Of a stretch of DNA of 40,282 nucleotides, positions 1 to 40,282 are shown in pieces. The stretch lies in sequence record MT465573. The stretch is one strand, 5' to 3'. Within the stretch, counting starts at the first letter, position 1, and every line of letters starts with the position of its first letter. A model generated the notes under the pieces. The model saw nothing but the letters and a program-made list of their open reading frames with translations, was not told the origin of the DNA and did not search any database. This stretch comes from Escherichia phage P1723. The position numbers were made by a program, and so were the translations under genes.

Positions 1-301
1 TCTGTTGGACATCATAAGGTCATCACTCAATGTCACCTCAGGTCATCACCTTTGGTCGGTGCCCGTCCTTTGGTTTACTCTCAGTAGCGCTGTGACGCTT
101 ATCAGAGACCGTCAGTCTCATGGCTTATGGTTTGCTATCAGTTTATCAGAGAGGTGATTAGCTAGGCTCTCAGGGCTTATTGGTCGCATCTTTTGATGTG
201 ATGCTGGTGCTACTGGTCAGATTGTTAAAGAGCGGTCTATCTGTGGTACGCTTATAAGGTAACTTAAAGAGACCTACGAGTCAATAGCTATTATCACGGC
301 C

Positions 302-325
302 TATTAACCCACACTATAAGGAGCC
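302..325 (+). promoter_or_regulatory. Phage RNAP promoter variant (phiOL-like), ATTAACCCACACTATAAGGAG with A at +1
   Basis: Matches the 13-copy phage promoter consensus except TATAAGG instead of TATAGGG; T7 phiOL has the same A-for-G variant at the left end. Confidence 0.5.
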
Positions 326-374
326 AACCTATAAGCCCATACTTAAAGTATTTCATAAAGTTTATCTTTAAGTG

Positions 375-409
375 TTGACATCCTCATCGGTCTATGGCCT
401 AATAGCAAC
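375..409 (+). promoter_or_regulatory. Candidate host sigma70 promoter (TTGACA -35, weak -10)
   Basis: Perfect TTGACA at 375-380; -10 region (CCTAAT/CTAATA) is poor. Confidence 0.3.
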
Positions 410-529
410 CGTCAACACGACGACACGCTGCGATAGCGTCTCTAAGTGGTCTGATAGGTTGACGGGTTCGAGTCCACACGATAGAACGCCTAAGGAACTA
501 CGCAGAGCCACCTAACGAAACAAAATGTG

Positions 530-565
530 TTGACATGCAGAACGACCTGATGTAACTTAGATAGC
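530..565 (+). promoter_or_regulatory. Early host-RNAP promoter (A-type): TTGACA-N17-TAACTT
   Basis: TTGACA 530-535, 17-nt spacer, TAACTT 553-558; one of three near-identical copies. Confidence 0.6.
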
Positions 566-736
566 AAGCAGTAAGGGTCGCTACTGGCTCCCACAGTAGC
601 AGTCAGGAAGGGAACTAAATCCCAACAGCCGACGACTCGGCGGTTAGCATAGCGTACCATCTGAGGGTGGAAACAATATGAGATGCACGAGTCGCTTCCT
701 AAGGAGCTAATCTTACAGGGCAGGTAAACAAGCTGC

Positions 737-772
737 TTGACATACAGAACGAAACGCAGTAACTTAGATAGC
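737..772 (+). promoter_or_regulatory. Early host-RNAP promoter (A-type): TTGACA-N17-TAACTT
   Basis: TTGACA 737-742, 17-nt spacer, TAACTT 760-765; downstream TAACTTAGATAGCAAG identical to the copy at 553. Confidence 0.6.
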
Positions 773-898
773 AAGTAACACAGCAGTACAGCGAGACCGA
801 ACTGATAAACTACATGGTCTATGCGGTGCCTCAGCGCGAATATCTGAGGTGAACGATTAGCACGATACCTAAGGTGCTACGCTAAGTGAACAAATAGC

Positions 899-934
899 TT
901 GACAATGTGTACTTAGCGTAGTAACTTAGAGTCC
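899..934 (+). promoter_or_regulatory. Early host-RNAP promoter (A-type): TTGACA-N17-TAACTT
   Basis: TTGACA 899-904, 17-nt spacer, TAACTT 922-927. Confidence 0.6.
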
Positions 935-1082
935 AACAAGCAACGTGATGACCGACACTGAAAGGGTCTAGGTGATTCCCTCTGGATGAACCGAATGTTC
1001 TTTAACAATTTGGATATCAACACTCATGAGAACGATAGCGACAATAGCGATTAACTCATGGTCACTGATACTACCGCGAGAC

Positions 1083-1123
1083 GGGCTCAAGATGAGCGTA
1101 CAGTGTGCCATTATGATAATCAC
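1083..1123 (+). promoter_or_regulatory. Putative RNase III processing site (R0.3-like) upstream of gene 0.3
   Basis: GGCTCAAGATGAGCG...GTGTGCCATTATGATAATCACT resembles the CTCAAGG...GCCTTTATGAT motif of T7 RNase III sites; TCTTTAACAAT element just upstream as in T7. Confidence 0.4.
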
Positions 1124-1149
1124 TAGCTAACCAACGAATGGAGAACATC

Positions 1150-1602
1150 ATGATTTACACGAACGAACCAGCTAACAAATTCTATGTACTGGTCTCAGCA
1201 GCTCGAGCTAACCTGTCAGACATCGTGAACATGGGTCGTCAGTTAGACCTTAAGGCGCTCTTACAGGCCGAGCCGGAATACTATGGTGTCCTTGAATGTA
1301 CGGGTCTCACTGGCTGTTATCGTGAAGAGGGGCAGGCTGAAGCGTCCACCGAGCGCACTTACCGTGTACTGTGTGACAACAAGGCGCAAGCTATCAACGT
1401 GGCACGTTTGGCCTGTAATGACTTTGAGCAAGACTGTGTGATGGTCTATAAGTCACAGACTCACACCGCTGGTCTACTGTTCTGCAAGGGTCTGGAGGGG
1501 TACAAGGCGACTCGACTGAATGGCTCCTTCCAGCAAGTGGATGCACCTGAGGGTGAGTGCTACACAATGGATGCTGAAGGTCGTATCTGGGAGGTAATCT
1601 AA
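1150..1602 (+). CDS. 0.3: S-adenosylmethionine lyase (T3-type SAMase, anti-restriction), gene 0.3
   Basis: Translation MIYTNEPANKFYVLVSA...CYREE...KAQAINVARLACNDFEQDCVMVYKSQTHTAGL closely resembles T3 gp0.3 SAMase; GGAGAA RBS before the ATG at 1150 (tool ORF starts at 1138). Confidence 0.88.
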   Translation: MIYTNEPANKFYVLVSAARANLSDIVNMGRQLDLKALLQAEPEYYGVLECTGLTGCYREEGQAEASTERTYRVLCDNKAQAINVARLACNDFEQDCVMVYKSQTHTAGLLFCKGLEGYKATRLNGSFQQVDAPEGECYTMDAEGRIWEVI

Positions 1603-1764
1603 ATGAACAAGCCAACCTACGGTATCTCACAAAGTATCATGGTCATGTATCGCCTCTTGTACCAACTGGGCGACCGCTCACATGATGAAACTATGGCTAA
1701 ACTTAAGGCATGGCATGACGCTAACAAGCGCGATTATGATAAACGTGAGGGGCTATTCAAATGA
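1603..1764 (+). CDS. Small early protein, gene 0.4-like (53 aa)
   Basis: ATG immediately after the 0.3 stop (TAAATG); MNKPTYGISQ...MAKLKAWHDANK has the same residue pattern as T7 gp0.4 as recalled. Confidence 0.45.
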   Translation: MNKPTYGISQSIMVMYRLLYQLGDRSHDETMAKLKAWHDANKRDYDKREGLFK

Positions 1765-1897
1765 AACGCTACGGTATCCACGTTCCGGGCTGGTGTTACT
1801 CAATGACACTTACTGTTAAACTCACAGGTGGTTACTGATAGGATAACGAGAGCGTCACAGGTGGGCGCTCAAAGATAACCTAATGGAGACCTAGCGA

Positions 1898-2095
1898 ATG
1901 ACTATAGCTTTCATCATAGCAGTGTACGCAGCCATTGTGGCTCTCTTTGTGCGAGACTTCCGTAAGGGTCTCATTGTACACAGCGCGAACCTAGCGTACT
2001 TCAAATGGTACGTCCTGCCGCGATTCACTGTACGGGAACCGAATGGGCGCTTTAAGGCCAATAAGGTCGGGATGTTTTACGTAGCAACTCACTAA
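1898..2095 (+). CDS. Hypothetical early protein with N-terminal hydrophobic helix (65 aa)
   Basis: ATG start with GGAGA RBS; N-terminus IAFIIAVYAAIVALFV is TM-like; sits in the 0.5/0.6 position. Confidence 0.5.
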   Translation: MTIAFIIAVYAAIVALFVRDFRKGLIVHSANLAYFKWYVLPRFTVREPNGRFKANKVGMFYVATH

Positions 2096-2116
2096 TTAAT
2101 ATTCTGGAGATACCAA

Positions 2117-2473
2117 ATGACTACCATCAATACTCGCATTATGTACACCGTAGGTTTCCGCATTGCAGCCGTACAGCGTTACCTTGCACTACCGGATGGC
2201 CCTCGCGGGAAGACAGGAACTACAGGTTTGGCTGTTGAGCTTGGCGTGTCCGTCCCGAGCCTCAATAAGTGGGTGACGGATTACCGCAACGGAGTGCTTA
2301 GTCTATCTAATGCCGTGAGCGTAGCCCGTAAGCCTGATAACGTGGTTAATGGTGACACCTATCATGTGTCTGGACGGGACTTCCGCACCAAAGAGGAGGC
2401 TATTCGCTACGCTGTAGAGCTTGCCGGTGGCATCACTGTAACCCGCACAATCCACGAATCTGTAACATTCTAA
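2117..2473 (+). CDS. Hypothetical early protein with helix-turn-helix motif (118 aa)
   Basis: ATG with GGAGA RBS; segment FRIAAVQRY...GTTGLAVELGVSVPSLNKWVTDY resembles the HTH of IS3-family OrfA-type DNA-binding domains. Confidence 0.55.
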   Translation: MTTINTRIMYTVGFRIAAVQRYLALPDGPRGKTGTTGLAVELGVSVPSLNKWVTDYRNGVLSLSNAVSVARKPDNVVNGDTYHVSGRDFRTKEEAIRYAVELAGGITVTRTIHESVTF

Positions 2474-2497
2474 TAGTCAACCTCTGGAGTAACTGAA

Positions 2498-3652
2498 ATG
2501 AACCCAATGAACGCAGCACATCACGTAGTCCCTACCGTGTATCAAGCACTTGAGTACCGAATGAAAGCACTGAAAGCGCTACCTATCGACCGACTCGATG
2601 AACGCCAACCGGGTCTCGTGGGTATTCTTGCTGACCTTGTAAACTACGAGACTGATTGCGGCTGTGGCGTGGACGATACCGAGTTCGTTAACTCACAGGA
2701 CTGGTGGGGTTCGCTGGTGGCGATGGCTCGCGAGCTGGGATATACGTTCCTAGGGAATGGATTCTTCAGTGCAGTATTCAGCCACGTAAGTCTGCCGGGT
2801 CGCGTCATTAAGGTGGGCTTTAAGAAAGAAGACTCAGGCGCTGCGTACGCTGCATTCTGCCGAGCTAATCCGGGTCTACAAGGGCTGCCAGTAATCCATG
2901 CGATTGCACGACATGAGGCCTGTTACACGGTCGTTCTGGACCACCTTAAGCCATACAGCGCAAAGTCACCTGAAGTCCTCGACCAGTACAACATCGTGAA
3001 GACTCAGATTCTGAATCGTGATAATGACGCATGGGACTTCTGCGAGGCATACGATGAGGTCACTCAGGGTCTACAGGGGACCGCAGCGCACATCCGCGAG
3101 TTCTTCTATGGGGTGGCTGGCTTCGACATGCATGAAGGTAACGTGATGCTGGACCATAACGACAACATCGTCATCACTGACCCGGTGAGCTACACAAACG
3201 GTCTCGGTGAGCCGGATGACTTCAGGGTAGACTTTGAGGCGCTACTTGAGGAAATCCAAGCGATGAAACTTGAGGAAGCTATTGAGAAGTGGCAACAACG
3301 TCACCTCCGTAAGTTGAACAAGCTGGAGAACCGAAAGGCACATCGCCGCCATAAGATTCAACTGGCTAAGATTAGAGCCGAGCGTGAAGAACGCCAAGCG
3401 AAAGCCAATATGGTTCGCAAGGATGATGACCGAGCGTGGGAACTGGTGGTAGGAATTAAGCCGGACGCTAAGTACATCTGTGGTCGCGGTGTGAAGTGGG
3501 CAATCCCTGAGGGTCTTAAGATTCACCACAGGAACGGCATCCGGGTCATCCATGAGAAGAACGTGGAGCGCCACAACCGAATGGTAGAGCAAATCAATAT
3601 GGGCAGACCGCTTGATATTGATAAGCGTCTTGACGCAATGTTTATGGGCTGA
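2498..3652 (+). CDS. 0.7: Serine/threonine protein kinase / host shutoff, gene 0.7
   Basis: 384 aa; conserved blocks KALPI..L.ERQ, NGFFSAVFSH, VIKVGFKKEDSGAAY, FDMHEGNVM, ITDPVS match T7 gp0.7. Confidence 0.9.
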   Translation: MNPMNAAHHVVPTVYQALEYRMKALKALPIDRLDERQPGLVGILADLVNYETDCGCGVDDTEFVNSQDWWGSLVAMARELGYTFLGNGFFSAVFSHVSLPGRVIKVGFKKEDSGAAYAAFCRANPGLQGLPVIHAIARHEACYTVVLDHLKPYSAKSPEVLDQYNIVKTQILNRDNDAWDFCEAYDEVTQGLQGTAAHIREFFYGVAGFDMHEGNVMLDHNDNIVITDPVSYTNGLGEPDDFRVDFEALLEEIQAMKLEEAIEKWQQRHLRKLNKLENRKAHRRHKIQLAKIRAEREERQAKANMVRKDDDRAWELVVGIKPDAKYICGRGVKWAIPEGLKIHHRNGIRVIHEKNVERHNRMVEQINMGRPLDIDKRLDAMFMG

Positions 3653-3654
3653 TA

Positions 3655-3705
3655 GTCTACACTTCAAGAGGTCGCCAAGTGGTGGCCTCTGAGAGTGAAG
3701 ATTCT
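3655..3705 (+). promoter_or_regulatory. RNase III site R1-like hairpin between 0.7 and gene 1
   Basis: TGATAGTCTACACTTCAAGAGGTCGCCAAGTGGTGGCCTCTGAGAGTGAAG; same TGATAG + CAAG..GGTC...GGTGGCC architecture as T7 R1. Confidence 0.5.
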
Positions 3706-3723
3706 TAAACAAGCGAGGCAATA

Positions 3724-6372
3724 ATGAGCAACGTAATTAATCCGGCAGTGAATGACTTTTCTGATATCAAACACGCTATCGAACCGTTCAACGTATTGGC
3801 AGACCATTACGGCGAACATCTGGCGGCTGTTCAACTTGAGTTAGAGCACGAGGCATACACGGAAGGTGAGAAGCGTTTCCATAAGCAGTTACAGCGTCAG
3901 ATTGAGGCTGGCGAGTTTGCAGATAACGCAGCGGCTAAAGGTGTAGTTCAAACGTTAATCCCTCGGTTGTCTGCTCGTTTCACCGAGTGGCACGAAGAGA
4001 TGCGCGTGAAGAAAGGACGTAAGCACGTAGCGACAAAGACCACAGCGGCAATCAACGCCGACAACTGTGCGGCAATCGTGGTCAAGCAGACACTGGCACA
4101 GGTAGCCAAGCAGGAACTGGCATCAATGCAGAACGTAGCGTTCGCCATAGGTCGTGCAATCGAAGATGAGTTACGCTTCGGTCGTATCCGTGATGAGGAA
4201 GCCAAGTTCTTTAAGAAGTACGTAGAGGACGGGCTCAACAAGCGCAACGGCTTGCTCTACAAAAAGGCTTACATGCAGGTCGTAGAGAAACAGATGATTG
4301 AGCGCAAAGAGCTTAAATCCACGTGGGAGCACTGGACCACCGAGGAGCTGGAGCATACAGGTATCAAGATGCTTGAATTGCTTATTGAGTCTACAGGTCT
4401 CGTTGAGGTCGAGCGCATGAACGCCGGGAACGTTAAGTCAGACGGTCAGTTTGTCTTCTTGGCTGACGAATGGGTCGAGGCTATCAGTAAACGCGCTGGC
4501 GCACTGGCTGCAATCGCACCAATGTATCAACCTTGTGTAGTCCCTCCGAAACCTTGGACGTCCATCGAAGGTGGCGGCTATTGGGCGGCTGGTCGTAAGC
4601 CGATTCAGTTGATTCGTGTAGGCTCTCGTAAGGCTCTCATGCGCTACAACGATGTGTCTATGCCTGAGGTATATGAAGCGGTCAACATCGCTCAGAATAC
4701 AGCGTGGAAGATTAACACGAAGGTTCTGGCGGTCGTCAATCAGGTGGTCAACTGGAAGAACTGTCCGGTGGAGGATATCCCAGCGCTGGAGAGTAAAGAA
4801 CTCCCGGAGAAACCTGAGGATATCGACACGAACGAAGAGGCTCTCAAGAAGTGGAAGAAAGCTGCTGCCGCTGTGTATCGTCAAGACAAGGCACGTGTGT
4901 CTAAGCGCCTGTCCCTTGAGTTCGCTCTCGGTCAGGCCAATAAGTTTGCACAGTTTAAGGCAATCTGGTTCCCGTACAACCTAGACTGGCGAGGTCGAGT
5001 GTATGCTTGCCCGATGTTTAACCCACAGGGTAACGATATGACCAAAGGGCTCCTGACGTTCGCCACGGGTAAACCAATGGGCGACGATGGGATGTACTGG
5101 CTGAAGATTCATGGCGCTAACTGTGCAGGTGTCGATAAGGTTCCATTCCCTGAGCGCATCGACTTCATTGAGAGTCATCACGCAGACATCATGGCTTGCG
5201 CGGATGAACCTTTAGAGAACCTTTGGTGGGCTGAGCAGGATTCACCGTTCTGTTTCCTAGCGTTTTGCTTCGAGTACGCTGGTGCATTTCGTCACGGTAA
5301 GTCCTACGTGTCCTCGCTGCCTCTGGCGTTCGATGGGTCATGCTCTGGTATTCAGCACTTCTCCGCGATGCTTCGTGATGAGGTTGGTGGTCGTGCGGTT
5401 AACTTACTGCCTAGCGAGAAGGTTCAGGATATCTACCGTATCGTCTCCGACAAGGTTAACATCCGTCTTCAGGCTGACGTAATCGGTGGGACTGATAACG
5501 AGATTGAAGTAATCACAAACAAGACCACTGGTGAGATTACCGAGAAGCCTAAGCTGGGTACTCGCGAGCTGGCTGGTCAGTGGCTGGCCTTTGGGGTCAA
5601 CCGTGGGGTCACTAAACGTTCTGTCATGACGCTGGCGTATGGTTCCAAAGAGTATGGATTCCGTGACCAAGTACTGGAGGACACCATCCGCCCAGCTATT
5701 GACAACGGAAAGGGCCTCATGTTTACCCAGCCGAACCAAGCAGCAGGTTACATGGCGAAACTCATCTGGGAAGCTGTAAGTGTCACTGTGGTCGCAGCCG
5801 TAGATGCCATGAAGTGGCTTCAGAGTGCCGCTAAGCTGTTAGCCGCTGAGGTGAAGGATAAGGATGGGACAATCCTGCGAAACCGCTGTGCTGTACATTG
5901 GGTTACTCCTGACGGGTTCCCTGTGTGGCAGGAATACAAGAAGCCAGTCCAGAAGCGTCTCGACCTGATTTTCCTTGGGAAGATTCGCATGGCCCTGACC
6001 ATTAACACAACCAAAGATAGCGGGATTGATGCACACAAACAGGAGTCAGGGATTGCGCCTAACTTCGTGCACAGCATGGATGGTAGCCACCTTCGTCAGA
6101 CGGTCGTCCACGGTCACAATAAGTATGGCATCAAGTCGTTCGCGCTGATTCACGATAGCTTTGGTGCGGTAGCCGCAGACGCTCGCAACCTGTTTAACGC
6201 AGTGCGTGAGACCCTTGTGGAGACCTATGAGCAGCATGACGTAATCCAAGAGTTCTACGACCAGTTTTACGACCAGTTACACGAAAGCCAGCTTGAGAAG
6301 ATGCCAGCGATTCCAGCTAAAGGGTCTCTGAATCTTCAGGAAATCTTAAAGTCTGACTTTGCGTTCGCCTAA
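3724..6372 (+). CDS. 1: Single-subunit DNA-directed RNA polymerase, gene 1
   Basis: 882 aa, near-colinear with T3/T7 RNAP: PMFNPQGNDMTKGLLT, DGSCSGIQHFSAM, HDSFG, C-terminal FAFA; RBS GAGG. Confidence 0.98.
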   Translation: MSNVINPAVNDFSDIKHAIEPFNVLADHYGEHLAAVQLELEHEAYTEGEKRFHKQLQRQIEAGEFADNAAAKGVVQTLIPRLSARFTEWHEEMRVKKGRKHVATKTTAAINADNCAAIVVKQTLAQVAKQELASMQNVAFAIGRAIEDELRFGRIRDEEAKFFKKYVEDGLNKRNGLLYKKAYMQVVEKQMIERKELKSTWEHWTTEELEHTGIKMLELLIESTGLVEVERMNAGNVKSDGQFVFLADEWVEAISKRAGALAAIAPMYQPCVVPPKPWTSIEGGGYWAAGRKPIQLIRVGSRKALMRYNDVSMPEVYEAVNIAQNTAWKINTKVLAVVNQVVNWKNCPVEDIPALESKELPEKPEDIDTNEEALKKWKKAAAAVYRQDKARVSKRLSLEFALGQANKFAQFKAIWFPYNLDWRGRVYACPMFNPQGNDMTKGLLTFATGKPMGDDGMYWLKIHGANCAGVDKVPFPERIDFIESHHADIMACADEPLENLWWAEQDSPFCFLAFCFEYAGAFRHGKSYVSSLPLAFDGSCSGIQHFSAMLRDEVGGRAVNLLPSEKVQDIYRIVSDKVNIRLQADVIGGTDNEIEVITNKTTGEITEKPKLGTRELAGQWLAFGVNRGVTKRSVMTLAYGSKEYGFRDQVLEDTIRPAIDNGKGLMFTQPNQAAGYMAKLIWEAVSVTVVAAVDAMKWLQSAAKLLAAEVKDKDGTILRNRCAVHWVTPDGFPVWQEYKKPVQKRLDLIFLGKIRMALTINTTKDSGIDAHKQESGIAPNFVHSMDGSHLRQTVVHGHNKYGIKSFALIHDSFGAVAADARNLFNAVRETLVETYEQHDVIQEFYDQFYDQLHESQLEKMPAIPAKGSLNLQEILKSDFAFA

Positions 6373-6416
6373 CAGCGTCGGTTAATACCTAAGGCCTTGA
6401 ATCTTCAGGGTCTTAT

Positions 6417-6439
6417 CATTAACCCACACTATAGGGAAC
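6417..6439 (+). promoter_or_regulatory. Phage RNAP promoter (phi1.05-like), ATTAACCCACACTATAGGGAAC
   Basis: Exact match to the -16..+1 core consensus; +1 G at 6434. Confidence 0.7.
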
Positions 6440-6533
6440 CAGATGGCCTCTCGCCTAGATGCGATGCCGGATGGTCCCAATACTTAAAGTTAAACATAAA
6501 GATACTTAAAGTTAACCAACGAGGTTTACAAAC

Positions 6534-6812
6534 ATGATTACTTCAATCTTTTCATACCTAAAGAAACTCTTTAAGATACCTAAAGTTACCCGCGTGCTGT
6601 TCTACGCTGTGAAGCCTGATGGTCGTCTCCACAAGACAGACTTTGTGTTGGGACTTGGGCCTTGCGGTAAGACAGTCAGTAAACTGAAGTTGTCCTCACG
6701 AGGTCCTCTACTGTATGTACTGACACAGACGCACACCGATGGGTCTCGTAAAGAGTTCATCTTTAAGAAGCATGATGTACTCGGTCGCATAGTTATTGAG
6801 ACCACCCGCTAA
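6534..6812 (+). CDS. Hypothetical protein (gene 1.05 position, 92 aa)
   Basis: ATG ORF following the phage promoter at 6417; no recognisable domain. Confidence 0.55.
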   Translation: MITSIFSYLKKLFKIPKVTRVLFYAVKPDGRLHKTDFVLGLGPCGKTVSKLKLSSRGPLLYVLTQTHTDGSRKEFIFKKHDVLGRIVIETTR

Positions 6813-6815
6813 GCA

Positions 6816-6838
6816 TATTAACCCACACTATAGGGAGA
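6816..6838 (+). promoter_or_regulatory. Phage RNAP promoter (phi1.1-like), ATTAACCCACACTATAGGGAGA
   Basis: Consensus match, +1 G at 6833, directly upstream of gene 1.1. Confidence 0.75.
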
Positions 6839-6877
6839 CAATCCGATCTCCCTTTCGAATACTTTAAGGAATACACT

Positions 6878-7066
6878 ATGAATACCAATTTCGAGCGCAT
6901 CACTCGCAAGGCTCCAACTGAAGGTTTCACTGGTCGTAAAGGCGCTAAGTTAAACAAGCGTGACCGTAAAGCTGACCGCTCTGGGAAGCGTGAAGTCTTC
7001 GACCACATTGCCGATAAGATGGAACGCAAGTACACTTCCTGTGGTAAACAATATCGCGAATACTAA
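6878..7066 (+). CDS. 1.1: Gene 1.1-like small basic protein (62 aa)
   Basis: MNTNFERITRK...GRKGAKLNKRDRK resembles T7 gp1.1; RBS AAGGAA. Confidence 0.65.
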   Translation: MNTNFERITRKAPTEGFTGRKGAKLNKRDRKADRSGKREVFDHIADKMERKYTSCGKQYREY

Positions 7067-7076
7067 GAGGTGGCTT

Positions 7077-7301
7077 ATGGTTAGCCTGAAAGATGCACTC
7101 TGGCTCACTGGTCTGGAAATGACCATGTATTATGACGTTTGCCGGATGTTGCACGTTACAGTTATTTGTGATGCGTTCGGCCTTGAGCTTGGACGTCTCG
7201 AACAACCTTATGCGAAAGATAGCGAGACTACCGCTAAGTTCTACGCATGGAAAATCATCGAGCAATACAACCCACAATTCATGAAGGAAATCAAACAATG
7301 A
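7077..7301 (+). CDS. Hypothetical protein in gene 1.2 position (74 aa)
   Basis: ATG at 7077 with AAGAGGTGG RBS (tool ORF extends upstream to a GTG at 6960); stop overlaps ligase start (ATGA). Confidence 0.55.
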   Translation: MVSLKDALWLTGLEMTMYYDVCRMLHVTVICDAFGLELGRLEQPYAKDSETTAKFYAWKIIEQYNPQFMKEIKQ

Positions 7302-8332
7302 CATCTATTAAAACCAACCCATACAAAGCAGTAAGTTTCGTTCAGTCTGCTGTAGAGAAAGCTCTTGAGAAGAACGGTTCACTCATTGCTGACGTTAAGT
7401 ACGATGGCGTTCGTGGTAACATTGTGGTAGCCGATGACGCGCGTGGCCTGTGGTTGTCACGTGTAGCCAAGACCATCCCTGCACTGGAGCACCTGAACGG
7501 TTACGACCGTCGCTGGGAGAAGCTCCTTAAGGATGACCGCTGGATTTACCCGGAAGGGTTCATGCTTGATGGTGAACTGATGGTCAAAGGTGTGTCGTTC
7601 CAGAAGGGCTCTGGATTGCTGCGTACCAAGTGGCTCAAGCTGAACAACTTTGAGTTCACCGAGCACCGTGTGTTCCACGATGTGTGGAAGTCTAAGAACA
7701 AGCAACCATTCAACCTCTCCGTTGAGCACCTGTGCGTTCGCCTCTATGCTATCCTGCCGCTCGACAAAGTTGAGTCTGGTGAAGATATCGACGTGATGAA
7801 CTGCTTAATGCAGGTCCACTGTCAGCAGATGATTATGGTGCTGCGTGACCACTTCCCTGAAGTCTCTTGGGAACTTGCTGAGACCTACGATGTGTATGAC
7901 ATGCAGTCCCTGAACGAACTCTACGCAGAGAAACGTGCAGAGGGCCATGAGGGTCTCATCATTAAGGACCCAACAGGGACTTATCATCGCGGTAAGAAAA
8001 CTGGCTGGTGGAAGATGAAGCCAGAAGACGAAGCCGATGGTGTCGTTGTTGGTCTCAATTGGGGCACTCAGGGTCTCGCTAACGAAGGTAAGGTTATCGG
8101 CTTCCAAGTTCTCCTTGAGAATGGTGTGGTGGTTGACGCTAACAACATCTCTCAGAAGCTGATGGATGAGTTCACCGCTGAGGTGAAACGTCTGGAAGAC
8201 GAGGAGGTCAACCCTTACGAGGGCTGGCAGTGTCAGGTGAAGTTCATGGAGTACACCGAAGATGGCTCGCTCCGTCACCCTAGCTGGGATTGCTGGCGAG
8301 GGACTGAAAGTGACCCAACGGTGAAGATGTAA
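7298..8332 (+). CDS. 1.3: ATP-dependent DNA ligase, gene 1.3
   Basis: MTSIKTNPYKAVSFV...KYDGVRGN...EGLIIKDP...WWKMKP...EGKVIGF...SLRHPS matches T7 ligase including the active-site KYDGVRG; start at 7298 chosen over 7247 by RBS and T7 alignment. Confidence 0.9.
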   Translation: MTSIKTNPYKAVSFVQSAVEKALEKNGSLIADVKYDGVRGNIVVADDARGLWLSRVAKTIPALEHLNGYDRRWEKLLKDDRWIYPEGFMLDGELMVKGVSFQKGSGLLRTKWLKLNNFEFTEHRVFHDVWKSKNKQPFNLSVEHLCVRLYAILPLDKVESGEDIDVMNCLMQVHCQQMIMVLRDHFPEVSWELAETYDVYDMQSLNELYAEKRAEGHEGLIIKDPTGTYHRGKKTGWWKMKPEDEADGVVVGLNWGTQGLANEGKVIGFQVLLENGVVVDANNISQKLMDEFTAEVKRLEDEEVNPYEGWQCQVKFMEYTEDGSLRHPSWDCWRGTESDPTVKM

Positions 8333-8336
8333 GGCG

Positions 8337-8380
8337 CTAAAAGGTCTACCTTAACGGGTGGGCCTTTTGTCGTTTCTACA
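8337..8380 (+). terminator. Putative intrinsic terminator after ligase (TE-like)
   Basis: Imperfect GC-rich hairpin AAAAGGTCTACC..GGGTGGGCCTTTT followed by TTTTGTCGTTTCT; position matches T7 early terminator TE. Confidence 0.4.
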
Positions 8381-8397
8381 ACTTAAGGATTTACATT

Positions 8398-8583
8398 ATG
8401 AAAGTATTACTGTTCATCTTCATGGCCTCTATAGGTCCCGGTAGTTCAAGCCCATCCGTGGAGGCTATCGCTATGCCAAGCATTCAGGCATGTAACTCGG
8501 CAGTGTCACAGCTCAAAGACGCCAAGAAGCCGGGTCGTGGTTATACCGACTACGAGTACGTCTGCGTCGAGACTTCTTATTAA
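8398..8583 (+). CDS. Hypothetical small protein, possible signal peptide (61 aa; 1.4 position)
   Basis: ATG ORF; N-terminus MKVLLFIFMASIGPGSSSP is signal-like; stop overlaps the next phage promoter. Confidence 0.45.
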   Translation: MKVLLFIFMASIGPGSSSPSVEAIAMPSIQACNSAVSQLKDAKKPGRGYTDYEYVCVETSY

Positions 8584-8600
8584 CCCACACTATAGGGAGA
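8578..8600 (+). promoter_or_regulatory. Phage RNAP promoter (phi1.5-like)
   Basis: TTATTAACCCACACTATAGGGAGACC, +1 G at 8595. Confidence 0.75.
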
Positions 8601-8607
8601 CCACGTT

Positions 8608-8694
8608 ATGATAAATTTCGTGTTATCTATTGCATTCTTAATGTTGTTCATTCTGTCACTTACTGACAATGACGATGACTTAACACCACCATAA
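8608..8694 (+). CDS. Tiny hydrophobic peptide ORF (28 aa)
   Basis: ATG 13 nt after promoter +1; MINFVLSIAFLMLFILSLTDNDDDLTPP has one TM-like helix; same size class as T7 gp1.5. Confidence 0.3.
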   Translation: MINFVLSIAFLMLFILSLTDNDDDLTPP

Positions 8695-8704
8695 GGAGAA
8701 CATC

Positions 8705-8971
8705 ATGATTCGTTTACACTTCAATAAGTCCAACGGCATCTTCAGCGCTCGCCGTGTTGACCGCTCAACTGCGTTCGCCTCCGAGAAACACGCTAAGATT
8801 CCTCGCTTCGGTACGTTCCATTCGTTCGCTCCTAGCGTCCACGCAATTATGACCAATGGTCTTCTGGTTAGTGCCTCCAAAGGTGAGCGCCCGGAAGTAC
8901 CAGTTGTTGTCACTAAGTGGCCTCGCGTTCGTCTGTTCATTGCAACCGTAAAGGAGATTATCAATGACTAA
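8705..8971 (+). CDS. Hypothetical protein (88 aa; gene 1.6 position)
   Basis: ATG ORF with AAGGAGAA RBS; same length and position as T7 gp1.6. Confidence 0.55.
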   Translation: MIRLHFNKSNGIFSARRVDRSTAFASEKHAKIPRFGTFHSFAPSVHAIMTNGLLVSASKGERPEVPVVVTKWPRVRLFIATVKEIIND

Positions 8972-9458
8972 GCCGTACACTATCGAGACCCTGCGCAATA
9001 TCGTTTCGCAGAACCAACTGAAAGCTGGTACGACAACCTGTAGCGGAATGTCGTGTCGTGGTGTCGGCTGCTCAACGTGCCCTATGGTCGGAGCTGCTAC
9101 CGGGAACGGTACGTTCAAGACATTGAGTGAGGCTCGCAGAAGTCTTGCCGGGCAAGAGGCAATCCTAAAGGGAAGCATCCCTGTTAAACAGGCTGATGGC
9201 GCGTCACCGGGTGAAGACCCAGCAGTTAAACAGCCAAGTCACTACCAAGTGTTCGACGGTCTGGAGTCCATTGAGGTGATTGCCCGGTCGATGACCGTTG
9301 AGCAGTTCCGTGGGTTCTGTATGGGCAATACCCTTAAGTACCGCCTACGCGCTGGTAAGAAGTCCGACCAAGCTAACATCCATAAAGACCTCGCGAAAGC
9401 TGAGTTCTATAAGGAACTGTTTGAGAAGCACAAGGCAGAGTGTCATGAAGCCAAGTGA
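8964..9458 (+). CDS. 1.7: Nucleotide kinase, gene 1.7
   Basis: C-terminal PSHYQVFDGLESIEVIARSMTVEQFRGFCMGNTLKYRLRAGKKS...KDLAKAEFYKELFEKHK closely matches T7 gp1.7; Cys-rich N-terminal segment. Confidence 0.8.
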   Translation: MTKPYTIETLRNIVSQNQLKAGTTTCSGMSCRGVGCSTCPMVGAATGNGTFKTLSEARRSLAGQEAILKGSIPVKQADGASPGEDPAVKQPSHYQVFDGLESIEVIARSMTVEQFRGFCMGNTLKYRLRAGKKSDQANIHKDLAKAEFYKELFEKHKAECHEAK

Positions 9459-9540
9459 GTGGTGCGAGATGATGTTTGAACGCACTGGTGACGTGAACTA
9501 CCTCGCTATGTACAACCATTGGAAGGAGAAAGGCCAATGA
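9445..9540 (+). CDS. Small ORF in gene 1.8 position (31 aa)
   Basis: ATG inside the 1.7 stop region; stop overlaps gene 2 start (ATGA); below the tool length cutoff. Confidence 0.35.
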   Translation: MKPSEWCEMMFERTGDVNYLAMYNHWKEKGQ

Positions 9541-9719
9541 CCATTGAAAAGGGACGCCTCGTCCCAACCGATAAGAAGTACTTCGTGACGCTAAGTTACG
9601 TTGATGGTGAGCTGGAGGTTCCAGTGTTCGCTGGGTCTCTCGAAGAGGCACACGATTTGGCAACCTTTAAGTATACTCCGGTAGGCTTTGAGGTGCTCCG
9701 AGTTCGTCCAGCAGTCTAA
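9537..9719 (+). CDS. 2: Host RNA polymerase inhibitor, gene 2
   Basis: MTIEKG...YFVTLSYVDGELEVPVFAGSLEEAHDLATFKYTPVGFEVLRVRP matches T7 Gp2; ATG at 9537 with GGAAGGAGAAAGG RBS (tool ORF starts at a TTG at 9519). Confidence 0.85.
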   Translation: MTIEKGRLVPTDKKYFVTLSYVDGELEVPVFAGSLEEAHDLATFKYTPVGFEVLRVRPAV

Positions 9720-9739
9720 TAACCCACACTATAGGGAAC
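9717..9739 (+). promoter_or_regulatory. Phage RNAP promoter (phi2.5-like), variant AATAACCCACACTATAGGGAAC
   Basis: Core CCCACACTATAGGGA conserved; A instead of T at -15; +1 at 9734. Confidence 0.7.
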
Positions 9740-9769
9740 ACTCCCACAACAAACTTAAGGAGATTCATT

Positions 9770-10474
9770 ATGTCATTCAATCGTAAAGCAATCCTGACTA
9801 CCGCTCTGGGTATTTGTGAACCGTATGCGTACCTGACCAAGCCTGACTATGGCAACGAAGAGCGTGGCTTCGGTAACCCTCGTGGTGTCTATAAGGTCAA
9901 CCTGACCATCGACAACAAGAACCCGCGCTGTCAGTCCATGATTGACGAAATCGTTAAGGCGCACGAAGAGCACTTCGCTCAGCGCAAGGCAGAGTACGAA
10001 GAGAACCCACCTCAGGTACAGCGCGGTAAGAAACCACTGCTGCCGTATGAGGGTGACCTACCGTTCATCGACAACGGTGACGGTACGACTACCTTTAAGT
10101 TCTCCTGCTATGCGTCCTATCAAGACAAGAAGACAAAAGAGACCAAGGCCATTAACGTGACCATCGTGGACTCAAAAGGTAAACGCATCGAAGACCTGCC
10201 AGCTTTCATTGGCGGTGGCTCTAAGCTGAAGCTGAAGTACAGCCTGATGCCTTACACTTGGAACCCTACCGTAGGTGCTTCCGTTAAGCTGCAACTGTCT
10301 AGCGTAATGCTGGTCGAGCTGGCTGCTGGTGGCGCTGGTGGTGGTGATGATTGGGGCGACGACACCGAGGAAGGTGGCTACGAAGCTCAGCAGTCGCAGG
10401 GTCAACGTGATGAGCAGTCTTGGCAGCAGGGCGATGAGTCCGATGGCGAAGCTGATTCTGACGACGACTTCTAA
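9770..10474 (+). CDS. 2.5: Single-stranded DNA-binding protein, gene 2.5
   Basis: 234 aa; EPYAY..KPDYGNEERGFGNPRGVYKV...DGTTTFKF..YASYQDKKTKETK...acidic C-terminus ending DDDF, as T7 gp2.5. Confidence 0.95.
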   Translation: MSFNRKAILTTALGICEPYAYLTKPDYGNEERGFGNPRGVYKVNLTIDNKNPRCQSMIDEIVKAHEEHFAQRKAEYEENPPQVQRGKKPLLPYEGDLPFIDNGDGTTTFKFSCYASYQDKKTKETKAINVTIVDSKGKRIEDLPAFIGGGSKLKLKYSLMPYTWNPTVGASVKLQLSSVMLVELAAGGAGGGDDWGDDTEEGGYEAQQSQGQRDEQSWQQGDESDGEADSDDDF

Positions 10475-10948
10475 ATGACACTCAAGGAGAAACTGGAGGC
10501 TTACTCTAAGGTTTCTCCGTCTGGATGCTGGGAGTGGCAACGCGGAAAGGCTGGTAACGGGTATGGGTCAATCTCTATCGGAAACCAAAAGTCTGCGTAT
10601 GCCCACCGAGTGGCGTACCAAGAGTTTATCGGACAGATACCCGATGGCTACGTGGTACGCCACAAATGTGATAATCCTAGCTGCTGCAACCCAGAGCACC
10701 TCGAAGTGGGGACTCAGGTTGATAACATGCAGGATTGTAAAAGGCGGGGCCGATTGGTTCCACCTCCAGTTCAACGCGGAGAAGCCAACAACAAGACTAA
10801 GCTGACCGGAGACCAAGTGTCTTACGTGTTGTCATCAACCAAGTCCAACCGAGAGTTAGCTCAAGAACTGGGCGTTACGCCACAAGCTATAGGCTGGAGG
10901 AGGAAACATGGCAAACCCATATGCAGGGAGTTACATAACGAAGCCTAA
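10475..10948 (+). CDS. HNH-family endonuclease (gene 2.8 position)
   Basis: 157 aa; AHRVAYQEF...GYVVRHKCDNPSCCNPEHLEVGTQVDN carries the His/Asn/His and Cys ligand pattern of HNH nucleases; overlaps gene 3 by 41 nt. Confidence 0.8.
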   Translation: MTLKEKLEAYSKVSPSGCWEWQRGKAGNGYGSISIGNQKSAYAHRVAYQEFIGQIPDGYVVRHKCDNPSCCNPEHLEVGTQVDNMQDCKRRGRLVPPPVQRGEANNKTKLTGDQVSYVLSSTKSNRELAQELGVTPQAIGWRRKHGKPICRELHNEA

Positions 10949-11357
10949 CGGGTTCCGTTCAGGTCTGGAAGATAAGGTGTCCAAGCAACTCGAATCTAAG
11001 AACGTTAAGTTCGAGTACGAGATGTGGAAGATACCTTATGTAATCCCGGCAAGTAATCATTTATACTGCCCCGACTTTTTGTTACCCAATGGTATCTTTG
11101 TTGAGACCAAGGGTTTATGGGAAGCGGCAGATCGTAAGAAACATCTATTGATTCGCGAGCAATACCCTGAACTGGATATTCGCCTCGTGTTCTCAAGTTC
11201 ACGCACCAAGATTTACAAAGGGTCACCGACCAGTTACGCGGAATTTTGCGAGAAGCACAACATTCAGTTCGCTGACAAGTTGATTCCTGTAAGTTGGCTC
11301 AAGGAGCCTAAGCGTGAAGTACCATTCGACAAGCTCAAGGAGGGCAAAAAGAAATGA
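10908..11357 (+). CDS. 3: Endonuclease I (Holliday junction resolvase), gene 3
   Basis: 149 aa, nearly identical blocks to T7 gp3: FRSGLEDKVSKQLESK, PDFLLPNGIFVETKGLWE, HLLIREQ; GGAGG RBS. Confidence 0.95.
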   Translation: MANPYAGSYITKPNGFRSGLEDKVSKQLESKNVKFEYEMWKIPYVIPASNHLYCPDFLLPNGIFVETKGLWEAADRKKHLLIREQYPELDIRLVFSSSRTKIYKGSPTSYAEFCEKHNIQFADKLIPVSWLKEPKREVPFDKLKEGKKK

Positions 11358-11800
11358 GTGTTCAGTTTAAAACCCGTAGTTCCACGAAGACCCTTATTGT
11401 CCACTGTGCGGCAACTAAGCCAACCATGAATATTGGTCTGCGTGAAATCCGTCAGTGGCATAAAGAGCGTGGCTTTCTGGATGTTGGTTATCACTTCATC
11501 ATTCGACGCGATGGTACTATCGAGACTGGTCGTGACGTTAATCAGGTTGGTGCACATACGGTAGGTCAGAACGACTCATCCGTAGGTATCTGCTTGGTTG
11601 GTGGTGTGGATGATAAGATGCAGCCACAGGCAAACTTTACGCCTCAGCAGATGGCTACCCTGCGTAAACTTCTGGACGAACTGAAAGTTAAGTTCCCCGG
11701 TGTAGCCGTTAAGGGCCACCGTGACTTTGCTGCTAAGGCTTGTCCGAGTTTTGACGTGAAGCGTTGGCTTGACACAAACGAGCTGGTGACGGCTAAGTAA
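11354..11800 (+). CDS. 3.5: Lysozyme / N-acetylmuramoyl-L-alanine amidase (RNAP inhibitor), gene 3.5
   Basis: 148 aa; VHCAATKP..REIRQWHKE.G.LDVGYHFII.RDGT..GRD...GAH...N..S.GICLVGG, KACPSFD matches T7 lysozyme. Confidence 0.95.
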   Translation: MSVQFKTRSSTKTLIVHCAATKPTMNIGLREIRQWHKERGFLDVGYHFIIRRDGTIETGRDVNQVGAHTVGQNDSSVGICLVGGVDDKMQPQANFTPQQMATLRKLLDELKVKFPGVAVKGHRDFAAKACPSFDVKRWLDTNELVTAK

Positions 11801-11817
11801 TTCTATAGGAGGACTCT

Positions 11818-13646
<1,829 letters not shown>

Positions 13647-13722
13647 TCAACTAGAACCTGACTGGAAGCTGACCACACAATGCAACTGCCCTTGGGATAG
13701 ACCTTGTGTCTGTCCTTCACGA

Positions 13723-13745
13723 CATTAACCCACACCATAGGGAAC
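13723..13745 (+). promoter_or_regulatory. Phage RNAP promoter (phi4.3-like), variant ATTAACCCACACCATAGGGAAC
   Basis: C instead of T at -4; otherwise consensus; +1 at 13740. Confidence 0.6.
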
Positions 13746-13776
13746 ACTTCCCGTCAACTACTTTAAGGAGTCCATT

Positions 13777-13986
13777 ATGTTTAAATTCATTAAGTCCCTC
13801 GGTAAGTTCGTCATTAAGATGTACAACGTTGAAGCCAAGCGTCTGAACGCAAAGGCGCGTACTGAAGCAGCTCTGGCTCAGAAGCTGGCTCGTCGTGTCC
13901 AAGAGTTAACTCAAGGCTCAATGGACAATACCGCAGAGGCCGCTAAGGTTGCTGCACAAGCTCAGAAACTGAAGGAGTTCTTCTAA
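13777..13986 (+). CDS. 4.3: Gene 4.3-like protein (69 aa)
   Basis: MFKFIKSLGKFVIKMYNVEAKRLN...AAKVAAQAQKLKEFF resembles T7 gp4.3; AAGGAG RBS. Confidence 0.7.
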   Translation: MFKFIKSLGKFVIKMYNVEAKRLNAKARTEAALAQKLARRVQELTQGSMDNTAEAAKVAAQAQKLKEFF

Positions 13987-14064
13987 GATGGACGGTTACT
14001 TTCTGCTGGGCGTAGCTCTCGGTCTCGTATTTATCCTCATCGCAAACTCGTAAGGAGACACATA

Positions 14065-14343
14065 ATGTCTAAATCATCCCAGACCCTGCACCTGTCCGAT
14101 ACGGTTGACCACTTCAATCGTCGCATCCACGTTAACGTCCGTAATGGTAAGGTCACTATGGTCTACCGCTGGAAGGACCGTACGTCACCGAAAATGCACA
14201 CTCAACGTACCACGTTGGATGACACTCAGGCGGCCCGTCTGTTAGGTCTCCTGACCAAGCAGGTACAGAAAGCAATCCCAGAACGTGATGAAGCGCGTAC
14301 CAAAGCGTTTACCGCTGCGTATCTGGACGAGCTGAGAAGCTGA
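14065..14343 (+). CDS. Hypothetical protein (gene 4.5 position, 92 aa)
   Basis: ATG with TAAGGAGA RBS; assignment by position only. Confidence 0.6.
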   Translation: MSKSSQTLHLSDTVDHFNRRIHVNVRNGKVTMVYRWKDRTSPKMHTQRTTLDDTQAARLLGLLTKQVQKAIPERDEARTKAFTAAYLDELRS

Positions 14344-14350
14344 TAGGTAA

Positions 14351-14386
14351 ACTCAAGGTCATCGAAAGGTGGCCTTTATGATTATC
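14351..14386 (+). promoter_or_regulatory. RNase III site R4.7-like hairpin
   Basis: TGATAGGTAAACTCAAGGTCATCGAAAGGTGGCCTTTATGATTATC; near-identical motif recurs at 37283. Confidence 0.5.
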
Positions 14387-14411
14387 TATTAATTACAAAG
14401 GAGTACAAATT

Positions 14412-14789
14412 ATGCGTAACATTCATACTATCCGTGAAGAAATCGTTAAGCTGCAATCCGAACTGAAAGCGGCTGAGGCCGTGGAGTCACGTAAGAATGG
14501 TGCGGTTGCCGTTCTGCACAACCTTGGGTGGTCTTGGGATGGTAAGTCTTGGGTGAAACCTAAGTTCATCGCAGAAGCGTTTGACGCTAAGGTACACAAC
14601 CCGTTCCGTCCGGGTGATTGGGTAGAGGGCCGCACGTCTAAGGTTGCCTATCGTGTGTCTGAAGTTAAAGATGGTCGCATTCTGGTTCAACAGTTTGCCA
14701 TGCGCGTAGGTGCTCGACTGTTAACCCATAAGGCCATGACGTGGGTCAGTGCGGATAACTATCGCTCCATCCCATCGTCCTCACTGTAA
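14412..14789 (+). CDS. Hypothetical protein (gene 4.7 position, 125 aa)
   Basis: ATG with AAAGGAG RBS, immediately upstream of DNA polymerase as in T7. Confidence 0.65.
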   Translation: MRNIHTIREEIVKLQSELKAAEAVESRKNGAVAVLHNLGWSWDGKSWVKPKFIAEAFDAKVHNPFRPGDWVEGRTSKVAYRVSEVKDGRILVQQFAMRVGARLLTHKAMTWVSADNYRSIPSSSL

Positions 14790-14799
14790 GGAGAACACT

Positions 14800-16992
14800 A
14801 TGTTAGTAATGGATATCGAAGCAGACAATCTCCTTGAGAAAGTCTCTAAGTTCCATTGCGGTGTTATCTACGATTACCACACAGACCAGTACGTCCGGTA
14901 TCGTCCGGGCGACTTCTCTGCTTTCCTTGACGCTCTCGAAGCTGAGGTCAATCGTGGTGGTTGCATCGTAATGCACAACGGGACGAAGTACGACATCCCG
15001 GCCCTTGAGAAGCTCGCTAAGTTAATCCTTGACCGCGACTTCCACATTCCGAAAGAAGCCAACATCGACACCTTAGTCATCGGGCGTTTACTTCACGCGA
15101 ACCTGAAGGACACCGATATGGGTCTGCTGCGTTCCGGTAAGTTGCCCGGTAAGCGCTACGGGAGCCAAGCTCTGGAGGCGTGGGGCTATCGTCTGGGTGA
15201 GATGAAGGGTGAGTACAAGGACGACTTCAAGGCTCGTCTGGAGGCTGAGGGTGAAGCCTACGAGCCGGGTATGGAATGGTTGTACTTCAACGAAGACATG
15301 ATGGAGTATAACGTTCAGGACGTTGTGGTCACCAAGAAACTCTTTGAGTACTTCTTGCAGGACAAACACTACTTCCCGACAGCGAGTATCTTTGACATCG
15401 TTCAGTTCTCCAGTGAGGAGTTTTGGAATAAGTCTGGTTGGTCAATCTCTATCGAGCACGATGCAGCGTGGCTGTTAGCGAAGCAGGAGCGTAATGGCTT
15501 CCCGTTTGACGCTAAGTCCATCGAAGAGTGCTACGTTGAGTGGTCAGCCGAACGTGCTCAGCTACGTCAGAAACTCATAGATACCTTTGGTGTCTGGTGG
15601 GAGCCTAAGGGCGGGACTGAACCGTTCAGACATCCGGTCTCCGGTAAGCCTCTACTTGAGTGGCGCAATGGTCCGTGTCAAGGTCAGCCCATCCCTCGCG
15701 TTAAGTATCCGAAAGCTGGTGGTATCTTCAAGAAACCGAAGAACAAAGCTCAACGTGAAGGTCGAGAACCTTGTGAGCTGGACACCCGCGATTACGTTGA
15801 GGGTGCTCCGTATACTCCTGTAGTGTACGTTGAGTTCACCCCAACATCCCGAGACCACATAGCCAAGAAACTTCAGGAAGCTGGATGGGTTCCGACTGAG
15901 TTCACCGAAAAGGGTGCACCAATTGTGGACGATGAGCAGCTCATGAAGGTTCATGTGGATGACCCTGAGAAGCAGAAGGCTATTGAACTTATCCGAGATT
16001 ACTTGACCATTCAGAAACGGATCGGACAGGCAGCGGAAGGCGACAAGGCTTGGCTTCGTTACGTTGCAGAGGACGGTAAAATTCATGGTAGCGTTAACCC
16101 TAATGGTGCTGTTACTGGTCGTGCTACTCACGCTTTTCCTAATCTGGCTCAGGTCCCTTCCGGGCGAGCACCTTACGGTAAGCCTTGTCGTGCAGCCTTT
16201 GGTGCTGAGCATCATCTTGACGGTATCACTGGTTTACCTTGGGTCCAAGCTGGTATTGATGCTAGTGGTCTGGAGCTTCGTTGCCTTGCTCACTTCATGG
16301 CTCCATTTGATGGTGGAGCTTATGGTGACATTATCCTCAATGGTGACATTCATTGGGTAAACGCAGTGGCTGCTGATTTAGCACCTAACGTTGAACGTGA
16401 TAAGCACAATGAGTACCACGAGATGTGCCGTGACAACGCCAAGACGTTCATCTATGGGTTCCTTTACGGAGCTGGTGATGAGAAGACCGGGCAGATTGTA
16501 GGCGGTGATAAGGCCGAAGGTAAGCGCCTTAAGACCAAGTTCCTTGAGAACACTCCAGCAATCGCAGCGCTCCGTGAGTCAATCCAACAGACCCTCGTTG
16601 AGTCGTCTAAGTGGGTCGGCGGTGAGCAACAGGTCAAGTGGAAACGTCGCTGGATTAAGGGCCTTGATGGTCGTAAGGTGCACGTTCGTTATCCACACGC
16701 AGCGTTGAACACACTACTGCAATCCGCAGGTGCGCTTATTTGTAAGCTCTGGATTATCGAGACCGAGCGTCTGATGGTTGAGGCTGGCTATAAGCATGGT
16801 TGGGATGGTGACTTTGCGTACATGGCGTGGGTGCACGATGAGGTGCAGATTGCTTGCCGTACATATGAGATTGCCGAAGATGCGGTGAGAATCGCGCAGA
16901 AAGCAATGCGTATCGTTGGTGAAGCCTTTAAGTTCCGCTGCTTGCTGGACACTGAAGGTAACATCGGTAAAAACTGGCTTGAATGCCACTAA
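14800..16992 (+). CDS. 5: DNA polymerase, gene 5
   Basis: MLVMDIEADNLLEKVSKFHCGVIYDY...; exonuclease and polymerase blocks near-identical to T7 gp5 (KTFIYGFLYGAGDEK, AYMAWVHDE); start at 14800 by RBS TAAGGAGAA (tool ORF extended to 14749). Confidence 0.97.
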   Translation: MLVMDIEADNLLEKVSKFHCGVIYDYHTDQYVRYRPGDFSAFLDALEAEVNRGGCIVMHNGTKYDIPALEKLAKLILDRDFHIPKEANIDTLVIGRLLHANLKDTDMGLLRSGKLPGKRYGSQALEAWGYRLGEMKGEYKDDFKARLEAEGEAYEPGMEWLYFNEDMMEYNVQDVVVTKKLFEYFLQDKHYFPTASIFDIVQFSSEEFWNKSGWSISIEHDAAWLLAKQERNGFPFDAKSIEECYVEWSAERAQLRQKLIDTFGVWWEPKGGTEPFRHPVSGKPLLEWRNGPCQGQPIPRVKYPKAGGIFKKPKNKAQREGREPCELDTRDYVEGAPYTPVVYVEFTPTSRDHIAKKLQEAGWVPTEFTEKGAPIVDDEQLMKVHVDDPEKQKAIELIRDYLTIQKRIGQAAEGDKAWLRYVAEDGKIHGSVNPNGAVTGRATHAFPNLAQVPSGRAPYGKPCRAAFGAEHHLDGITGLPWVQAGIDASGLELRCLAHFMAPFDGGAYGDIILNGDIHWVNAVAADLAPNVERDKHNEYHEMCRDNAKTFIYGFLYGAGDEKTGQIVGGDKAEGKRLKTKFLENTPAIAALRESIQQTLVESSKWVGGEQQVKWKRRWIKGLDGRKVHVRYPHAALNTLLQSAGALICKLWIIETERLMVEAGYKHGWDGDFAYMAWVHDEVQIACRTYEIAEDAVRIAQKAMRIVGEAFKFRCLLDTEGNIGKNWLECH

Positions 16993-17002
16993 GGTAGATA
17001 GC

Positions 17003-17179
17003 ATGAAGCAGAACTTTACGAGACAAGAAGTTATAGACCTGATGAAACAATCGTGGTGGGACGGTCATGGGACCAGTAACTATTGTCCGAACTTATCAGG
17101 CTCCTGTGCGAAAGACGTGCGGGAGAACCTTAAATTACATGAAGAACCGACAGAGGAGAAACAACATGGCTATCACTAA
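17003..17179 (+). CDS. Small hypothetical ORF after DNAP (58 aa)
   Basis: ATG 11 nt after the gene 5 stop with AAGG RBS; overlaps gene 5.5 start by 14 nt. Confidence 0.35.
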   Translation: MKQNFTRQEVIDLMKQSWWDGHGTSNYCPNLSGSCAKDVRENLKLHEEPTEEKQHGYH

Positions 17180-17462
17180 GAAATTCAAAGTATCATTCGA
17201 CGTAACCGTTAAGCTGGGTTCAGTTGAAGAGGAACAACTCAAAGAGACCATTCAGCGCATCGCCAAACAGGTAGCGGCACGAGAGGACGTTGACCACACC
17301 AATAAGGAACTTCTGGTTCAGGCGTTAACTGGTGGCCCGGACGGTGCGGTAGCGTTCATTATCCGTAAGTCCATCCGTGAGGGTGTCAAGGAGATGTTCG
17401 AAGAGATTGGCGATAAGCGTCTCTTCAAAGCATCACCAGCAACTGTACGGGTGGTGAAATAA
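17166..17462 (+). CDS. 5.5: Gene 5.5 protein (H-NS binding in T7)
   Basis: MAITKKFKVSFDVT...SPATVRVV matches T7 gp5.5 at both ends; RBS GAGGAGAAA. Confidence 0.8.
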   Translation: MAITKKFKVSFDVTVKLGSVEEEQLKETIQRIAKQVAAREDVDHTNKELLVQALTGGPDGAVAFIIRKSIREGVKEMFEEIGDKRLFKASPATVRVVK

Positions 17463-17671
17463 TGTCTGACTATCTGAAAGTACTGGCTGCAATCAAGCAG
17501 TGCCCTAAGTCCTTTCAGTCAAACTATGTGCGTAACAACATGGCACTGGTAGCGGAGGCGGCCTCTCGGGGCCACCTTTCGTGTTTGACTGCGAGTGGAC
17601 GTAATGGTGGCGCGTGGGAAATCACTGCGTCTGGTGTTAAGTTCCTGAAAGCTAACGGAGGTTGTGTATGA
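17462..17671 (+). CDS. 5.7: Gene 5.7 protein
   Basis: MSDYLKVLAAIKQCPKSFQSNYVRNN.ALVAEAASRGHLSCLTASGRNGGAWEITASG near-identical to T7 gp5.7; TAATG overlap with 5.5. Confidence 0.85.
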   Translation: MSDYLKVLAAIKQCPKSFQSNYVRNNMALVAEAASRGHLSCLTASGRNGGAWEITASGVKFLKANGGCV

Positions 17672-18060
17672 TTCTCACTAAGAAAGACAACTTGTCCCTG
17701 TGGCACTACATCATGGAGTGTGGTGAGTGCGAGGAAGGTGGTCGCCTGAAGCACGATATGGTGGACGCTACGATGTTCCTTGACGTGACCGCTGAGCGAG
17801 CCGAAGATGAGCTGGACGACGACCGCGAGCTGGCTGTGGTTCTGGCGATGTATGTCGGTAAGCGTCTGACCATTGATGGTTATACTACCGCATACGATGG
17901 GTTCGAGACCTACGGTGAAGAGATTAACGTTCTCGAAGAACGCCGTGAGACTCGCGTTGTGACCACTTGGGTTCACGCTGCTGGCCCAACTCTCGACCCT
18001 GAGCGCAAGCTGCTAGATATCGTTCCGGTTGCCATGAGCACCGCTAAGGAGCTTTCATGA
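17668..18060 (+). CDS. Acidic hypothetical protein in gene 5.9 position (130 aa)
   Basis: ATG at 17668 with GGAGG RBS; ATGA overlaps with both neighbours; highly acidic; no clear similarity to the 52-aa T7 gp5.9. Confidence 0.6.
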   Translation: MILTKKDNLSLWHYIMECGECEEGGRLKHDMVDATMFLDVTAERAEDELDDDRELAVVLAMYVGKRLTIDGYTTAYDGFETYGEEINVLEERRETRVVTTWVHAAGPTLDPERKLLDIVPVAMSTAKELS

Positions 18061-18986
18061 GCTTAATGACACTTAAGGACTTCTACGACTACCGAAATAC
18101 TCAGCCACGAGAGAAGGGACTACTGGTCATGGATGGTGACTGGCTGGTGTTCCAAGCTATGTCTGCGGCTGAGTTCGACGCTTCGTGGGAAGAGGAGATT
18201 TGGCAGCGTTGTTGTGACCACGCCAAGGCTCGTGAGTTCCTGTTCAGCTCTATCGAGACCTATCGTACCCGTAAGAAAGGCTGGGCAACTGCCAAGATTG
18301 TCCTTGCGTTCACTGACTCAATCAACTGGCGTAAGGTCCTCGTTGACGAGAACTACAAGTCCAACCGAAAGGCCACGAAGAAACCTGTAGGTTACTTTGA
18401 GTTCCTCGAAGCGTTATTCAATAACCCTGACTATATATGCATCCGAGAGGACAAACTCGAAGGTGATGACGTTATGGGTATACTTGGTTCAGGTCACTCC
18501 GAGTTTGGCTTCGATAAGGCTGTATTGGTCTCCTGTGACAAGGACTTTAAGACCATACCTAACGTGGACTTCCTGTGGTGTACGACTGGTAACATCCTCG
18601 TGCAGGACCTTAAGTCTGCCGACTTCTGGCACCTCTATCAGACCATCAAGGGCGATATTACTGATGGTTACGGTGGGATTCCGGGATGGGGCGATACGGC
18701 TGAAGAGTTCCTGAATGAACCGTTCTTCACGGAACCCGTAACGTCTATCCTTAAGTCCGGCAAGAACAAAGGACAGGAGGTGACTAAGTGGGTCAAGTCG
18801 GACCCGGATGGTCGGAGTTTGTGGGAGTGCATTGTAAGCATCGCGGCTAAGGCTGGTATGGATGAAGATGGTGTAATCGCTCAGGCGCGTATGGCTCGCA
18901 TCTTGCGATTCGAAGAGTATAACTTTATTGACAAGGAGATTTACTTATGGAACCCACCATCATCCTCAAGTACGTCAGCATTCTGA
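18057..18986 (+). CDS. 6: 5'-3' exonuclease, gene 6
   Basis: GLLVMDGDWLVFQAMSAAEFDASWEEEIW.RCCDHAKAR, LEGDDVMG, CDKDFKTIPN.DFLWCTTGNIL matches T7 gp6. Confidence 0.95.
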   Translation: MSLMTLKDFYDYRNTQPREKGLLVMDGDWLVFQAMSAAEFDASWEEEIWQRCCDHAKAREFLFSSIETYRTRKKGWATAKIVLAFTDSINWRKVLVDENYKSNRKATKKPVGYFEFLEALFNNPDYICIREDKLEGDDVMGILGSGHSEFGFDKAVLVSCDKDFKTIPNVDFLWCTTGNILVQDLKSADFWHLYQTIKGDITDGYGGIPGWGDTAEEFLNEPFFTEPVTSILKSGKNKGQEVTKWVKSDPDGRSLWECIVSIAAKAGMDEDGVIAQARMARILRFEEYNFIDKEIYLWNPPSSSSTSAF

Positions 18987-19063
18987 TTTTCATGGGCGGC
19001 TTAGCTAAGTGCCTGTGGTCTGCAAGCTGGTTAGCGTACAAATGGCTGACCGAGCCTAAGTAA
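18947..19063 (+). CDS. Small hydrophobic ORF (38 aa; gene 6.3 position)
   Basis: ATG overlapping the gene 6 3' end; MEPTIILKYVSILIFMGGLAKCLWSASWLAYKWLTEPK; similar size and position to T7 gp6.3. Confidence 0.35.
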   Translation: MEPTIILKYVSILIFMGGLAKCLWSASWLAYKWLTEPK

Positions 19064-19083
19064 CTGATTATAGGGTCTTTGTG

Positions 19084-19106
19084 TATTAACCCACACTATA
19101 GGGAGA
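19084..19106 (+). promoter_or_regulatory. Phage RNAP promoter (phi6.5-like)
   Basis: TATTAACCCACACTATAGGGAGAG, +1 G at 19101. Confidence 0.8.
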
Positions 19107-19193
19107 GTACACTTAAAGACCCTATTGTAAGCTACTTAAAGTTCTATTTAAGAGTTTATGATTATGTATTACCAATAACTTAAGGAGGACTTT

Positions 19194-19436
19194 ATGTCAC
19201 TCAAGCCTATCCAGCACATCTTAGAGAATCCTAATGATGTACCTGACGTACCACGTTTGGTCAAGGAGTATCTACAAGTTGTGCTTAACTACTCGTATCT
19301 CTCCAAGTCTAACAAGCTGGAGACCTTGAGAGCCTCTGGGTTCTCTGAGGCATACATCGCTGGCTTCATTGCTGGCTGTGAGCATGGGTCTCTGGTAATT
19401 GACATGATGGAGATTCGCAACAACCGGGAGGACTAA
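19194..19436 (+). CDS. 6.5: Gene 6.5 protein (80 aa)
   Basis: ATG with AAGGAGG RBS downstream of the phi6.5 promoter; T7 gp6.5 size class. Confidence 0.7.
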   Translation: MSLKPIQHILENPNDVPDVPRLVKEYLQVVLNYSYLSKSNKLETLRASGFSEAYIAGFIAGCEHGSLVIDMMEIRNNRED

Positions 19437-19438
19437 CT

Positions 19439-19672
19439 ATGTGTTTCTCACCTAAAGTTAAGATGCCTAAACAAGAGGTCACCCAACGTGCAATTGACCC
19501 AGCCCCATTGACCGCTGAGAATACTCAGGGTGTTGAGTTCGGAGGCCAAGCACCGGAGGACGATAAGTCAACCTCTGAGACAGGCGTTAAGTCTGCAACC
19601 ATCAATAAGACCACTAGTGGGTCTGGTGGTATCCGAGCGGCTATCAAGGCCAAAACATCAACTAAGAAATAA
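19439..19672 (+). CDS. 6.7: Gene 6.7 virion protein (77 aa)
   Basis: MCFSPKVKMPK... matches the T7 gp6.7 N-terminus MCFSPKIKTPK; GGGAGG RBS. Confidence 0.75.
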   Translation: MCFSPKVKMPKQEVTQRAIDPAPLTAENTQGVEFGGQAPEDDKSTSETGVKSATINKTTSGSGGIRAAIKAKTSTKK

Positions 19673-19682
19673 GGAGACCATC

Positions 19683-19970
19683 ATGGGATTCGGTTCATCT
19701 TTCAAGAAAGCCTTTAAGAAGGTACGTAAAGCCGTCACACGCCCGGTTAAACAAGTAGCTGGAGCTGTGGGTCTTGGTGCCCAACCTACCGCCCCTGAGA
19801 TTGCTCAACAGGAGGTTATTCCACCTGCGGCTGCGGTAGAGGTAGCAACCCCAACGACCACCGAAACGGAGACCGATGCGAGCACCGAAAGTGACCGTAA
19901 GAAGGCCCGAGCTGGTGGTAAGAAGTCGCTGAGTGTATCCCGCTCTGGTGGCGGTGGCATCAACCTGTAA
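19683..19970 (+). CDS. 7.3: Gene 7.3 tail/virion protein (95 aa)
   Basis: RPVKQVAG...SDRKKARAGGKKSLSVSRSGGGGINL matches T7 gp7.3; ATG at 19683 with AAGGAGA RBS (tool ORF extended to 19530). Confidence 0.75.
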   Translation: MGFGSSFKKAFKKVRKAVTRPVKQVAGAVGLGAQPTAPEIAQQEVIPPAAAVEVATPTTTETETDASTESDRKKARAGGKKSLSVSRSGGGGINL

Positions 19971-19985
19971 ACCGGGAGGTGACCA

Positions 19986-21608
19986 ATGGCTACTCAAAAG
20001 CGTGAAGGGTTTGCAGCTAACGGGGCCAAGACGGTTTATGACCGATTGAGCAACGACCGCGCACCTTATATCACTCGTGCGGAGAACTGTGCGGTAGTAA
20101 CGATTCCCTCGTTGTTCCCTAAGGACTCCGACAACTCGTCTACCGATTATGCTACTCCGTGGCAGTCCGTAGGTGCCCGAGGGTTAAACAACCTAGCGTC
20201 CAAGTTGATGCTGGCCTTGTTCCCGATGCAGACGTGGATGAAGCTGACCATTAGTGAATATGAAGCTAAGCAGCTACTCGAAGACCCAGCGGCACTCGCT
20301 AAGGTTGACGAGGGTCTCTCGATGGTCGAGCGTGTCATCATGAACTACATGGAATCCAATAGTTACCGAGTGACTCTCTTTGAGGCACTAAAGCAACTGG
20401 TGGTATCCGGTAACACACTGCTCTTCCTGCCCGATCCTGAGTCTGGTAAGTATAACCCTATGAAGCTCTACAGGTTGGGTGCTTACGTTGTTCAACGAGA
20501 TGCCTACGGTAACGTATTGCAAATCGTAACACGCGACCAGATTGCGTTTGGTGCCCTTCCTGAGGATGTCCGTAAGACTGTGGTGGCTAACAGCGGTGAC
20601 AAGGAAGGTGAAGAGGTAATCGACGTGTATACTCACATCTACCTTGACGACGAATCTGGTGACTTCTTGAAGTACGAAGAGGTTGATGGAGTCGAACTCG
20701 ATGGGACCGATGCACAATACCCAACGACTGCCTGTCCGTATATTCCGATTCGAATGGTACGCATCGACGGTGAGTCTTATGGTCGATCCTATTGTGAAGA
20801 GTATCTGGGAGACCTCAAGTCCCTAGAGAATATCCAAGAGGCTATCATTAAGTTCGCTATGATTAGCTCCAAGGTAATCGGTCTGGTAAACCCAGCAGGT
20901 ATCACACAGCCTCGTCGTCTCACAAAGGCGGCTACTGGTGACTACGTTCCGGGTATTCGTGCAGACATTGACTTCCTGCAACTTGAGAAGACTGCCGACT
21001 TTACGATTGCCAAGAGTATTGCCGACCAGATTGAAGGTCGCTTGTCGTTTGCCTTTATGCTTAACAGTGCGGTTCAACGTACTGGCGAGCGAGTGACTGC
21101 CGAAGAGATTCGATACGTTGCGTCTGAACTAGAAGATACCTTAGGTGGTGTCTATTCTATTCTGTCTCAGGAACTCCAATTGCCTCTGGTACGAGTCTTA
21201 TTGACTCAACTTCAAGCTACGCAACAGATTCCTGAGTTACCTGCCGAAGCCGTAGAGCCGACCATTAGTACTGGTCTGGAAGCTATTGGTCGCGGTCAGG
21301 ACATGAATAAGATTGAGCAGTTCATCAACGCATGTGCTGGCCTTGGCGCTCTCGCTCAGGACCCGGACCTCAACCTGTACAACCTTAAGCTGCGCATTGC
21401 GAACTCTATTGGTCTGGATACCACAGGTCTCCTTATGTCCGAAGAAGAGAAGCAAGCTGCTATGGCTCAACGTGGTATGGAAACGGCTACTCAAAGTATG
21501 GCTGCTGCTGGTGGCGCTGGTATGGCTCAACAGGCTACCGCAAGTCCAGAGGCGATGGCTAACGCTGCCGACACTGTAGGGATGCAACCGGGAATGCCGG
21601 GAGCGTAA
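19986..21608 (+). CDS. 8: Portal (head-tail connector) protein, gene 8
   Basis: 540 aa; long stretches identical to T7 gp8 (PWQSVGARGLNNLASKLMLALFPMQTWMKLTISEYEAKQLL; VQRTGERVTAEEIRYVASELEDTLGGVYSILSQELQLPLVRVLL). Confidence 0.97.
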   Translation: MATQKREGFAANGAKTVYDRLSNDRAPYITRAENCAVVTIPSLFPKDSDNSSTDYATPWQSVGARGLNNLASKLMLALFPMQTWMKLTISEYEAKQLLEDPAALAKVDEGLSMVERVIMNYMESNSYRVTLFEALKQLVVSGNTLLFLPDPESGKYNPMKLYRLGAYVVQRDAYGNVLQIVTRDQIAFGALPEDVRKTVVANSGDKEGEEVIDVYTHIYLDDESGDFLKYEEVDGVELDGTDAQYPTTACPYIPIRMVRIDGESYGRSYCEEYLGDLKSLENIQEAIIKFAMISSKVIGLVNPAGITQPRRLTKAATGDYVPGIRADIDFLQLEKTADFTIAKSIADQIEGRLSFAFMLNSAVQRTGERVTAEEIRYVASELEDTLGGVYSILSQELQLPLVRVLLTQLQATQQIPELPAEAVEPTISTGLEAIGRGQDMNKIEQFINACAGLGALAQDPDLNLYNLKLRIANSIGLDTTGLLMSEEEKQAAMAQRGMETATQSMAAAGGAGMAQQATASPEAMANAADTVGMQPGMPGA

Positions 21609-21615
21609 CAAATTG

Positions 21616-21638
21616 CATTAACCCACACTATAGGGAGA
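21616..21638 (+). promoter_or_regulatory. Phage RNAP promoter (phi9-like)
   Basis: TGCATTAACCCACACTATAGGGAGACC, +1 at 21633; extended TGCATTAACCC form shared by the late promoters. Confidence 0.8.
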
Positions 21639-21717
21639 CCACTGGTTTGAAATGAGTCCAGTCGAGAGGTTAGAGTCCTCAGTCTTCCCTATCGTTCAAC
21701 TTAAAGGAGTCCACTAA

Positions 21718-22641
21718 ATGGCTGAATCAAATGCTGACGTTTATGCGTCATTGGGTGTTAACAATGCGGTTATGTCAAGTAACAACATTGAGGAGCACCG
21801 ACAGAACATGTTGGAGATGGACGTTGCGGTACGTGATGGCGATGACTCTATTGAGCTTGACCAGAACGAACCAGACCTCTATCAGTCTGGCGATAAGTTT
21901 GCTTCAGAAGCAGATGAGAGCCGGATGCAGGTTCGAGTAAACGCTGAGAATGGTGAGACAACCGTTGACGGTGAAAGCACTGAGCAGACCCCTGAGGGCA
22001 CTGATGGTGAAGACGGTGAGTTTACGCCTCTGGGTGAAGTCCCAAGCGAACTAGTCGAATCATCTGAGCTGCTGGGTCAGCACGAAGAGGGCTTCCAAGA
22101 GATGGTCAATCAGGCTGCTGAGCGTGGTTTGCCTATCGAGTCCATTGCGCGTATTCAAGAAGAATATCAAGGTGATGGTCTCACGGATGCAACCTATGAG
22201 GAACTGGCTGCTGCTGGCTACTCTAAGGCTTTCGTTGACAGTTACATCAAGGGACAGGAAGCTCTCGTTGAGGGCTACGTGTCTCAGATTCGTGACCTCG
22301 CTGGCGGTGCTGAGCAGTTCGACAAGTTGATTACCCACATGGAAACCAACGACCCGGACGGCTTTGAGTCTCTCCAAGAGGCCATTATGCGCCGCGATTT
22401 GGGAACCGTTAAGGCCCTCCTGAATGCTACGGGCCAATCCCGCGCTAAGCGTTTCGGTAAACCTGCCGAACGTTCAGTGACCACTCGTGCCACTCCGAGT
22501 AAGGCCGTTACCGCTAAGGTAGAAGGCTTCGAGACACAGGCAGATATGGTCAAGGCGATGTCAGATAGCCGCTACCGCTCAGACGCAAAGTACCGCAATG
22601 AGGTAGCCGCTAAGGTTGCTGCAAGTAACTTCCATTGGTAA
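21718..22641 (+). CDS. 9: Capsid assembly (scaffolding) protein, gene 9
   Basis: 307 aa, highly acidic, same size and position as T7 gp9; AAAGGAG RBS. Confidence 0.9.
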   Translation: MAESNADVYASLGVNNAVMSSNNIEEHRQNMLEMDVAVRDGDDSIELDQNEPDLYQSGDKFASEADESRMQVRVNAENGETTVDGESTEQTPEGTDGEDGEFTPLGEVPSELVESSELLGQHEEGFQEMVNQAAERGLPIESIARIQEEYQGDGLTDATYEELAAAGYSKAFVDSYIKGQEALVEGYVSQIRDLAGGAEQFDKLITHMETNDPDGFESLQEAIMRRDLGTVKALLNATGQSRAKRFGKPAERSVTTRATPSKAVTAKVEGFETQADMVKAMSDSRYRSDAKYRNEVAAKVAASNFHW

Positions 22642-22645
22642 TTTG

Positions 22646-22668
22646 CATTAACCCACACTATAGGGAGA
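22646..22668 (+). promoter_or_regulatory. Phage RNAP promoter (phi10-like, strong late)
   Basis: TTTGCATTAACCCACACTATAGGGAGACA, +1 at 22663, upstream of the major capsid gene. Confidence 0.85.
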
Positions 22669-22773
22669 CAGAAAGTAAGACCCATAGAGCCGACCATTAG
22701 GTAGCCGACTATGGAACACTGCGAGTAAGCTCCCAACAAACACTTTCGATAAACTTATAGAAGGAGATTCAAC

Positions 22774-23814
22774 ATGGCAAACGCAACTGGTGGACAGCAG
22801 ATTGGTACTAACCAAGGTAAAGGTCAATCCGCAGCAGACAAACTGGCTCTGTTCCTGAAGGTATTCGCAGGTGAAGTACTGACCGCGTTTACTCGTGCAT
22901 CCGTGACCGCTAACCGACATATGGTTCGCTCCATTGCTTCCGGTAAATCCGCGCAGTTCCCTGTGCTGGGTCGTACTCGTGCAGCCTATCTGCAACCGGG
23001 TGAGAACCTAGACGATAAACGTAAAGACATCAAGCACACCGAGAAGGTCATCAACATTGACGGTCTCCTGACTGCTGACGTTCTGATTTACGACATCGAA
23101 GACGCAATGAACCACTATGACGTTTCCGCTGAGTACACCGCACAGCTCGGTGAATCTCTGGCGATGGCTGCTGATGGCTCCGTTCTGGCTGAAGCTGCGG
23201 CTCTGTGTAACCTGCCAGCGGCCTCTGATGAGAACATCGCGGGTCTGGGTAAGCCGTCCGTACTGACTCTGGAAGGTGGCCTGAAAGACGCTCTGGAAGC
23301 TGACTCCGTGGCTCTGGGTAAAGCCCTGATTGCTGGCCTGACTCAGGCTCGCGCTAAGCTGACCTCCAACTACGTACCTGCTGGTGACCGCGTGTTCTAC
23401 ACCAAGCCGGAGTACTACTCTGCGATTCTGGCGGCCCTGATGCCTAACGCTGCTAACTATGCTGCGCTGATTGACCCGGAAACTGGTTCTATCCGTAACG
23501 TAATGGGCTTCGAGGTTGTCGAGGTTCCGCACTTCACCGCAGGTGGTGCAGGTGACGATAAGGACGATGCTCCGACCAACCAGAAACACGCATTCCCGGC
23601 TACCTCTAGCTCTACCGTTAAGGTTGCTGAGGATAACGTGGCTGGCCTGTTCCATCACCGTTCTGCGGTTGGTACTGTGAAGCTGCGTGATTTGGCTCTG
23701 GAACGTGCTCGTCGTGCCGAGTATCAGGCTGACCAGATTATCGCTAAGTACGCGATGGGTCACGGCGGTCTGCGCCCAGAAGCTGCTGGTGCACTGGTTT
23801 TCAAACTGGTGTAA
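22774..23814 (+). CDS. 10: Major capsid protein 10A
   Basis: 346 aa; MANATGGQQIGTNQGKG...KLALFLKVFAGEVLTAF...NHYDV...AKYAMGHGGLRPEAAGALVFKLV near-identical to T7 gp10A; AAGGAGA RBS. Confidence 0.98.
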   Translation: MANATGGQQIGTNQGKGQSAADKLALFLKVFAGEVLTAFTRASVTANRHMVRSIASGKSAQFPVLGRTRAAYLQPGENLDDKRKDIKHTEKVINIDGLLTADVLIYDIEDAMNHYDVSAEYTAQLGESLAMAADGSVLAEAAALCNLPAASDENIAGLGKPSVLTLEGGLKDALEADSVALGKALIAGLTQARAKLTSNYVPAGDRVFYTKPEYYSAILAALMPNAANYAALIDPETGSIRNVMGFEVVEVPHFTAGGAGDDKDDAPTNQKHAFPATSSSTVKVAEDNVAGLFHHRSAVGTVKLRDLALERARRAEYQADQIIAKYAMGHGGLRPEAAGALVFKLV

Positions 23815-23969
23815 CTCCAAGTCCTCCTCCGGTCCAATTCAGTGCTCTAATGGCTGATGCACCGGAGGTTGTCGTTGAGGAGCTTACGCCACAACAGAAA
23901 GCCGCTCGCACTCGTGCTGCAAACAGGGCTGCTAAGGCCGCTCTGGAGGCTGGCGAAACGACTAACTAA
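22774..23969 (+). CDS. 10: Minor capsid protein 10B by programmed -1 frameshift (predicted)
   Basis: Slippery G GTT TTC at 23796-23802, 4 codons before the 10A stop; the -1 frame is open for 55 codons to TAA at 23967-23969, giving a 398-aa product. Confidence 0.55.
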
Positions 23970-23973
23970 CAGA

Positions 23974-24014
23974 AACCCCTTGGGTGTCCTTCGGGATGCT
24001 TGAGGGGTTTTTTG
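23974..24014 (+). terminator. Tphi-like terminator for phage RNAP
   Basis: AACCCCTTGGGTGTCCTTCGGGATGCTTGAGGGGTTTTTTG: GC-rich hairpin plus U-run; same AACCCCTTGGG...CTTGAGGGGTTTTTTG frame as T7 Tphi. Confidence 0.85.
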
Positions 24015-24035
24015 CTTGACAACAGGAGGTGCTTT

Positions 24036-24626
24036 ATGCGCGCTTTTGATATGAACGTTGAGACAGTAGCTGAGCTGTACGCTGTGAATGACATTCTGGC
24101 TGCTATCGGTGAACCTCCAGTCTCTACCCTTGAGGGTGACGCTAACGCTGATGTAGCGAACGCCCGTCGAGTCCTCGATAAGATTAACCGTCAGGTTCAA
24201 TCACGAGGCTGGACATTTAACATTGAGGAAGGTGCTGTACTGATGCCAGATGCTTTCAGTAAACTAATTGTCTACAGCGACGACTTCCTTTCGATATTCC
24301 AAGAGGGGTCTGCGACTCCTTACGTTAACCGTGGTGGTTACGTTTATGACCGTGTGAACAAGACCGACAGGTTCGACAATAGCATCACAGTTACAATGAT
24401 TAAACTTCGTGACTACGATGAGATGCCTGAGTGTTTCCGAACGTACATCGTGACCAAGGCTGCTCGTCGATTCAACAGTTCATTCTTTGGGGCCGCTGAG
24501 GTTGAGGCTATGCTGGCAGATGAGGAGCTGGAGGCCCGTCAGATGTGCATGGAGTACGAAATGGATTACGGTGTCTACAACATGCTGGATGGCGATACGT
24601 TCGTTCAGGGTCAGATTAGCCGATAA
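24036..24626 (+). CDS. 11: Tail tubular protein A, gene 11
   Basis: [39 protein letters not shown]... near-identical to T7 gp11; ATG at 24036 with GGAGG RBS (tool ORF starts at a TTG inside the terminator). Confidence 0.95.
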
Positions 24627-24641
24627 TATAAGGAGGGCGCT

Positions 24642-27056
24642 ATGGCTCGTTTTAGTTCCACATCATTAGTAAGTCAGGCCGTTAAGAACCTCAAGAGCGG
24701 TATCAGTCAACAGCCGGAGATTCTACGATTTGCCGAGCAGGGTAGCGAACAGATTAACGGATGGTCTTCAGAGTCTGAAGGTCTCCAGAAGCGCTCTCCT
24801 ATCGTGTTCACTAAGAACCTTGGGCCTAAGGGACACATCGGGGAATATCCGTATGTCCACCTGATTAACCGAGACGAGTACGAACAGTACTATGCGTGTT
24901 TCTCTGGGAGCGACGTTAAGGTATTCGACCTGTCTGGGAAGGAGTATCTGGTCCGTGGCGACATGTCCTACATCCAGTCACCTAACCCTCGTGATGACCT
25001 GCGCATGATTACCATTGCCGACTACACCTTCATTGCAAACAACAAGAAGACTGTAGGTCGAAACACTACGGATAAGTCCAACGGTGGAACCTTCAAGGAG
25101 AAGGAGAGCGTACTTATTGTGGTACGTGGTGGTCAGTACGGTCGCAGCCTTTACGTTAACCTTAACGGTGGACAGCAAGCCAAAGTGGACCTTCCTGATG
25201 GTTCCCAGGCATCACACTCAAAGCAGACCGATGCTCAGGTGATTGCTGAGAACCTTGCCACACAGTTACGTACTAACCTCGCTAAGTTGAATAACGGCAC
25301 GTGGACGGTGACAGTTGGTCAAGGTTACATTTACATTGAGTCACCTGCTGGAGTTGACATCACGGACTTCTCGACGAAGGATGGTTACGCAGACCAGCTC
25401 ATCTACCCGGTGAGTCACTACGCTCAGACGTTCGCTAAGTTACCTCCGGTTGCCCCTGATGGCTACTTAGTGCACATCGTTGGCGATACCTCAAAGACAG
25501 CCGATGCGTACTACGTTCAGTATGACGCTGACCGTAAGGTCTGGAAGGAAGTCATTGGGTGGAACCAAGACCTAACGTTCGTCAAAGAGACAATGCCACA
25601 TGCACTGATTCGTGCGGCTGATGGTAACTTTGACCTTAAGCCTCTCGATTGGAATGACCGTAAGTCTGGGGATGATGATACCAACCCTTTCCCATCCTTC
25701 GTCGGCTCTACGATTAACGATGTGTTCTTCTATCGTAACCGTTTAGGGTTCCTTTCTGGTGAGAACGTTATTCTGTCCCGCACAGCTCGTTACTTTAACT
25801 TCTTCCCATCCAGTGTGGCTAACCTTAGTGACGATGACCCGATTGATGTGGCAGTATCGCACAACCGAGTGTCCATCCTGAAGTATGCCGTACCATTCAC
25901 TGAGGAGCTGCTCCTGTGGTCTGATGAAGCTCAGTTCACCATGAGTGCCTCTGGGGTCCTGACTAGCAAGACCATTGAATTGAACCTGACGACTCAGTTC
26001 GATGTGTATGACCGGGCGCGTCCTTACGGTATCGGGCGTAACGTCTACTTTGCATCACCACGAGCCACCTTCACGTCAATCTCACGGTATTACGCTGTGC
26101 AGGATGTGAGTGCCGTCAAGAACGCTGAGGACATGACAGCCCACGTTCCGAGCTACATCCCGAACGGTGTGTTCAACATTCATGGGTCCTCTACGGAGAA
26201 CTTCGCGAGTGTCTTAACGTCTGGTGCTGAGTCTCGCATCTACATCTACAAGTTCCTGTACCTCAACGAAGAACTCCGTCAGACCTCTTGGTCACATTGG
26301 GAGTTCGGTAGTAATGTGCGGATTCTTGCTGCAAGCTCCATCAACAGCAACATGTTCGTCATTATGGAGAACGGGGAGAATGTCTTCATGGGATACATCC
26401 CGTTCACTAAGGACACCGTGGACTTCGCTGATGAGCCATATCGAATCTATCTGGACGCTAAGGTGCCGTATACGATTCCAACGGGAACCTACAACGAGGA
26501 CTATAACGAGACCACCATCGACCTCATGACCATCTACGACATGAAGTTCGAAAAGGGAACAATTAGTTCTGTAGCTCCTGACGGTAAAGTGTGGAGATTC
26601 GAGGAGCCAGAGGTAGGTTGGAACAATGCGCCAAAGCTGGTCTACGATGGGAACCTTGAGGGTGTCAAGATGTACATTGGGTTCAACTTCGACTTCCGCT
26701 ATGTATTCAGTAAGTTCCTCATTAAGAAGACCGAAGACGATGGGACAATCTCTACCGAAGACACCGGGCGCTTACAGTTACGCCGAGCGTGGTTGAACTA
26801 TGAGAACACTGGAGCGTTTGACGTTGAGGTTGAGAACCTTAGCCGACTGTGGACCTATACGATGGGTGGGGGCCGATTAGGCTCGGACAACGTAAGGGTC
26901 GGGTGGTTGTCGTTAGGTACTGGTCAGTTCCGATTCCCTGTGGCTGGCAACGCCTTGTACAACACTGTGCGTATTCTCAGTGACCACACAACTCCACTGA
27001 ACGTTATCGGCTGTGGTTGGGAAGGTGCCTACACGTCCCGCACTTCAGGTATCTAA
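24642..27056 (+). CDS. 12: Tail tubular protein B, gene 12
   Basis: 804 aa, size and position of T7 gp12; AAGGAGG RBS. Confidence 0.93.
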   Translation: MARFSSTSLVSQAVKNLKSGISQQPEILRFAEQGSEQINGWSSESEGLQKRSPIVFTKNLGPKGHIGEYPYVHLINRDEYEQYYACFSGSDVKVFDLSGKEYLVRGDMSYIQSPNPRDDLRMITIADYTFIANNKKTVGRNTTDKSNGGTFKEKESVLIVVRGGQYGRSLYVNLNGGQQAKVDLPDGSQASHSKQTDAQVIAENLATQLRTNLAKLNNGTWTVTVGQGYIYIESPAGVDITDFSTKDGYADQLIYPVSHYAQTFAKLPPVAPDGYLVHIVGDTSKTADAYYVQYDADRKVWKEVIGWNQDLTFVKETMPHALIRAADGNFDLKPLDWNDRKSGDDDTNPFPSFVGSTINDVFFYRNRLGFLSGENVILSRTARYFNFFPSSVANLSDDDPIDVAVSHNRVSILKYAVPFTEELLLWSDEAQFTMSASGVLTSKTIELNLTTQFDVYDRARPYGIGRNVYFASPRATFTSISRYYAVQDVSAVKNAEDMTAHVPSYIPNGVFNIHGSSTENFASVLTSGAESRIYIYKFLYLNEELRQTSWSHWEFGSNVRILAASSINSNMFVIMENGENVFMGYIPFTKDTVDFADEPYRIYLDAKVPYTIPTGTYNEDYNETTIDLMTIYDMKFEKGTISSVAPDGKVWRFEEPEVGWNNAPKLVYDGNLEGVKMYIGFNFDFRYVFSKFLIKKTEDDGTISTEDTGRLQLRRAWLNYENTGAFDVEVENLSRLWTYTMGGGRLGSDNVRVGWLSLGTGQFRFPVAGNALYNTVRILSDHTTPLNVIGCGWEGAYTSRTSGI

Positions 27057-27079
27057 CAATAGGATCTCCTTGTGGTGTG

Positions 27080-27102
27080 CATTAACCCACACTATAGGGA
27101 GA
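27080..27102 (+). promoter_or_regulatory. Phage RNAP promoter (phi13-like)
   Basis: GTGCATTAACCCACACTATAGGGAGAGAC, +1 at 27097. Confidence 0.8.
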
Positions 27103-27128
27103 GACCTAATTCATAAGAGGATTACATT

Positions 27129-27536
27129 ATGTTCATTAGGAATACTGTAAGTAATGACTTTGAGTTATTCACTCCGTCACACCATGATATTATGGAAGCT
27201 AAGGCTGCTGGACATGAACCAGCTTTCCCGGATGCTACTGAATGTGTGACCTTAGACCTCTCTGGGTTCCCGCTTGCTATCGGTGGAAACTGTGGAGACC
27301 AAGTGTGGTTCGTTACGTCCGACCAAGTGTGGAGACTTAACAGACAACATAAGGTAGAGTTCTTTAAGTGTATCGTCGAATACCGTGATAGGATGCTTGC
27401 CAGCTATCCAGTTCTCTGGAACTACGTTTGGATAGGCAACAAGTCTCACATCCGGTTCCTTAAGGCTATCGGCGCTGTATTCGAAGACACATTTACAGCC
27501 GATGGTCAATTCCAACTGTTCACCATAAGGAGGTAG
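27129..27536 (+). CDS. 13: Internal virion protein A, gene 13
   Basis: 135 aa in the gp13 position after the phi13 promoter. Confidence 0.8.
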   Translation: MFIRNTVSNDFELFTPSHHDIMEAKAAGHEPAFPDATECVTLDLSGFPLAIGGNCGDQVWFVTSDQVWRLNRQHKVEFFKCIVEYRDRMLASYPVLWNYVWIGNKSHIRFLKAIGAVFEDTFTADGQFQLFTIRR

Positions 27537-27538
27537 CT

Positions 27539-28075
27539 ATGTGCTGGCCTGTGATGATTGGTATGGCGGCTATGAGCGCTGCAAGCTCGATTAAGGGTTC
27601 ATATGACACCGCGAAGATGATTGGTCAACAGACCGATGCGTCTCGTCGTCAGAACGCTGAGCTAATGAAACAGGCTCGCTGGGAGAACGCTTCGAACAAC
27701 CTAGACATCCGCTCTAAGTACGAAGAGGCTTCCAACGAGATTACAAACAACAACCTGCAAGCAATCCAGACCCAAGGTGCCGTAAGAGCCGCTATTGGTG
27801 AAGGACTGCTGGGCGGGAACTCAATGGACAGAATCCAGCGTATTACAGATGCTGAGTCCATCCGAGCTAACGCAATGGTCAACGAGAACTTCAAGCGAGA
27901 CTATCAGTCAATGTTTGCTGGTAACGTTGCCCGTCAAGACTCTGTGAACTCACAGGTTAAACTTAATCAACGCAACGAACAAAAGGGTCAGTCCAAACTG
28001 TCACAAGCACTTGGTGTTGGTCTTGCTGCTGGTTCTGGTGCACTTCAATCGTATGCTTCCAACGGGAAGAAATAA
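27539..28075 (+). CDS. 14: Internal virion protein B, gene 14
   Basis: 178 aa; AAGGAGG RBS; position and size of T7 gp14. Confidence 0.85.
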   Translation: MCWPVMIGMAAMSAASSIKGSYDTAKMIGQQTDASRRQNAELMKQARWENASNNLDIRSKYEEASNEITNNNLQAIQTQGAVRAAIGEGLLGGNSMDRIQRITDAESIRANAMVNENFKRDYQSMFAGNVARQDSVNSQVKLNQRNEQKGQSKLSQALGVGLAAGSGALQSYASNGKK

Positions 28076-28087
28076 GGAGGACTAATT

Positions 28088-30505
28088 ATGGCTAGTCGTA
28101 TTCAAACAGCTCTCCAGAGTAATCCTCAAGCTGCTGCCTCGCGTCTGCGTGGTGGCTCTCTCGCTGGGGCTAACTATCAGGCTGCACAGGTTGGCACACC
28201 GAACAACGTCAAGAGTGGTCTTCTGGATTCCCTTGAGAACTTCGGGAAGTCGGCTGGTGCTGCCTTTGGACGCTACGAGGACGAACAGGAGAAAGCGGGT
28301 AAGCAACAGGCCGAATGGCTGACCAAGTTCGCTCGTGAGAATCCTGATGAATATCGTAAGGCGTTCAACGATGGGACCTTGCGTTACCAAGACAACAAGT
28401 TCGCCATGCAGTTCATGCGTGAGAATATGGGGTCTAACGCTTCGTTCCGGGCAGACGCTGAGATTCAGCAGAGAATCAAAGACGGTAAGTATGGGTCGTT
28501 CAGTAAGGAAGATGAAGTCCAGATGAACAAGGACAAAGCCGAGTTGCGCAAGCTCTTCGCTGAGCAGGATGCCAAGCTGTACGGTATCGACACCAACGAC
28601 GAGCACTTCCAGTTCGGCTTAGCGTCCAACATTCAGCAACGTGAAATCTCAACGAATGACGTGTGGGATTCACATAAGGCTCAGTTCAACGAGAATGCTG
28701 CAATCGTCAACGCTAAGCAGACTTTAAGTGGTTCTCTCCACGGTCTTAATGCGACGAACGGTGAACAATATGCGACCTCGGTGACTGGCTATCTGGAGCA
28801 GACCCGTCAGGGTGCCCTATTGAATGATAAGCAGCGCGAGTCTGTATTACTAGATGCCGTAAAGAACACTTCCAATCATGCGCAAGGTGGTGCCGCTCTG
28901 GTAGCTCTTGGTGAACAGGAAGTTGAACTATACGGTAGACGTGTGAAGATTAAGGACTACGTAGGGAAGGAGTCGTGGGATTCATATCTCGCTAACGCCA
29001 ACCAATCATTAATGACACAGGACCGGGAACGTGCGAGTATCTTTGAGTCAACTATGGGCGGCATTGAGCGCTCTACTGACATCAATCTGGGTCTGGAGGA
29101 GTTACGTAAGCAGCGAGACTTCTACAACAAGATGCAGCCGGGTAGCGCACAAACAGCAGCCCTCGACCGTATCGACCGTGTTGAGCAGTCCCTTAAGGAC
29201 CGTCTTGCGCGTGAGACGGCTAAGAAGACAACTGAGAACGATAAGGCCAACCAGAAGTTCAACCGTGAGACAAACGTGTACGGAAACATTACGCGAGCGA
29301 TGAATGGTGACTTTGCGGTTCCTTTGAGTACCTCAACAATGCCTACCGACGACAACACTGGTGAGTACAAAGAGGAAGACTTCACGAACGCATTCAACAA
29401 GTATCGTAATGATATAATGAATGACCAGAACCTGACTCCTGAGCAAAAGGCTCAACAGTGGATGAAGCTGGCGAGTGTCTCCGGGAAGACCGGGTGGCCT
29501 CAGAAGGTTATGGCTCCAAGCGTTGAGGCTGCAACCAACGATTTGTCTGGTGCTATCCTTCGTGGTGCTGAGCTTAAAGGGACCGAGCTGGACCAACTCA
29601 AGGCGTACTACGAGGCTGACCCTGCGGGGTTCGTTAAGTTATTCCCTGAGCAGGGCGAGCTGATTGCCCAGATGTACACCATGAAGAAGTACGGCCTAAC
29701 TAACGAGCAGTTCGTTAAAGGCGAACGTGAGAGAAACTCTCTGAGTAAGAAGCCAGATAAAGGTGCTGCATCCTATGAGAACTTCCTGACGAACTCAGGT
29801 CAGTATCCACACCTGAACTACATGAGCCACGATGAGGCTGGTGCAGCTTACCAAGTGTACCTCGCTGAGATGCACGACCACGGAGACACACAGAAAGCCC
29901 TTAAAGCCGCCGATAGGATGGCTGAGGGGTTCACTACCACGTTTAGCGCTGGTGGCTCTGGGAACACTGCTGGTCGCCTACAGGGTGCTATCCCTACGTC
30001 ATTCCTTGAGAATGGTAATGGGTTTGATGCAACCAACGGCAAGCGTCACATGGAAGGGTTCATTAACCAAGTGGCTACCGAGGGTAAAATCTCAAGCGCC
30101 TACGTTAATGTGAACTACAACGCTGACCAAGATATCGTGCTTATCACTGGTGCTGCTGGTCAGATGCCTAAGATTATCTCTCGCGCTGATATGATTGAGG
30201 CACAGAAGGCCGAAGATGATGCTAACGCTGAACTGGCTGTCAAACAGCAAGAGAAGCAAAAGGCTGAACTTGAGAAGACCCTAGCGAACGCCAACAAGAA
30301 AGCTCCAATCGTAGCTGCTAAGGCTGCTCGTGAAGCTGGCTCTAAACGTGTACGCGCTAAGAAAGCTCAGGTGCCTAACAGTATCTACGGTGGTGAGATT
30401 CGTAAGGACCTCCAGTCCGGTGAGCCTATCGCACCAAAGCCTAAGCAGAAAACCGCCAAGGCACCTAAGGACACCAAAGCGAAGATTAACCGTCTAATTG
30501 ACTAA
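28088..30505 (+). CDS. 15: Internal virion protein C, gene 15
   Basis: 805 aa; AAGGAGG RBS; position and size of T7 gp15. Confidence 0.9.
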   Translation: MASRIQTALQSNPQAAASRLRGGSLAGANYQAAQVGTPNNVKSGLLDSLENFGKSAGAAFGRYEDEQEKAGKQQAEWLTKFARENPDEYRKAFNDGTLRYQDNKFAMQFMRENMGSNASFRADAEIQQRIKDGKYGSFSKEDEVQMNKDKAELRKLFAEQDAKLYGIDTNDEHFQFGLASNIQQREISTNDVWDSHKAQFNENAAIVNAKQTLSGSLHGLNATNGEQYATSVTGYLEQTRQGALLNDKQRESVLLDAVKNTSNHAQGGAALVALGEQEVELYGRRVKIKDYVGKESWDSYLANANQSLMTQDRERASIFESTMGGIERSTDINLGLEELRKQRDFYNKMQPGSAQTAALDRIDRVEQSLKDRLARETAKKTTENDKANQKFNRETNVYGNITRAMNGDFAVPLSTSTMPTDDNTGEYKEEDFTNAFNKYRNDIMNDQNLTPEQKAQQWMKLASVSGKTGWPQKVMAPSVEAATNDLSGAILRGAELKGTELDQLKAYYEADPAGFVKLFPEQGELIAQMYTMKKYGLTNEQFVKGERERNSLSKKPDKGAASYENFLTNSGQYPHLNYMSHDEAGAAYQVYLAEMHDHGDTQKALKAADRMAEGFTTTFSAGGSGNTAGRLQGAIPTSFLENGNGFDATNGKRHMEGFINQVATEGKISSAYVNVNYNADQDIVLITGAAGQMPKIISRADMIEAQKAEDDANAELAVKQQEKQKAELEKTLANANKKAPIVAAKAAREAGSKRVRAKKAQVPNSIYGGEIRKDLQSGEPIAPKPKQKTAKAPKDTKAKINRLID

Positions 30506-30523
30506 CCATAAGGAGACCCTGAG

Positions 30524-33500
30524 ATGGCTAAATATGACAAAACTATCCCTAACCAATACGATGGACTGATTCGTCAAGCTGCCGATGCCAACGGGGTCTC
30601 TTATGACCTCCTTCGACACTTAACGTTCAATGAGTCCAGCTTTAACGCTAACGCTAAGTCACCTACAGGACCTAAGGGTATCATGCAGATGACTGCTGGT
30701 ACTGGTCGAGCTATGGGACTCAATGTCTTCAAAGAGGACAACCCGGCTGATGACCGTTACAACCCTGAGAAAGCAATCCCGGCTGCTGCTAAGTTGCTTG
30801 CTGGCTTCGTTAAGAAGTCTAATGGCGATGAGCTGCGAGCCGCCCTGATGTATAACGTTGGGGAGGGCCCGACAGGTATGCCACAGATTGAGGCCTACGA
30901 TAAGCAGGACTACGGTAGCATTGGTGATGAGGGTCGCCTGTACATCCGTAAACTGGTAGGTTCCGCTAAGTCCCTGCGCTCAGAAGCCATTGAGAAGTTC
31001 GGTGACTTCGCAAAGGGAATCTTTGAGGTCGAAGCCCCAGCCTCTAAGGTAACTCGTGGGGCTCCCGGTCCAGAGACTGCAAGCGTCAACATGGACACGT
31101 CTAACCTTAAGTATGACCAATTGAACGAACGTACTGCTGCCAATACGTGGGCAGTACAGAACGACCAGCCAGAGGAGAACTATAAGCCTCAGGGAGCTGA
31201 CAAAGGGTTATTCTATAAGACTGGTGACGTGGCTAAGGTTGAGGTACAGAACTCCGCTCTAGCTACGATGGCTGATGCAGCCCTTGGCGACAACGGGTAT
31301 GACGTTTGGTCTGCAACTATTACACCATCCAAGTGGAACAGCTACACGTTCACTCCTGATGATATCCAAAAGATTCGTGAGAGTGGTCTTCGTGCTGAGT
31401 ACGCTCAGTCTGTCCTTGGGTCCAACGCTGAGACTCTCGATGAGATGATTAAGCTGGCTAAGGAACGTCAGGACCGTCAGGACTCTGTAGCCGATGCTGG
31501 TATGGGTGCCCACCTCGTGGGTGCTCTCGCTGGTGCTGCTGTAGACCCTGTGAGCTACATCCCGATTGCTGGTGCTGCTTCCAAGGGTATCTCCCTAGGT
31601 CGTCGTATGGTGACTGTAGGTACTCAAGCTGGTGCTCTGAACGTAGCCTCTGAAGTTTTACGTGTGGGTGTTGGTGGTGGACATGCAGATTACATGATGG
31701 CGGCTGGTGGTGGCTTACTGTTCGGTGCTGGTCTGACTGGTGTGTTACATCGTGCCAACCCTCGTGAAGCTGAGAGCGTCCTTGCGGCAACAGCTCGCGC
31801 TGAGTCTCGTGATGCAGCCATGCGTGGCCTACCGGATAACTCTGCTGTGAGTACCGAGGGTCTGGACTTTAAGACCTCTCCGAATGGCTCTCAATATGCA
31901 ACCCTCGACAGTGGCGAAGTAGTCCTGCCGGATGGTCAAGTGCTGTCAACCAGTAACCCCCTGAACCCCAATAGTGCCTCTCAGTTTGCTTCGGTAGACC
32001 CTGAGGTGACTAAGGGCTCGATGGGTGTACGTATGGGTTCCATGACCGATATCTCCCTGCACCTGTCTCGTTCTGCCGACGATGAAGTCCGTGGTGTTGC
32101 CTATGACCTCCTGCGTTCCACTACAGGTTACGTTAAAGGCGGCTCTGGTAAGTCCGGTACGGTTGCCTCTGACGTGGCTGAGCGTCTGCACTACACCGAT
32201 ACGTCCGACCTAACGGCTATTGAGCAGTTCACACGTGATGCAATCAAAGACCCTGAGTGGACTATGGGTGCTAACCGTGGGGATGCTCTGGCACGTGAGA
32301 CCGTGGTGCGTCGTGCAGTGGAAGCACAGGAAGATGGTATTGGCGTCTCTAAGTTGACCAAGGGTGAATCCAAGCTGCGTGATGAAATCTTCCGGTTCAC
32401 CACCAGCAAGGAAGACGCTATGTCTAACCCTGCGATGTTCGGTAACCCTAAAGCAATCCCTGTGATGAACAAGACGAAACTTAGCGGCAAATACTTCCCG
32501 GTGGCTTATGTACCTGAGAAGGTGGCGGCATTCCGTAATGTCTTTGGGAACTCCGTTGAGGATGCTCAAGGTGCCATGCAGCGCCACTTCTTGGCTGACT
32601 ATGCGTCCAACCCTAACACGAAGTCTGTGGTAGACGAGATGGTAGCCGCTAAGAACGGTCTGGATAGCCCAGCCGCAGTTACACCTGAGATGGTTGAGAA
32701 GTGGGCCAACGACAAGGCTTTCGGTATCGTAAACGGTGAGTTCACTACCAACCTTGCACTGGACGATATCGCCTCTGCGTCCAACTCAATGAACCTCGGG
32801 AAGAATAACTTCCTTGAGAGCCGTCATGGGTTCAGTATGGGATTTAAGTCTCAACTGCCGGATGGTCAGATGTTCTCCCTGAACGACCTGCGTAGCTTTG
32901 ACGCTAACAAGCTGCTGCGTAACTATGCCCGTAGAACCAATGGTGACATTGCGATTCACTCAACGGGTCAGACTACTCAGGACTTACTGGATAAGATTAC
33001 CGCTATCCGTGAGCGAGCCAAGAGTGACCCTTCCGGTAAGCTGAAGCAGGACGCTAACGCCCTCGAAGATACCGTGAAGTTACTCACTGGTCGTGCTCGT
33101 CGTGACCCTAACGGCGCTGTGGACATGGCTATGGGTGTTCTTAAAGACCTGAGCTTTGTCGCTAAGAACGCCTACATGGGTCTTCTGAACCTGACGGAGA
33201 TTGGTGGTATGATTGCCAAGGGTAACGTTCGTGCTCTGTTCCACGGTATTCCTGTTGTTCGTGACATGATGCGTTCCACCAAGGCTGTCTCCGGGACTGA
33301 CCTTCAGAAGCTGGAGTATGGCCTGATGGGTCGTGAAGTGGACAATATGATTCGCCCTCAACGGGCAGACCTCATTCAGTCTCTTCGTGACAACTCTGGT
33401 ATGGGTTCATTCGGTGCAAACGCTCTGGGTTCCCTTAAGTTCGGGACTCAGGAGATTGCCGCTGCGTGGCCTATGAGTAAGCTGCTACAAGGCACCACGA

Positions 33501-34486
33501 ACTACCTGCTTAGCGCTGCACGTCAGGGTCTCATTGGGAACCTTATTGAACACGCTGCGACGGGTAAGTCCTCCAAGTGGCTCAATGAGAACTTCCTGAA
33601 GTCTGCCAGCATCACGCCTGAGCAGTCCAAGGGTATCATTCAGTTCCTCAAAGACCACGCCAAGGTGGACGCTAACGGTAAGTGGACCTTCCCAGACCAA
33701 CACGCGATGAGCCTTGACCCTCGGGCTATGGACTTGTGGCGGATGGCTGATAAGGTTGCAGATGAGACCATGCTCCGACCATCCAAGATTAATGCACAGA
33801 ACGTTAAACAGTTAGGCCCGATTGTTGGCGCTGCGTTGCAGTTCAAAACGTTCGTCATTAAGTCCCTCAATGGTAAGACACTACGTACTTACTATCAGGC
33901 CACTCGCGATGGTCGTGCGATGGACGCTGCATTGTCCACAGGTATCTCCGGGATGCTTGCTGGTTCGTTCTACGTGATGCAGTCCCACATGAAAGCTGCT
34001 GGTCTCCCTGAGAACCAACGTGAGGCTTATCTCTTCAAGGCCTTAACGCCTGAGATGGTTGCCTACGCTGCGGCCTCCCGAAGCTCTATCACTGGTGCGC
34101 CGTTAGGTGTTGCAGATATGCTTCTGGGGCCAATTGGACTGACTCCAAGCCAGTACATGCGTACCACTATCAGTCCTAAGGATGCACCACAGCGAGACCC
34201 TAACAAGGCTTCCTCTGGTCGTTCCGGTACGGCTGAGCTGATGGGTGCTATTGGTCAACAGTTCCCTGTGGCTAACTACGTTGGCTCTACGGTGTCTCTC
34301 GGTCAGAACCTCTGGAACCTCGGAGGTGCCAATGGCCCTCGCGACTCCACGGAGTTCACTACAGGTGTCTATCAGAATATGAAGGAAGTTCTCCCGAACG
34401 ACCCGATTACTCAGAGACTACTTCTGGGTGCTTTCGAAGAGCACATCTACACAACCGAGCGACCTAAGCGTTCAGAGCGCTGGTAA
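30524..34486 (+). CDS. 16: Internal virion protein D with N-terminal lytic transglycosylase domain, gene 16
   Basis: 1320 aa; N-terminus GVSYDLLR...ES.FN..AKS.TGP.G.MQ.T is the transglycosylase motif region of T7 gp16; later segments (FGNPKAI, ILTGRARR, MDLWR.ADKVADE.MLRP) align with T7 gp16. Confidence 0.95.
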   Translation: MAKYDKTIPNQYDGLIRQAADANGVSYDLLRHLTFNESSFNANAKSPTGPKGIMQMTAGTGRAMGLNVFKEDNPADDRYNPEKAIPAAAKLLAGFVKKSNGDELRAALMYNVGEGPTGMPQIEAYDKQDYGSIGDEGRLYIRKLVGSAKSLRSEAIEKFGDFAKGIFEVEAPASKVTRGAPGPETASVNMDTSNLKYDQLNERTAANTWAVQNDQPEENYKPQGADKGLFYKTGDVAKVEVQNSALATMADAALGDNGYDVWSATITPSKWNSYTFTPDDIQKIRESGLRAEYAQSVLGSNAETLDEMIKLAKERQDRQDSVADAGMGAHLVGALAGAAVDPVSYIPIAGAASKGISLGRRMVTVGTQAGALNVASEVLRVGVGGGHADYMMAAGGGLLFGAGLTGVLHRANPREAESVLAATARAESRDAAMRGLPDNSAVSTEGLDFKTSPNGSQYATLDSGEVVLPDGQVLSTSNPLNPNSASQFASVDPEVTKGSMGVRMGSMTDISLHLSRSADDEVRGVAYDLLRSTTGYVKGGSGKSGTVASDVAERLHYTDTSDLTAIEQFTRDAIKDPEWTMGANRGDALARETVVRRAVEAQEDGIGVSKLTKGESKLRDEIFRFTTSKEDAMSNPAMFGNPKAIPVMNKTKLSGKYFPVAYVPEKVAAFRNVFGNSVEDAQGAMQRHFLADYASNPNTKSVVDEMVAAKNGLDSPAAVTPEMVEKWANDKAFGIVNGEFTTNLALDDIASASNSMNLGKNNFLESRHGFSMGFKSQLPDGQMFSLNDLRSFDANKLLRNYARRTNGDIAIHSTGQTTQDLLDKITAIRERAKSDPSGKLKQDANALEDTVKLLTGRARRDPNGAVDMAMGVLKDLSFVAKNAYMGLLNLTEIGGMIAKGNVRALFHGIPVVRDMMRSTKAVSGTDLQKLEYGLMGREVDNMIRPQRADLIQSLRDNSGMGSFGANALGSLKFGTQEIAAAWPMSKLLQGTTNYLLSAARQGLIGNLIEHAATGKSSKWLNENFLKSASITPEQSKGIIQFLKDHAKVDANGKWTFPDQHAMSLDPRAMDLWRMADKVADETMLRPSKINAQNVKQLGPIVGAALQFKTFVIKSLNGKTLRTYYQATRDGRAMDAALSTGISGMLAGSFYVMQSHMKAAGLPENQREAYLFKALTPEMVAYAAASRSSITGAPLGVADMLLGPIGLTPSQYMRTTISPKDAPQRDPNKASSGRSGTAELMGAIGQQFPVANYVGSTVSLGQNLWNLGGANGPRDSTEFTTGVYQNMKEVLPNDPITQRLLLGAFEEHIYTTERPKRSERW

Positions 34487-34487
34487 T

Positions 34488-34510
34488 CATTAACCCACAC
34501 TATAGGGAGA
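34488..34510 (+). promoter_or_regulatory. Phage RNAP promoter (phi17-like), copy 1
   Basis: TCATTAACCCACACTATAGGGAGAGG, +1 at 34505. Confidence 0.8.
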
Positions 34511-34550
34511 GGCAATCACGTCCTCCCTCTAGTTTTCATAAGGAGGCCAC

Positions 34551-34793
34551 ATGGCAAACGTCATTAAGACAGTTTATACGTACCCATTAGATGGCACCAC
34601 GACTGACTTTGCGATTCCCTTTGAGTACCTGTCACGTAAGTTCGTGGTGGTAACGCTCATTGGTCAAGACCGTAAAGAGCTGGTTGTTGTGACCGATTAT
34701 CGCTTCGCTACCCGCAACCTTATCTCTACGACTAAGGCATGGGGACCAGCCGATAACTATCAACAGATTGAGCTACACAACCGAGCGACCTAA
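34551..34793 (+). CDS. Truncated duplicate of the tail fiber N-terminus (gp17 residues 1-74 plus 6 aa), created by the tandem duplication
   Basis: Identical to the first 74 codons of gene 17, then runs through the duplication junction into LHNRAT and a TAA; has its own promoter and AAGGAGG RBS. Confidence 0.6.
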   Translation: MANVIKTVYTYPLDGTTTDFAIPFEYLSRKFVVVTLIGQDRKELVVVTDYRFATRNLISTTKAWGPADNYQQIELHNRAT

Positions 34794-34813
34794 GCGTTCA
34801 GAGCGCTGGTAAT

Positions 34814-34836
34814 CATTAACCCACACTATAGGGAGA
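34814..34836 (+). promoter_or_regulatory. Phage RNAP promoter (phi17-like), copy 2
   Basis: Identical to copy 1; +1 at 34831. Confidence 0.8.
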
Positions 34837-34876
34837 GGCAATCACGTCCTCCCTCTAGTTTTCATAAGGAGGCCAC

Positions 34877-36754
34877 ATGGCAAACGTCATTAAGACAGTT
34901 TATACGTACCCATTAGATGGCACCACGACTGACTTTGCGATTCCCTTTGAGTACCTGTCACGTAAGTTCGTGGTGGTAACGCTCATTGGTCAAGACCGTA
35001 AAGAGCTGGTTGTTGTGACCGATTATCGCTTCGCTACCCGCAACCTTATCTCTACGACTAAGGCATGGGGACCAGCCGATAACTATCAACAGATTGAGAT
35101 TCGTCGATACACTTCTGCAAGTGAACGTCTGGTTGACTTCAGTGATGGTTCCATCCTGCGAGCTACCGACCTTAACGTATCTCAGATTCAGACCCTGCAC
35201 GTTGCTGAAGAAGCGCGAGACCTGACCGCTGATACCATTGGCGTTAACAACGATGGCAACCTTGATGGTCGTGGTCGTCGTATCGTTAACGTGGCAGATG
35301 GTGTGGACGCTGGTGACGTTGTTACCGTAGGCCAGATGAACCGTTGGTCTGGTAGTGCTGCCGACAGCGCCAATAAAGCCAAGGTGTCCGAGACCAACGC
35401 CAAGACCTCTGAGACAAACTCAAAGGCTTCCGAGCTGTTAGCCCAGAAGTGGGCTGAGAACCCTAAAGGAACACCTGTGGTCTCCAGTCAGTATTCCGCT
35501 AAGCATTGGGCGTTGACCTCTGAGGATAGCGCTAATGCGTCTGCAACCTCTGCGGGTAACTCTCAGGCACAAGTAGCGAACGCTAAGACACAGGCTGACC
35601 GTGCTGGTGGTTACGCCAATGACGCTATGGGTTACCGCGATGCAGCCAACACGTCTGCTCAACAGGCCGCTGTATCTGAGGGCAACGCTGCGACATCTGC
35701 AAGTAACGCAAAGACTGAATCCGATAAGCTAATTCAGTTTAACACTCTGGTTGACCGGATTAACGGAGTGGCTGTACGTCAGGTTGGTGAGTTTGAGGTC
35801 CACAACTCTCGTACTTACGCTAAGCCGGGTACAGTGTATGGGGATGGTCAACTGCTGAACCGCAACCAGTTCCCTGCACTAGTAGCTGAGTTACTGGCAG
35901 GACACCTCCCGGTTGTCTCTGACTCCGAATGGCTGGCTGACCCCGGTAAACGTGGTTGCTATACCCTAGGTAACGGTACGACCACTTTCCGTGTACCAGA
36001 CCTCAACGGTGTCTATGCGGGTTCCATTAAGGCTCCTGTGTTCCGTGGTGACGCTGGGTTTACTGTAGGTGATGTTCAGAAGTCAGCTCTACCAAACATT
36101 GAGGGTCTGATTGCACTTGCCGATAATGAGCTGGCCTCCAGTGCCTCTGGTGCATTCTACAACGCTGGGCGCTCCAACAAAGGTGCAACTAACGATACCG
36201 GCGGTGCTCAGTTAGGTTTCGACGCGTCACTGTGGAACGAAATCTACAAGAAGGACACCAACGAAGCCCGAATGAACTCCGTGGTAATCGTATGGGTCAT
36301 CCGTACTCACGGGGTGGTGAACAATCCGGGTTCTGTAGATGCCGCTGTGTTGTCTTCTCGTGTCGAGCAGGTTTATACCGAACTGCTTACACGTATGGTT
36401 GCTAATGAGAACCTCCAGAAGTCTGGACAGAAGTTCCTTCGCCGAGTGTTTAGCGACCGCACGTCTCAGGGGCAACTTTCGACTGGAAGAACAGTGACTT
36501 GCTCTGAGGATATTCTCAACAAGATGCTAGTAATTGGCGCACACACCGATAGCCAAAACCCAAACTCTCAGATATATCGTTGTAGCCCGTTCCTCCAGCC
36601 GAACACTGCTGACCGAATGCACCTCACTCTATCTAACTGGTCGTACACCTTAGAGTTCCCTGCGGCGAATCAAGTTAAACTAGTAGCGGCTACAGGTTCT
36701 GGAGTACAGGCAATCAACTATATTGACGTAGTGTGCGACTACCCACAAACGTAA
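34877..36754 (+). CDS. 17: Tail fiber protein, gene 17 (T7-like N-terminal domain, divergent distal region)
   Basis: 625 aa; residues 1-150 (MANVIKTV..FEYL.RKFVVVTLIG.DRK...DYRFATR...KAWGPAD, GSILRA.DLNV.QIQT.HVAEEARDLT.DTIGVNNDG.LD.RGRRIVN) match T7 gp17; distal part differs and contains a tail-collar-like motif. Confidence 0.95.
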   Translation: MANVIKTVYTYPLDGTTTDFAIPFEYLSRKFVVVTLIGQDRKELVVVTDYRFATRNLISTTKAWGPADNYQQIEIRRYTSASERLVDFSDGSILRATDLNVSQIQTLHVAEEARDLTADTIGVNNDGNLDGRGRRIVNVADGVDAGDVVTVGQMNRWSGSAADSANKAKVSETNAKTSETNSKASELLAQKWAENPKGTPVVSSQYSAKHWALTSEDSANASATSAGNSQAQVANAKTQADRAGGYANDAMGYRDAANTSAQQAAVSEGNAATSASNAKTESDKLIQFNTLVDRINGVAVRQVGEFEVHNSRTYAKPGTVYGDGQLLNRNQFPALVAELLAGHLPVVSDSEWLADPGKRGCYTLGNGTTTFRVPDLNGVYAGSIKAPVFRGDAGFTVGDVQKSALPNIEGLIALADNELASSASGAFYNAGRSNKGATNDTGGAQLGFDASLWNEIYKKDTNEARMNSVVIVWVIRTHGVVNNPGSVDAAVLSSRVEQVYTELLTRMVANENLQKSGQKFLRRVFSDRTSQGQLSTGRTVTCSEDILNKMLVIGAHTDSQNPNSQIYRCSPFLQPNTADRMHLTLSNWSYTLEFPAANQVKLVAATGSGVQAINYIDVVCDYPQT

Positions 36755-36803
36755 GGAACACGAGCAGGGACACGGATAGTCCCACACAATAAGGAGGTGA
36801 CAC

Positions 36804-37010
36804 ATGATGTCATTGGATTTTAACAATGGTACGATTACCATTCCTGCGGCTGCTGCTGGAGATGTCGCCTTGCGTACCTTTTGGGGCCTATCGTTGAACG
36901 AATGGTTCTACGTGGCGGCTATCGTCTACACCCTCGTGCAGATTGGCTCCAAGATGTTCGACAAGTGGCTTGAGTACAAGAAGATGGAATTAGGAGGTCG
37001 CAATGAGTAA
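36804..37010 (+). CDS. 17.5: Class II holin, gene 17.5
   Basis: MMSLDFNN...LSLNEWFYVAAIVYTLVQIG.K matches T7 gp17.5; AAGGAGGTG RBS. Confidence 0.85.
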   Translation: MMSLDFNNGTITIPAAAAGDVALRTFWGLSLNEWFYVAAIVYTLVQIGSKMFDKWLEYKKMELGGRNE

Positions 37011-37275
37011 ACCTGATGCAACCCTTATGTCTCTCCTTGAGATGCTGGACACCAACATGGCACAGCAGATGCTGATGGACCTACAGAACCCTGAGCGTAG
37101 AACCCCTCAGCTCTATAACGCCATAGGTAAACTGCTGGAGCGCCATAAGTTCCAGATTGCTAAGCTGAAACCTGATGCAAACATCCTTGGTGGACTGGCT
37201 GGAGCACTTGGCGACTATAACGCTCAGGTAGGCTCCGATGGTCTAACCGAAGACGAGCGACCAACGCTCAACTGA
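37003..37275 (+). CDS. 18: Terminase small subunit, gene 18
   Basis: 90 aa, position and size of T7 gp18; ATGA-type overlap with the holin gene. Confidence 0.85.
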   Translation: MSKPDATLMSLLEMLDTNMAQQMLMDLQNPERRTPQLYNAIGKLLERHKFQIAKLKPDANILGGLAGALGDYNAQVGSDGLTEDERPTLN

Positions 37276-37282
37276 TAGGCAT

Positions 37283-37316
37283 ACTCAAGGTCACTACATG
37301 TGGTGGCCTTTATGAA
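37283..37316 (+). promoter_or_regulatory. RNase III site R18.5-like hairpin
   Basis: TGATAGGCATACTCAAGGTCACTACATGTGGTGGCCTTTATGAA; shares TGATAGG..ACTCAAGGTC...GGTGGCCTTTATGA with 14351. Confidence 0.5.
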
Positions 37317-37373
37317 TGCTTAACACAACTGTAGGCGTTCCTACGTGAAATCTGATAAAAGACGGGAGGCATT

Positions 37374-37838
37374 ATGCTGGAGATTTTAAAGAAGGCTCTC
37401 CCAATCCTAGTGTTAATCGGCGTGTTTGCCTTAGGGTATAACGTTGGTAGCACCAAGGTGGAGACCAAATGGAAGGAGGAGATACACAATGAGTACGTTA
37501 CGAAGACAGAAGCTAAACAAGCTACTCAGGCTGCGGTCAACAAGATTAGCGCTAAGTACCAAGAAGACTACTCCGCGCTGGAAGGCAGCACTGATAGGGT
37601 TATTGCTGACCTTAAGTCTGATAACAGGCGGCTGTACGCCAAAGTATGCGCCCCCGGCTCAGCCAGAAGCAGTGACGGTCGATGCGAGTCTGTTATCCCC
37701 GTCGAACTACACGAGTCAACTGTTAGAAGCCTTGTCAAAATAACAGAGGCTGCTGACCTGAAGGAGAAAGCCCTTCAAGACACTATTCGTAAACTGATAG
37801 CTAACCATAAGGAGAACAACAGTGAGCGACTACGATAA
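37374..37838 (+). CDS. 18.5: i-spanin (Rz-like), gene 18.5
   Basis: N-terminal TM helix [14 protein letters not shown], then KWKEE.HNEYV...[24 protein letters not shown] matching T7 gp18.5. Confidence 0.85.
37489..37743 (+). CDS. 18.7: o-spanin (Rz1-like lipoprotein), gene 18.7, nested in the +1 frame of 18.5
   Basis: MSTLR...[25 protein letters not shown]: lipobox Cys after a hydrophobic stretch; N-terminus matches T7 gp18.7 (MSTLREL...KKTLPRWKGALIGLFL). Confidence 0.8.
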   Translation: MSTLRRQKLNKLLRLRSTRLALSTKKTTPRWKAALIGLLLTLSLITGGCTPKYAPPAQPEAVTVDASLLSPSNYTSQLLEALSK

Positions 37839-39573
37839 CGATAAGATTATCCAACAGCTCAAATCAGACTTCGTTGCCTTCCTGTTTGTATTATGGAGGG
37901 CACTGAATCTACCCAAGCCAACCAAGTGTCAGATTGACATGGCGAAGGTAGTAGCTGACGAGCGTAACAAGAAGTTCATCCTTCAGGCATTCCGAGGTAT
38001 CGGGAAGTCGTTCATCTTGTGTGCCTTTGTGGTCTGGACGCTATGGCGTAACCCGCAACTAAAGGTCCTCATTGTGTCGGCCTCCAAGGAACGTGCGGAT
38101 GCTAACAGTATCTTCATTAAGAACATCATCGACTTGTTGCCTTTCCTTCATGAGCTTAAGCCTCGTCCGGGACAGCGTGACAGTGTGATTAGCTTTGACG
38201 TTGGACCAGCCATGCCTGACCATAGTCCGAGCGTGAAGTCAGTGGGTATTACTGGTCAGTTGACTGGTAGTCGTGCTGATATCATCCTAGCAGATGACGT
38301 AGAGGTTCCCGGCAACAGTGCTACCGCTGGTGCTCGTGAGAAGCTATGGACTCTGGTACAGGAGTTTGCGGCCTTGCTGAAGCCTTTGGATAGCTCTCGG
38401 GTTATCTACTTGGGTACACCACAGACCGAAATGACTCTCTATAAGGAACTGGAAGATAACCGTGGTTACACGACCACAATCTGGCCAGCTCAATACCCAC
38501 GCAACAAGGAAGAGGACTTGTATTACTCTCAGCGACTGGCCCCGATGCTACGTGAGGAGTACGACGAGTACCCTGAGATGCTTGCTGGTCAACCTACCGA
38601 CCCTGTGCGATTCGACCACGATGACCTTCGTGAGCGTGAGCTTGAATACGGGAAGGCTGGTTACACGTTGCAGTTCATGCTTAACCCTAACCTCAGTGAT
38701 GCCGAGAAGTACCCATTACGTATGCGTGATTGCATCGTAGCGGCCTTGGACATCGAGAAGGCACCAATGCATTACCAATGGCTACCAAACCGTCAGAACG
38801 TGAATGACGAGCTTCCTAACGTGGGACTTAAGGGCGATTCCCTGCACAGTTACCATGAGTGCTCTAACCGTTCCTCTGAGTATACCCAGAAGATTCTTGT
38901 GATTGACCCTAGTGGTCGAGGCAAGGATGAGACGGGTTATTGCGTCCTGTATGCGCTGAATGGCTACATCTACCTGATGGAAGCTGGCGGCAAGGACGGG
39001 TACGAAGAGAAGACGTTGATTGAGTTAGCCAAGATTGCCAAGAAGTGGAAAGTACAGACAGTGGTCTTTGAGTCCAACTTCGGTGACGGTATGTTTGGTA
39101 AGGTCTTCCAGCCAATCCTGCTACAGTATCATCCTGCTACACTTGAGGAGATTCGTGCACGAGGCATGAAGGAGTTACGTATCTGCGATACCTTAGAGCC
39201 AGTCTTAACGACTCACCGTCTTGTCGTTCGTGATGAGGTCATCCGTGAGGACTATCAGACAGCTCGTGACAAGGATGGGAAACCCGATGTGTCCTACAGT
39301 CTCTTCCACCAGTTCACACGCATCACGCGCGTTAAGGGAGCCTTGAAGCACGACGATAGGCTGGATGCCTTAGCGTTAGGCGTAGAGTTCCTTCGTGAGT
39401 CCATGAAGTTGGACAGCGTTAAGGTTGAAGAAGAGAAGGTGCTGGAGTTCCTTGAGCACCACATGGAGTCGCCCTTAGTGAGCAACAAGCACATCCACCA
39501 GATGACCTTTGGTGCACTTGATGTCTACTATGAGGATGACGACTTGTCTAGCGGTAACATCATGGGATGGTAA
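37822..39573 (+). CDS. 19: Terminase large subunit, gene 19 (GTG start)
   Basis: 583 aa; [59 protein letters not shown] near-identical to T7 gp19; no in-frame ATG near the N-terminus; GTG at 37822 follows a TAAGGAGAA RBS. Confidence 0.93.
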
Positions 39574-39676
39574 TACCTTAAGTCACATTGAGTGCTTATG
39601 CACTAATAGTGAATACTTATGGAGGTACACATGGAAGTGGCCTCTATAAGAAATTCCTTATGAATCAATAGGTTTG

Positions 39677-39699
39677 CATTAACCCACACTATAGGGAGA
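39677..39699 (+). promoter_or_regulatory. Phage RNAP promoter (phiOR-like) near the right end
   Basis: TTTGCATTAACCCACACTATAGGGAGAGGG, +1 at 39694; no substantial ORF downstream. Confidence 0.8.
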
Positions 39700-40092
39700 G
39701 GGTACTCAAAGACTACCTTAAGTTATCATTATAGTTATTCACCATAAGTATTCATTCAAGACCATTATGACCATTAACAGATTACTTAGAGTGTCCTTAT
39801 GAGAGGGTGGATATTATTATTATAATCACCCTATCCTAAAGATACTTAGAGGCACCTAGCTATCCTATAGTTATATCCTAAAGAGGTAAACGCTACGGTG
39901 TACTCAAATGGGTCTATAGGTGTTCCTGATATGATGATACACACTATCACATCACTCACACCTGACCACCTAAACGTTAACCACCCAAGGGTCTCTCATG
40001 GTCTCTTGTGGTCTACCTTTGGTTAGGCCGTACCCTTTGGTGATACCTTTGGAGGTCCCTTTAAGAATCCTACAGAAAAATCTGAGTGACTA

Positions 40093-40282
40093 TCTCAAAG
40101 ATACAACTCCCAAAGTTCCCCCATAGCCCTCTTTAAGTTCACCTTCGGTGGCCCTTCCCCTTTGGTTACTCTTTAAGTGACACCTTTGGTGGTTCGTTTG
40201 GTTCTCCTGAGGCGGTGTTGAGACCCTTTGGTGAGACATTAGGGAGACCATTTGGTGACATTTGGTTATGCCTCAGTCCCTA
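40093..40282. repeat. Putative terminal-repeat / genome-end region with CCTTTGGT-type short repeats
   Basis: TCTCAAAGATACAACTCCCAAAGTTCCCCCATAGCCCTCTTTAAG resembles the T3/T7 left-end sequence; CCTTTGGT/CCCTTTAAG repeats continue across the window end into positions 1-80. Confidence 0.35.

What the first reader, a model, noticed from the sequence alone, without database searches (positions are those of the whole stretch)
520..935. Three near-identical strong sigma70-type early promoters, each with an upstream CCTAAGG element
TTGACA-N17-TAACTTAGA recurs at 530, 737 and 899, matching the A1/A2/A3 arrangement of T7-like phages. Each copy has CCTAAGG(A/T)(A/G)CTA about 30-40 nt upstream of the -35 (near 490, 700 and 868), suggesting a duplicated promoter module or a shared upstream regulatory element. 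A possible fourth, weaker promoter has its -35 at 375. A minus-strand ORF (490-774) overlaps this region and is probably spurious.
Basis: seen in the sequence. Interest (0 to 1): 0.4.

Follow-up and report, generated by a model that had tools for sequence, protein, structure and literature searches.

The report
Tandem early promoters of T7-like phage
These are the ordinary host-RNA-polymerase start signals that a T7-like coliphage uses to switch on its first genes; the short CCTAAGG word upstream travels with each promoter copy, but nothing shows it to be a separate control element.

Summary
TTGACA-N17-TAACTTAGA lies at 530, 737 and 899, and CCTAAGGnnCTA at 489, 698 and 868; about zero are expected by chance. 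The window is a Foetvirus genome (T7-like, 97% identical to coliphage SRT7).

The sites lie between the phage phiOL promoter and gene 0.3. On a rough sigma70 matrix they score like T7 A1-A3. The 899 copy aligns with mapped T7 A3, and the weak 375 site aligns with T7 A1. Across seven promoter alleles of this phage group the two hexamers never vary and the spacer is always 17 nt, although 15 of its 17 positions vary. That is the signature of a working sigma70 promoter. The same -10/start block (TAACTTAGATAGCAAG) is the predicted host promoter of Klebsiella Drulisvirus and other Autographiviridae.

Copy number is polymorphic: 3 here, 2 or 1 in relatives, apparently through recombination between copies.

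CCTAAGG is confined to this lineage and resembles an inverted copy of the -10 block. It reads CTTAAGG in three relatives. Only at copy 3 does it give a stable hairpin (-27.6 kcal/mol, z -5.3). It is best read as part of the duplicated module; a regulatory role is unproven. Verdict: ordinary, a new member of a known kind.

The parts
303..323 (+). Phage-RNA-polymerase promoter phiOL (ATTAACCCACACTATAAGGAG), marking the start of the left-end control region.
   Evidence: It is one of 13 copies of ATTAACCCACACTATAGGGAG-type promoters in the genome. T7 phiOL has the same TATAAGGAG variant at the same relative place.
375..403 (+). Weak or degenerate host promoter: TTGACA-N17-CCTAAT. It is the orthologue of T7 A1.
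   Evidence: It aligns with T7 A1 and the Kayfunavirus A1-type promoter at 68% mean column identity. The -10 lacks the -11 A: CCTAAT here, CTTAAT in all relatives.
489..500 (+). CCTAAGGAACTA, upstream motif of module 1 (-77 to -66 relative to the predicted start at A566).
   Evidence: It is invariant in all six relatives.
517..529 (+). A-rich block GAAACAAAATGTG abutting the -35, resembling a proximal UP subsite. Equivalents lie at 724-736 and 886-898.
   Evidence: AACAA is invariant in the three-way alignment. The same GTGAAACAAAAC block precedes T7 A3 and Kayfunavirus A3. The UP-subsite reading rests on my own knowledge of the consensus.
530..566 (+). Promoter module 1: -35 at 530-535, 17-nt spacer, -10 TAACTT at 553-558, predicted start at A566.
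   Evidence: The start is inferred from the 7-nt gap between -10 and +1 in annotated T7 A2/A3.
698..709 (+). CCTAAGGAGCTA, upstream motif of module 2 (-75 to -64).
   Evidence: It lies in the 562-767 segment that none of the six relatives carries.
737..773 (+). Promoter module 2: -35 at 737-742, -10 at 760-765, predicted start at A773.
868..879 (+). CCTAAGGTGCTA, upstream motif of module 3 (-67 to -56). It is the 5' arm of the inverted repeat.
   Evidence: It reads CTTAAGG in SRT7, L157 and L159/L160.
869..929 (+). Imperfect inverted repeat with 24-nt arms (83% complementary) that encloses the -35 of module 3. Its 3' arm is the spacer plus the -10.
   Evidence: repeat I1. As RNA it folds at -27.6 kcal/mol, z -5.3; SRT7 gives -30.0, z -5.1; L161 gives -27.6. 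It is absent in L156.
899..935 (+). Promoter module 3: -35 at 899-904, -10 at 922-927, predicted start at A935. It is the orthologue of T7 A3.
   Evidence: Alignment with T7 A3 and four Kayfunavirus/Teseptimavirus A3-type promoters gives 78% mean column identity through the downstream leader. It sits about 250 nt upstream of gene 0.3, as in those phages.
996..1008 (+). boxA-like TGTTCTTTAACAA in the common leader.
   Evidence: TCTTTAACAAT is invariant in the alignment with T7 and Kayfunavirus. The identification as boxA rests on my own knowledge of the rrn boxA consensus.
1150..1602 (+). First early gene (0.3-type S-adenosylmethionine lyase/hydrolase) served by the promoter array.
   Evidence: phrog_2226 at E 4e-46 and PF23780. 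The SRT7 homologue is annotated.
490..774 (-). 94-codon minus-strand ORF, judged spurious.
   Evidence: It has no PHROG match. It lies opposite to all genes and spans two promoters. All six relatives lack most of it because the 562-767 segment is missing.

Best explanation
The region is the class I (early) control region of a T7-like podovirus of E. coli (genus Foetvirus). It carries a rightward tandem array of host sigma70-RNA-polymerase promoters placed just inside the genetic left end.

Inferred mechanism, by analogy with T7: after the leading end of the DNA enters the cell, E. coli holoenzyme binds TTGACA / 17 nt / TAACTT and starts about 7 nt downstream, at A566, A773 and A935. It then transcribes through a common leader (boxA-like element, RNase III-type region) into gene 0.3, the kinase gene and the phage RNA polymerase gene.

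The array has four members:
- a degenerate A1 orthologue at 375;
- the A3 orthologue at 899;
- two further paralogues of the same module at 530 and 737.

The module runs from about -77 to about +10 and contains four blocks: CCTAAGGnnCTA, an A-rich proximal UP-like block, the -35, and the -10/start block.

The modules are direct repeats, so recombination between them changes their number. The window has three; close relatives have two or one.

CCTAAGGnnCTA is not needed for sigma70 recognition. It resembles a lineage-specific inverted copy of the promoter's own -10 block (TAG-TAA-CTTAG) and was inherited with each duplication. Its only demonstrable consequence is at module 3, where it helps form a stable hairpin in any transcript reading through from the upstream promoters.

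Shown here: sequence, position, homology, conservation pattern and copy-number variation. Inferred: actual initiation, promoter strength, start sites, and any role of the motif.
For: Identity of the genome:
- 97.4% identical to Escherichia phage SRT7 (Studiervirinae; Foetvirus; host E. coli) over 25 kb.

Position:
- The sites lie downstream of phiOL (303-323) and upstream of the first gene at 1150, all rightward.

Matrix score:
- Each of the three sites scores 12.66 bits and ranks 2nd-4th of all positions on both strands.
- The same matrix gives T7 A1 10.9, A2 13.0 and A3 14.2.

Orthology:
- 899 aligns with T7 A3 and 375 with T7 A1. The T7 and T3 sites are annotated E. coli promoters.

Selection signature:
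- The relatives were found by protein identity, not by promoter pattern.
- Across seven distinct alleles, 0 of 12 hexamer positions vary and 15 of 17 spacer positions vary. Spacer length is always 17 (Fisher p 1.8e-6).

Same promoter type elsewhere:
- More than 100 Klebsiella Drulisvirus records carry the same GTAACTTAGATAGCAAGCAGTAAG block about 1 kb from the left end. It is annotated 'promoter' in SU552A, KpV74 and KP-Rio/2015.
- It is listed as a predicted sigma70 promoter in PMC4411677, Table 3.
- It also occurs in phiKDA1-like and LIMElight/Micant-like contigs.

Copy number:
- The window has 3. SRT7, L154, L157, L159/160 and L161/168 have 2, with different junctions. L156 has 1.

The motif as part of the module:
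- 10 of its 12 columns are invariant in the three-way paralogue alignment, against 5 of 17 in the spacer.
- The reverse complement of the motif matches the -10 block (repeats I1 and I9).
- The copy 3 hairpin has z -5.3.
Against: - No transcription data exist for this phage or for SRT7. Literature searches found none.
- The -10 TAACTT matches TATAAT at only 3 of 6 positions, so a plain consensus scan misses all three sites.
- Genome-wide, the number of sites at or above 12.66 bits (4) equals the shuffle expectation (3.8). The argument therefore rests on clustering, position and homology rather than on score alone.
- The matrix was written from memory and is approximate.
- The direction of copy-number change is unresolved. 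The window is the only one of seven genomes with three modules, and its 562-767 segment is unique.
- The strong conservation of the motif among diverged paralogues is more than simple hitch-hiking predicts, so some function cannot be excluded.
Confidence: 0.85

Rival explanations
1. The CCTAAG/CTTAG inverted repeat is a functional RNA element. In transcripts started at upstream promoters it folds into a hairpin that encloses the next promoter. The hairpin would act as an RNase III-type processing site, or as a structural insulator or pause between tandem promoters.
For: - In all three modules the minimum-energy fold pairs CUAAG of the motif with CUUAG of the -10 block.
- At module 3 the hairpin is -27.6 kcal/mol, z -5.3: 5 bp, a 2x2 internal loop, then 13+3 bp. 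This is broadly the same build (lower stem, internal loop, upper stem) as the probable R1.1-type hairpin at 6380-6424 (z -4.9).
- The two substitutions that distinguish SRT7, L157 and L159 (C869T, A930T) both fall in the lower stem and both remain paired. The fold is -30.0 kcal/mol, z -5.1.
- L161 keeps the hairpin despite a different upstream flank.
Against: - Modules 1 and 2 fold no better than shuffled sequence (z -0.2 and -1.0).
- Their 3' partners changed (ATG and CAG instead of TAG) without compensation in the motif.
- L156 has lost the module 3 hairpin altogether.
- The two linked substitutions may be a single evolutionary event.
- The homologous promoters of T7, Pisces and SU552A show no such hairpin (z +0.1 to +1.1).
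- Processing upstream of A3 has no obvious use, because an R0.3-type site would lie downstream of all the promoters, as in T3; the fold of 1050-1135 here is not significant (z -1.6).
- There is no Rfam match.
Confidence: 0.15
2. CCTAAGGnnCTA is a DNA site bound by a protein that modulates the early promoters. Candidates are a host factor, the RNA polymerase alpha C-terminal domains on wrapped upstream DNA, or a phage early protein such as the 118-residue HTH-like product of 2117-2473.
For: - The motif is as well kept among the three diverged paralogues as the hexamers are (10 of 12 invariant columns).
- CCTAAGG is a 7-bp palindrome of the form CCTNAGG.
- Its centre lies near -70, -69 and -61, so copies 1 and 3 differ by one helical turn (computed).
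- An accessory early gene shows weak HTH similarity (HTH_Tnp_1 at E 0.033, below the Pfam cut-off).
Against: - Spacing to the -35 is not fixed (41, 39, 31 nt).
- The motif lies upstream of the classical UP window and is not A/T-rich.
- It is absent from orthologous promoters in T7, T3, Teetrevirus, Berlinvirus, Kayfunavirus, Drulisvirus and others.
- Three relatives carry CTTAAGG at copy 3, which breaks the palindrome.
- L159 and L160 lack the HTH-like gene but keep the motif.
- By eye it does not match the CRP, Fis, IHF or marbox consensus sequences (my own knowledge).
Confidence: 0.1
3. The repeats are not promoters. They would instead be iterons or other end-proximal DNA signals for replication, packaging or genome entry.
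For: They sit in the non-coding left end near phiOL, where T7 has a secondary origin and short end repeats (my own knowledge). T7, T3 and Teetrevirus carry many CCTAAAG heptamers in and next to the terminal repeat.
Against: - The conservation pattern is that of a sigma70 promoter: hexamers fixed, spacer length fixed, spacer sequence free.
- Two members are orthologous to mapped T7 promoters.
- The CCTAAAG heptamers of T3 and T7 lie in the terminal-repeat region, not upstream of A1-A3.
- Relatives tolerate one to three copies.
Confidence: 0.03
4. The motif marks short leader peptides: CCT-AAG-GAA/GAG/GTG-CTA reads P-K-E/V-L and is followed by a TAA stop in all three copies.
For: The frame is open through each motif and ends 1-6 codons later (read). 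TAAGGAG is also the phage's usual Shine-Dalgarno word.
Against: - Copy 3 has no start codon after the upstream stop.
- Copy 1 has only a poorly placed TTG.
- The copy 1 frame carries an in-frame TGA in L156, L157 and L159.
- SRT7 changes P to L at copy 3.
- No start codon lies 5-9 nt after any of the Shine-Dalgarno-like words.
Confidence: 0.01

Closest known systems
E. coli promoters A1, A2, A3 of phage T7 (NC_001604, starts at 498, 626, 750) and of T3 / phiSG-JL2
   Same: - Rightward tandem sigma70 promoters between phiOL and gene 0.3.
- Perfect or near-perfect TTGACA with a 17-18 nt spacer and a TAnnnT -10.
- An A-rich block (GTGAAACAAAAC) abutting the -35.
- A common leader with TCTTTAACAAT.
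- Site 899 aligns with A3 and site 375 with A1.
   Different: - Four sites instead of three.
- The A1 orthologue has lost the -11 A.
- The -10 is TAACTT, against GATACT, TAAGAT and TACGAT in T7.
- The A2 position holds two paralogues of one module.
- The CCTAAGGnnCTA block and the inverted repeat around the A3 orthologue have no counterpart in T7 or T3.
Predicted host promoters of Kp34likevirus / Drulisvirus (Eriksson et al. 2015, PMC4411677, Table 3: TTGACAAGTTCTGATTCACTGAGTAACTT)
   Same: - Identical -35, 17-nt spacer and -10.
- The same discriminator and start block, TAACTTAGATAGCAAGCAGTAAG.
- Location about 1 kb from the left end, in a tandem of two or three promoters.
   Different: - A different subfamily (Slopekvirinae), host (Klebsiella) and spacer sequence.
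- No CCTAAGG; AGTAAG repeats lie upstream instead.
- These promoters are also only predicted, not mapped.
RNase III processing hairpins of T7-group early RNA (R0.3, R1.1)
   Same: The 869-929 hairpin has a lower stem, a small internal loop and an upper stem of about 16 bp, with a strongly negative z-score. This resembles the T3 R0.3 stem-loop (z -3.4) and the R1.1-type hairpin at 6380-6424.
   Different: It lies upstream of the last promoter rather than between genes. It has a 13-nt loop that contains a -35 hexamer. It is missing in one relative. Cleavage is untested.
UP element of strong sigma70 promoters
   Same: The AACAA-rich block at about -49 to -37 fits the A-rich proximal subsite (my own knowledge of the consensus).
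   Different: CCTAAGGnnCTA lies further upstream (-56 to -77), is not A/T-rich, and has variable spacing.

Membership tests
T7-group early (class I) host-polymerase promoter array A1-A3 | Location at the genetic left end, after the terminal repeat and phiOL and before gene 0.3, reading rightward. | tested here: met
   phiOL is at 303-323, the promoters at 375-927 and gene 0.3 at 1150, all on the + strand. The terminal repeat sits at 40094-40282, so physical positions are about +189.
T7-group early (class I) host-polymerase promoter array A1-A3 | Sigma70 -35 and -10 hexamers with a 17 +/- 1 nt spacer. | tested here: met
   TTGACA-N17-TAACTT occurs three times. Each scores 12.66 bits, against 10.9-14.2 for T7 A1-A3 on the same approximate matrix. 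The 375 site meets the -35 and spacer criteria but not the -10 (CCTAAT).
T7-group early (class I) host-polymerase promoter array A1-A3 | Sequence homology to the experimentally mapped T7/T3 promoters. | tested here: met
   Site 899 against A3 gives 78% mean column identity over about 140 nt. Site 375 against A1 gives 68%. Sites 530 and 737 are paralogues of the 899 module; a one-to-one match to A2 is not shown.
T7-group early (class I) host-polymerase promoter array A1-A3 | Evolutionary signature of promoter function: hexamers and spacer length constrained, spacer sequence free. | tested here: met
   0 of 12 hexamer columns vary against 15 of 17 spacer columns, and spacer length is always 17, across seven alleles (p 1.8e-6).
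T7-group early (class I) host-polymerase promoter array A1-A3 | Initiation by E. coli sigma70 holoenzyme in vitro and early in infection. | not testable with these tools
   No transcript data were found for this phage or for SRT7.
UP element (alpha-CTD site), as a reading of CCTAAGG | An A/T-rich sequence between about -40 and -60. | tested here: not met
   The motif spans -77 to -66, -75 to -64 and -67 to -56, and CCTAAGG is 4/7 G+C. The separate AACAA block does fit the proximal subsite.
RNase III processing hairpin, as a reading of the CTAAG/CTTAG inverted repeat | A stable irregular hairpin of about two helical turns. | tested here: inconclusive
   Met at module 3 (z -5.3; kept in 5 of 6 relatives). 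Not met at modules 1 and 2 (z -0.2 and -1.0).
RNase III processing hairpin, as a reading of the CTAAG/CTTAG inverted repeat | Cleavage by RNase III. | not testable with these tools
   This needs a comparison of rnc+ and rnc- hosts.
tRNA or known structured RNA (considered because of GGTTCGAGTCC at 466-476) | A cloverleaf or a covariance-model match. | tested here: not met
   ARAGORN found 0 genes in the whole window. Rfam at E<=1 gave only a chance snoRNA hit at 18-50.

The most novel reading that the evidence does not exclude
The promoter module is a mobile, self-bracketed cassette. CCTAAGGnnCTA, an inverted copy of the -10 block, would have a function of its own. It could pair in read-through RNA so that each downstream promoter is wrapped in a hairpin, giving RNase III processing or insulation between tandem promoters. 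Alternatively it could act as a preferred recombination joint at which early-leader segments are swapped between co-infecting phages. In favour of the second idea, the divergent block of L161/L168 runs from just after CCTAAC (510-515) to just before CCTAAGG (868), and a 16-nt variant patch ends 4 nt before CCTAAGG at 489.
Probability: 0.12. Interest if true: 0.45.

Novelty: new member of a known kind. Interest (0 to 1): 0.2.

Why it matters
The practical value is for annotation. The SRT7 record marks none of these signals. The analysis gives this phage group its early promoters, predicted start sites and leader elements.

Two by-products are mildly useful to phage biologists.
1. The number of early promoters is a fast-evolving trait. 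It ranges from one to three within one species-level cluster, apparently through recombination between roughly 45-nt promoter cores. This offers a natural series for asking how much promoter redundancy matters for genome entry and early expression.
2. One promoter type, including its discriminator and first transcribed bases (TAACTTAGATAGCAAGCA), is shared by Autographiviridae of different subfamilies that infect Enterobacterales. That hints at constraint beyond the two hexamers.

Neither point changes the accepted picture of T7-like early transcription.

Tried and rejected
1. tRNA-like element suggested by GGTTCGAGTCC at 466-476: ARAGORN found nothing, and the segment is replaced by a variant patch in three relatives.
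2. Known RNA families: none in 1-1700. The inter-promoter leaders fold no better than shuffles (z -0.06, -1.8, +0.3, -0.3).
3. Decayed phage-polymerase promoters, because phiOL ends in TATAAGGAG: the 11 nt upstream of the motifs do not resemble ATTAACCCACAC.
4. Leader peptides (P-K-E/V-L): no usable starts, and the frame is broken in relatives.
5. Relation to the CCTAAAG end repeats of T7 and T3: those lie in or next to the terminal repeat, not upstream of A1-A3.
6. Homology of the motif to T7 GGATAAGTAGAC upstream of A2: the alignment places that T7 block opposite window 451-465, not opposite CCTAAGG.
7. Genome-wide CCTAAGG excess (12 against 3.8 expected): explained by coding contexts.
8. 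A leftward promoter on the opposite strand of the motif, or overlapping promoters using TAAGGA/T as a -10: no acceptable -35 by inspection.
9. The combined motif-plus-promoter pattern in IMG/VR found only SRT7 itself.
10. The looser promoter pattern gave mostly chance hits plus the Drulisvirus-type family.
11. Literature searches for SRT7 or Foetvirus transcription, and for Drulisvirus start-site mapping, found nothing relevant.
12. My first inference that 'SRT7 simply lost one unit' was weakened once six relatives all proved to lack the 562-767 segment. The direction of change is now left open.
Full report
**What is there**

- TTGACA lies at 530, 737 and 899.
- Each is followed after exactly 17 nt by TAACTTAGA (553, 760, 922).
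- CCTAAGG(A/T)(A/G)CTA lies at 489, 698 and 868.
- The full promoter pattern has three exact matches in the 40,282-nt window, against none in 100 shuffles.
- The 12-nt upstream pattern has three matches against 0.06 expected.
- The motif begins 41, 39 and 31 nt before the -35.

A three-way alignment of the units shows four islands of identity: CCTAAGG..CTA, AACAA just upstream of the -35, TTGACA, and GTAACTTAGA. The spacers and the stretch between the motif and the A-rich block are poorly conserved; 5 of 17 spacer columns are invariant.

**What the genome is**

The window is a complete or nearly complete genome of a T7-like podovirus. It is 97.4% identical over 25 kb to Escherichia phage SRT7 (Autographiviridae, Studiervirinae, Foetvirus; host E. 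coli).

Thirteen phage-polymerase promoters of the type ATTAACCCACACTATAGGGAG are spread along the + strand. The first, at 303-323, is the phiOL equivalent.

The terminal repeat sits only at the right end of the window, at 40094-40282. Coordinate 1 falls in the CCCTATCTGTT junction signal. Distances from the physical left end are therefore about 189 nt larger than window coordinates.

The first gene is a 0.3-type SAM lyase at 1150-1602, followed by a gene 0.4 homologue, small ORFs, the 0.7-type kinase and the RNA polymerase.

**Are these promoters?**

Four lines of evidence agree.

1. Position and direction match the A1-A3 array of T7 and T3, whose records annotate those sites as E. coli promoters.

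2. An approximate sigma70 matrix, written from memory of published frequencies, gives each site 12.66 bits.
   - That ranks them 2nd to 4th of all positions on both strands.
   - The same matrix gives 10.9, 13.0 and 14.2 bits to T7 A1, A2 and A3.
   - The genome-wide number of sites that good (4) is what shuffles give (3.8). The weight therefore lies in three of the four being clustered in 400 nt, on one strand, ahead of the first gene.
   - The plain consensus scan missed them because TAACTT matches TATAAT at only T1, A2 and T6.

3. Homology to mapped promoters.
   - The 899 site and about 110 nt downstream align with T7 A3 and the A3-type promoters of Kayfunavirus and a Teseptimavirus, at 78% mean column identity. 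The alignment includes CACTGAAAGG and the boxA-like TCTTTAACAAT.
   - The TTGACA at 375 aligns with T7 A1 and its Kayfunavirus equivalents at 68%.
   - So the 'possible fourth, weaker promoter' is the A1 orthologue. Its -10 is CCTAAT here and CTTAAT in all relatives, without the critical A at -11, so it is probably weak.

4. The conservation pattern.
   - Looking up contigs that encode exactly the window's small early proteins brought in relatives chosen without reference to the promoters.
   - Together with SRT7 these give seven distinct alleles of this promoter type.
   - None of the 12 hexamer positions varies, 15 of the 17 spacer positions vary, and the spacer is always 17 nt (Fisher p 1.8e-6).

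By analogy with the 7-nt gap between -10 and +1 at annotated T7 A2 and A3, the predicted starts are A566, A773 and A935.

**The same promoter type in other phages**

A metagenome scan for TTGACA-N17-TAACTTAGATAGCAA returned 16 contigs. They belong to Klebsiella Drulisvirus and to LIMElight/Micant-like phages.

A BLAST search with the 65-nt module 1 found the block GTAACTTAGATAGCAAGCAGTAAG in more than 100 Klebsiella phage records, typically about 1 kb from the left end. It is annotated 'promoter' in SU552A, KpV74 and KP-Rio/2015. Eriksson et al. list it as a predicted sigma70 promoter (PMC4411677, Table 3).

In a pattern scan that did not specify the bases after TAACTTAGA, 23 of 121 hits continued with TAGC(A/G)A. 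The conservation of the discriminator and first transcribed bases is therefore real and not only an effect of how I searched.

The spacers differ between lineages, but some are recognisably related: phiKDA1-type AGTACAGAAACACGCAG against module 2 TACAGAACGAAACGCAG. The promoters are thus homologous, not merely convergent. None of them has been mapped experimentally as far as I could find.

**Copy number**

The window is the only one of the seven genomes with three TAACTT modules.
- SRT7, L157 (ENA), L154 (Logan), L159/L160 and L161/L168 have two.
- L156 has one, made of module 1 upstream sequence, a hybrid spacer and module 3 downstream sequence.

The two-module genomes join module 1 upstream sequence to module 2 downstream sequence at different points. 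In SRT7 and L157 the joint lies inside the spacer. In L154 it lies after the -10.

This is what recombination between the roughly 45-nt direct repeats would produce. It suggests repeated loss from a three-module state.

However, the window's 562-767 segment is found in no relative. Gain from an unsampled donor therefore cannot be excluded. The leaders between promoters are mosaic; L161 has a quite different one.

**The CCTAAGG element**

It is specific to this phage lineage. The orthologous or homologous promoters of the following have no such word upstream:
- T7 and T3;
- two other Teetrevirus phages;
- a Berlinvirus;
- several Kayfunavirus phages;
- Drulisvirus;
- the LIMElight-like contigs.

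Its reverse complement, TAGnnCCTTAGG, resembles the -10 block of the A3-type promoter, TAGTAACTTAGA. The repeat finder reports 489-503 and 869-892 as inverted repeats of 916-929 and 906-929 (repeats I9 and I1). The TAGTA part of that block is ancient; it is the -10 TAGTAT of Kayfunavirus. I therefore read the motif as an inverted copy of the promoter's own -10 region. It would have arisen in this lineage and then been carried along when the module was duplicated.

It is kept better among the paralogues than neutral positions are: 10 of 12 columns against 5 of 17 in the spacer. A rough binomial estimate, allowing for choosing the best stretch, gives p about 0.01. This is my own arithmetic and is not a tool result.

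On the other hand, copy 3 reads CTTAAGG in SRT7, L157 and L159/L160.

**RNA folding**

All three modules pair CUAAG with CUUAG. Only module 3 is significantly stable.

| Module | Energy | z-score |
|---|---|---|
| 1 | -10.1 kcal/mol | -0.2 |
| 2 | -16.6 kcal/mol | -1.0 |
| 3 | -27.6 kcal/mol | -5.3 |

- The two substitutions of the SRT7-type haplotype (C869T, A930T) both lie in the lower stem and stay paired (-30.0 kcal/mol, z -5.1).
- They are only 61 nt apart and may represent one event.
- L161 keeps the hairpin next to a different flank.
- L156 has lost it.
- The equivalent regions of T7 A2/A3, Pisces and SU552A are unstructured.

A processing or insulating role for the module 3 hairpin is therefore possible but not required.

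**Other readings of the motif**

- It lies too far upstream and is too G+C-rich for a UP element.
- By eye it matches no familiar factor consensus (my own knowledge).
- It is not part of a conserved ORF, because the frame through copy 1 carries a TGA in three relatives.
- It is not a decayed phage promoter.

**The minus-strand ORF**

ORF 490-774 has no PHROG relative. It is antisense to the entire gene set. It spans sequence that all relatives lack. It is spurious.

**Verdict**

This is the expected early control region of a T7-like coliphage. The new information is descriptive:
- a four-member array with a crippled A1 orthologue and an expanded A2/A3-type module;
- copy-number polymorphism among close relatives;
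- a promoter type shared across subfamilies;
- a lineage-specific inverted repeat whose function, if any, is open.

Confidence that the three sites are functional host promoters is about 0.85-0.9. Confidence that CCTAAGG has an independent regulatory function is about 0.25 across all mechanisms together.

Noticed in passing
window 34447-35072: A perfect (100% identical) tandem duplication with a 326-nt period. It repeats the end of the internal virion protein gene, a phage promoter (identical contexts at 34483 and 34809) and the first about 80 codons of the tail fibre gene. This leaves an 80-codon ORF (34551-34793) ahead of the full gene (34877-36754). SRT7 has a single copy: 951 nt of query map to 625 nt of SRT7. 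It is either a very recent duplication or an assembly artefact.
   Followed up: partly
window 40094-40282 and 1-10: The roughly 189-nt terminal repeat (TCTCAAAGATAC...) is present once, at the right end. Window coordinate 1 falls inside CCCTATCTGTT, the T7-type concatemer-junction pause signal (my own knowledge). The record therefore starts just after the left repeat, and physical distances from the left end are about +189.
   Followed up: partly
window 284-256, minus strand: A leftward promoter-like site, TTGACT-N17-TACCTT, scoring 10.84 bits and ranking 9th in the genome. It lies between the terminal repeat and phiOL and may be the counterpart of the leftward A0 promoter annotated in T7 and T3.
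   Followed up: no
window 996-1008: TGTTCTTTAACAA differs by one base from the rrn boxA consensus (my own knowledge). TCTTTAACAAT is invariant across T7, Kayfunavirus and this phage in the leader downstream of the last early promoter.
   Followed up: partly
window 6380-6424: A stable hairpin (-20.5 kcal/mol, z -4.9) lies between the RNA polymerase gene and the next phage promoter, probably an R1.1-type RNase III site. Its stem contains the only other non-coding CCTAAGG of the genome, at 6388.
   Followed up: partly
window 2117-2473: A 118-residue early protein has only sub-threshold helix-turn-helix similarities (HTH_Tnp_1 at E 0.033, YdaS, HTH_23) and no PHROG family. The gene is present in the window, SRT7, L161, L162 and L168, but absent from L159, L160 and L163-L167, where the 65-residue gene is followed directly by the kinase. 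A DNA-binding early protein would be unusual for a T7-like phage.
   Followed up: partly
window 372-515: This + strand ORF matches phrog_30192 (unknown function, E 1.6e-4). Yet it overlaps the conserved A1-type promoter and leader, and it carries an in-frame TGA in three relatives. The PHROG family may be built from spurious ORF calls over this conserved non-coding region; CHRF_30111 annotates such a CDS there.
   Followed up: partly
L161/L168 versus window 516-867; L156/L157/L159 versus window 469-485: The mosaic blocks in the relatives end next to the motif. The divergent block of L161 runs from just after CCTAAC (510-515) to just before CCTAAGG (868). A 16-nt patch with 7 differences ends 4 nt before CCTAAGG at 489. 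This could be chance or could hint at preferred recombination joints.
   Followed up: no
L058 11103-11134 and 11543-11574 (IMG/VR contig 3300006923_000070): An unrelated phage contig carries two identical copies, 440 nt apart, of TTGACAGCACAGCCGCTTTGCACTAACTTAGA. Each is preceded by a long A/T-rich tract and followed closely by an ATG. It is an independent example of TTGACA-N17-TAACTT used as a repeated promoter-like unit.
   Followed up: no

Follow-up and report, generated by a model that had tools for sequence, protein, structure and literature searches.

Anti-restriction and host shut-off functions have turned up repeatedly in the early region of T7-like phages, as illustrated by Ocr, the SAM lyase, gp0.4 and gp0.7. 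Aca proteins, which carry a different (XRE-like) class of helix-turn-helix (HTH), bind their operators as dimers, and AcrIIA1 is a precedent for the fusion of an HTH to an inhibitor. The 118-residue early protein of Escherichia phage P1723 described here contains an HTH of a known kind; its pairing with a highly conserved orphan module at the C-terminus, in the putative early operon of lytic T7-like phages, is uncharacterised. For the HTH half the closest known proteins are IS3 OrfA and IS66 TnpA (PF01527), with Cgl2762 (2jn6) and IS629 OrfA (2rn7) as solved structures. The phage protein differs from these in having no leucine zipper, OrfB/DDE partner, frameshift site or terminal inverted repeats, in belonging to the early operon of a phage that is strictly lytic, and in carrying an unrelated β-rich C-terminal domain. 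The N-terminal domain of CENP-B and the DNA-binding domain of Brinker, both transposase-derived eukaryotic HTHs, are alike in fold and superfamily only (13–18% identity), and their biology is unrelated. Aca and AcrIIA1-type systems resemble the phage locus in that a strong early promoter drives an HTH module together with anti-defence genes (PMC9410906), and they follow the same two-domain logic of regulator plus effector. T7 Gp5.7 offers a functional analogy only (PMC5569994), being a 7-kDa winged HTH from a class II gene that has no counterpart of the C-terminal domain; no sequence relationship to Gp5.7 was detected, as no T7 record is found among the tblastn matches described below.

The DNA we analysed, hereafter the window, is the whole 40,282 nt stretch of Escherichia phage P1723 (MT465573). 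An earlier note, drawn up from the letters alone, had proposed an early HTH protein lying between a SAM lyase upstream and a kinase downstream; both neighbours are recovered in Pfam and PHROGs matches, and both of the peptides it quoted are located in the 118-aa ORF (FRIAAVQRY at residues 14–22 and LAVELGVSVPSLNKWVTDY at residues 38–56). The early block contains the following features:

530, 737 and 899 (span 530–930), plus strand: TTGACA boxes of three putative sigma-70-type early promoters, with GTAACTTAGA common to all, recognised as a repeat family and from the sequence
1138–1602, upstream of the 118-aa gene: SAM lyase (Pfam S-AdoMet_lyase, E=5.7e-40)
between the SAM lyase and the 118-aa gene: two small ORFs (phrog_5058 and phrog_2385)
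2106–2109, plus strand: Shine-Dalgarno GGAG, 7 nt before the ATG of the 118-aa ORF, read from the sequence
2117–2473, plus strand: coding sequence of the early protein (ORF list; ATG start, 118 aa, stop codon included)
2163–2276, plus strand, and 2303–2455, minus strand: small ORFs overlapping the 118-aa gene in the mechanical ORF listing
2498–3652, next gene downstream: gp0.7-type kinase (phrog_2828, E=2e-100)
3724–6372, after the kinase: T7-type RNA polymerase gene
8338–8369, plus strand: terminator-like hairpin, a 14-bp stem followed by a T-rich tail

Escherichia phage SRT7 (Foetvirus, Studiervirinae) shares 97.5% identity with the window over positions 1000–4000; in SRT7 the same gene is annotated as gp43 (‘hypothetical protein’) and encodes a product 99% identical to the 118-aa protein. 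This annotation, the presence of homologues in 23 phage records and a dN/dS below 1 in both halves show the ORF to be a real gene, more than a chance reading frame, and in GC content it does not differ from the genes around it. The SRT7 RefSeq record (NC_048002.1) contains questionable names for two other early genes, the SAM lyase being labelled ‘SAM-dependent methyltransferase’ and the T7-type RNA polymerase ‘N4-like RNA polymerase’, with a second, nested RNAP CDS. Nothing was found in the window with Rfam.

The sites at 530, 737 and 899 were not called as promoters by a simple consensus scan, and we liken them to T7 A1–A3, which would make them the early promoters of this phage. The consensus of the phage RNA polymerase promoter, ATTAACCCACACTATAGGGAGA, is present in 13 copies, including those at 300–338, 6417–6443 and 6814–6852 and ten more. 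The left-end copy at 300–338 is degenerate (CTATAAGGAGCC) and lies upstream of the three sigma-70-type promoters, while no consensus phage promoter is found between the early promoters and the 118-aa gene, the next copy being at 6417. With sigma-70-type promoters upstream and no intervening phage promoter, it is therefore likely that the gene forms part of the early (class I) operon and is transcribed by the host RNA polymerase. The hairpin at 8338–8369 probably ends this operon, as the equivalent of T7 TE.

A further copy of a phage promoter arises from a 326-bp tandem duplication at 34447–35098 of the window, within which 300 nt at 34447–34746 and 34773–35072 are 100% identical. Included in the duplication are the end of a 1320-aa ORF (30524–34486), whose SRT7 equivalent is named ‘internal virion protein with endolysin domain’, together with a phage promoter and the beginning of the tail-fibre gene; an extra 80-aa ORF (34551–34793) and the additional promoter are the outcome. 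In SRT7 the region is present once and measures 1275 bp, compared to 1601 bp in the window; the repeat may be genuine or may have been introduced during assembly.

The 23 records with homologues were identified by tblastn of 50,697 phage records (E≤0.01). None is a T7 or T3 record, in agreement with the earlier suggestion that T7 has no counterpart, and the same search detected no homology to the T7/T3 early products gp0.4, 0.5, 0.6 and 0.65, or to any other known T3 early protein. Database searches grouped the family into 16 clusters at 90% identity, mostly on ∼40-kb contigs, HMMER run in full over 1.84 billion representative proteins returned 52 with E≤1e-3, tandem-HTH forms among them, and a scan of IMG/VR gave no more than 5 loci, four of which agree in length with phage genomes already in the set. 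Long proteins matched in the representative scan are repeat proteins and were rejected as homologues. Members of the family are carried by Foetvirus, Kayfunavirus, Przondovirus and Pectobacterium phages as well as metagenomic T7-like contigs, and are always encoded in the block that runs from the early promoters at the left end to the RNA polymerase gene, at a position that varies within it. In every phage examined, a SAM lyase or Ocr shares the early block or operon with the homologue.

Named members of the family, with 44–99% identity, are SRT7 gp43, SH3 gp4, SFPH2 ‘Transposase’ (A0A345AV87) and VLCpiA3d A3d_00001, all uncharacterised and labelled as hypothetical or, misleadingly, as transposase. 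The latter name is given by UniProt to two phage proteins in our fold search, those of SFPH2 and of Pectobacterium phage Phoria, and is likewise misleading. The 118-aa protein itself is unmatched in PHROGs and NCBIfam, its relatives matching only generic ‘transposase’ or HTH phrogs. Literature searches on SRT7, T7-like phages, Kayfunavirus early genes and phage HTH_Tnp_1 found neither a characterisation of the family nor experimental data on it.

The protein has two domains, an N-terminal HTH and a more conserved C-terminal orphan module, joined by a linker:

2138–2296, plus strand: HTH_Tnp_1-like three-helix HTH domain, residues ∼8–60 (helices 12–23, 35–42 and 46–57; net charge +4)
2297–2335, plus strand: linker motif LSLSNAVSVARKP, residues 61–73 (near-invariant or invariant columns in alignment A1)
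2351–2470, plus strand: orphan C-terminal domain, residues ∼79–118 (β-hairpin 82–89, helix 92–102 and a GGITVT... tail)

The N-terminal half is a transposase-type HTH of homeodomain-like fold, similar to those of IS3 OrfA and IS66 TnpA. The earlier note had read an HTH_Tnp_1-type domain from sequence patterns; the assignment holds through family profiles and structure only. Alone, the 118-aa protein scores 14.8 bits against Pfam HTH_Tnp_1 (PF01527; E=0.033), below the gathering threshold of 24.1 bits. Across the family the profiles do detect the HTH: HTH_Tnp_1 is matched by 23 of the 30 aligned members (best E=3.5e-10), HTH_23 by 16/30 and HTH_28 by 13/30, and the homologue from Pectobacterium phage JJY1 exceeds the gathering scores of HTH_23, HTH_Tnp_1 (32.6 bits) and HTH_28. 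As its own score is sub-threshold but its relatives pass, the protein’s membership of HTH_Tnp_1 follows by transitive homology. When searched against solved structures, the family profile matches Cgl2762 (2jn6), which we take to be an HTH_Tnp_1-type protein, with E=7.5e-5, and the Brinker DNA-binding domain with E=3.4e-3.

An AlphaFold model built from the 30-sequence alignment has a mean pLDDT of 71.5, rising to ∼85 over the three N-terminal helices, and its three-helix homeodomain-like fold matches that of solved HTH_Tnp_1 members. When an initial model was compared with the PDB by Foldseek, no match reached significance and only local resemblances to homeodomains emerged. Nearly all members of the family have W52 in the recognition helix, and the N-terminal domain is basic in HTH-carrying members (+3 to +10) despite only 19–36% identity. 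Some relatives contain two HTHs in tandem, as in bipartite DNA-binding domains. Fold, basic charge and these tandem-HTH relatives together suggest that the HTH does bind DNA.

The linker that follows has the family consensus G-x-L-S-L-x-N-A-I-A-V-S-R-K-P and is also carried by distant relatives with other C-terminal domains; in one relative (P0020) the match to the IS66 TnpA model extends to residue 76 and so includes the motif. Confidence in the model is low over linker residues 67–78, between the HTH and the C-terminal domain. The same HTH and an ‘LSNAIAVS’ linker are joined to unrelated C-terminal domains on three podophage-like contigs (L008:4638–5042, L009:2839–3192 and L010:2663–3016), which have no T7-type RNAP among the called genes of the fetched stretch; a DUF7267 gene adjoins the HTH-linker gene in the first two.

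The C-terminal module was missed in the earlier reading of the protein, whose suggestion of a regulatory or anti-defence role stays hypothetical. The hairpin and helix of this module are modelled with moderate confidence (pLDDT 76–80), and Y82, F89, G104 and G105 are invariant among 14 diverse homologues (alignment A2). Invariant columns of the family alignment cluster in residues 59–108, reading G-x-L-S-L-S-N-A-x-x-V-x-R-x-P and then G-D-x-Y-H-x-x-G-x-D-F-x-x-K-x-E-A-x-R-Y-A-V-E-L-A-G-G-x-T-V. Searched alone against Pfam (E≤10), the domain gave sub-threshold matches only, to DUF2188 (E=0.023), SPOR (E=0.094), DUF6894 and NDUS4. We assign it no fold from these matches, DUF2188 and SPOR having only the hairpin and an ‘F-x-T-K-E-E-A’ helix motif in common with it, and the structure searches likewise gave no fold match for this domain. 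Among 1.84 billion representative proteins no homologue of the C-terminal domain was found outside this phage family.

Both halves of the protein are under purifying selection. Between lineages the C-terminal domain retains 53–84% identity, as against 19–36% in the N-terminal domain, and comparison of SH3 with pO2, which represent Kayfunavirus subtypes (dS about 1.1–1.3 in both halves), gives an omega of ∼0.6 for the N-terminal domain and ∼0.10 for the C-terminal domain. Within a subtype, omega is 0.05–0.15 for the C-terminal domain and 0.2–0.4 for the N-terminal domain, with one pair at 0.9 and one at 1.5.

T7-like phages readily undergo deletions in this region, and three independent natural deletions have removed the HTH while leaving the linker motif and C-terminal domain in frame:

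Cronobacter phage Dev2 gp0.2 (L002:759–1076): the first 46 aa of the SAM lyase followed by ELAMENAIAVSR...
Escherichia phage IMEP24 ‘Ocr’ (L003:1275–1835): the Ocr domain (Pfam E=1.6e-31) followed by DAIAVSR...
Metagenomic contig L021, 1231–1500: 22 N-terminal aa from a small ORF, with the join inside helix 3 at a common ‘KR’

The deletion junctions lie at microhomologies. In Dev2 ∼877 bp are absent compared to phage GW1, with a junction overlap of 8 nt, and in IMEP24 ∼528 bp are absent compared to phage pO2, with an overlap of 10 nt. Records label the fusions ‘SAM-dependent methyltransferase’ and ‘DNA mimic ocr’. No out-of-frame remnant of the C-terminal module is found among the 23 tblastn records, and the neutral probability of all three events being in frame is ∼0.04, a result that is suggestive, not conclusive, of the module being useful without the HTH. 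From these natural variants it follows that the phages can do without DNA binding by the protein, at least under the conditions of their isolation. As the C-terminal domain is the more conserved half and persists in nature without the HTH, the HTH is probably not the main functional part, and the pattern of conservation together with the fusions points to the C-terminal domain as the principal functional surface.

We tentatively favour a role for the protein as an early DNA-binding regulatory or host-takeover factor, with the C-terminal domain as an effector or interaction module. The early (class I) gene would be transcribed by the host RNA polymerase to give a small two-domain product, the basic HTH of residues ∼8–60 most likely binding double-stranded DNA through helix 3. 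Residues ∼61–118 would form the effector module, providing a self-association surface or, more likely, binding a conserved partner, so that the DNA-bound protein would most likely act soon after infection as regulator or host-takeover factor. In one version of this model it would occlude promoters, in the manner of the IS-encoded InsA/OrfA repressors or T7 Gp5.7; in the other it would tether or sequester a host factor on DNA.

The sole candidate operator for the HTH, which we regard as a lead only, is a perfect 11-bp inverted repeat (CTACGCTAAGT at 877–887 and ACTTAGCGTAG at 911–921, within 869–929) that flanks the -35 TTGACA (899–904) of the third early promoter. The repeat occurs nowhere else in the genome and is shared with SRT7, and in read-through transcripts it folds as a stable RNA hairpin (-27.6 kcal/mol, z = -4.7). 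No equivalent inverted repeat was found in other phages that carry the gene, and the nine phages compared have no common element near their early promoters. The repeat could act as an operator, or else at the RNA level in processing or stability.

An unlikely though credible alternative is bifunctional anti-defence of the AcrIIA1 type, in which the C-terminal domain inhibits a host immunity protein and the HTH acts as an autorepressor in the Aca manner, damping the strong early promoters of an anti-defence operon. The constant sharing of an early operon with a SAM lyase or Ocr would be expected of such a protein, as would the high conservation of an effector-like C-terminal domain beside an HTH that diverges between lineages, and the in-frame survival of that domain after loss of the HTH, in one case as a direct fusion to an intact Ocr domain. 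The inverted repeat around the third -35 element could serve as its operator, but the lack of an equivalent in other gene-carrying phages and the stable RNA hairpin that it forms weaken this point. While HTH repressors are widely found alongside anti-CRISPR genes (PMC9410906), neither the 118-aa protein nor its relatives resemble known anti-defence proteins in Pfam, PHROGs and NCBIfam scans, and such high conservation of an inhibitor domain is atypical of an arms race.

It is quite unlikely that the C-terminal ∼55 residues are a new self-sufficient effector binding a conserved host protein, of immunity or housekeeping function for example, to which the rapidly diverging HTH is attached as a detachable regulatory or targeting module, giving T7-like phages a regulator joined to an inhibitor, as in AcrIIA1, within their anti-defence operon. 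If true, this would explain why the C-terminal module is retained in frame after loss of the HTH, even as a fusion to Ocr.

We consider it improbable that the protein is a takeover factor that binds protein and not DNA, its HTH-like bundle being an interaction surface (for example a mimic of sigma-70 region 4 on the host RNA polymerase) and its C-terminal domain engaging the same complex. The Pfam HTH clan includes both sigma-70 region 4 and HTH_Tnp_1; one relative matches Sigma70_r4_2 weakly (E=3.5e-4), and the helix 3 positions predicted to contact DNA vary strongly between lineages. The host RNA polymerase is, moreover, an established and common target of T7-like early and middle proteins (gp0.7, Gp2 and Gp5.7; PMC5569994). 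Against this, the best structural and sequence matches of the N-terminal domain are true DNA-binding domains, the domain is consistently basic wherever the HTH is present, and the tandem-HTH relatives resemble bipartite DNA binders.

It is scarcely credible that the gene comes from the OrfA or TnpA gene of an insertion sequence and persists as a decaying or domesticated fragment without function for the phage. Its HTH is indeed of the IS3/IS66 accessory-protein type, and UniProt’s ‘Transposase’ names invite such a reading. As the earlier note had it, no transposase catalytic domain accompanies the HTH, Pfam and PHROGs scans showing no DDE family in the three upstream ORFs or the kinase, and IS-like inverted repeats are absent, positions 1600–3000 containing none but short, chance-level inverted pairs. 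No OrfB/DDE partner is reached downstream by a -1 frameshift, the next gene being the kinase, and no heptad pattern of Leu residues indicative of a leucine zipper or coiled-coil follows the HTH in residues 61–118, which are modelled instead as a short helix, a β-hairpin, one 11-residue helix and an unassigned tail. The IS-remnant reading was rejected on the purifying selection acting on both domains, on flanks without repeats and on a composition like that of the neighbouring genes, and the conservation of the early-region gene across several Studiervirinae genera also speaks against it. The reading that the ORF is not a gene was rejected on its dN/dS.

The early region of several Studiervirinae genera thus contains a conserved, uncharacterised and partly mis-annotated (‘transposase’) family. 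Correcting the ‘transposase’ labels has a practical side, in that they could wrongly flag therapeutic phages as carriers of mobile elements. If the HTH binds early promoters, the protein would be an early-acting feedback regulator that is absent from T7 itself, and if the C-terminal domain binds a host protein, it would represent a new small host-takeover or anti-defence module.

What the first reader, a model, noticed from the sequence alone, without database searches (positions are those of the whole stretch)
5956..5994. RNAP specificity loop co-varies with a promoter that is neither T7- nor T3-type
All 13 phage promoters share ATTAACCCACACTATAGGGAGA. Relative to T3 (AATTAACCCTCACTAAAGGGAGA) it differs at -8 (A for T) and -2 (T for A); relative to T7 it is T3-like at -12 to -10. 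The RNAP loop here reads KRLDLIFLGKIRMALTINTTKD: Asp at the T7 N748-equivalent (as in T3), Arg at the R756-equivalent, but Ala at the Q758-equivalent, the residue that contacts the -8 base pair in T7 RNAP. This looks like a matched polymerase/promoter pair with its own specificity.
Basis: partly seen in the sequence, partly recalled or inferred. Interest (0 to 1): 0.6.

Follow-up and report, generated by a model that had tools for sequence, protein, structure and literature searches.

The report
Known N4-type phage polymerase–promoter pair
This is a T7-like E. coli phage, a near-twin of phage SRT7, whose RNA polymerase recognition loop and 13 promoters form a real matched pair, but of a specificity type already described in Vibrio phages N4/ICP3 and already used in synthetic biology.

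Summary
Window 3724..6372 encodes an 882-aa T7-family RNA polymerase. Positions 5956..5994 encode the residues equivalent to T7 R746–Q758, which read R-L-D-L-I-F-L-G-K-I-R-M-A. That gives Asp at 748, Arg at 756 and Ala at 758. Thirteen + strand promoters share (C/T)ATTAACCCACACTATAGGGAGA, against 0 expected by chance, and all 13 have A at -8.

The interpretation, a matched pair that is neither T7-type nor T3-type, is supported, but it is not new. Vibrio phage N4 carries the same promoter from -16 to +6 and the same loop motif D748…R756-M757-A758-L759.

Three published results cover this type:
- Temme 2012 grafted the N4 loop into T7 RNAP to read ACCCA promoters.
- Zhu 2025 lists DRA–ACCCA as a natural class. 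T7 N748D+Q758A is active on ACCCA and more than 200-fold orthogonal within their tested set of four pairs.
- A 2026 paper shows a native N4-like enzyme transcribing TAATTAACCCACACTATAGGGACA with no T7 cross-recognition.

The same loop and promoters are already in RefSeq phage SRT7, which is 96–98% identical to most of the window.

One small point may be new. The A758 / -8A state sits in two unrelated RNAP clades, so it probably arose twice. Interest is low.

The parts
3724..6372 (+). Gene 1: T7-family single-subunit RNA polymerase (882 aa)
   Evidence: It hits Pfam PF00940 (E 4e-107) and PF14700. It is 71% identical to T7, 70% to T3 and 98% to SRT7 RNAP. The best solved structure is T7 RNAP 1cez. 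Catalytic D537/K631/Y639/H811/D812 are conserved.
5935..6030 (+). Specificity loop (equivalent to T7 residues 739-770): YKKPVQKRLDLIFLGKIRMALTINTTKDSGID
   Evidence: It aligns without gaps to T7, T3, N4, VP4, K11, K1F and MA1A.
5956..5994 (+). Base-reading residues R745..A757, equivalent to T7 R746, D748, R756 and A758 (the finding's coordinates)
   Evidence: Codon mapping is. The D-R-A combination is the published DRA class.
4003..4029 (+). AT-rich recognition loop (equivalent to T7 93-101): RVKKGRKHV, T3-like at positions 96 (K) and 98 (R)
   Evidence: This comes from the alignment. It is consistent with the T3-like ATTA at -16..-13 of the promoters.
302..324 (+). Promoter phiOL-like (+1 = 319, A at +1 as in T7 phiOL)
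6417..6439 (+). Promoter just downstream of gene 1 (+1 = 6434)
6816..6838 (+). Promoter upstream of small ORFs and the ligase gene (+1 = 6833)
8578..8600 (+). Promoter after the ligase gene (+1 = 8595)
9717..9739 (+). Promoter phi2.5-like, upstream of the ssDNA-binding protein gene (+1 = 9734; A at -15)
13723..13745 (+). Promoter after the primase/helicase gene (+1 = 13740; C at -4)
19084..19106 (+). Promoter phi6.5-like, after the exonuclease gene (+1 = 19101)
21616..21638 (+). Promoter phi9-like, upstream of the scaffold gene (+1 = 21633)
22646..22668 (+). Promoter phi10-like, upstream of the major capsid gene (+1 = 22663)
27080..27102 (+). Promoter phi13-like (+1 = 27097)
34488..34510 (+). 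Promoter phi17-like, first copy, in front of a truncated 80-aa gp17 N-terminal ORF (+1 = 34505)
34814..34836 (+). Promoter phi17-like, second copy, in front of the full tail-fibre gene (+1 = 34831); produced by the 326-bp tandem duplication
39677..39699 (+). Promoter phiOR-like, after the large terminase gene (+1 = 39694)

Best explanation
The window is the genome of a T7-like coliphage, a near relative of Escherichia phage SRT7 (genus Foetvirus). Its gene-1 RNA polymerase and its 13 class II/III-type promoters form a cognate pair of the known N4/ICP3-type specificity class: D748/R756/A758 with ACCCA at -12..-8.

Inferred mechanism, by homology with the T7 RNAP-promoter complex. The beta-hairpin specificity loop lies in the major groove at -12..-7.
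- R746 reads G:C at -7 and R756 reads G:C at -9, as in T7 and T3.
- Asp748 selects the T3-like CC at -11/-10.
- Gln758 normally hydrogen-bonds the template adenine at -8. Here it is replaced by Ala, flanked by Met757 and Leu759. This fits the inverted A:T pair at -8, probably through loss of the Gln-adenine bonds and a hydrophobic fit to the template thymine methyl.
- The T3-like AT-rich loop (KKGRK) reads the T3-like ATTA upstream.

Shown here: the sequences, their alignment, the genome-wide promoter set, and the cross-phage covariation. Shown by others: the same residues and the same bases are functional and orthogonal in a T7 scaffold, and a native vibriophage enzyme uses this promoter. Inferred: that this particular enzyme discriminates against T3 and T7 promoters, and the atomic details at -8.
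For: - Loop residues and ungapped alignment.
- 13 promoters against 0 expected, with A at -8 in 13/13.
- Vibrio phage N4 has 18 promoters, AATTAACCCACACTATAGGGAGA, identical to the window's from -16 to +6. Its loop is KRIDCVILGTHRMALTINI, with the same D748, R756, M757, A758 and L759.
- In the 88-locus table the residue at 758 tracks the base at -8 without exception.
- Zhu et al. 2025 (PMC11880802): position 758 couples with -8. DRA-ACCCA is a natural class. T7 N748D+Q758A gave log activity 5.29 on ACCCA against 2.69 or less on three other promoters.
- Temme 2012 (PMC3458549): T7 carrying the N4 loop gave 40-fold induction on its promoter and was orthogonal to the T7, T3 and K1F promoters. Zhu's Table 2 quotes an orthogonality of 8 for that set.
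- PMC13029058: a native N4-like vibriophage RNAP uses TAATTAACCCACACTATAGGGACA in vitro. Neither it nor T7 RNAP works on the other's promoter.
- Contacts R756:G-9, Q758:A-8 and R746:G-7 (PMC8874028).
- SRT7 has the identical loop and 12 identical-type promoters.
Against: - No transcription data exist for this enzyme or for SRT7.
- Ala cannot make a base-specific hydrogen bond, so positive selection of A at -8 by A758 alone is not explained. Discrimination may depend on M757/L759 or on indirect readout.
- The published DRA test set did not include ACCCT, the T3 type, which is the only single-base competitor.
- The window loop differs from the N4 loop at 747, 749-751, 754 and 755, so behaviour could differ in detail.
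Confidence: 0.85

Rival explanations
1. Relaxed rather than switched specificity. Ala758 is simply a lost contact, so the polymerase accepts either A or T at -8. The uniform A at -8 in the promoters is then historical (copying or founder effect) rather than selected by the loop.
For: Ala has no hydrogen-bonding side chain. The four-promoter panel of Zhu et al. did not include ACCCT.
Against: - A at -8 is found in 13/13 sites here, 12/12 in SRT7 and 18/18 in N4, with no T variant, while other positions (-17, -15, -4, +1, +5, +6) do vary.
- The N4-loop graft was reported orthogonal to the T3 promoter. In that design the T3 promoter differs from the N4 promoter only at -8 within the swapped -12..-7 region.
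- The sister pair N4/VP4 is 98.9% identical outside the loop, yet it switches A758 to Q758 together with -8 A to T at all promoters.
Confidence: 0.1
2. The R-M-A-L-T-I-N segment was acquired by short-patch recombination from an N4/ICP3-like phage rather than by independent (convergent) substitution. This rival concerns origin only and leaves the function unchanged.
For: A seven-residue identical stretch, RMALTIN, is shared with N4, and 5 of its 7 codons are identical.
Against: - The loop flanks follow each lineage: KRLDLIFLGKI in the window against KRIDCVILGTH in N4.
- The whole 168-nt segment is only 67% identical to N4, against 78-81% to MA1A and T7.
- The hosts differ (E. coli against Vibrio cholerae).
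- The stretch is too short to decide.
Confidence: 0.15
3. The loop differences and the promoter differences are unrelated, and the apparent co-variation is chance.
For: None beyond the small number of independent lineages with A758 (two).
Against: The structural contact Q758:A-8, the DCA coupling between 758 and -8 across T7-like RNAPs, the mutational proof in T7 RNAP, and my exception-free table.
Confidence: 0.02

Closest known systems
Escherichia phage SRT7 (Foetvirus SRT7, NC_048002)
   Same: Its RNAP is 98% identical in amino acids, with an identical specificity loop, and it has 12 promoters of the same sequence at collinear positions. Most of the genome is 96-98% identical in nucleotides.
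   Different: The window has a 326-bp tandem duplication that adds a 13th promoter. It also has a few divergent patches: about 10475-11384, 36385-36746 and 570-730. I found no paper describing SRT7's promoters or loop.
Vibrio phage N4 / ICP3 / JSF group (Chatterjeevirus) RNAP and promoters; the 'N4' loop of Temme et al. 2012
   Same: The promoter is identical from -16 to +6. It shares the same key residues D748, R756, M757, A758, L759 and R746. About 26 such vibriophage records exist. The pair is validated both as a graft and as a native enzyme.
   Different: The RNAP scaffold is only 63% identical, and loop positions 747, 749-751, 754 and 755 differ. It has A at -17 where the window has C/T. 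Its AT-rich loop is different (MKQRGKPHV against RVKKGRKHV). The host is Vibrio.
T7 RNAP N748D+Q758A ('DRA-ACCCA', Zhu et al. 2025)
   Same: It has the same three key residues and the same -12..-8 bases. It was shown to be active and more than 200-fold orthogonal within a set of four pairs.
   Different: It is an engineered double mutant in the T7 background. It keeps T7's L757, P759 and AT-rich loop, and its promoter keeps T7's TAATA upstream.
T3 RNAP / T3 promoter (also Pektosvirus MA1A, the nearest RNAP clade)
   Same: It shares D748, R756, R746 and a KKGRK-type AT-rich loop. Its promoter has ATTAACCC at -16..-9.
   Different: T3 and MA1A have Q758, L757 and P759 with T at -8. T3 also has A at -2.
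Klebsiella phage K11 RNAP / promoter
   Same: The promoter reads ACACTATAGGGAGA from -8 onward, so -8 is also A.
   Different: In K11, -8 A is paired with Lys758 and Asn756/Lys748, and -12..-10 is GGG/GGA. This is a different solution for the same base.

Membership tests
T7-like single-subunit RNA polymerase (Pfam RNA_pol PF00940 + RPOL_N PF14700) | Both Pfam domains score above the gathering cut-off | tested here: met
   PF00940 scores 359 bits (cut-off 22) and PF14700 scores 58 bits (cut-off 30.1).
T7-like single-subunit RNA polymerase (Pfam RNA_pol PF00940 + RPOL_N PF14700) | Catalytic residues D537, K631, Y639, H811 and D812 (T7 numbering) | tested here: met
   All five are conserved in the alignment. 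The full-length match to 1cez_A scores 1431 bits.
T7-like single-subunit RNA polymerase (Pfam RNA_pol PF00940 + RPOL_N PF14700) | Specificity-loop hairpin of T7 length, alignable without gaps | tested here: met
N4/ICP3-type specificity class (DRA-ACCCA of Zhu et al. 2025) | Asp at 748, Arg at 756 and Ala at 758 | tested here: met
   D747/R755/A757 in window numbering.
N4/ICP3-type specificity class (DRA-ACCCA of Zhu et al. 2025) | Cognate promoters with ACCCA at -12..-8 (and C at -7 with R746) | tested here: met
   13/13 sites. They are identical to the N4 promoters from -16 to +6.
N4/ICP3-type specificity class (DRA-ACCCA of Zhu et al. 2025) | The enzyme transcribes ACCCA promoters and not T7/T3-type promoters | not testable with these tools
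   This is shown only for N4-loop grafts, the T7 double mutant and a native vibriophage enzyme.
T3-type RNAP/promoter pair | D748 together with Q758 | tested here: not met
   D748 is present, but position 758 is Ala.
T3-type RNAP/promoter pair | Promoter ACCCT at -12..-8 and A at -2 | tested here: not met
   0/13 sites have T at -8 and 13/13 have T at -2.
T7-type RNAP/promoter pair | N748/R756/Q758 with CGACT at -12..-8 | tested here: not met
   The loop has D748 and A758. No T7-type site is found within 3 mismatches.
Genus Foetvirus (species Foetvirus SRT7) | Collinear genome with high nucleotide identity to SRT7 | tested here: met
   Collinear blastn blocks at 94-98% identity cover almost the whole window, including one 23.4-kb block at 98.2%.

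The most novel reading that the evidence does not exclude
The Foetvirus lineage reached the N4-type solution (M757-A758-L759 with A at -8) independently of the vibriophages, on a T3/T7-like scaffold that is native to E. coli. This would be a natural example of convergent co-evolution of a polymerase loop and a whole genome's promoters. It would also give a ready-made, full-activity enzyme orthogonal to both T7 and T3. N4-loop grafts into split T7 RNAP were poorly active.
Probability: 0.5. Interest if true: 0.3.

Novelty: new member of a known kind. Interest (0 to 1): 0.15.

Why it matters
It matters little for basic biology. The recognition rule (residue 758 reading base -8, residue 748 reading -11/-10) and this exact residue and promoter combination are published and experimentally validated.

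It has modest practical value. It is a natural E. coli-phage polymerase, 71% identical to T7 RNAP, that should read the 'N4-type' promoter. It could therefore serve as an orthogonal expression enzyme without loop grafting.

It has modest evolutionary value. Two unrelated clades show the same Q758A / -8 T-to-A switch, each next to a sister lineage that keeps Q758 / -8 T. This makes a clean natural pair of replicates for studying how a polymerase and all its promoters change together.

Tried and rejected
- A protein search of the 5.8-billion set with the C-terminal 243 aa returned mostly short fragments. Only one, P0001 (an ENA fragment, 98% identical), carries the window-type loop. It was not informative about how widely the DRA combination occurs.
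- The exact 19-mer TTAACCCACACTATAGGGA in IMG/VR is found only in the SRT7 and Vibrio N4 contigs.
- A codon-level comparison of the loop with N4, meant to separate transfer from convergence, was inconclusive because the stretch is too short.
- The supplementary tables of Temme 2012 and Zhu 2025 are not held, and Rong et al. 1998 is not held. I therefore reconstructed the N4 loop and promoter directly from the N4 genome. I could not check which natural phages Zhu et al. placed in the DRA node.
- I looked for extra weak promoters within 5 mismatches on both strands and for T7-, T3- or K11-type sites in the window. None were found.
- No structure prediction was run. The protein is 71% identical to solved T7 RNAP, and a model would not settle the -8 readout.

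Full report
**What is in the window**

The window is a complete, collinear T7-like phage genome. ORF 3724..6372 (+) encodes an 882-aa protein. It hits Pfam RNA_pol and RPOL_N and matches solved T7 RNAP (1cez) over its full length. It is 71% identical to T7 RNAP, 70% to T3 and 98% to Escherichia phage SRT7.

At the nucleotide level the only close record among 50,697 phage genomes is SRT7, genus Foetvirus, at 94.9% over gene 1. A local blastn gives collinear blocks at 94-98% identity over almost the whole genome. IMG/VR also holds only SRT7 as a close relative.

**Checking the observation**

The alignment to T7 and T3 has no gaps through the specificity loop. Mapping columns to codons shows that 5956..5994 is window R745..A757, equivalent to T7 R746..Q758.

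| Phage | Loop sequence |
|---|---|
| Window | KRLDLIFLGKIRMALTINT |
| T7 | TRLNLMFLGQFRLQPTINT |
| T3 | KRLDMIFLGQFRLQPTINT |

So Asp748 (as in T3), Arg756 and Ala758 are confirmed. Lys754, Ile755, Met757 and Leu759 are further differences from both T7 and T3.

The 22-mer ATTAACCCACACTATAGGGAGA has 13 matches at 3 or fewer mismatches, all on the + strand, against 0 expected. Nine are exact. Positions -14..-5 and -3..-1 are invariant, and -8 is A in 13/13. Nothing further appears within 5 mismatches on either strand, and there are no T7-type sites.

The sites lie where T7 promoters lie: phiOL, after gene 1, around the ligase gene, phi2.5, after gene 4, phi6.5, phi9, phi10, phi13, phi17 and phiOR. 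Against T3's annotated promoters the consensus differs at -8, at -2 and also at -17.

One caveat concerns the count. A perfect 326-bp tandem duplication (34447-34772 / 34773-35098) copies the end of gene 16, the phi17 promoter and the first ~65 codons of gene 17. The thirteenth promoter is that duplicate. SRT7 has twelve.

**What it is**

I fetched the genomes of T7, T3, K11, K1F, Pectobacterium phage MA1A, SRT7, Vibrio phage N4 and VP4. From each I extracted the loop and the promoters.

Vibrio phage N4 has 18 promoters with the consensus AATTA ACCCA CACTATA GGGAGA. This is identical to the window's from -16 to +6. Its loop is KRIDCVILGTHRMALTINI, which has the same D748, R756, M757, A758 and L759. 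About 26 Vibrio cholerae phage records (N4, ICP3, the JSF series, Rostov) carry that loop.

I then extended the comparison to 80 IMG/VR loci and tabulated loop against promoter.

| Residue at 758 | Base at -8 | Loop/promoter classes |
|---|---|---|
| Q | T (every case) | RNRQ/CGACT, RDRQ/ACCCT, RNNQ/ACTAT, RNHQ/ACTAT, VDRQ/ACCCT-G |
| A | A | RDRA/ACCCA (window, SRT7, N4) |
| K | A | K11 group |
| F | G | RKNF/GGTAG |

The window therefore belongs to the RDRA/ACCCA class.

**What is published**

- Temme et al. 2012 (PMC3458549) mined 13 loop subfamilies. They grafted the 'N4' loop into T7 RNAP, obtained 40-fold induction on the matching promoter, and reported orthogonality to the T7, T3 and K1F promoters.
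- Zhu et al. 2025 (PMC11880802) list that loop as 747I 748D 749C 750V 751I 754T 755H 757M 758A 759L with promoter ACCCA. Direct-coupling analysis shows that 748, 756 and 758 dominate specificity, with 758 and 757 coupled to -8. They name DRA-ACCCA as one of the natural combinations. T7 N748D+Q758A gave log activity 5.29 on ACCCA against 2.69 or less on three other promoters.
- A 2026 paper (PMC13029058) purified a native RNAP 99.96% identical to that of Vibrio phage JSF35. It used the promoter TAATTAACCCACACTATAGGGACA, and neither it nor T7 RNAP worked on the other's promoter.
- The contacts R746:G-7, R756:G-9 and Q758:A-8 are stated in PMC8874028 and, citing the 1cez structure, in PMC11880802.

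**Mechanism**

Homology to the T7 complex indicates that the loop lies in the major groove at -12..-7.

- R746 and R756 keep reading the G:C pairs at -7 and -9. These bases are unchanged here.
- Asp748 selects the T3-like CC at -11/-10.
- The AT-rich loop has the T3-like K96/R98 pattern, which matches the T3-like ATTA upstream.
- At -8 the T:A pair of T7 and T3 is inverted to A:T, and the Gln that hydrogen-bonds the template adenine is replaced by Ala, flanked by Met and Leu.

That this trio accommodates the template thymine through a hydrophobic fit is my inference and has not been shown. The sequence facts, the covariation, and the published function of the same residues and bases are shown.

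**Origin**

A neighbour-joining tree of the RNAPs with the loop removed places the window with Pektosvirus MA1A (77% identical; Q758, -8 T). It places N4 with VP4 (98.9% identical outside the loop; VP4 has Q758/V746 with ACCCT-G promoters).

So the A758 / -8 A state occurs in two separate clades, each beside a Q758 / -8 T sister. This points to two independent switches. The shared RMALTIN stretch has 5 of 7 identical codons, but the loop flanks follow each lineage. Short-patch transfer cannot be excluded.

**Novelty and verdict**

The pair, however, is a member of a known and experimentally exploited specificity class, and the identical loop and promoters already sit in RefSeq as SRT7. I found no paper that describes SRT7's promoters.

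The most that is new is a second natural lineage for this specificity, on an E. coli-native scaffold. I rate it a new member of a known kind, with low interest.

Noticed in passing
window 34447-35098: There is a perfect 326-bp tandem duplication (300 nt at 100% identity, spacing 326). It covers the 3' end of gene 16, the phi17 promoter and the first ~65 codons of the tail-fibre gene. It creates an 80-aa truncated gp17 N-terminal ORF (34551..34793) and a second promoter copy. SRT7 has a single copy. It could be real or an assembly artefact.
   Followed up: partly
L005 (Vibrio phage N4) and L004 (VP4), RNAP genes and all promoters: The N4 and VP4 RNAPs are 98.9% identical outside the specificity loop, but the loops differ (R746/A758 against V746/Q758). 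All their promoters differ at -8/-7 (ACCCA-C against ACCCT-G). This is a very recent natural whole-genome promoter switch.
   Followed up: partly
L004:36600-36622 (VP4): VP4, whose 18 other promoters are ACCCTGACTATA-type, carries one N4-type site (TAATAACCCACACTATAGGAGG). This is analogous to the unused T7-type promoter annotated in T3. It may be a relic of a promoter switch or of recombination.
   Followed up: no
window 302-324: The leftmost promoter has A at +1 (…CACTATAAGGAGC), the same peculiarity as T7's phiOL (CACTATAAGGAGAGA).
   Followed up: no
window ~570-730, ~10475-11384, ~36385-36746, 40093-40282: These patches do not align to SRT7 or align at only 82-84%: the left early region, the region around gene 3, the C-terminal end of the tail fibre, and the right end. 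The right end, 40093-40282, matches SRT7's left-terminal 176 nt. The window therefore seems to carry the terminal-repeat sequence only once, at its right end.
   Followed up: partly
L012, L013 (IMG/VR contigs 2974652514 and 2974609768): These RNAPs are 76% identical to the window's and are among its nearest relatives. Their loop is RLNLLFLGSFHLQP (N748/H756/Q758) and their promoters are ACTAT-CACTATT. The clade around Foetvirus therefore holds at least three different specificities.
   Followed up: no
NC_048002 and other RefSeq records: RefSeq labels many T7-family gene-1 proteins, including those of SRT7, K1F and BA14, as 'N4-like RNA polymerase'. This is an automated product name and says nothing about the Vibrio phage N4-type specificity discussed here. 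SRT7 also carries a second, overlapping 5'-truncated RNAP CDS annotation.
   Followed up: no

Follow-up and report, generated by a model that had tools for sequence, protein, structure and literature searches.

Genome setting and distribution of the 23-bp repeat

The genome of Escherichia phage P1723 (MT465573) was analysed as a single window of 40,282 nucleotides. P1723 is a T7/T3-like phage whose closest relative, at 97% identity, is Escherichia phage SRT7 (genus Foetvirus). Gene 1 (positions 3724 to 6372, on the plus strand like every feature described below) encodes a single-subunit RNA polymerase of 882 amino acids. A hairpin terminator at 8334 to 8373 (14-bp stem, −22 kcal/mol) lies directly 3′ of the ligase gene, at the TE position of T7 and T3, and a second one at 23975 to 24014 (15-bp stem followed by six U residues, −23 kcal/mol) lies between genes 10 and 11, at the position of Tphi in T7, T3, and Klebsiella phage K11. 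Judged from SRT7, a single copy of the terminal repeat probably occupies 40093 to 40281, and the window is one concatemer unit opened just past this repeat. The junction signal ATCTGTT spans position 40282 and bases 1 to 6 and is the only one in the circularised window; in T7, T3, K11, Pectobacterium phage PP81, and SRT7, it directly follows the terminal repeat.

A sequence-only reading of this DNA had reported thirteen copies of a 23-bp phage promoter. Scanning both strands of the window with the 20-mer ATTAACCCACACTATAGGGA (−16 to +4), we found 13 plus-strand sites at 0 to 1 mismatch, and each of the +1 positions listed in that reading carries the sequence described, including the variants with A at +1 (319), A at −15 (9734), and C at −4 (13740). 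Neither strand of the window holds a site with two to four mismatches, the next ones having 5 to 6, and 100 dinucleotide shuffles yielded no match at three mismatches or fewer (0 chance sites expected). A weight matrix derived from the 12 unique promoter copies returned the same 13 sites (35.8 to 41.9 bits) and nothing further above background, the next best site scoring 10.2 bits and shuffled sequence up to 9.6. This gap indicates that the list, made by eye, was exhaustive, and no site was found on either strand at the phi1.3, phi3.8, or phi4c positions, from which promoters had been said to be missing. The count of thirteen holds for copies present, but a 326-bp tandem duplication has turned one promoter into the pair at 34505 and 34831, leaving 12 independent sites.

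All copies are on the coding strand, oriented like the genes, and each lies in an intergenic gap or overlaps the end of one by at most 6 nt; for the ten promoters directly before a gene, +1 is 32 to 111 nt upstream of the start codon. Mapping with T7 and T3 proteins (tblastn) placed the sites at the phiOL, 1.05, 1.1, 1.6, 2.5, 4.3, 6.5, 9, 10, 13, 17, and OR positions annotated in T7, T3, K11, and PP81, and the same 12 sites are present in SRT7. The leftmost, phiOL (302 to 324, +1 at 319; 37.5 bits), has A at +1 (TATAAGGAGC), lies upstream of sigma-70-like early promoters and gene 0.3, and is conserved in SRT7. phi1.05 (6417 to 6439, +1 at 6434) has a GGGAAC start and begins 44 nt past the polymerase stop codon; its +1 is 100 nt upstream of the homologue of T3 gene 1.05, and an AT-rich stretch follows downstream at 6480 to 6520. 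Both phi1.1 (6816 to 6838, +1 at 6833) and phi1.6 (8578 to 8600, +1 at 8595, 110 nt before the gene 1.6 homologue) match the consensus perfectly. phi2.5 (9717 to 9739, +1 at 9734) overlaps the end of gene 2, with +1 36 nt upstream of gene 2.5, and has the lowest score of the set (35.8 bits); its A at −15 recurs in SRT7 and its GGGAAC start in T3 phi2.5. phi4.3 (13723 to 13745, +1 at 13740; 36.4 bits) likewise starts with GGGAAC and has C at −4, a strain-specific single-nucleotide difference, since SRT7 has the consensus T there.

Further right, phi6.5 (19084 to 19106, +1 at 19101) is perfect from −16 to +6 and has T at −17 with TG before it (TGTATT). The TGCATT form is found at phi9 (21616 to 21638, +1 at 21633), at phi10 (22646 to 22668, +1 at 22663), which precedes the major capsid gene, at phi13 (27080 to 27102, +1 at 27097), with an upstream CTTGTGGTG block common to T7, T3, and K11, and at phiOR (39677 to 39699, +1 at 39694). 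The two copies of phi17 (34488 to 34510, +1 at 34505; 34814 to 34836, +1 at 34831) read ATCATT, without TG, in identical contexts, and the second precedes full-length gene 17.

The duplication at phi17 (34447 to 35098) consists of two 326-bp units (34447 to 34772 and 34773 to 35098), each running from the final 40 nt of gene 16 through phi17 into gene 17, of which it holds the first 222 nt, and it yields a truncated 80-amino-acid open reading frame for the gp17 N terminus (34551 to 34793). We see an even chance that the second phi17 arose in assembly, for example from overlapping contig ends that were left untrimmed and came to lie inside the sequence on re-orientation. The units are 100% identical and exactly adjacent, without microhomology at the junction; the window was clearly opened anew at the boundary of the terminal repeat; SRT7 has a single phi17 and no 326-bp duplication; and the truncated reading frame is of doubtful benefit. 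Against an artefact, genes 16 and 17 are both intact, so that the arrangement is viable, and tandem duplications do arise in T7-group phages.

The RNA polymerase and its promoter specificity

The gene 1 product, the probable reader of these promoters, is 98% identical to the polymerase of SRT7, 71% to those of T7 and T3, and 63% to that of Vibrio phage N4. The enzyme is intact, with the catalytic residues D537, R627, K631, Y639, H784, and D812 (T7 numbering) all present. Its specificity-loop codons, KRLDLIFLGKIRMALTIN (5953 to 6006), encode D, R, and A at T7 positions 748, 756, and 758. The motif RMALT is common to the P1723 and N4 polymerases, where T7 and T3 have RLQPT, K11 has NVKMT, and PP81 has HLQPT. 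When residues 748/756/758 were set against promoter bases −11 to −8 in a six-phage comparison, D/R/A accompanied CCCA in P1723/SRT7 and in N4, D/R/Q accompanied CCCT in T3, N/R/Q accompanied GACT in T7, N/H/Q accompanied CTAT in PP81, and K/N/K accompanied GGCA in K11. Judged by these sequences, the specificity of P1723 is of the "ACCCA" class, with D748 matching C−11/C−10 as in T3 and A758 (RMALT) accompanying A at −8.

The same pairing of loop and promoter is known from experiments. T7 RNA polymerase carrying 748D and 758A is re-targeted to ACCCA at −12 to −8, as is the enzyme with an N4 loop graft (757M/758A/759L) (PMC11880802, Table 2). In vitro, the enzyme from an ICP3/JSF35-type phage transcribes from TAATTAACCCACACTATAGGGACA and shows no cross-reaction with the T7 promoter (PMC13029058); JSF35 and N4 are 99% identical in the loop region. 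The N4 promoter AATTAACCCACACTATA is listed in a review (PMC11617373), and the corresponding sites are annotated as promoters in the ICP3 GenBank record.

We are therefore highly confident that the 23-bp repeats of P1723 are promoters for the phage's own T7-type polymerase, a reading strongly supported by synteny, by strand, by a cognate polymerase with a fitting specificity loop, and by the published experiments on the same loop/promoter pair. It is very improbable that the 23-mers are instead sites for packaging, replication, recombination, or some other phage function, or a functionless dispersed repeat. phiOL and phiOR do lie on either side of the terminal repeat, a region that also holds packaging signals, but the repeat is a T3/K11-type promoter save for a few positions, it occupies annotated promoter positions with every copy oriented along the genes, and its changes relative to the T3 promoter match changes in the polymerase loop. 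By analogy, we infer that initiation would take place at the +1 positions given above; statements on relative promoter strength are analogies of the same kind.

Upstream TG and variant copies

The sequence-only reading had also proposed an extended TGCATT form at late genes, echoing the distinction between class II and class III promoters in T7. The pattern itself is real, with four TGCATT copies (genes 9, 10, and 13 and the right end), and TG at −19/−18 is found in five of six late promoters (phi6.5, 9, 10, 13, and OR) and none of the six others (phiOL, 1.05, 1.1, 1.6, 2.5, and 4.3; one-sided Fisher test, post hoc, p = 0.0076). T7 class III promoters are reported to gain strength from an A+T-rich extension on their upstream side, and TG(C)ATT could similarly be a functional part of class III-like late promoters in P1723, with polymerase contacts reaching out to −19 and greater promoter strength. 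All TG copies are kept in SRT7, but at 97% identity this phage is too close a relative for a test of conservation, and a search for a relative at intermediate distance found none. We consider such a role doubtful. The late promoter phi17 lacks TG, and Vibrio N4, with the same core and RMALT loop, shows no TG preference and has A at −17. At phiOR, TG is the end of an upstream block of about 23 nt, TCCTTAnGnnTCAATnnGTTTG, that is conserved also in T3 and PP81; at phi13, it lies within the CTGTGGTG block of T7, T3, and K11, whose spacing to the promoter varies, and the matching stretch in T3 is annotated as RNase III site R13, overlapping phi13. The TG of phi13 and that of phiOR belong to upstream blocks also conserved where the promoter core is different, so the case for an extended recognition element is not made; TG is more probably a conserved neighbour of the promoter than a sequence that the polymerase recognises.

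The true sequence parallel to the T7 classes is the contrast between invariant late copies and deviant early/middle copies, not TGCATT. The late promoters do not differ from one another between −16 and +6 and all have a GGGAGA start, and deviations (A at +1, A at −15, C at −4, GGGAAC start) are confined to phiOL, 1.05, 2.5, and 4.3. The split is not clean, since phi1.1 and phi1.6 are also perfect. The copies with A at −15 and C at −4 are plausibly weaker; the same variants occur naturally in T3 phi1.3, PP81 phiOL, and PP81 phi1.6.

Proposed course of transcription and comparison with other phages

By analogy with T7, host RNA polymerase would read the early region from sigma-70-type promoters near 375 to 900, leading to synthesis of the phage polymerase. 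This enzyme would then bind each 23-mer, its AT-rich recognition loop reading −17 to −13 (YATTA) and its specificity loop reading about −12 to −5 (ACCCACAC) in the major groove, melt TATA (−4 to −1), and initiate at the G at +1. Middle genes would be driven by phi1.05, 1.1, 1.6, 2.5, and 4.3 and late genes by phi6.5, 9, 10, 13, and 17, with phiOL and phiOR flanking the concatemer junction; the Tphi-type hairpin after gene 10 and the junction pause signal ATCTGTT would complete the layout.

The Vibrio cholerae phages N4, ICP3, and VP4 (Chatterjeevirus) are the source of the "N4" orthogonal T7 polymerase specificity used in synthetic biology (ACCCA at −12 to −8). The core of N4 and ICP3 from −16 to −1 (ATTAACCCACACTATA) is identical to that of P1723, late copies have the GGGAGA start, and copies lie before genes 6.5, 9, 10, 13, and 17 and at the right end; the leftmost copy starts with AGGAG, as do phiOL of P1723 and of T7. 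The N4 loop likewise has D748, R756, and M-A-L at 757 to 759. N4 differs in its polymerase, 63% identical to that of P1723, which is nearer to T7/T3 (71%); in A at −17 (also in T3 and K11), where P1723 has C or T; in the AT-rich recognition loop, KQRGKPHV versus RVKKGRKHV in P1723; in having about 16 to 18 promoter copies; and in its host, V. cholerae rather than E. coli. Outside the RMALT core of the loop, the Vibrio enzymes differ from that of P1723; given these differences, the P1723 and N4/ICP3 systems may not be fully interchangeable. The shared loop may be ancestral or convergent.

T3 (AATTAACCCTCACTAAAGGGAGA) agrees with P1723 from −16 to −9 (ATTAACCC), in D748, in GGGAGA/GGGAAC starts and promoter positions, in gene order (SAM hydrolase gene 0.3, gene 1.05), and in the block upstream of phiOR, but has T at −8 (A in P1723), A at −2 (T in P1723), and Q758 (A in P1723), has the additional promoters phi1.3, 3.8, and 11, and lacks a working phi17. 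K11 (AATTAGGGCACACTATAGGGAGA) is identical from −9 to +6 (CACACTATAGGGAGA), including A at −8, and in both phages residue 758 is not Q; it differs at −12 to −10 (GGG/GGA versus ACC in P1723) and in the loop (K748/N756/K758 versus D/R/A). T7 shares the invariance of late promoters and phiOR, deviants restricted to early and middle copies, A at +1 of phiOL, Tphi after gene 10, and ATCTGTT at the concatemer junction. It has 17 promoters against 12 in P1723, which lacks phi1.3, 3.8, 4c, and 4.7; the perfect consensus of the middle promoters phi1.1 and phi1.6 and the upstream TG motif of P1723 also set it apart, the latter having no T7 counterpart.

Exact copies of the P1723 promoter are carried by small integrase islands in Kluyvera and Proteus, and these may deserve follow-up.

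Outside Foetvirus, the nearest polymerase (76%) is that of the Pectobacterium phages PP81 and PP47 (Pektosvirus), which share the promoter positions and the block upstream of phiOR. Their core (AATTAACTATCACTAT) and loop (N748/H756/Q758) differ from those of P1723, so that promoter specificity has changed from one sister genus to the other. The 23-bp promoter set of P1723 is an ordinary trait of T7-like phages, and its sequence is already known from the V. cholerae phages N4 and ICP3.

Genome context and promoter positions

With its 40,282 bp, the window constitutes the genome of a T7/T3-like podophage. Escherichia phage SRT7 (Autographiviridae, Studiervirinae, genus Foetvirus) matches it at 96.9-98.0% identity across 96-98% of the window, and the remaining phages of the collection reached ~75% identity over one fifth of the genome. 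Searches with T7 and T3 proteins (tblastn) recovered the full collinear T7/T3 gene set, namely genes 0.3, 0.7, 1, 1.05, 1.3, 1.6, 1.7, 2, 2.5, 3, 3.5, 4, 4.3, 4.5, 5, 6, 6.5, and 8 through 19; gene 0.3 is of the SAM hydrolase type, as in T3. Genes 2.5 and 3 flank an inserted HNH homing-endonuclease-like gene (10475-10948, 157 aa), which is 39-41% identical to T7 gp2.8/gp7.7 and lacks a counterpart in SRT7; the adjoining segment of gene 3 is only 83% identical to SRT7. At the 3' end of the tail fibre gene 17, positions 36385-36746 gave no megablast alignment with SRT7, with flanks 97-98% identical, and the receptor-binding end of this gene appears to have been exchanged relative to SRT7.

The window represents one concatemer unit, that is, a circular permutation and not the packaged linear form. 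The SRT7 record has a 175-bp terminal repeat at both ends. We rejected such an arrangement for the window, the two ends of which share no repeat; a single 189-bp copy homologous to the SRT7 repeat lies at the right end (40093-40281). In T7, T3, K11, PP81, and SRT7, the motif ATCTGTT directly follows the terminal repeat, and it occurs once in the circularised window, split over the join (base 40282 plus bases 1-6).

The sequence-only reading had listed, by eye, thirteen copies of a 23-bp phage promoter, and the stated sequence was present at all 13 +1 positions. A two-strand scan with ATTAACCCACACTATAGGGA returned 13 sites at 0 to 1 mismatch, none at 2 to 4, and a few at 5 to 6, and zero matches at ≤3 mismatches were found in 100 dinucleotide shuffles. 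A weight matrix built from the unique copies gave the 13 sites 35.8-41.9 bits, against 10.2 bits for the next best site and up to 9.6 bits in shuffles. Since neither the mismatch scan nor the matrix found any further site, the by-eye list proved complete, the possibility of missed weaker promoters was rejected, and the reported absence of sites at the phi1.3, phi3.8, and phi4c positions was confirmed. Two 5-mismatch sites, 36775-36797 before gene 17.5 (ATAGTCCCACACAATAAGGAGG; 36792) and 24614-24636 before gene 12 (ATTAGCCGATAATATAAGGAGG; 24631), are most likely chance matches, both overlapping a Shine-Dalgarno sequence and scoring ~6 bits, which is shuffle level; the promoter-like site at 36775-36797 is also present in SRT7. 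Beyond the promoter sites, CCCACAC occurs once on the plus strand and twice on the minus strand, as chance predicts.

All 13 sites lie on the plus strand, co-oriented with the genes, either in intergenic gaps or reaching just a few bases into the end of the upstream gene. Gene homology assigned them to phiOL (+1 at 319), phi1.05 (6434), phi1.1 (6833), phi1.6 (8595), phi2.5 (9734), phi4.3 (13740), phi6.5 (19101), phi9 (21633), phi10 (22663), phi13 (27097), phi17 (34505, with a duplicate at 34831), and phiOR (39694). The T7, T3, K11, and PP81 records annotate phage promoters at these same positions, from phiOL to phiOR, and the same 12 sites are present in SRT7. For the ten promoters located directly before genes, +1 falls 32-111 nt upstream of the start codon.

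The count of thirteen needs one qualification. Positions 34447-34772 and 34773-35098 form a perfect tandem duplication (326/326 identical), which is why the flanks of the copies at 34505 and 34831 are identical and why the number of independent promoter sites is 12. Each 326-bp unit runs from the final 40 nt of gene 16 through phi17 into the opening 222 nt of gene 17, and the first unit gives rise to a truncated open reading frame (ORF) at 34551-34793 (80 aa, 74 gp17 residues plus 6 others). In SRT7, phi17 is present once, and one SRT7 segment gives two alignments with the window. Either the duplication is genuine in the phage DNA, or the thirteenth copy is an assembly artefact.

Other transcription signals were found at the positions known from T7. 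A strong hairpin (-23 kcal/mol, followed by a run of six U) lies at the Tphi position between genes 10 and 11 (23975-24014), and another hairpin occupies the TE position directly after the ligase gene (8334-8373). Downstream of phiOL are four sigma-70-like promoters (375, 530, 737, and 899; TTGACA-N17-TAACTT/CCTAAT), which are probably the counterparts of T7 A1-A3. The pair at 530 and 737 constitutes a direct repeat of 39 nt with 85% identity. Owing to their poor -10 hexamers, all four escaped a consensus scanner. Positioned 45-85 nt downstream of phi1.05 is an AT-rich stretch (6480-6520) in which ACTTAAAGTTAA is repeated; in T3, the primary replication origin is annotated at this position, after phi1.05.

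Promoter variants and the upstream TG

Each position from -16 to +4 carries ~2 bits of information; at -17 the base is C or T, and +5/+6 reads GA or AC. Of the 12 independent sites, 11 were counted as having CACTATA-GGG; phi4.3 reads CACCATA, and phiOL starts with AGG. The described variants were found as reported: A at +1 of the 319 copy, A at -15 of the 9734 copy, and C at -4 of the 13740 copy. SRT7 phi4.3 has the consensus T at -4, and the C of the window is therefore a strain-specific SNP. Variant forms are also found in other phages. The T7 phiOL and the leftmost promoter of Vibrio phage N4 have an AGGAG start, T3 phi2.5 and phi4.3 have a GGGAAC start, T3 phi1.3 reads TAATAACCC, and PP81 phiOL and phi1.6 carry C at -4.

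The sequence-only reading had suggested that the copies echo the class II and class III promoters of T7, and this held in part. The phi6.5, phi9, phi10, phi13, phi17, and phiOR promoters are mutually identical from -16 to +6, and all deviations (+1 A, -15 A, -4 C, and the GGGAAC start) are confined to phiOL, phi1.05, phi2.5, and phi4.3. However, phi1.1 and phi1.6, which are not late promoters, are also perfect consensus copies, and the two classes are thus not cleanly split by sequence. The cleaner parallel to the T7 classes would nevertheless lie in the promoter sequences themselves rather than in an upstream extension.

Such an extension, TGCATT, had been put forward as a distinct late form. 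It does precede the core at phi9, phi10, phi13, and phiOR, whereas phi6.5 has TGTATT and phi17, with ATCATT, lacks the TG. Overall, TG occupies -19/-18 in five of the six late promoters and in none of the six others (post hoc Fisher test, p = 0.0076). The phiOR copy has its TG at the end of a ~23-nt block (window, ttccttatgaatcaataggtttg; T3, ctccttaagaatcaatgagtttg; PP81, ttccttatgtttcaataggtttg). The phi13 TG is part of a CTGTGGTG block common to T7, T3, and K11, the spacing of which to the promoter differs; the matching stretch in T3 is annotated as the RNase III site R13, which overlaps phi13. The phages that share these blocks have three other promoter specificities. Vibrio phage N4, which has the same core and specificity loop as the window, carries an A at position -17 and displays no preference for TG. 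This comparison of orthologous promoters undermines a putative role of the TG in polymerase recognition. No relative at intermediate distance turned up when IMG/VR, JGI metagenomes, and GTDB genomes were scanned for exact matches to the pattern; apart from SRT7, the hits comprised only Vibrio phages of the N4/ICP3 type and three non-phage islands.

Polymerase and promoter specificity

Gene 1 (3724-6372) encodes an 882-aa polymerase that shares 71% identity with the T7 and T3 enzymes and conserves all the catalytic residues (D537, R627, K631, Y639, H784, and D812). Its specificity loop, KRLDLIFLGKIRMALTIN (5953-6006), carries D, R, and A at T7 positions 748, 756, and 758, the A lying within 757M-758A-759L. 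The promoter consensus, YATTAACCCACACTATAGGGAGA, is T3-like from -16 to -9 and K11-like from -9 to +6, with ACCCA at -12 to -8 in 13 of 13 copies.

We compared residues 748/756/758 with promoter bases -11 to -8 in six phages and found no exception to their co-variation. The window and SRT7 combine D/R/A with CCCA, as does Vibrio phage N4, whereas the pairs are D/R/Q and CCCT in T3, N/R/Q and GACT in T7, N/H/Q and CTAT in PP81, and K/N/K and GGCA in K11. Strict membership of the T3 group was rejected, since T3 needs T at -8 and A at -2 and the window has A at -8 and T at -2. The K11 group was likewise rejected, as K11 needs GGG or GGA at -12 to -10, where the window has ACC.

The comparison with Vibrio cholerae phage N4 was the most informative. 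From -16 to -1, the window consensus is identical to that of N4, and the exact 22-mer was matched in IMG/VR by SRT7 and Vibrio phage N4. N4 has the same -16 to -1 core at about 16-18 sites, and its polymerase shares the RMALT motif, although it is only 63% identical to that of the window, below the value for T7. The two phages differ at -17 (Y in the window, A in N4) and in their AT-rich recognition loops. In contrast, the closest polymerase, that of the sister-genus phage PP81 (76%), differs in both loop and core. Aeromonas phage T7-Ah, which has an N4-like loop region, was rejected as a member of the same class: it has RLQL instead of RMAL and is without CACTATA-type sites. A metagenome contig retrieved by the scans (OCPJ01000014.1, 38,531 bp) is a near-complete ICP3/N4-type Vibrio phage genome that is 97% identical to Vibrio phage N4 and carries the same promoter.

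Published work bears on this specificity. T7 RNA polymerase with only 748D and 758A uses promoters with ACCCA at -12 to -8, and so does a loop-grafted T7 polymerase with 747I/748D/749C/750V/751I/754T/755H/757M/758A/759L (PMC11880802, Table 2); the grafted residues are those of the Vibrio N4 loop. In vitro, the RNA polymerase of a phage of the ICP3/JSF35 type transcribes TAATTAACCCACACTATAGGGACA and does not cross-react with the T7 promoter (PMC13029058). The loop region of JSF35 is 99% identical to that of N4, the N4 promoter appears in a review (PMC11617373), and the ICP3 GenBank record annotates such sites as promoters. On both promoter and loop, the predicted specificity of the window is that of the N4/ICP3 "ACCCA" class.

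Taken by their core, copy number, synteny, cognate polymerase, and loop match, the repeats are very probably promoters of the T7-group (Studiervirinae) type. By homology, the polymerase would follow the standard T7 mechanism, in which the AT-rich loop would read -17 to -13, the specificity loop would read about -12 to -5, and, once TATA is melted, transcription would begin at the G at +1.

Integrase islands and biological meaning

Besides T7-like phages, three loci in bacterial genomes and metagenomes contained the exact 22-mer. The first is a ~5-kb island without an RNA polymerase gene in Kluyvera sichuanensis (NZ_JABBJF010000050, ~700-5700, minus strand), and the identical element is found in the metagenome contig OLHG01009217.1. 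Its tyrosine integrase gene (5677->4019) is followed by a 202-aa ORF and then by the exact promoter AATTAACCCACACTATAGGGAGAGACA (3124->3102), all on the minus strand. About 170 nt past this promoter lies a second promoter-like 34-mer, GCATTAATCCTCACTAAGGGGAGG, a 97-100% match to the right-end (phiOR) position in Pseudomonas phages Stalingrad, Bosely, and PFP1, and beyond it are a CCTAAAG/CTTGAAG-rich stretch and small ORFs (97-aa, KilA-N, and membrane). In Proteus cibi (NZ_PENW01000018, 1900-4500, minus strand), an integrase gene (4490->2898) adjoins prfB and lysS-like genes and is followed by two co-oriented exact promoter copies (2624->2603 and 1996->1975), 628 bp apart, with CCTAAAG/CTTAAAG-type motifs between them. 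The arrangement resembles that of phiOR, terminal repeat, and phiOL at a concatemer junction, a layout that takes up 907 bp in the window; ATCTGTT was looked for at the Proteus cibi locus and was absent.

Nucleotide alignment of the sequence downstream of the island promoters with the window from phiOR to its end (MAFFT) revealed only the promoter and a loose motif similarity, and blast searches of the island regions against phages matched only ~30-nt promoter stretches. The island ORFs gave no convincing match to defence-system models (PADLOC). No description of integrase islands with phage-polymerase promoters was found in the literature searched, and the PICMI and marine-satellite papers involve no T7-type promoters. 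As a hypothesis only, the Kluyvera and Proteus loci look like small integrative elements wired to a T7-like phage polymerase. They could be satellites of virulent T7-like phages or polymerase-triggered defence islands against them, and infection by a T7-like phage with ACCCA specificity may switch them on and possibly lead to their packaging.

The promoter set itself is expected biology for a T7-like phage, and both the element type and the exact ACCCA specificity are already known. The SRT7 record annotates coding sequences only, leaving Foetvirus promoters unannotated there, and we found no paper on SRT7 or Foetvirus promoters in the literature searched. The analysis would thus supply the missing transcription map of the phage, with 12 predicted promoters, Tphi, TE, and the junction pause site. 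A new but modest point is that an E. coli phage with an otherwise T7/T3-like polymerase is predicted to have N4-type ACCCA specificity, the orthogonal T7 system used by synthetic biologists; it would therefore offer a second, diverged natural polymerase (63% identical to that of N4) for that promoter.

Possibly weightier by-products are the islands with exact phage-polymerase promoters and the specificity switch between sister genera. We regard it as rather unlikely, though worth stating, that either ACCCA/RMALT arose or was kept independently in the E. coli phage lineage or the promoter-bearing islands are phage-switched. The Foetvirus polymerase is otherwise nearer to those of T7 and T3, while the sister genus Pektosvirus has switched to another core. 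If the ACCCA/RMALT pairing is independent, Foetvirus would represent a natural switch of promoter specificity by two or three loop residues.

What the first reader, a model, noticed from the sequence alone, without database searches (positions are those of the whole stretch)
6440..6533. AT-rich ACTTAAAG repeats downstream of phage promoters as candidate replication origins
After the promoter at 6417 lies AATACTTAAAGTTAAACATAAAGATACTTAAAGTTAACC. Similar ACTTAAAG/CATAAAG-rich stretches follow the phiOL-like promoter (326-372), the phi6.5 promoter (19107-19190) and phiOR (39700-39800). In T7 the primary origin is an AT-rich region downstream of the phi1.1 promoters, with secondary origins at phiOL, phi6.5 and phiOR.
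Basis: partly seen in the sequence, partly recalled or inferred. Interest (0 to 1): 0.4.

Follow-up and report, generated by a model that had tools for sequence, protein, structure and literature searches.

The report
T7-type replication origin, T3-like layout
The AT-rich repeat block just after the phage RNA polymerase gene sits where phages T7, T3 and phiYeO3-12 have their main replication origin, so it is most likely this phage's origin; the kind of element is already known and its function is untested here.

Summary
The window is a whole, circularly permuted genome of a T7-like phage (Studiervirinae, Foetvirus; 96.7% identical to Escherichia phage SRT7).

The quoted sequence is real, at 6479-6517. 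ACTTAAAG occurs 15 times against 1.1 expected. All 7 plus-strand copies are non-coding, and 5 follow the phiOL-, phi1.05- and phi6.5-type promoters.

The finding's range is imprecise:
- 6440-6478 is a GC-rich 5' stem-loop.
- The AT-rich element is 38-39 bp (79% AT).
- A second copy (76% identical) lies at 6554-6591, inside the first codons of the next gene.

The next gene is a homologue of T3 gene 1.05. The T3 and phiYeO3-12 records annotate a rep_origin at exactly this promoter-to-gene-1.05 position.

Across 73 non-identical relatives, CTTTAAG-type heptamers are about 30 times denser in the 200 nt after gene 1 than in the flanks, and they are spaced 10-13 bp apart. The blocks after phiOL, phi1.05, phi6.5 and phiOR are among the six least stable 40-bp duplex segments of the genome, as in T7.

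Best reading: a transcription-activated T7/T3-type origin. This rests on homology and is not demonstrated. Rival readings are an mRNA leader, and for other blocks an RNase III hairpin at phi6.5 or a role upstream of the first host-type promoter at phiOL. Verdict: a new member of a known kind, of low interest.

The parts
6417..6439 (+). Phage-RNAP promoter (-17..+6, +1 = G6434), phi1.05-type. Its initial transcribed sequence is GGGAAC, shared with the phi2.5- and phi4.3-type promoters; the late promoters have GGGAGA.
   Evidence: One of 13 matches to TTAACCCACACTATAGG. The downstream sequences of all promoters are compared. It lies 45 nt after the RNAP gene stop at 6372.
6434..6478 (+). GC-rich 5' stem-loop of the phi1.05 transcript (36% AT). 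It separates the promoter from the AT-rich block.
   Evidence: RNA fold (stem 6434-6478). Composition. Shorter equivalents with compensatory changes occur in Berlin-like relatives.
6479..6517 (.). AT-rich element A (79% AT). Three phased heptamers, CTTAAAG 6483, CATAAAG 6495 and CTTAAAG 6505, with spacing 12 and 10. It contains two copies of ATACTTAAAGTTAA 22 bp apart. Proposed easily melted core of the origin; it is also the gene 1.05 mRNA leader.
   Evidence: Fifth least stable 40-bp window in the genome (z = 4.09). Aligns with the leader part of the T3 annotated rep_origin.
6534..6812 (+). Gene 1.05 homologue (92 aa). A GAGG Shine-Dalgarno lies at 6523-6526.
   Evidence: BLASTP against T3 gp1.05: 42% identity, E 2e-19. 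PHROG families of unknown function match from residue 13-16 onward.
6554..6591 (.). Element B, a second copy of the 38-bp element (76% identical to A). Heptamers CCTAAAG 6557, CTTTAAG 6569 and CCTAAAG 6579, with spacing 12 and 10. It lies in codons 7-20 of gene 1.05.
   Evidence: Repeat family D1. Spacing. The T3 and phiYeO3-12 rep_origin annotations likewise run into the first 42-83 nt of gene 1.05, where CTTTAAG copies lie.
6472..6476 (+). TGGTC, a T7-primase-type recognition pentamer on the plus strand at the left edge of element A. A second one lies at 6620-6624. These are possible start sites for leftward synthesis.
   Evidence: Read directly from the sequence. Both lie at the ends of a 17-nt imperfect direct repeat (family D2). 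Their number is not above chance, so this is weak evidence.
302..378 (+). phiOL-type promoter (+1 = A319) followed by an AT-rich block at 339-378. The block contains the perfect 13-bp palindrome ATACTTAAAGTAT, then CATAAAG and CTTTAAG at 12-bp steps. It abuts a TTGACA hexamer at 375-380.
   Evidence: Sixth least stable 40-bp window. The architecture is shared with T7, T3 and BA14.
19057..19192 (+). phi6.5-type promoter (19084-19106) in the loop of an 81-nt hairpin (19057-19138), followed by a second hairpin and the gene 6.5 ribosome-binding site. ACTTAAAG lies at 19111 and 19134. The least stable 40-bp window of the genome is 19132-19171.
   Evidence: (fold z = -5.15). T3 annotates RNase III site R6.5 around its phi6.5 promoter.
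39677..39890 (+). phiOR-type promoter (39677-39699) followed by about 190 bp of 67% AT DNA. It holds no exact ACTTAAAG. CCTAAAG lies at 39835 and 39877, and a hairpin-forming GGGTG...CACCC lies at about 39805-39833.
   Evidence: Windows 39811-39850 and 39717-39756 rank 2 and 4 for low duplex stability.

Best explanation
The interval from the promoter at 6417 through about 6591 is this phage's counterpart of the primary replication origin of T3 and T7. It comprises the promoter, a 5' stem-loop, AT-rich element A, the start of gene 1.05 and element B.

Proposed mechanism, by analogy with T7:
1. The phage RNA polymerase starts at G6434 and transcribes rightward through the AT-rich, easily melted blocks.
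2. The transcription bubble and short RNA:DNA hybrid open the duplex there.
3. The phage DNA polymerase, helped by the gp4 helicase-primase, takes over the 3' end of the transcript as the first rightward primer.
4. gp4 loads on the displaced strand and primes leftward synthesis at nearby primase sites, giving bidirectional replication.

Shown here: the anatomy, the synteny, the homology to annotated origins, the low duplex stability, the family-wide conservation of the heptamers, and the presence of a T7-type replisome.

Inferred: that replication starts here, and that the heptamers rather than plain AT-richness matter.

The same DNA doubles as the leader and first codons of gene 1.05. The similar blocks after phiOL, phi6.5 and phiOR could act as back-up origins, but each has another plausible job.
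For: **Synteny and annotation**
- The promoter is 45 nt after the RNAP gene stop.
- The next ORF is a gene 1.05 homologue.
- T3 annotates 'primary origin of DNA replication' at 5682-5758. phiYeO3-12 annotates rep_origin at 5995-6136. Both cover the phi1.05 leader plus the first codons of gene 1.05, and both are bounded by CTTTAAG copies.

**Sequence**
- The window aligns with T3 over the heptamers.

**Family-wide conservation**
- In 73 non-identical loci, CTTTAAG is 4.86 per kb in the 200 nt after gene 1 against 0.16 per kb elsewhere.
- Copies are spaced 10-13 bp apart.
- Within the Berlin-like and T7-like groups most heptamers are invariant, with isolated single-base variants, while the spacers, copy number and even the downstream gene vary.

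**Physical property**
- 6477-6516 is the fifth least stable 40-bp window of 40 kb. The equivalent block ranks 2 in T7, 2 in T3 and 1 in BA14.

**Machinery**
- RNAP, gp4-type primase-helicase, T7-type DNA polymerase and a gp2.5-type SSB are all encoded.

**Literature**
- T7 replication starts at phi1.1A/B. Every T7 origin needs a T7 promoter, and secondary origins include phiOR and phi6.5 (PMC8373140).
- There is an A/T-rich cluster in the T7 origin (PMC12839067).
- The T7 origin holds a single primase site (PMC2910064).
- The helicase helps the DNA polymerase acquire the RNA primer from T7 RNAP (PMC5997990).
Against: - There is no functional evidence for this phage or for SRT7.
- The T3 and phiYeO3-12 annotations may themselves rest partly on analogy with T7.
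- Element A is short: 39 bp, against a stated 61-bp cluster in T7. It lies +45 to +84 from the start site, behind a 45-nt hairpin.
- There is only one promoter, not two.
- GC skew shows no switch at 6.5 kb.
- Low duplex stability is shared by ordinary ribosome-binding regions.
- ACTTWAAG also sits directly in front of Shine-Dalgarno sequences at 6859, 13758 and 21699. The motif could therefore be a feature of the mRNA rather than of the DNA.
- Only one close relative exists, so there is no phylogenetic footprint within the genus.
Confidence: 0.6

Rival explanations
1. The block is only an mRNA feature. On this view it is an A/U-rich, unstructured leader (a ribosome or S1 landing pad, or an 'ACUUWAAG' box typical of T7-group translation initiation regions) that promotes translation of gene 1.05, and it has no role in replication.
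For: - Element A ends 5 nt before the GAGG Shine-Dalgarno of gene 1.05.
- ACTTWAAG directly precedes Shine-Dalgarno sequences of other genes at 6859, 13758, 19176 and 21699.
- In relatives, the last heptamer overlaps the Shine-Dalgarno, as in CTTTAAGAGG.
- The 8-mers show a plus-strand (sense) bias in T7, T3 and BA14.
- The AT-rich RNA is predicted to be unstructured.
Against: - The same heptamers occur after phiOL, where no ORF follows, in four genera. They also occur in the terminal repeat.
- The block is kept in front of different downstream genes.
- The T7 'epsilon' sequence TTAACTTTA is present here only on the minus strand. The mRNA therefore carries its complement and cannot pair with 16S rRNA in the way proposed for epsilon.
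- Element B lies inside the coding region.
- This reading is not exclusive of origin function.
Confidence: 0.2
2. The phased ATACYTWAAG units are binding sites for a sequence-specific DNA-binding protein, of phage or host origin. On this view they are iteron-like and mark origin- or end-related sites.
For: - There are four 10-mers in two 22-bp tandem pairs (6480, 6502 | 6554, 6576), against 0.13 expected in the whole genome.
- Family-wide spacing is 10-13 bp, which keeps copies on roughly one face of the helix.
- The unit is quasi-palindromic: ACTT-W-AAGT, with a perfect 13-bp palindrome at 339-351.
- Most heptamers are invariant while the spacers vary.
Against: - As far as I know, no origin-binding initiator has been described for T7-group phages; the RNA polymerase fills that role.
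- No candidate protein was identified. The neighbouring small ORFs match only PHROG families of unknown function.
- The right-hand flank of the unit is poorly conserved.
- Phasing would equally produce intrinsic curvature with no protein involved.
Confidence: 0.08
3. The three other blocks are not origins but serve local functions:
- The phi6.5 copies are the 3' arm of an RNase III processing hairpin.
- The phiOL block is the AT-rich region upstream of the first host-type early promoter, possibly aiding host-RNAP binding or genome entry.
- The phiOR region serves concatemer processing or packaging.
For: - An 81-nt hairpin carries phi6.5 in its loop (z = -5.15). It is homologous to the region where T3 annotates R6.5.
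- The phiOL block ends at a conserved AAGTrTTGAC in four genera. This is the annotated -35 of promoter A1 in T3 and lies just upstream of the annotated A1 start in T7.
- The phiOR region lacks the exact motif and lies next to the terminal-repeat region.
Against: - phiOR and phi6.5 are named as secondary origins of T7 (PMC8373140).
- These blocks are the least stable duplex segments in both this phage and T7.
- The sigma-70 scan found no canonical promoter at 375.
- Dual use is possible.
Confidence: 0.5

Closest known systems
Primary origin of phage T3 and phiYeO3-12 (Teetrevirus): phi1.05 promoter, AT-rich leader and start of gene 1.05
   Same: - Same gene order: gene 1, a single phi1.05 promoter, a 5' stem-loop, an AT-rich heptamer block, then gene 1.05 (42% identical protein), followed by phi1.1.
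- The repeat block continues into the first codons of gene 1.05.
- The AT content is similar: 77% in T3, and 79% and 68% in elements A and B here.
- Sources.
   Different: - The stem-loop is 45 nt, against about 22 nt in T3.
- The heptamers are mostly CTTAAAG, CCTAAAG or CATAAAG rather than CTTTAAG or CTTAAG.
- The block is organised as two copies of a 38-bp element.
- The promoter specificity differs: TTAACCCACACTATAGG.
Primary origin of phage T7: phi1.1A and phi1.1B plus an A/T-rich cluster stated to be 61 bp
   Same: - A phage promoter directly after gene 1, firing into one of the least stable duplex segments of the genome.
- CTTAAG- and CTTTAAG-type heptamers at about 11-bp spacing.
- A T7-type replisome is encoded.
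- T7's 11-mer TTAACTTTAAG is present here twice, as its reverse complement.
   Different: - One promoter, not two.
- There is no RNase III site between promoters.
- The downstream gene is 1.05, not 1.1.
- The AT core is shorter.
- No primase pentamer lies inside the AT block; TGGTC flanks it instead.
T7 secondary origins (phiOR, phi6.5) and the phiOL region
   Same: The same four syntenic promoters are followed by the least stable DNA in both genomes. The phiOL and phi6.5 regions can be aligned across four genera, including an invariant ACTTWAAG.
   Different: The phiOR block here lacks the exact motif. Evidence of function exists only for T7, and only for phiOR and phi6.5 in the text I could read.

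Membership tests
T7/T3-type transcription-activated replication origin | A phage-RNAP promoter immediately upstream, firing into the element | tested here: met
   Promoter at 6417-6439, +1 at 6434, plus strand.
T7/T3-type transcription-activated replication origin | An AT-rich block of low duplex stability within about 100 bp downstream of the start site | tested here: met
   6479-6517 is 79% AT. It is the fifth least stable 40-bp window (z = 4.09). The equivalent block ranks 1-2 in BA14, T3 and T7.
T7/T3-type transcription-activated replication origin | Syntenic position directly after gene 1 (RNAP) and before gene 1.05 or 1.1 | tested here: met
   The RNAP gene ends at 6372. The next ORF is a gene 1.05 homologue. 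The T3 and phiYeO3-12 rep_origin annotations are at the same place.
T7/T3-type transcription-activated replication origin | Sequence relationship to an annotated or mapped origin | tested here: inconclusive
   The alignment with T3 conserves the heptamers and little else. The heptamer block is conserved across 73 loci. The sequences are too short and too AT-rich for a statistical claim of homology.
T7/T3-type transcription-activated replication origin | A primase recognition site (G/T)(G/T)GTC in or beside the AT block | tested here: inconclusive
   TGGTC lies at 6472-6476 and 6620-6624 on the plus strand, with none inside element A. The number is not above chance.
T7/T3-type transcription-activated replication origin | The phage encodes the T7-type initiation and replisome set (RNAP, gp4, gp5, gp2.5) | tested here: met
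   PHROG matches: RNA polymerase; primase/helicase, DNA polymerase and gp2.5-like SSB.
T7/T3-type transcription-activated replication origin | Replication actually initiates there and depends on the promoter and AT block | not testable with these tools
   This needs marker-frequency, junction-mapping or plasmid origin assays. GC skew was uninformative.
Iteron-type origin (initiator-bound direct repeats) | Three or more direct repeats in helical phase | tested here: met
   ATACYTWAAG at 6480, 6502, 6554 and 6576, with heptamer spacing 12 and 10 | 12 and 10.
Iteron-type origin (initiator-bound direct repeats) | A dedicated initiator protein that binds the repeats | not tested
   No candidate was found. 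The adjacent small ORFs match only families of unknown function. As far as I know, none is described for the T7 group.
'Epsilon' translational enhancer (T7 gene 10 leader, UUAACUUUA pairing with 16S rRNA) | UUAACUUUA present in the mRNA sense upstream of the Shine-Dalgarno | tested here: not met
   TTAACTTTA occurs only on the minus strand, at 6485-6493, 6507-6515 and 19453. The transcript carries its complement.
RNase III processing site of T7-group phages | A long, interrupted hairpin in the transcript | tested here: not met
   This applies to 6479-6517, where the AT block is predicted to be essentially unstructured. The phi6.5 block does meet the feature: a hairpin at 19057-19138 with z = -5.15, homologous to the T3 R6.5 region.

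The most novel reading that the evidence does not exclude
The conserved, helically phased ACTT-W-AAG heptamers may be specific recognition sites rather than mere AT-rich filler. They form ATACYTWAAG units in two 38-bp copies here, and they recur after phiOL and phi6.5 and in the terminal-repeat region across Studiervirinae. An as yet unidentified factor would read them: a phage or host DNA-binding protein, or an oriented signal for the RNAP-to-DNA-polymerase hand-off. That would add a sequence-specific component to an origin type thought to need only a promoter and AT-rich DNA.
Probability: 0.1. Interest if true: 0.55.

Novelty: new member of a known kind. Interest (0 to 1): 0.2.

Why it matters
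If correct, this locates the probable primary origin of the Foetvirus genus (SRT7-like coliphages) and shows that it follows the T3 layout rather than the T7 layout. That is useful for annotation and for building origin or orthogonal-replication plasmids with a new promoter specificity.

The family-wide picture may be of more general value. Heptamers that are nearly invariant and phased at 10-13 bp, with variable spacers and copy number, are a cheap and testable hint that T7-group origins contain more sequence information than 'promoter plus AT-rich DNA'.

Tried and rejected
- **GC and AT skew.** Per-kb and cumulative skew in the window, T7, T3 and BA14 show no inflection at the putative origin in the window. 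The test is uninformative because transcription in a single direction dominates.
- **Purine bias of the RNA-like strand**, as an argument for R-loop stability. It is inconsistent across blocks and phages, so I dropped it.
- **Rfam**, at gathering and at permissive thresholds. No known RNA family matches in the window or in 6300-6700.
- **Sigma-70 and terminator scans** at 200-1200 and 6300-6900. The host-promoter reading of the TTGACA at 375 therefore rests on alignment with T7, T3 and BA14 only.
- **Search for closer relatives**, to footprint the block. Only SRT7 was found in the phage collection and in IMG/VR, and none in the metagenome scan.
- **'The motif is simply flipped relative to T7.'** This is partly undermined. 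The leading AC keeps the same polarity in all lineages (ACTT-T-AAG against ACTT-A-AAG). However, the 11-mer TTAACTTTAAG of T7 and BA14 matches the window only as a reverse complement. The data cannot decide between the two descriptions.
- **Original origin papers.** Saito 1980 and Romano 1981 are not held in the library. Statements on T7 origin anatomy rest on later papers that cite them and on my own knowledge.

Full report
**What the window is**

The 40,282-bp window is a complete genome of a T7-like phage. The segment 6000-7200 is 96.7% identical to Escherichia phage SRT7 (Autographiviridae, Studiervirinae, Foetvirus), and no other phage record matches at megablast level.

It carries 13 copies of one phage-RNAP promoter, TTAACCCACACTATAGG, all on the plus strand. 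Their order mirrors T7 and T3: phiOL (+1 at 319), one promoter right after gene 1 (+1 at 6434), then 6833, 8595, 9734, 13740, 19101 (phi6.5), 21633, 22663, 27097, 34505, 34831 and 39694 (phiOR). RNAP, gp4-type primase-helicase, T7-type DNA polymerase and a gp2.5-type SSB are all encoded.

The window is circularly permuted. Its end joined to its start reads CCCTA|TCTGTT, which is the T7 concatemer-junction signal, and the ends carry no terminal repeat.

**Check of the observation**

The quoted 39-mer lies at 6479-6517. ACTTAAAG occurs 15 times against 1.12 expected, and no shuffle out of 100 reaches 15.

All seven plus-strand copies are non-coding (262, 341, 6482, 6504, 19111, 19134, 21699), although only about 10% of the genome is non-coding. 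The longer unit ATACYTWAAG occurs 9 times against 0.13 expected, with four copies in 6480-6585.

Three corrections are needed:
- 6440-6478 is a GC-rich 5' stem-loop (36% AT), not AT-rich DNA.
- A second copy of the 38-bp element lies at 6554-6591, 76% identical to 6480-6517, with the same heptamer spacing of 12 and 10. It sits outside the given range, inside codons 7-20 of the next gene.
- The phiOR stretch 39700-39800 is AT-rich but has no ACTTAAAG or CATAAAG. It has only near-variants, and CCTAAAG appears at 39835 and 39877.

**What it corresponds to**

The ORF at 6534-6812 is a homologue of T3 gene 1.05 (42% identity, E 2e-19). The layout is therefore T3-like: gene 1, then phi1.05, then a leader, then gene 1.05, then phi1.1 (6818).

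The T3 RefSeq record annotates 'primary origin of DNA replication' at 5682-5758. That feature begins 18 nt after the end of the phi1.05 promoter feature and ends 42 nt into gene 1.05. It runs from the first CTTTAAG after the stem-loop through the last, ending two bases past it. The phiYeO3-12 record annotates rep_origin at 5995-6136 at the same place. The window aligns with T3 over the heptamers.

In T7 the primary origins are phi1.1A and phi1.1B, and every T7 origin needs a T7 promoter (PMC8373140). The T7 origin contains an A/T-rich cluster, stated to be 61 bp, with one primase site (PMC12839067; PMC2910064).

**Family-wide evidence**

I fetched 78 loci encoding the C-terminus of related RNAPs, each with the DNA downstream.

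In the T7-, T3-, Berlin/BA14-like and several unnamed groups, the DNA after gene 1 has the same plan: a promoter, a short 5' stem-loop, then 2-5 copies of CTTTAAG, CTTAAG or CTTAAAG. Groups with a gene directly after gene 1 (L042-L060), and GC-rich relatives, lack this block.

Over 73 non-identical loci, CTTTAAG reaches 4.86 per kb in the 200 nt after gene 1, against 0.16 per kb in the flanks. Adjacent copies are 10-13 bp apart in 70 of 74 intervals.

Within the Berlin-like and T7-like groups most heptamers are invariant, with isolated single-base variants. The spacers, the copy number, the stem-loop (with compensatory changes) and even the identity of the downstream gene vary. That pattern indicates selection on the heptamers and on their position, not on a particular gene's leader.

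**Physical property**

I computed nearest-neighbour duplex stability in 40-bp windows, with parameters entered by me.

| Rank in the window genome | 40-bp window | Location |
|---|---|---|
| 1 | 19132-19171 | after phi6.5 |
| 2 | 39811-39850 | after phiOR |
| 3 | 14374-14413 | a ribosome-binding region |
| 4 | 39717-39756 | after phiOR |
| 5 | 6477-6516 | after phi1.05 |
| 6 | 339-378 | after phiOL |

- T7 gives phiOL, phi1.1B, phi6.5, phi10 and phiOR as ranks 1-5.
- T3 gives phiOL 1, phi1.05 2 and phi6.5 6.
- BA14 gives phi1.05 1, phi6.5 2 and phiOL 6.

However, ordinary ribosome-binding regions are only slightly more stable.

**Mechanism proposed**

By analogy with T7, RNAP starting at 6434 opens the AT-rich blocks. 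The DNA polymerase, aided by the gp4 helicase, acquires the transcript as the rightward primer (PMC5997990). gp4 then primes leftward synthesis at nearby sites; TGGTC lies at 6472 and 6620, which is not above chance.

All of this is inference for this phage. GC skew is uninformative. Only one close relative exists, so the block cannot be footprinted within the genus.

**Rival readings**

1. *mRNA leader or translation.* Element A ends 5 nt before the Shine-Dalgarno, and ACTTWAAG precedes several other Shine-Dalgarno sequences. Against this:
   - The motif also follows phiOL, where no ORF follows, in four genera.
   - The block is kept in front of different genes.
   - T7's 'epsilon' sequence TTAACTTTA is present only on the minus strand here.
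2. *Protein-binding iterons.* The phasing, the quasi-palindromy and the near-invariance of the heptamers allow this reading, but no binding protein is known or was found.
3. *Local functions of the other blocks.*
   - The phi6.5 copies lie in the 3' arm of an 81-nt hairpin with the promoter in its loop (z = -5.15). The hairpin is homologous to the region of T3's annotated RNase III site R6.5.
   - The phiOL block ends at a conserved AAGTrTTGAC, the -35 of the first host-type promoter in T7 and T3.
   - The phiOR region adjoins the terminal-repeat region.

**Verdict**

It is weaker for the three 'secondary' sites.

This is a new member of a known kind. The one mildly new point is that phased, nearly invariant ACTT-W-AAG heptamers mark this position across Studiervirinae. 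That makes testable the question of whether these origins need more than a promoter plus AT-rich DNA.

Noticed in passing
window 34447-35098: A perfect 326-bp tandem duplication (2.0 copies, 100% identical). It covers the phi17-type promoter, its leader and the first 73 codons of the tail-fibre gene, giving an 80-aa ORF (34551-34793) ahead of the full gene (34877-36754). SRT7 has a single copy. It could be a real duplication or an assembly artefact.
   Followed up: partly
window 40092-40282 joined to 1-12: The window is circularly permuted. Its end plus its start reads CAGTCCCTA|TCTGTTGG, the T7 concatemer-junction signal CCCTATCTGTT. A T7-like physical left end (TCTCAAAGATAC...CCCAAAGTTCCCCCATAG) lies at about 40092. 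The terminal repeat is present only once.
   Followed up: partly
window 19057-19138: The phi6.5-type promoter sits in the loop of an 81-nt hairpin (fold z = -5.15). The hairpin is homologous to the region where T3 annotates RNase III site R6.5. The invariant ACTTWAAG at its base is conserved in T7, T3, BA14 and this phage.
   Followed up: yes
window 6485-6493 and 6507-6515 (minus strand): The T7 gene 10 'epsilon' sequence TTAACTTTA occurs in this genome only on the minus strand, and two of its three copies are inside the AT-rich element. The transcript therefore carries the complement, UAAAGUUAA.
   Followed up: yes
L085, L087, L088, L090 (IMGVR_UViG_645948545_000001, 38,497 bp): A second, apparently distant phage genome uses the identical promoter core TTAACCCACACTATAGGGA. 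It also shows CTTTAAG and CTTAAAG runs downstream of its promoters. It was not recovered by the RNAP-based locus search.
   Followed up: partly
window 39990-40260: Dense CCTTTGG(T)-type short repeats with a period of about 10-12 fill the terminal-repeat region. They take the place of T7's CCTAAAG and CCTTGGG repeats there.
   Followed up: no
window 6390-6415: A hairpin (AAGGCCTTGAATCTTCAGGGTCTT) lies between the RNAP stop codon and the phi1.05 promoter. Its function was not examined.
   Followed up: no

What the first reader, a model, noticed from the sequence alone, without database searches (positions are those of the whole stretch)
10475..10948. HNH endonuclease between SSB and endonuclease I
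A 157-aa ORF with a clear HNH catalytic and zinc-ligand pattern starts on the stop codon of gene 2.5 and overlaps gene 3 by 41 nt. HNH genes in T7-like phages are often homing endonuclease-like selfish elements and vary in presence between relatives. Tight overlap with both neighbours suggests it is stably integrated into the operon.
Basis: partly seen in the sequence, partly recalled or inferred. Interest (0 to 1): 0.45.

Follow-up and report, generated by a model that had tools for sequence, protein, structure and literature searches.

The report
T7 gene 2.8-type HNH homing endonuclease
The ORF is a real, intact HNH homing-endonuclease gene of the kind phage T7 carries as gene 2.8; it is a mobile selfish insert that the phage's closest relative lacks, it is already annotated as such in GenBank, and it is ordinary.

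Summary

The window is Escherichia phage P1723. NCBI already names this exact protein "putative HNH homing endonuclease". It is homologous to T7 gene 2.8 (39% identity, E 8e-32), which sits in the same slot.

The nearest relative, Foetvirus SRT7 (about 97% identical), lacks the gene. The 200 nt just downstream of the insert are the most diverged aligned stretch in the genome (73-76% against a median of 99%), and divergence decays over about 290 nt. This looks like a co-conversion tract.

Across 62 SSB/endo I junctions, 46 have a gap of at most 26 nt and 16 carry an HNH of about 400 nt. HNH similarity is uncoupled from the similarity of the flanking genes.

Verdict: a free-standing homing endonuclease gene. 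Cleavage activity and target site are untested. Low interest.

The parts
9717..9743 (+). Phage RNA polymerase promoter (phi2.5 equivalent) that drives the SSB-HNH-endo I-amidase transcription unit
   Evidence: One of 13 copies of ATTAACCCACACTATAGGGAGA-type repeats. The next copy downstream is at 13723, so the HNH gene has no promoter of its own. No sigma-70-like promoter or terminator lies on the + strand in 9500-12000.
9770..10474 (+). Gene 2.5-type single-stranded DNA-binding protein (234 aa); its stop TAA is at 10472-10474
   Evidence: Pfam SBB_T7 E 3.1e-81; PHROG 112; 98% aa identity to SRT7 SSB.
10426..10474 (+). Short upstream diverged tract: 9 mismatches to SRT7 in the last 49 nt of SSB, against 19 in the preceding 656 nt
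   Evidence: Mismatch map; junction sequences.
10475..10948 (+). Free-standing HNH homing endonuclease gene (157 aa), T7 gene 2.8 type
   Evidence: The exact protein is in NCBI as 'putative HNH homing endonuclease [Escherichia phage P1723]'.
10598..10732 (+). HNH_3 catalytic core (residues 42-86), holding H63, C65, D66, C70, H75 and N84
   Evidence: Pfam stretch 42-86; invariant columns. In the profile alignment to I-HmuI, the His of VVRH pairs with the His of I-HmuI VVDHK, and the Asn of DNMQD pairs with the Asn of KINVEN.
10796..10912 (+). C-terminal three-helix HTH-like DNA-binding module (about residues 108-146)
10896..10903 (+). Shine-Dalgarno sequence GGAGGAGG for gene 3, encoded inside the 3' end of the HNH gene
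   Evidence: Sequence. Nearly all HNH-carrying junctions have a GGAGG/GAGAGG-type motif a few nt upstream of the gene 3 ATG, whereas most empty junctions couple gene 3 to the SSB stop through a TAATG overlap.
10908..11357 (+). Gene 3-type endonuclease I (149 aa); the 5' half is foreign relative to SRT7
   Evidence: Pfam Phage_endo_I E 9.6e-76. The 5' half is 74.5% identical to SRT7, no closer than to other genera (75-76.5%). The 3' half is 88.9% identical to SRT7 against about 79% for the others.
10949..11237 (+). Downstream diverged (co-conversion-like) tract; identity to SRT7 rises 73% -> 82% -> 93% -> 98-100%
   Evidence: Windows 10951-11150 are the lowest-identity aligned windows in the genome (median 99%, 1st percentile 79.7%).
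11354..11800 (+). Gene 3.5-type N-acetylmuramoyl-L-alanine amidase (context; next gene in the operon)
   Evidence: Pfam Amidase_2 E 1.3e-16.

Best explanation
ORF 10475..10948 is a free-standing homing endonuclease gene (HEG) of the I-HmuI-like HNH (Pfam HNH_3) class. It belongs to the family that occupies the gene 2.5/gene 3 junction of T7-like phages, whose T7 representative is gene 2.8.

Shown: the protein has an N-terminal His-Me finger nuclease domain with every family-invariant residue intact, and a C-terminal HTH-like domain. The gene has no promoter or Shine-Dalgarno sequence of its own. It is transcribed from the phi2.5-type promoter at 9717, and its ATG abuts the stop of the SSB gene. 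Its 3' end carries the ribosome-binding site of gene 3. The nearest relative has an empty site with diverged flanks.

Inferred: translation is low-level, by coupling to the upstream SSB gene. In a mixed infection with an HNH-less relative such as SRT7, the enzyme would nick or cut the empty allele at or near the SSB-stop/gene-3-start junction. Phage recombination would then repair the break from the HNH-carrying genome, copying in the HNH gene and part of gene 3. That would produce the asymmetric tract of foreign sequence now seen in P1723. The insert itself, or the polymorphisms next to it, would protect the carrier genome from self-cleavage.
For: Identity and fold:
- Pfam HNH_3 at 63.3 bits against a cut-off of 24.8, and PHROG HNH families.
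- C18, H63, C65, D66, C70, P73, H75, N84 and D87 are invariant in 57 homologues and are all present here.

Same family and slot as T7 gene 2.8:
- 39% identity, E 8e-32.
- T7 2.8 starts on the base after the 2.5 stop and overlaps gene 3.

Mobility:
- SRT7 is 97.4% identical over 97% of the first 25 kb. It has no homologue anywhere, and its SSB stop is followed by 8 nt and then the gene 3 start.
- The flank 10951-11150 is 73-76% identical to SRT7, the lowest in the genome, and divergence decays by about 11237. The upstream tract is only about 50 nt.
- The 5' half of gene 3 is as far from SRT7 as from other genera.
- Of 62 junctions, 46 have a gap of -7 to +26 nt and no HNH, and 16 have a gap of 392-436 nt with an HNH.
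- At least five HNH lineages, 35-78% identical, share the slot. HNH identity does not track SSB identity (rho -0.04) or endo I identity (rho -0.38), while SSB and endo I track each other (rho +0.35).
- Related HNH genes sit at the endo I/amidase junction in other phages.

Published parallels:
- The SH1 ORF17 homologue in the same slot is absent from the close relatives SH2 and phiYeO3-12 (PMC4925675).
- T7 2.8 is treated as a dispensable homing endonuclease (bioRxiv 10.1101/2025.09.07.674715).
- HEGs mark the boundaries of genetic exchange between phages (PMC10448857, abstract).
Against: - No nuclease activity, target site or non-Mendelian inheritance has been shown for this protein. In what I read, none has been shown for T7 gp2.8 itself either.
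- The direction of the event is not resolved. No third Foetvirus genome was found, so SRT7 could equally have lost the gene, or replaced its own gene 3 region.
- No donor is in the databases. The best DNA match to the HNH plus gene 3 is only about 72%.
- A diverged flank could come from ordinary mosaic recombination that merely carried the HNH gene along.
- The junction sample is redundant (many near-identical Klebsiella phage contigs) and the pairwise correlations are not independent, so counts and p-values are only indicative.
- The residue before the catalytic His is Arg here. In I-HmuI it is the Asp of DHK, which is a metal ligand from my memory of the I-HmuI literature. The metal site may therefore be built differently.
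Confidence: 0.8

Rival explanations
1. A domesticated or dual-use HEG product. The protein is kept because it helps the phage, for example by blunting a host defence that senses DNA breaks (GAPS4), through DNA binding rather than catalysis, or by excluding co-infecting HNH-less competitors. Homing would then be secondary or extinct.
For: A preprint reports that a catalytically dead T7 gp3.8 and a BASEL phage HNH protein attenuate GAPS4. It also reports that a T7 mutant lacking genes 2.8, 3.8 and 7.7 is outcompeted by wild type only when GAPS4 is active. The slot has been occupied across many genera by old, diverged lineages with intact ORFs, which suggests some retention.
Against: gp2.8 was never tested alone in that work. 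The gene is missing from the nearest relative and from 46 of 62 junctions, so any benefit is conditional. Full retention of the catalytic and zinc residues argues that nuclease activity is still under selection.
Confidence: 0.12
2. A passenger in an ordinary mosaic exchange. The HNH gene and the 5' part of gene 3 arrived (or left SRT7) by generic homologous recombination between co-infecting T7-like phages, with no help from the endonuclease, which may be inactive on present-day targets.
For: The P1723/SRT7 alignment has several other low-identity patches and indels unrelated to any nuclease, for example 8101-8250, 30201-30350 and 36201-36400. A separate 234-nt gene is present in SRT7 and absent here only about 100 nt beyond the tract.
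Against: The most diverged aligned stretch of the whole genome lies directly against the HNH gene, with a monotonic decay away from it. The same gene family shows presence/absence at exactly this junction in several genera. HNH genealogy is uncoupled from both flanks. All of this is expected for endonuclease-driven conversion.
Confidence: 0.06
3. A core DNA-metabolism or packaging nuclease, either an accessory to endonuclease I or a terminase-associated HNH like HK97 gp74.
For: It lies in the DNA-metabolism operon, tightly packed between SSB and endonuclease I.
Against: It is not conserved: it is absent in SRT7 and in most relatives. T7 lacking gene 2.8 is viable. It is more than 25 kb from the packaging genes; SRT7 'DNA packaging protein A' lies at the other end of the collinear genome. 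Its architecture, a nuclease plus a sequence-reading HTH, is that of I-HmuI and not of the small terminase-partner HNH proteins.
Confidence: 0.02

Closest known systems
Bacteriophage T7 gene 2.8 product (139 aa)
   Same: Homologous across the full length: 39% identity, E 8e-32. Same Pfam signatures, HNH_3 and zf-His_Me_endon, plus a C-terminal HTH-like tail. Identical genomic slot and packing: it starts on the base after the gene 2.5 stop, overlaps gene 3, and a GGAGG-type SD for gene 3 lies inside its 3' end. In T7 it is dispensable and is treated as a homing endonuclease.
   Different: A different lineage of the family. P1723 belongs to the PP74/PE3-1/SH1 group (64-78% identical to one another), and T7 to another group (73% to L063). 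P1723 is 18 aa longer and has a longer gene 3 overlap (41 nt against 20 nt). Its last 8 residues (150-157) are modelled with pLDDT below 50.
HNH genes in the same slot of Pectobacterium phage PP74 (orf17), Escherichia phage PE3-1, Citrobacter phage SH1 (ORF17) and Klebsiella phages K42PH8/K74
   Same: The closest sequence relatives: 66-72% aa identity, the same junction, and annotated as HNH homing endonucleases. SH1 ORF17 is published as present in SH1 and absent in the near-identical SH2 and phiYeO3-12. That is the same polymorphism seen here between P1723 and SRT7.
   Different: They sit in other genera (Berlinvirus, Kayfunavirus, Teetrevirus) whose SSB is only 47-70% identical to that of P1723. 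None is close enough, at no more than 74% aa or about 72% DNA identity, to be the donor.
I-HmuI (PDB 1U3E), the intron-encoded HNH homing endonuclease of Bacillus phage SPO1
   Same: The best structural match by both methods. Same order of modules, with the His-Me finger nuclease followed by helices and a C-terminal HTH. The catalytic His and the metal-binding Asn align. By analogy the enzyme is probably monomeric and may nick one strand (from my knowledge of I-HmuI; not tested here).
   Different: Only 18-21% identity, with borderline sequence E-values (0.011). P1723 is free-standing, not intron-encoded. It carries an invariant Cys/His set (C18, C65, C70, H75) suggesting a structural zinc site like that of I-PpoI (weak zf-His_Me_endon match), at positions where I-HmuI has no Cys in the aligned stretch.
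Free-standing HEGs of T4-like phages (SegG, SegE, MobE)
   Same: The same lifestyle is inferred: intergenic insertion next to conserved essential genes, marker exclusion, and co-conversion of flanking sequence from a nearby cleavage site (the literature cited).
   Different: Seg proteins are GIY-YIG enzymes. T4 HEGs often have their own promoters, whereas this gene has none. No experimental homing data exist for this gene.

Membership tests
HNH / His-Me finger endonucleases (Pfam HNH_3, PF13392) | Profile match above the curated threshold | tested here: met
   63.3 bits against a cut-off of 24.8, E 1.6e-17, full-length model match 2-46/46.
HNH / His-Me finger endonucleases (Pfam HNH_3, PF13392) | Beta-beta-alpha-metal fold | tested here: met
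HNH / His-Me finger endonucleases (Pfam HNH_3, PF13392) | Catalytic His and metal-binding Asn retained | tested here: met
   H63 and N84 are invariant in 57 homologues. They align with the DHK His and the KINVEN Asn of I-HmuI.
HNH / His-Me finger endonucleases (Pfam HNH_3, PF13392) | Divalent-metal-dependent DNA cleavage | not testable with these tools
   Needs purified protein.
Free-standing homing endonuclease genes | Presence/absence polymorphism at one defined site among close relatives, with a clean empty site | tested here: met
   SRT7 (about 97% identical) has the SSB stop, 8 nt, then the gene 3 start, and no homologue elsewhere. Junction gaps are bimodal across 62 loci. SH1 against SH2/phiYeO3-12 shows the same.
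Free-standing homing endonuclease genes | Genealogy uncoupled from the flanking genes (horizontal spread) | tested here: met
   Spearman rho -0.04 (HNH against SSB) and -0.38 (HNH against endo I), compared with +0.35 (SSB against endo I), over 66 pairs of 12 loci. The pairs are not independent.
Free-standing homing endonuclease genes | Co-conversion tract of donor sequence next to the gene | tested here: inconclusive
   A decaying tract of 73-93% identity over about 290 nt downstream and about 50 nt upstream, the most diverged aligned stretch in the genome. Its direction and cause cannot be fixed without a third Foetvirus genome or a donor.
Free-standing homing endonuclease genes | Site-specific cleavage of the gene-less allele and super-Mendelian inheritance in mixed infection | not testable with these tools
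   Needs a cleavage assay and P1723 x SRT7 crosses.
Free-standing homing endonuclease genes | Nuclease domain joined to a separate DNA-recognition module | tested here: met
   A three-helix C-terminal domain after a lower-confidence linker (pLDDT 69-74 around residues 91-110). Structural matches to Tc3 and Hin HTH domains. The Pfam HTH hits are only sub-threshold.
T7 gene 2.8 family | Sequence homology to T7 gp2.8 over the full length | tested here: met
   39% identity, E 8e-32, residues 1-147 against 1-136.
T7 gene 2.8 family | Location between gene 2.5 and gene 3, abutting the 2.5 stop and overlapping gene 3 | tested here: met
   Window coordinates compared with T7 9857-10276 between 9158-9856 and 10257-10706.
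Terminase-associated HNH proteins (HK97 gp74 type) | Gene adjacent to the terminase/portal genes, needed for packaging | tested here: not met
   The gene lies in the phi2.5-type DNA-metabolism operon. The packaging genes are at the far right end of the collinear SRT7 map.

The most novel reading that the evidence does not exclude
The insert may be more than a parasite, in two ways. (a) Its product may help P1723 against HNH-less Foetvirus competitors or against DNA-break-sensing host defences such as GAPS4, as a preprint proposes for T7's HNH genes collectively. (b) Because its 3' end supplies the only Shine-Dalgarno sequence and the ATG context of gene 3, replacing the TAATG stop-start coupling used at most empty sites, the element may have made its own loss costly. 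Anything short of a precise excision would cripple endonuclease I expression.
Probability: 0.15. Interest if true: 0.45.

Novelty: already known. Interest (0 to 1): 0.15.

Why it matters
It matters little beyond this genome. The result puts the right label on a P1723 gene: a T7 gene 2.8-type free-standing HNH homing endonuclease. It explains the largest local difference between P1723 and SRT7, namely the insert and the foreign 5' half of gene 3. The P1723/SRT7 pair is a ready-made natural test system for homing at the 2.5/3 junction, with carrier and empty-site genomes about 97% identical. This matters somewhat because T7 gp2.8-type enzymes still lack a mapped target site, and because HEGs have recently been proposed to aid phages against host defence.

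Tried and rejected
- NCBIfam has no model for the protein.
- I looked for a third Foetvirus genome to decide gain against loss. The phage collection has only SRT7. An exact 26-mer scan of IMG/VR returned only SRT7. A metagenome scan with the SSB protein found nothing above 73% identity.
- I looked for the donor of the HNH plus gene 3 segment. The best DNA match is about 72% and the best protein match 74%.
- I looked for a second copy or paralogue in the window and in SRT7 and found none.
- I looked for a dedicated promoter or terminator and found none.
- Base composition of the insert is unremarkable: about 52% GC in the insert and 44-56% in the flanking windows.
- The antisense ORFs across the region (10172..10540 and 10568..10816, minus strand) were set aside without testing. 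All the genes identified here are on the + strand, and every homologue aligns to the + strand frame.
- A literature search for phage P1723 gave no descriptive paper.

Full report
**1. The observation**

The window contains an ATG-initiated ORF at 10475..10948 on the + strand, encoding 157 aa. The upstream ORF 9770..10474 is a T7 gp2.5-type SSB (Pfam SBB_T7, E 3e-81). The downstream ORF 10908..11357 is endonuclease I (Phage_endo_I, E 1e-75), followed by the gp3.5-type amidase.

The ATG does not share bases with the gp2.5 stop; it begins on the next base (TTC TAA ATG). The overlap with gene 3 is exactly 41 nt.

The HNH signature is not a chance pattern:
- Pfam HNH_3 scores 63.3 bits against a gathering cut-off of 24.8 (E 1.6e-17), with a weaker match to the zinc-binding loop family of His-Me homing endonucleases.
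- Eleven PHROG endonuclease/HNH families match.
- There are 192 database homologues at E<=1e-10.

**2. What the window is, and what is already on record**

The exact 157-aa sequence is in NCBI as "putative HNH homing endonuclease [Escherichia phage P1723]", on a contig of 40,282 bp, which is the length of this window.

The closest sequenced genome is Escherichia phage SRT7, genus Foetvirus, Studiervirinae. It is 97.4% identical over 97% of the first 25 kb and collinear throughout.

**3. The protein**

A 57-sequence alignment shows these invariant residues: M1, C18, G29, H63, C65, D66, C70, P73, H75, L76, G79, N84 and D87. P1723 has all of them.

An AlphaFold2 model built on that alignment is confident (mean pLDDT 87). 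It shows an N-terminal beta-rich region, two strands and a helix around residues 60-90, a lower-confidence linker, and three C-terminal helices at 112-145. Residues 150-157 fall below pLDDT 50.

- Foldseek against the PDB puts the HNH homing endonuclease I-HmuI (1U3E) first, over all 157 residues (E 7.7e-4, probability 1.00), followed by I-PpoI.
- The family profile aligns to I-HmuI across both domains (E 0.011). H63 falls on the His of I-HmuI's DHK motif and N84 on the Asn of KINVEN.
- Pfam sees the C-terminal HTH only below threshold. Several homologues carry annotated HTH domains.

The invariant C18/C65/C70/H75 set probably forms a structural zinc site. That is inferred from conservation and from the zf-His_Me_endon match, not from geometry.

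So the protein is a nuclease domain joined to a DNA-reading module, with nothing degenerate in the catalytic core.

**4. The slot**

T7 gene 2.8 occupies the same place. It starts on the base after the gene 2.5 stop and overlaps gene 3 by 20 nt. Its product is homologous to the P1723 protein along its whole length (39% identity, E 8e-32) and has the same Pfam signatures.

Closer homologues (66-72% aa identity) sit in the same slot in Berlinvirus PP74, Kayfunavirus PE3-1, Teetrevirus SH1 and several Klebsiella phages.

I collected 62 SSB/endo I junctions from GenBank, IMG/VR and metagenome contigs. The spacing is bimodal:
- 46 junctions have a gap of -7 to +26 nt and no HNH. Most use a TAATG stop-start overlap.
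- 16 junctions have a gap of 392-436 nt filled by an HNH gene.

The sample is redundant, so these are illustrative counts and not frequencies.

In the HNH-carrying loci I checked, the gene begins 0-14 nt after the SSB stop. Nearly all of them show a GGAGG or GAGAGG motif inside the 3' end of the HNH gene, a few nt upstream of the gene 3 ATG. In P1723 this motif is GGAGGAGG at 10896-10903.

In a few Klebsiella-type contigs a 37-39% identical paralogue sits at the next junction instead, between endo I and the amidase.

**5. Evidence for mobility**

SRT7 has no homologue anywhere in its genome. Its junction reads SSB stop, GGTCTACC, then the GTG of gene 3.

Per-100-nt identity between the two phages has a median of 99% and a first percentile of 79.7%. 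The windows at 10951-11150, directly downstream of the insert, are 73-76% identical, the lowest of any aligned stretch in the genome. Identity climbs to 82%, then 93%, then 98-100% by about 11240. Upstream, only the last 50 nt or so of SSB are affected.

The 5' half of gene 3 is as far from SRT7 (74.5%) as from phages of other genera (75-76.5%). The 3' half is clearly SRT7-like (88.9% against about 79%). This is the pattern expected for a co-conversion tract left by repair of a break near the junction from a diverged HNH-carrying donor.

Among 12 non-identical HNH-carrying loci, at least five HNH lineages (35-78% identical) share the slot. HNH similarity does not follow SSB similarity (rho -0.04) or endo I similarity (rho -0.38), although SSB and endo I follow each other (rho +0.35). 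For example, T7 has one of the closest SSBs to P1723 (71%) but a 42-43% identical HNH. PE3-1 has the most distant SSB (47%) but a 69% identical HNH.

Published work reports the same polymorphism in another genus. SH1 carries the slot's HNH (ORF17), while its close relatives SH2 and phiYeO3-12 do not (PMC4925675).

**6. Expression**

The phage promoter consensus ATTAACCCACACTATAGGGAGA occurs at 9717, just upstream of SSB, and next at 13723. No sigma-70-like promoter or terminator lies on the + strand between 9500 and 12000.

The HNH gene is therefore part of the SSB-HNH-endo I-amidase transcription unit. No Shine-Dalgarno sequence precedes its ATG (GACGACTTCTAAATG). Translation is most likely by coupling to SSB and at a low level; this is inferred.

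**7. Mechanism and its limits**

The best-supported reading is an active or recently active free-standing homing endonuclease gene. The enzyme would cut or nick the empty 2.5/3 junction region of a co-infecting relative, and the gene would be copied in along with part of gene 3.

The following remain unshown:
- catalytic activity
- nick versus double-strand cut
- the target site
- the direction of the P1723/SRT7 difference

I could not find a third Foetvirus genome or a donor. SRT7 may therefore have lost the gene, or may itself have replaced its gene 3 region.

Generic mosaic recombination that merely carried the gene along cannot be excluded. The genome has other diverged patches. A separate indel, SRT7's 77-aa gp30, lies just beyond the tract and has its own small cluster of mismatches.

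**8. Rivals and the novel reading**

A core or packaging role is contradicted by three things: the patchy distribution, the viability of T7 lacking gene 2.8, and the distance from the packaging genes.

A benefit to the phage is possible. A 2025 preprint reports that HNH homing endonucleases, even catalytically dead ones, attenuate the GAPS4 defence. It also reports that a T7 mutant lacking genes 2.8, 3.8 and 7.7 loses to wild type only when GAPS4 is active. Gene 2.8 was not tested alone.

The insert provides gene 3's ribosome-binding site, so imprecise loss could be costly. This is speculation from sequence.

**9. Verdict**

The gene is a member of a known family in its known slot, and public annotation already labels it correctly. 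Interest is low. Its one practical value is that P1723 and SRT7 form a natural carrier/empty-site pair for testing homing at the T7 2.5/3 junction.

Noticed in passing
window 34447-34772 and 34773-35098: A perfect 326-bp tandem duplication, absent from SRT7. It spans the end of the 1320-aa internal virion protein gene, a phage promoter copy (34488 and 34814) and the start of the tail fibre gene. It leaves an 80-aa truncated fibre N-terminus ORF (34551..34793) ahead of the full 625-aa fibre gene (34877..36754). It could be a real duplication or an assembly artefact.
   Followed up: partly
window 11357/11384 (SRT7 record MH370477.2 28552-28785; L001 3660-3893): SRT7 carries a 77-aa hypothetical gene (gp30) between endonuclease I and the amidase that this window lacks. 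The first 10 or so codons of the amidase also differ (MSVQFKTRSS against VANVKFKERAA). This second presence/absence polymorphism lies about 100 nt beyond the HNH-associated tract and has its own small cluster of mismatches at 11330-11395.
   Followed up: partly
loci L016, L022, L026 (2938-3351) and L028 (2729-3115): In some Klebsiella-type T7-like contigs, a 37-39% identical HNH paralogue sits between endonuclease I and the amidase instead of between SSB and endonuclease I. The family therefore uses at least two adjacent intergenic junctions.
   Followed up: no
window 10896-10910, compared with loci: Gene 3 translation signals differ with HNH status. Most empty junctions overlap the SSB stop and the gene 3 start (TAATG) with no Shine-Dalgarno sequence; SRT7 uses GTG after an 8-nt spacer. 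HNH-carrying junctions generally give gene 3 an ATG preceded by a GGAGG-type motif that lies inside the HNH coding sequence.
   Followed up: partly
window 571-736, 8402-8577, 36386-36745; low-identity patches 8101-8250, 30201-30350, 36201-36400: Other segments with no alignment or low identity to SRT7. The one at 36.2-36.7 kb lies in the 3' part of the tail fibre gene, which may bear on host range. None resembles the HNH gene.
   Followed up: no
window 302, 6417, 6816, 8578, 9717, 13723, 19084, 21616, 22646, 27080, 34488, 34814, 39677: Thirteen copies of a phage RNA polymerase promoter-like repeat with consensus ATTAACCCACACTATAGGGAGA. This differs from the T7 and T3 consensus sequences as I recall them.
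   Followed up: no
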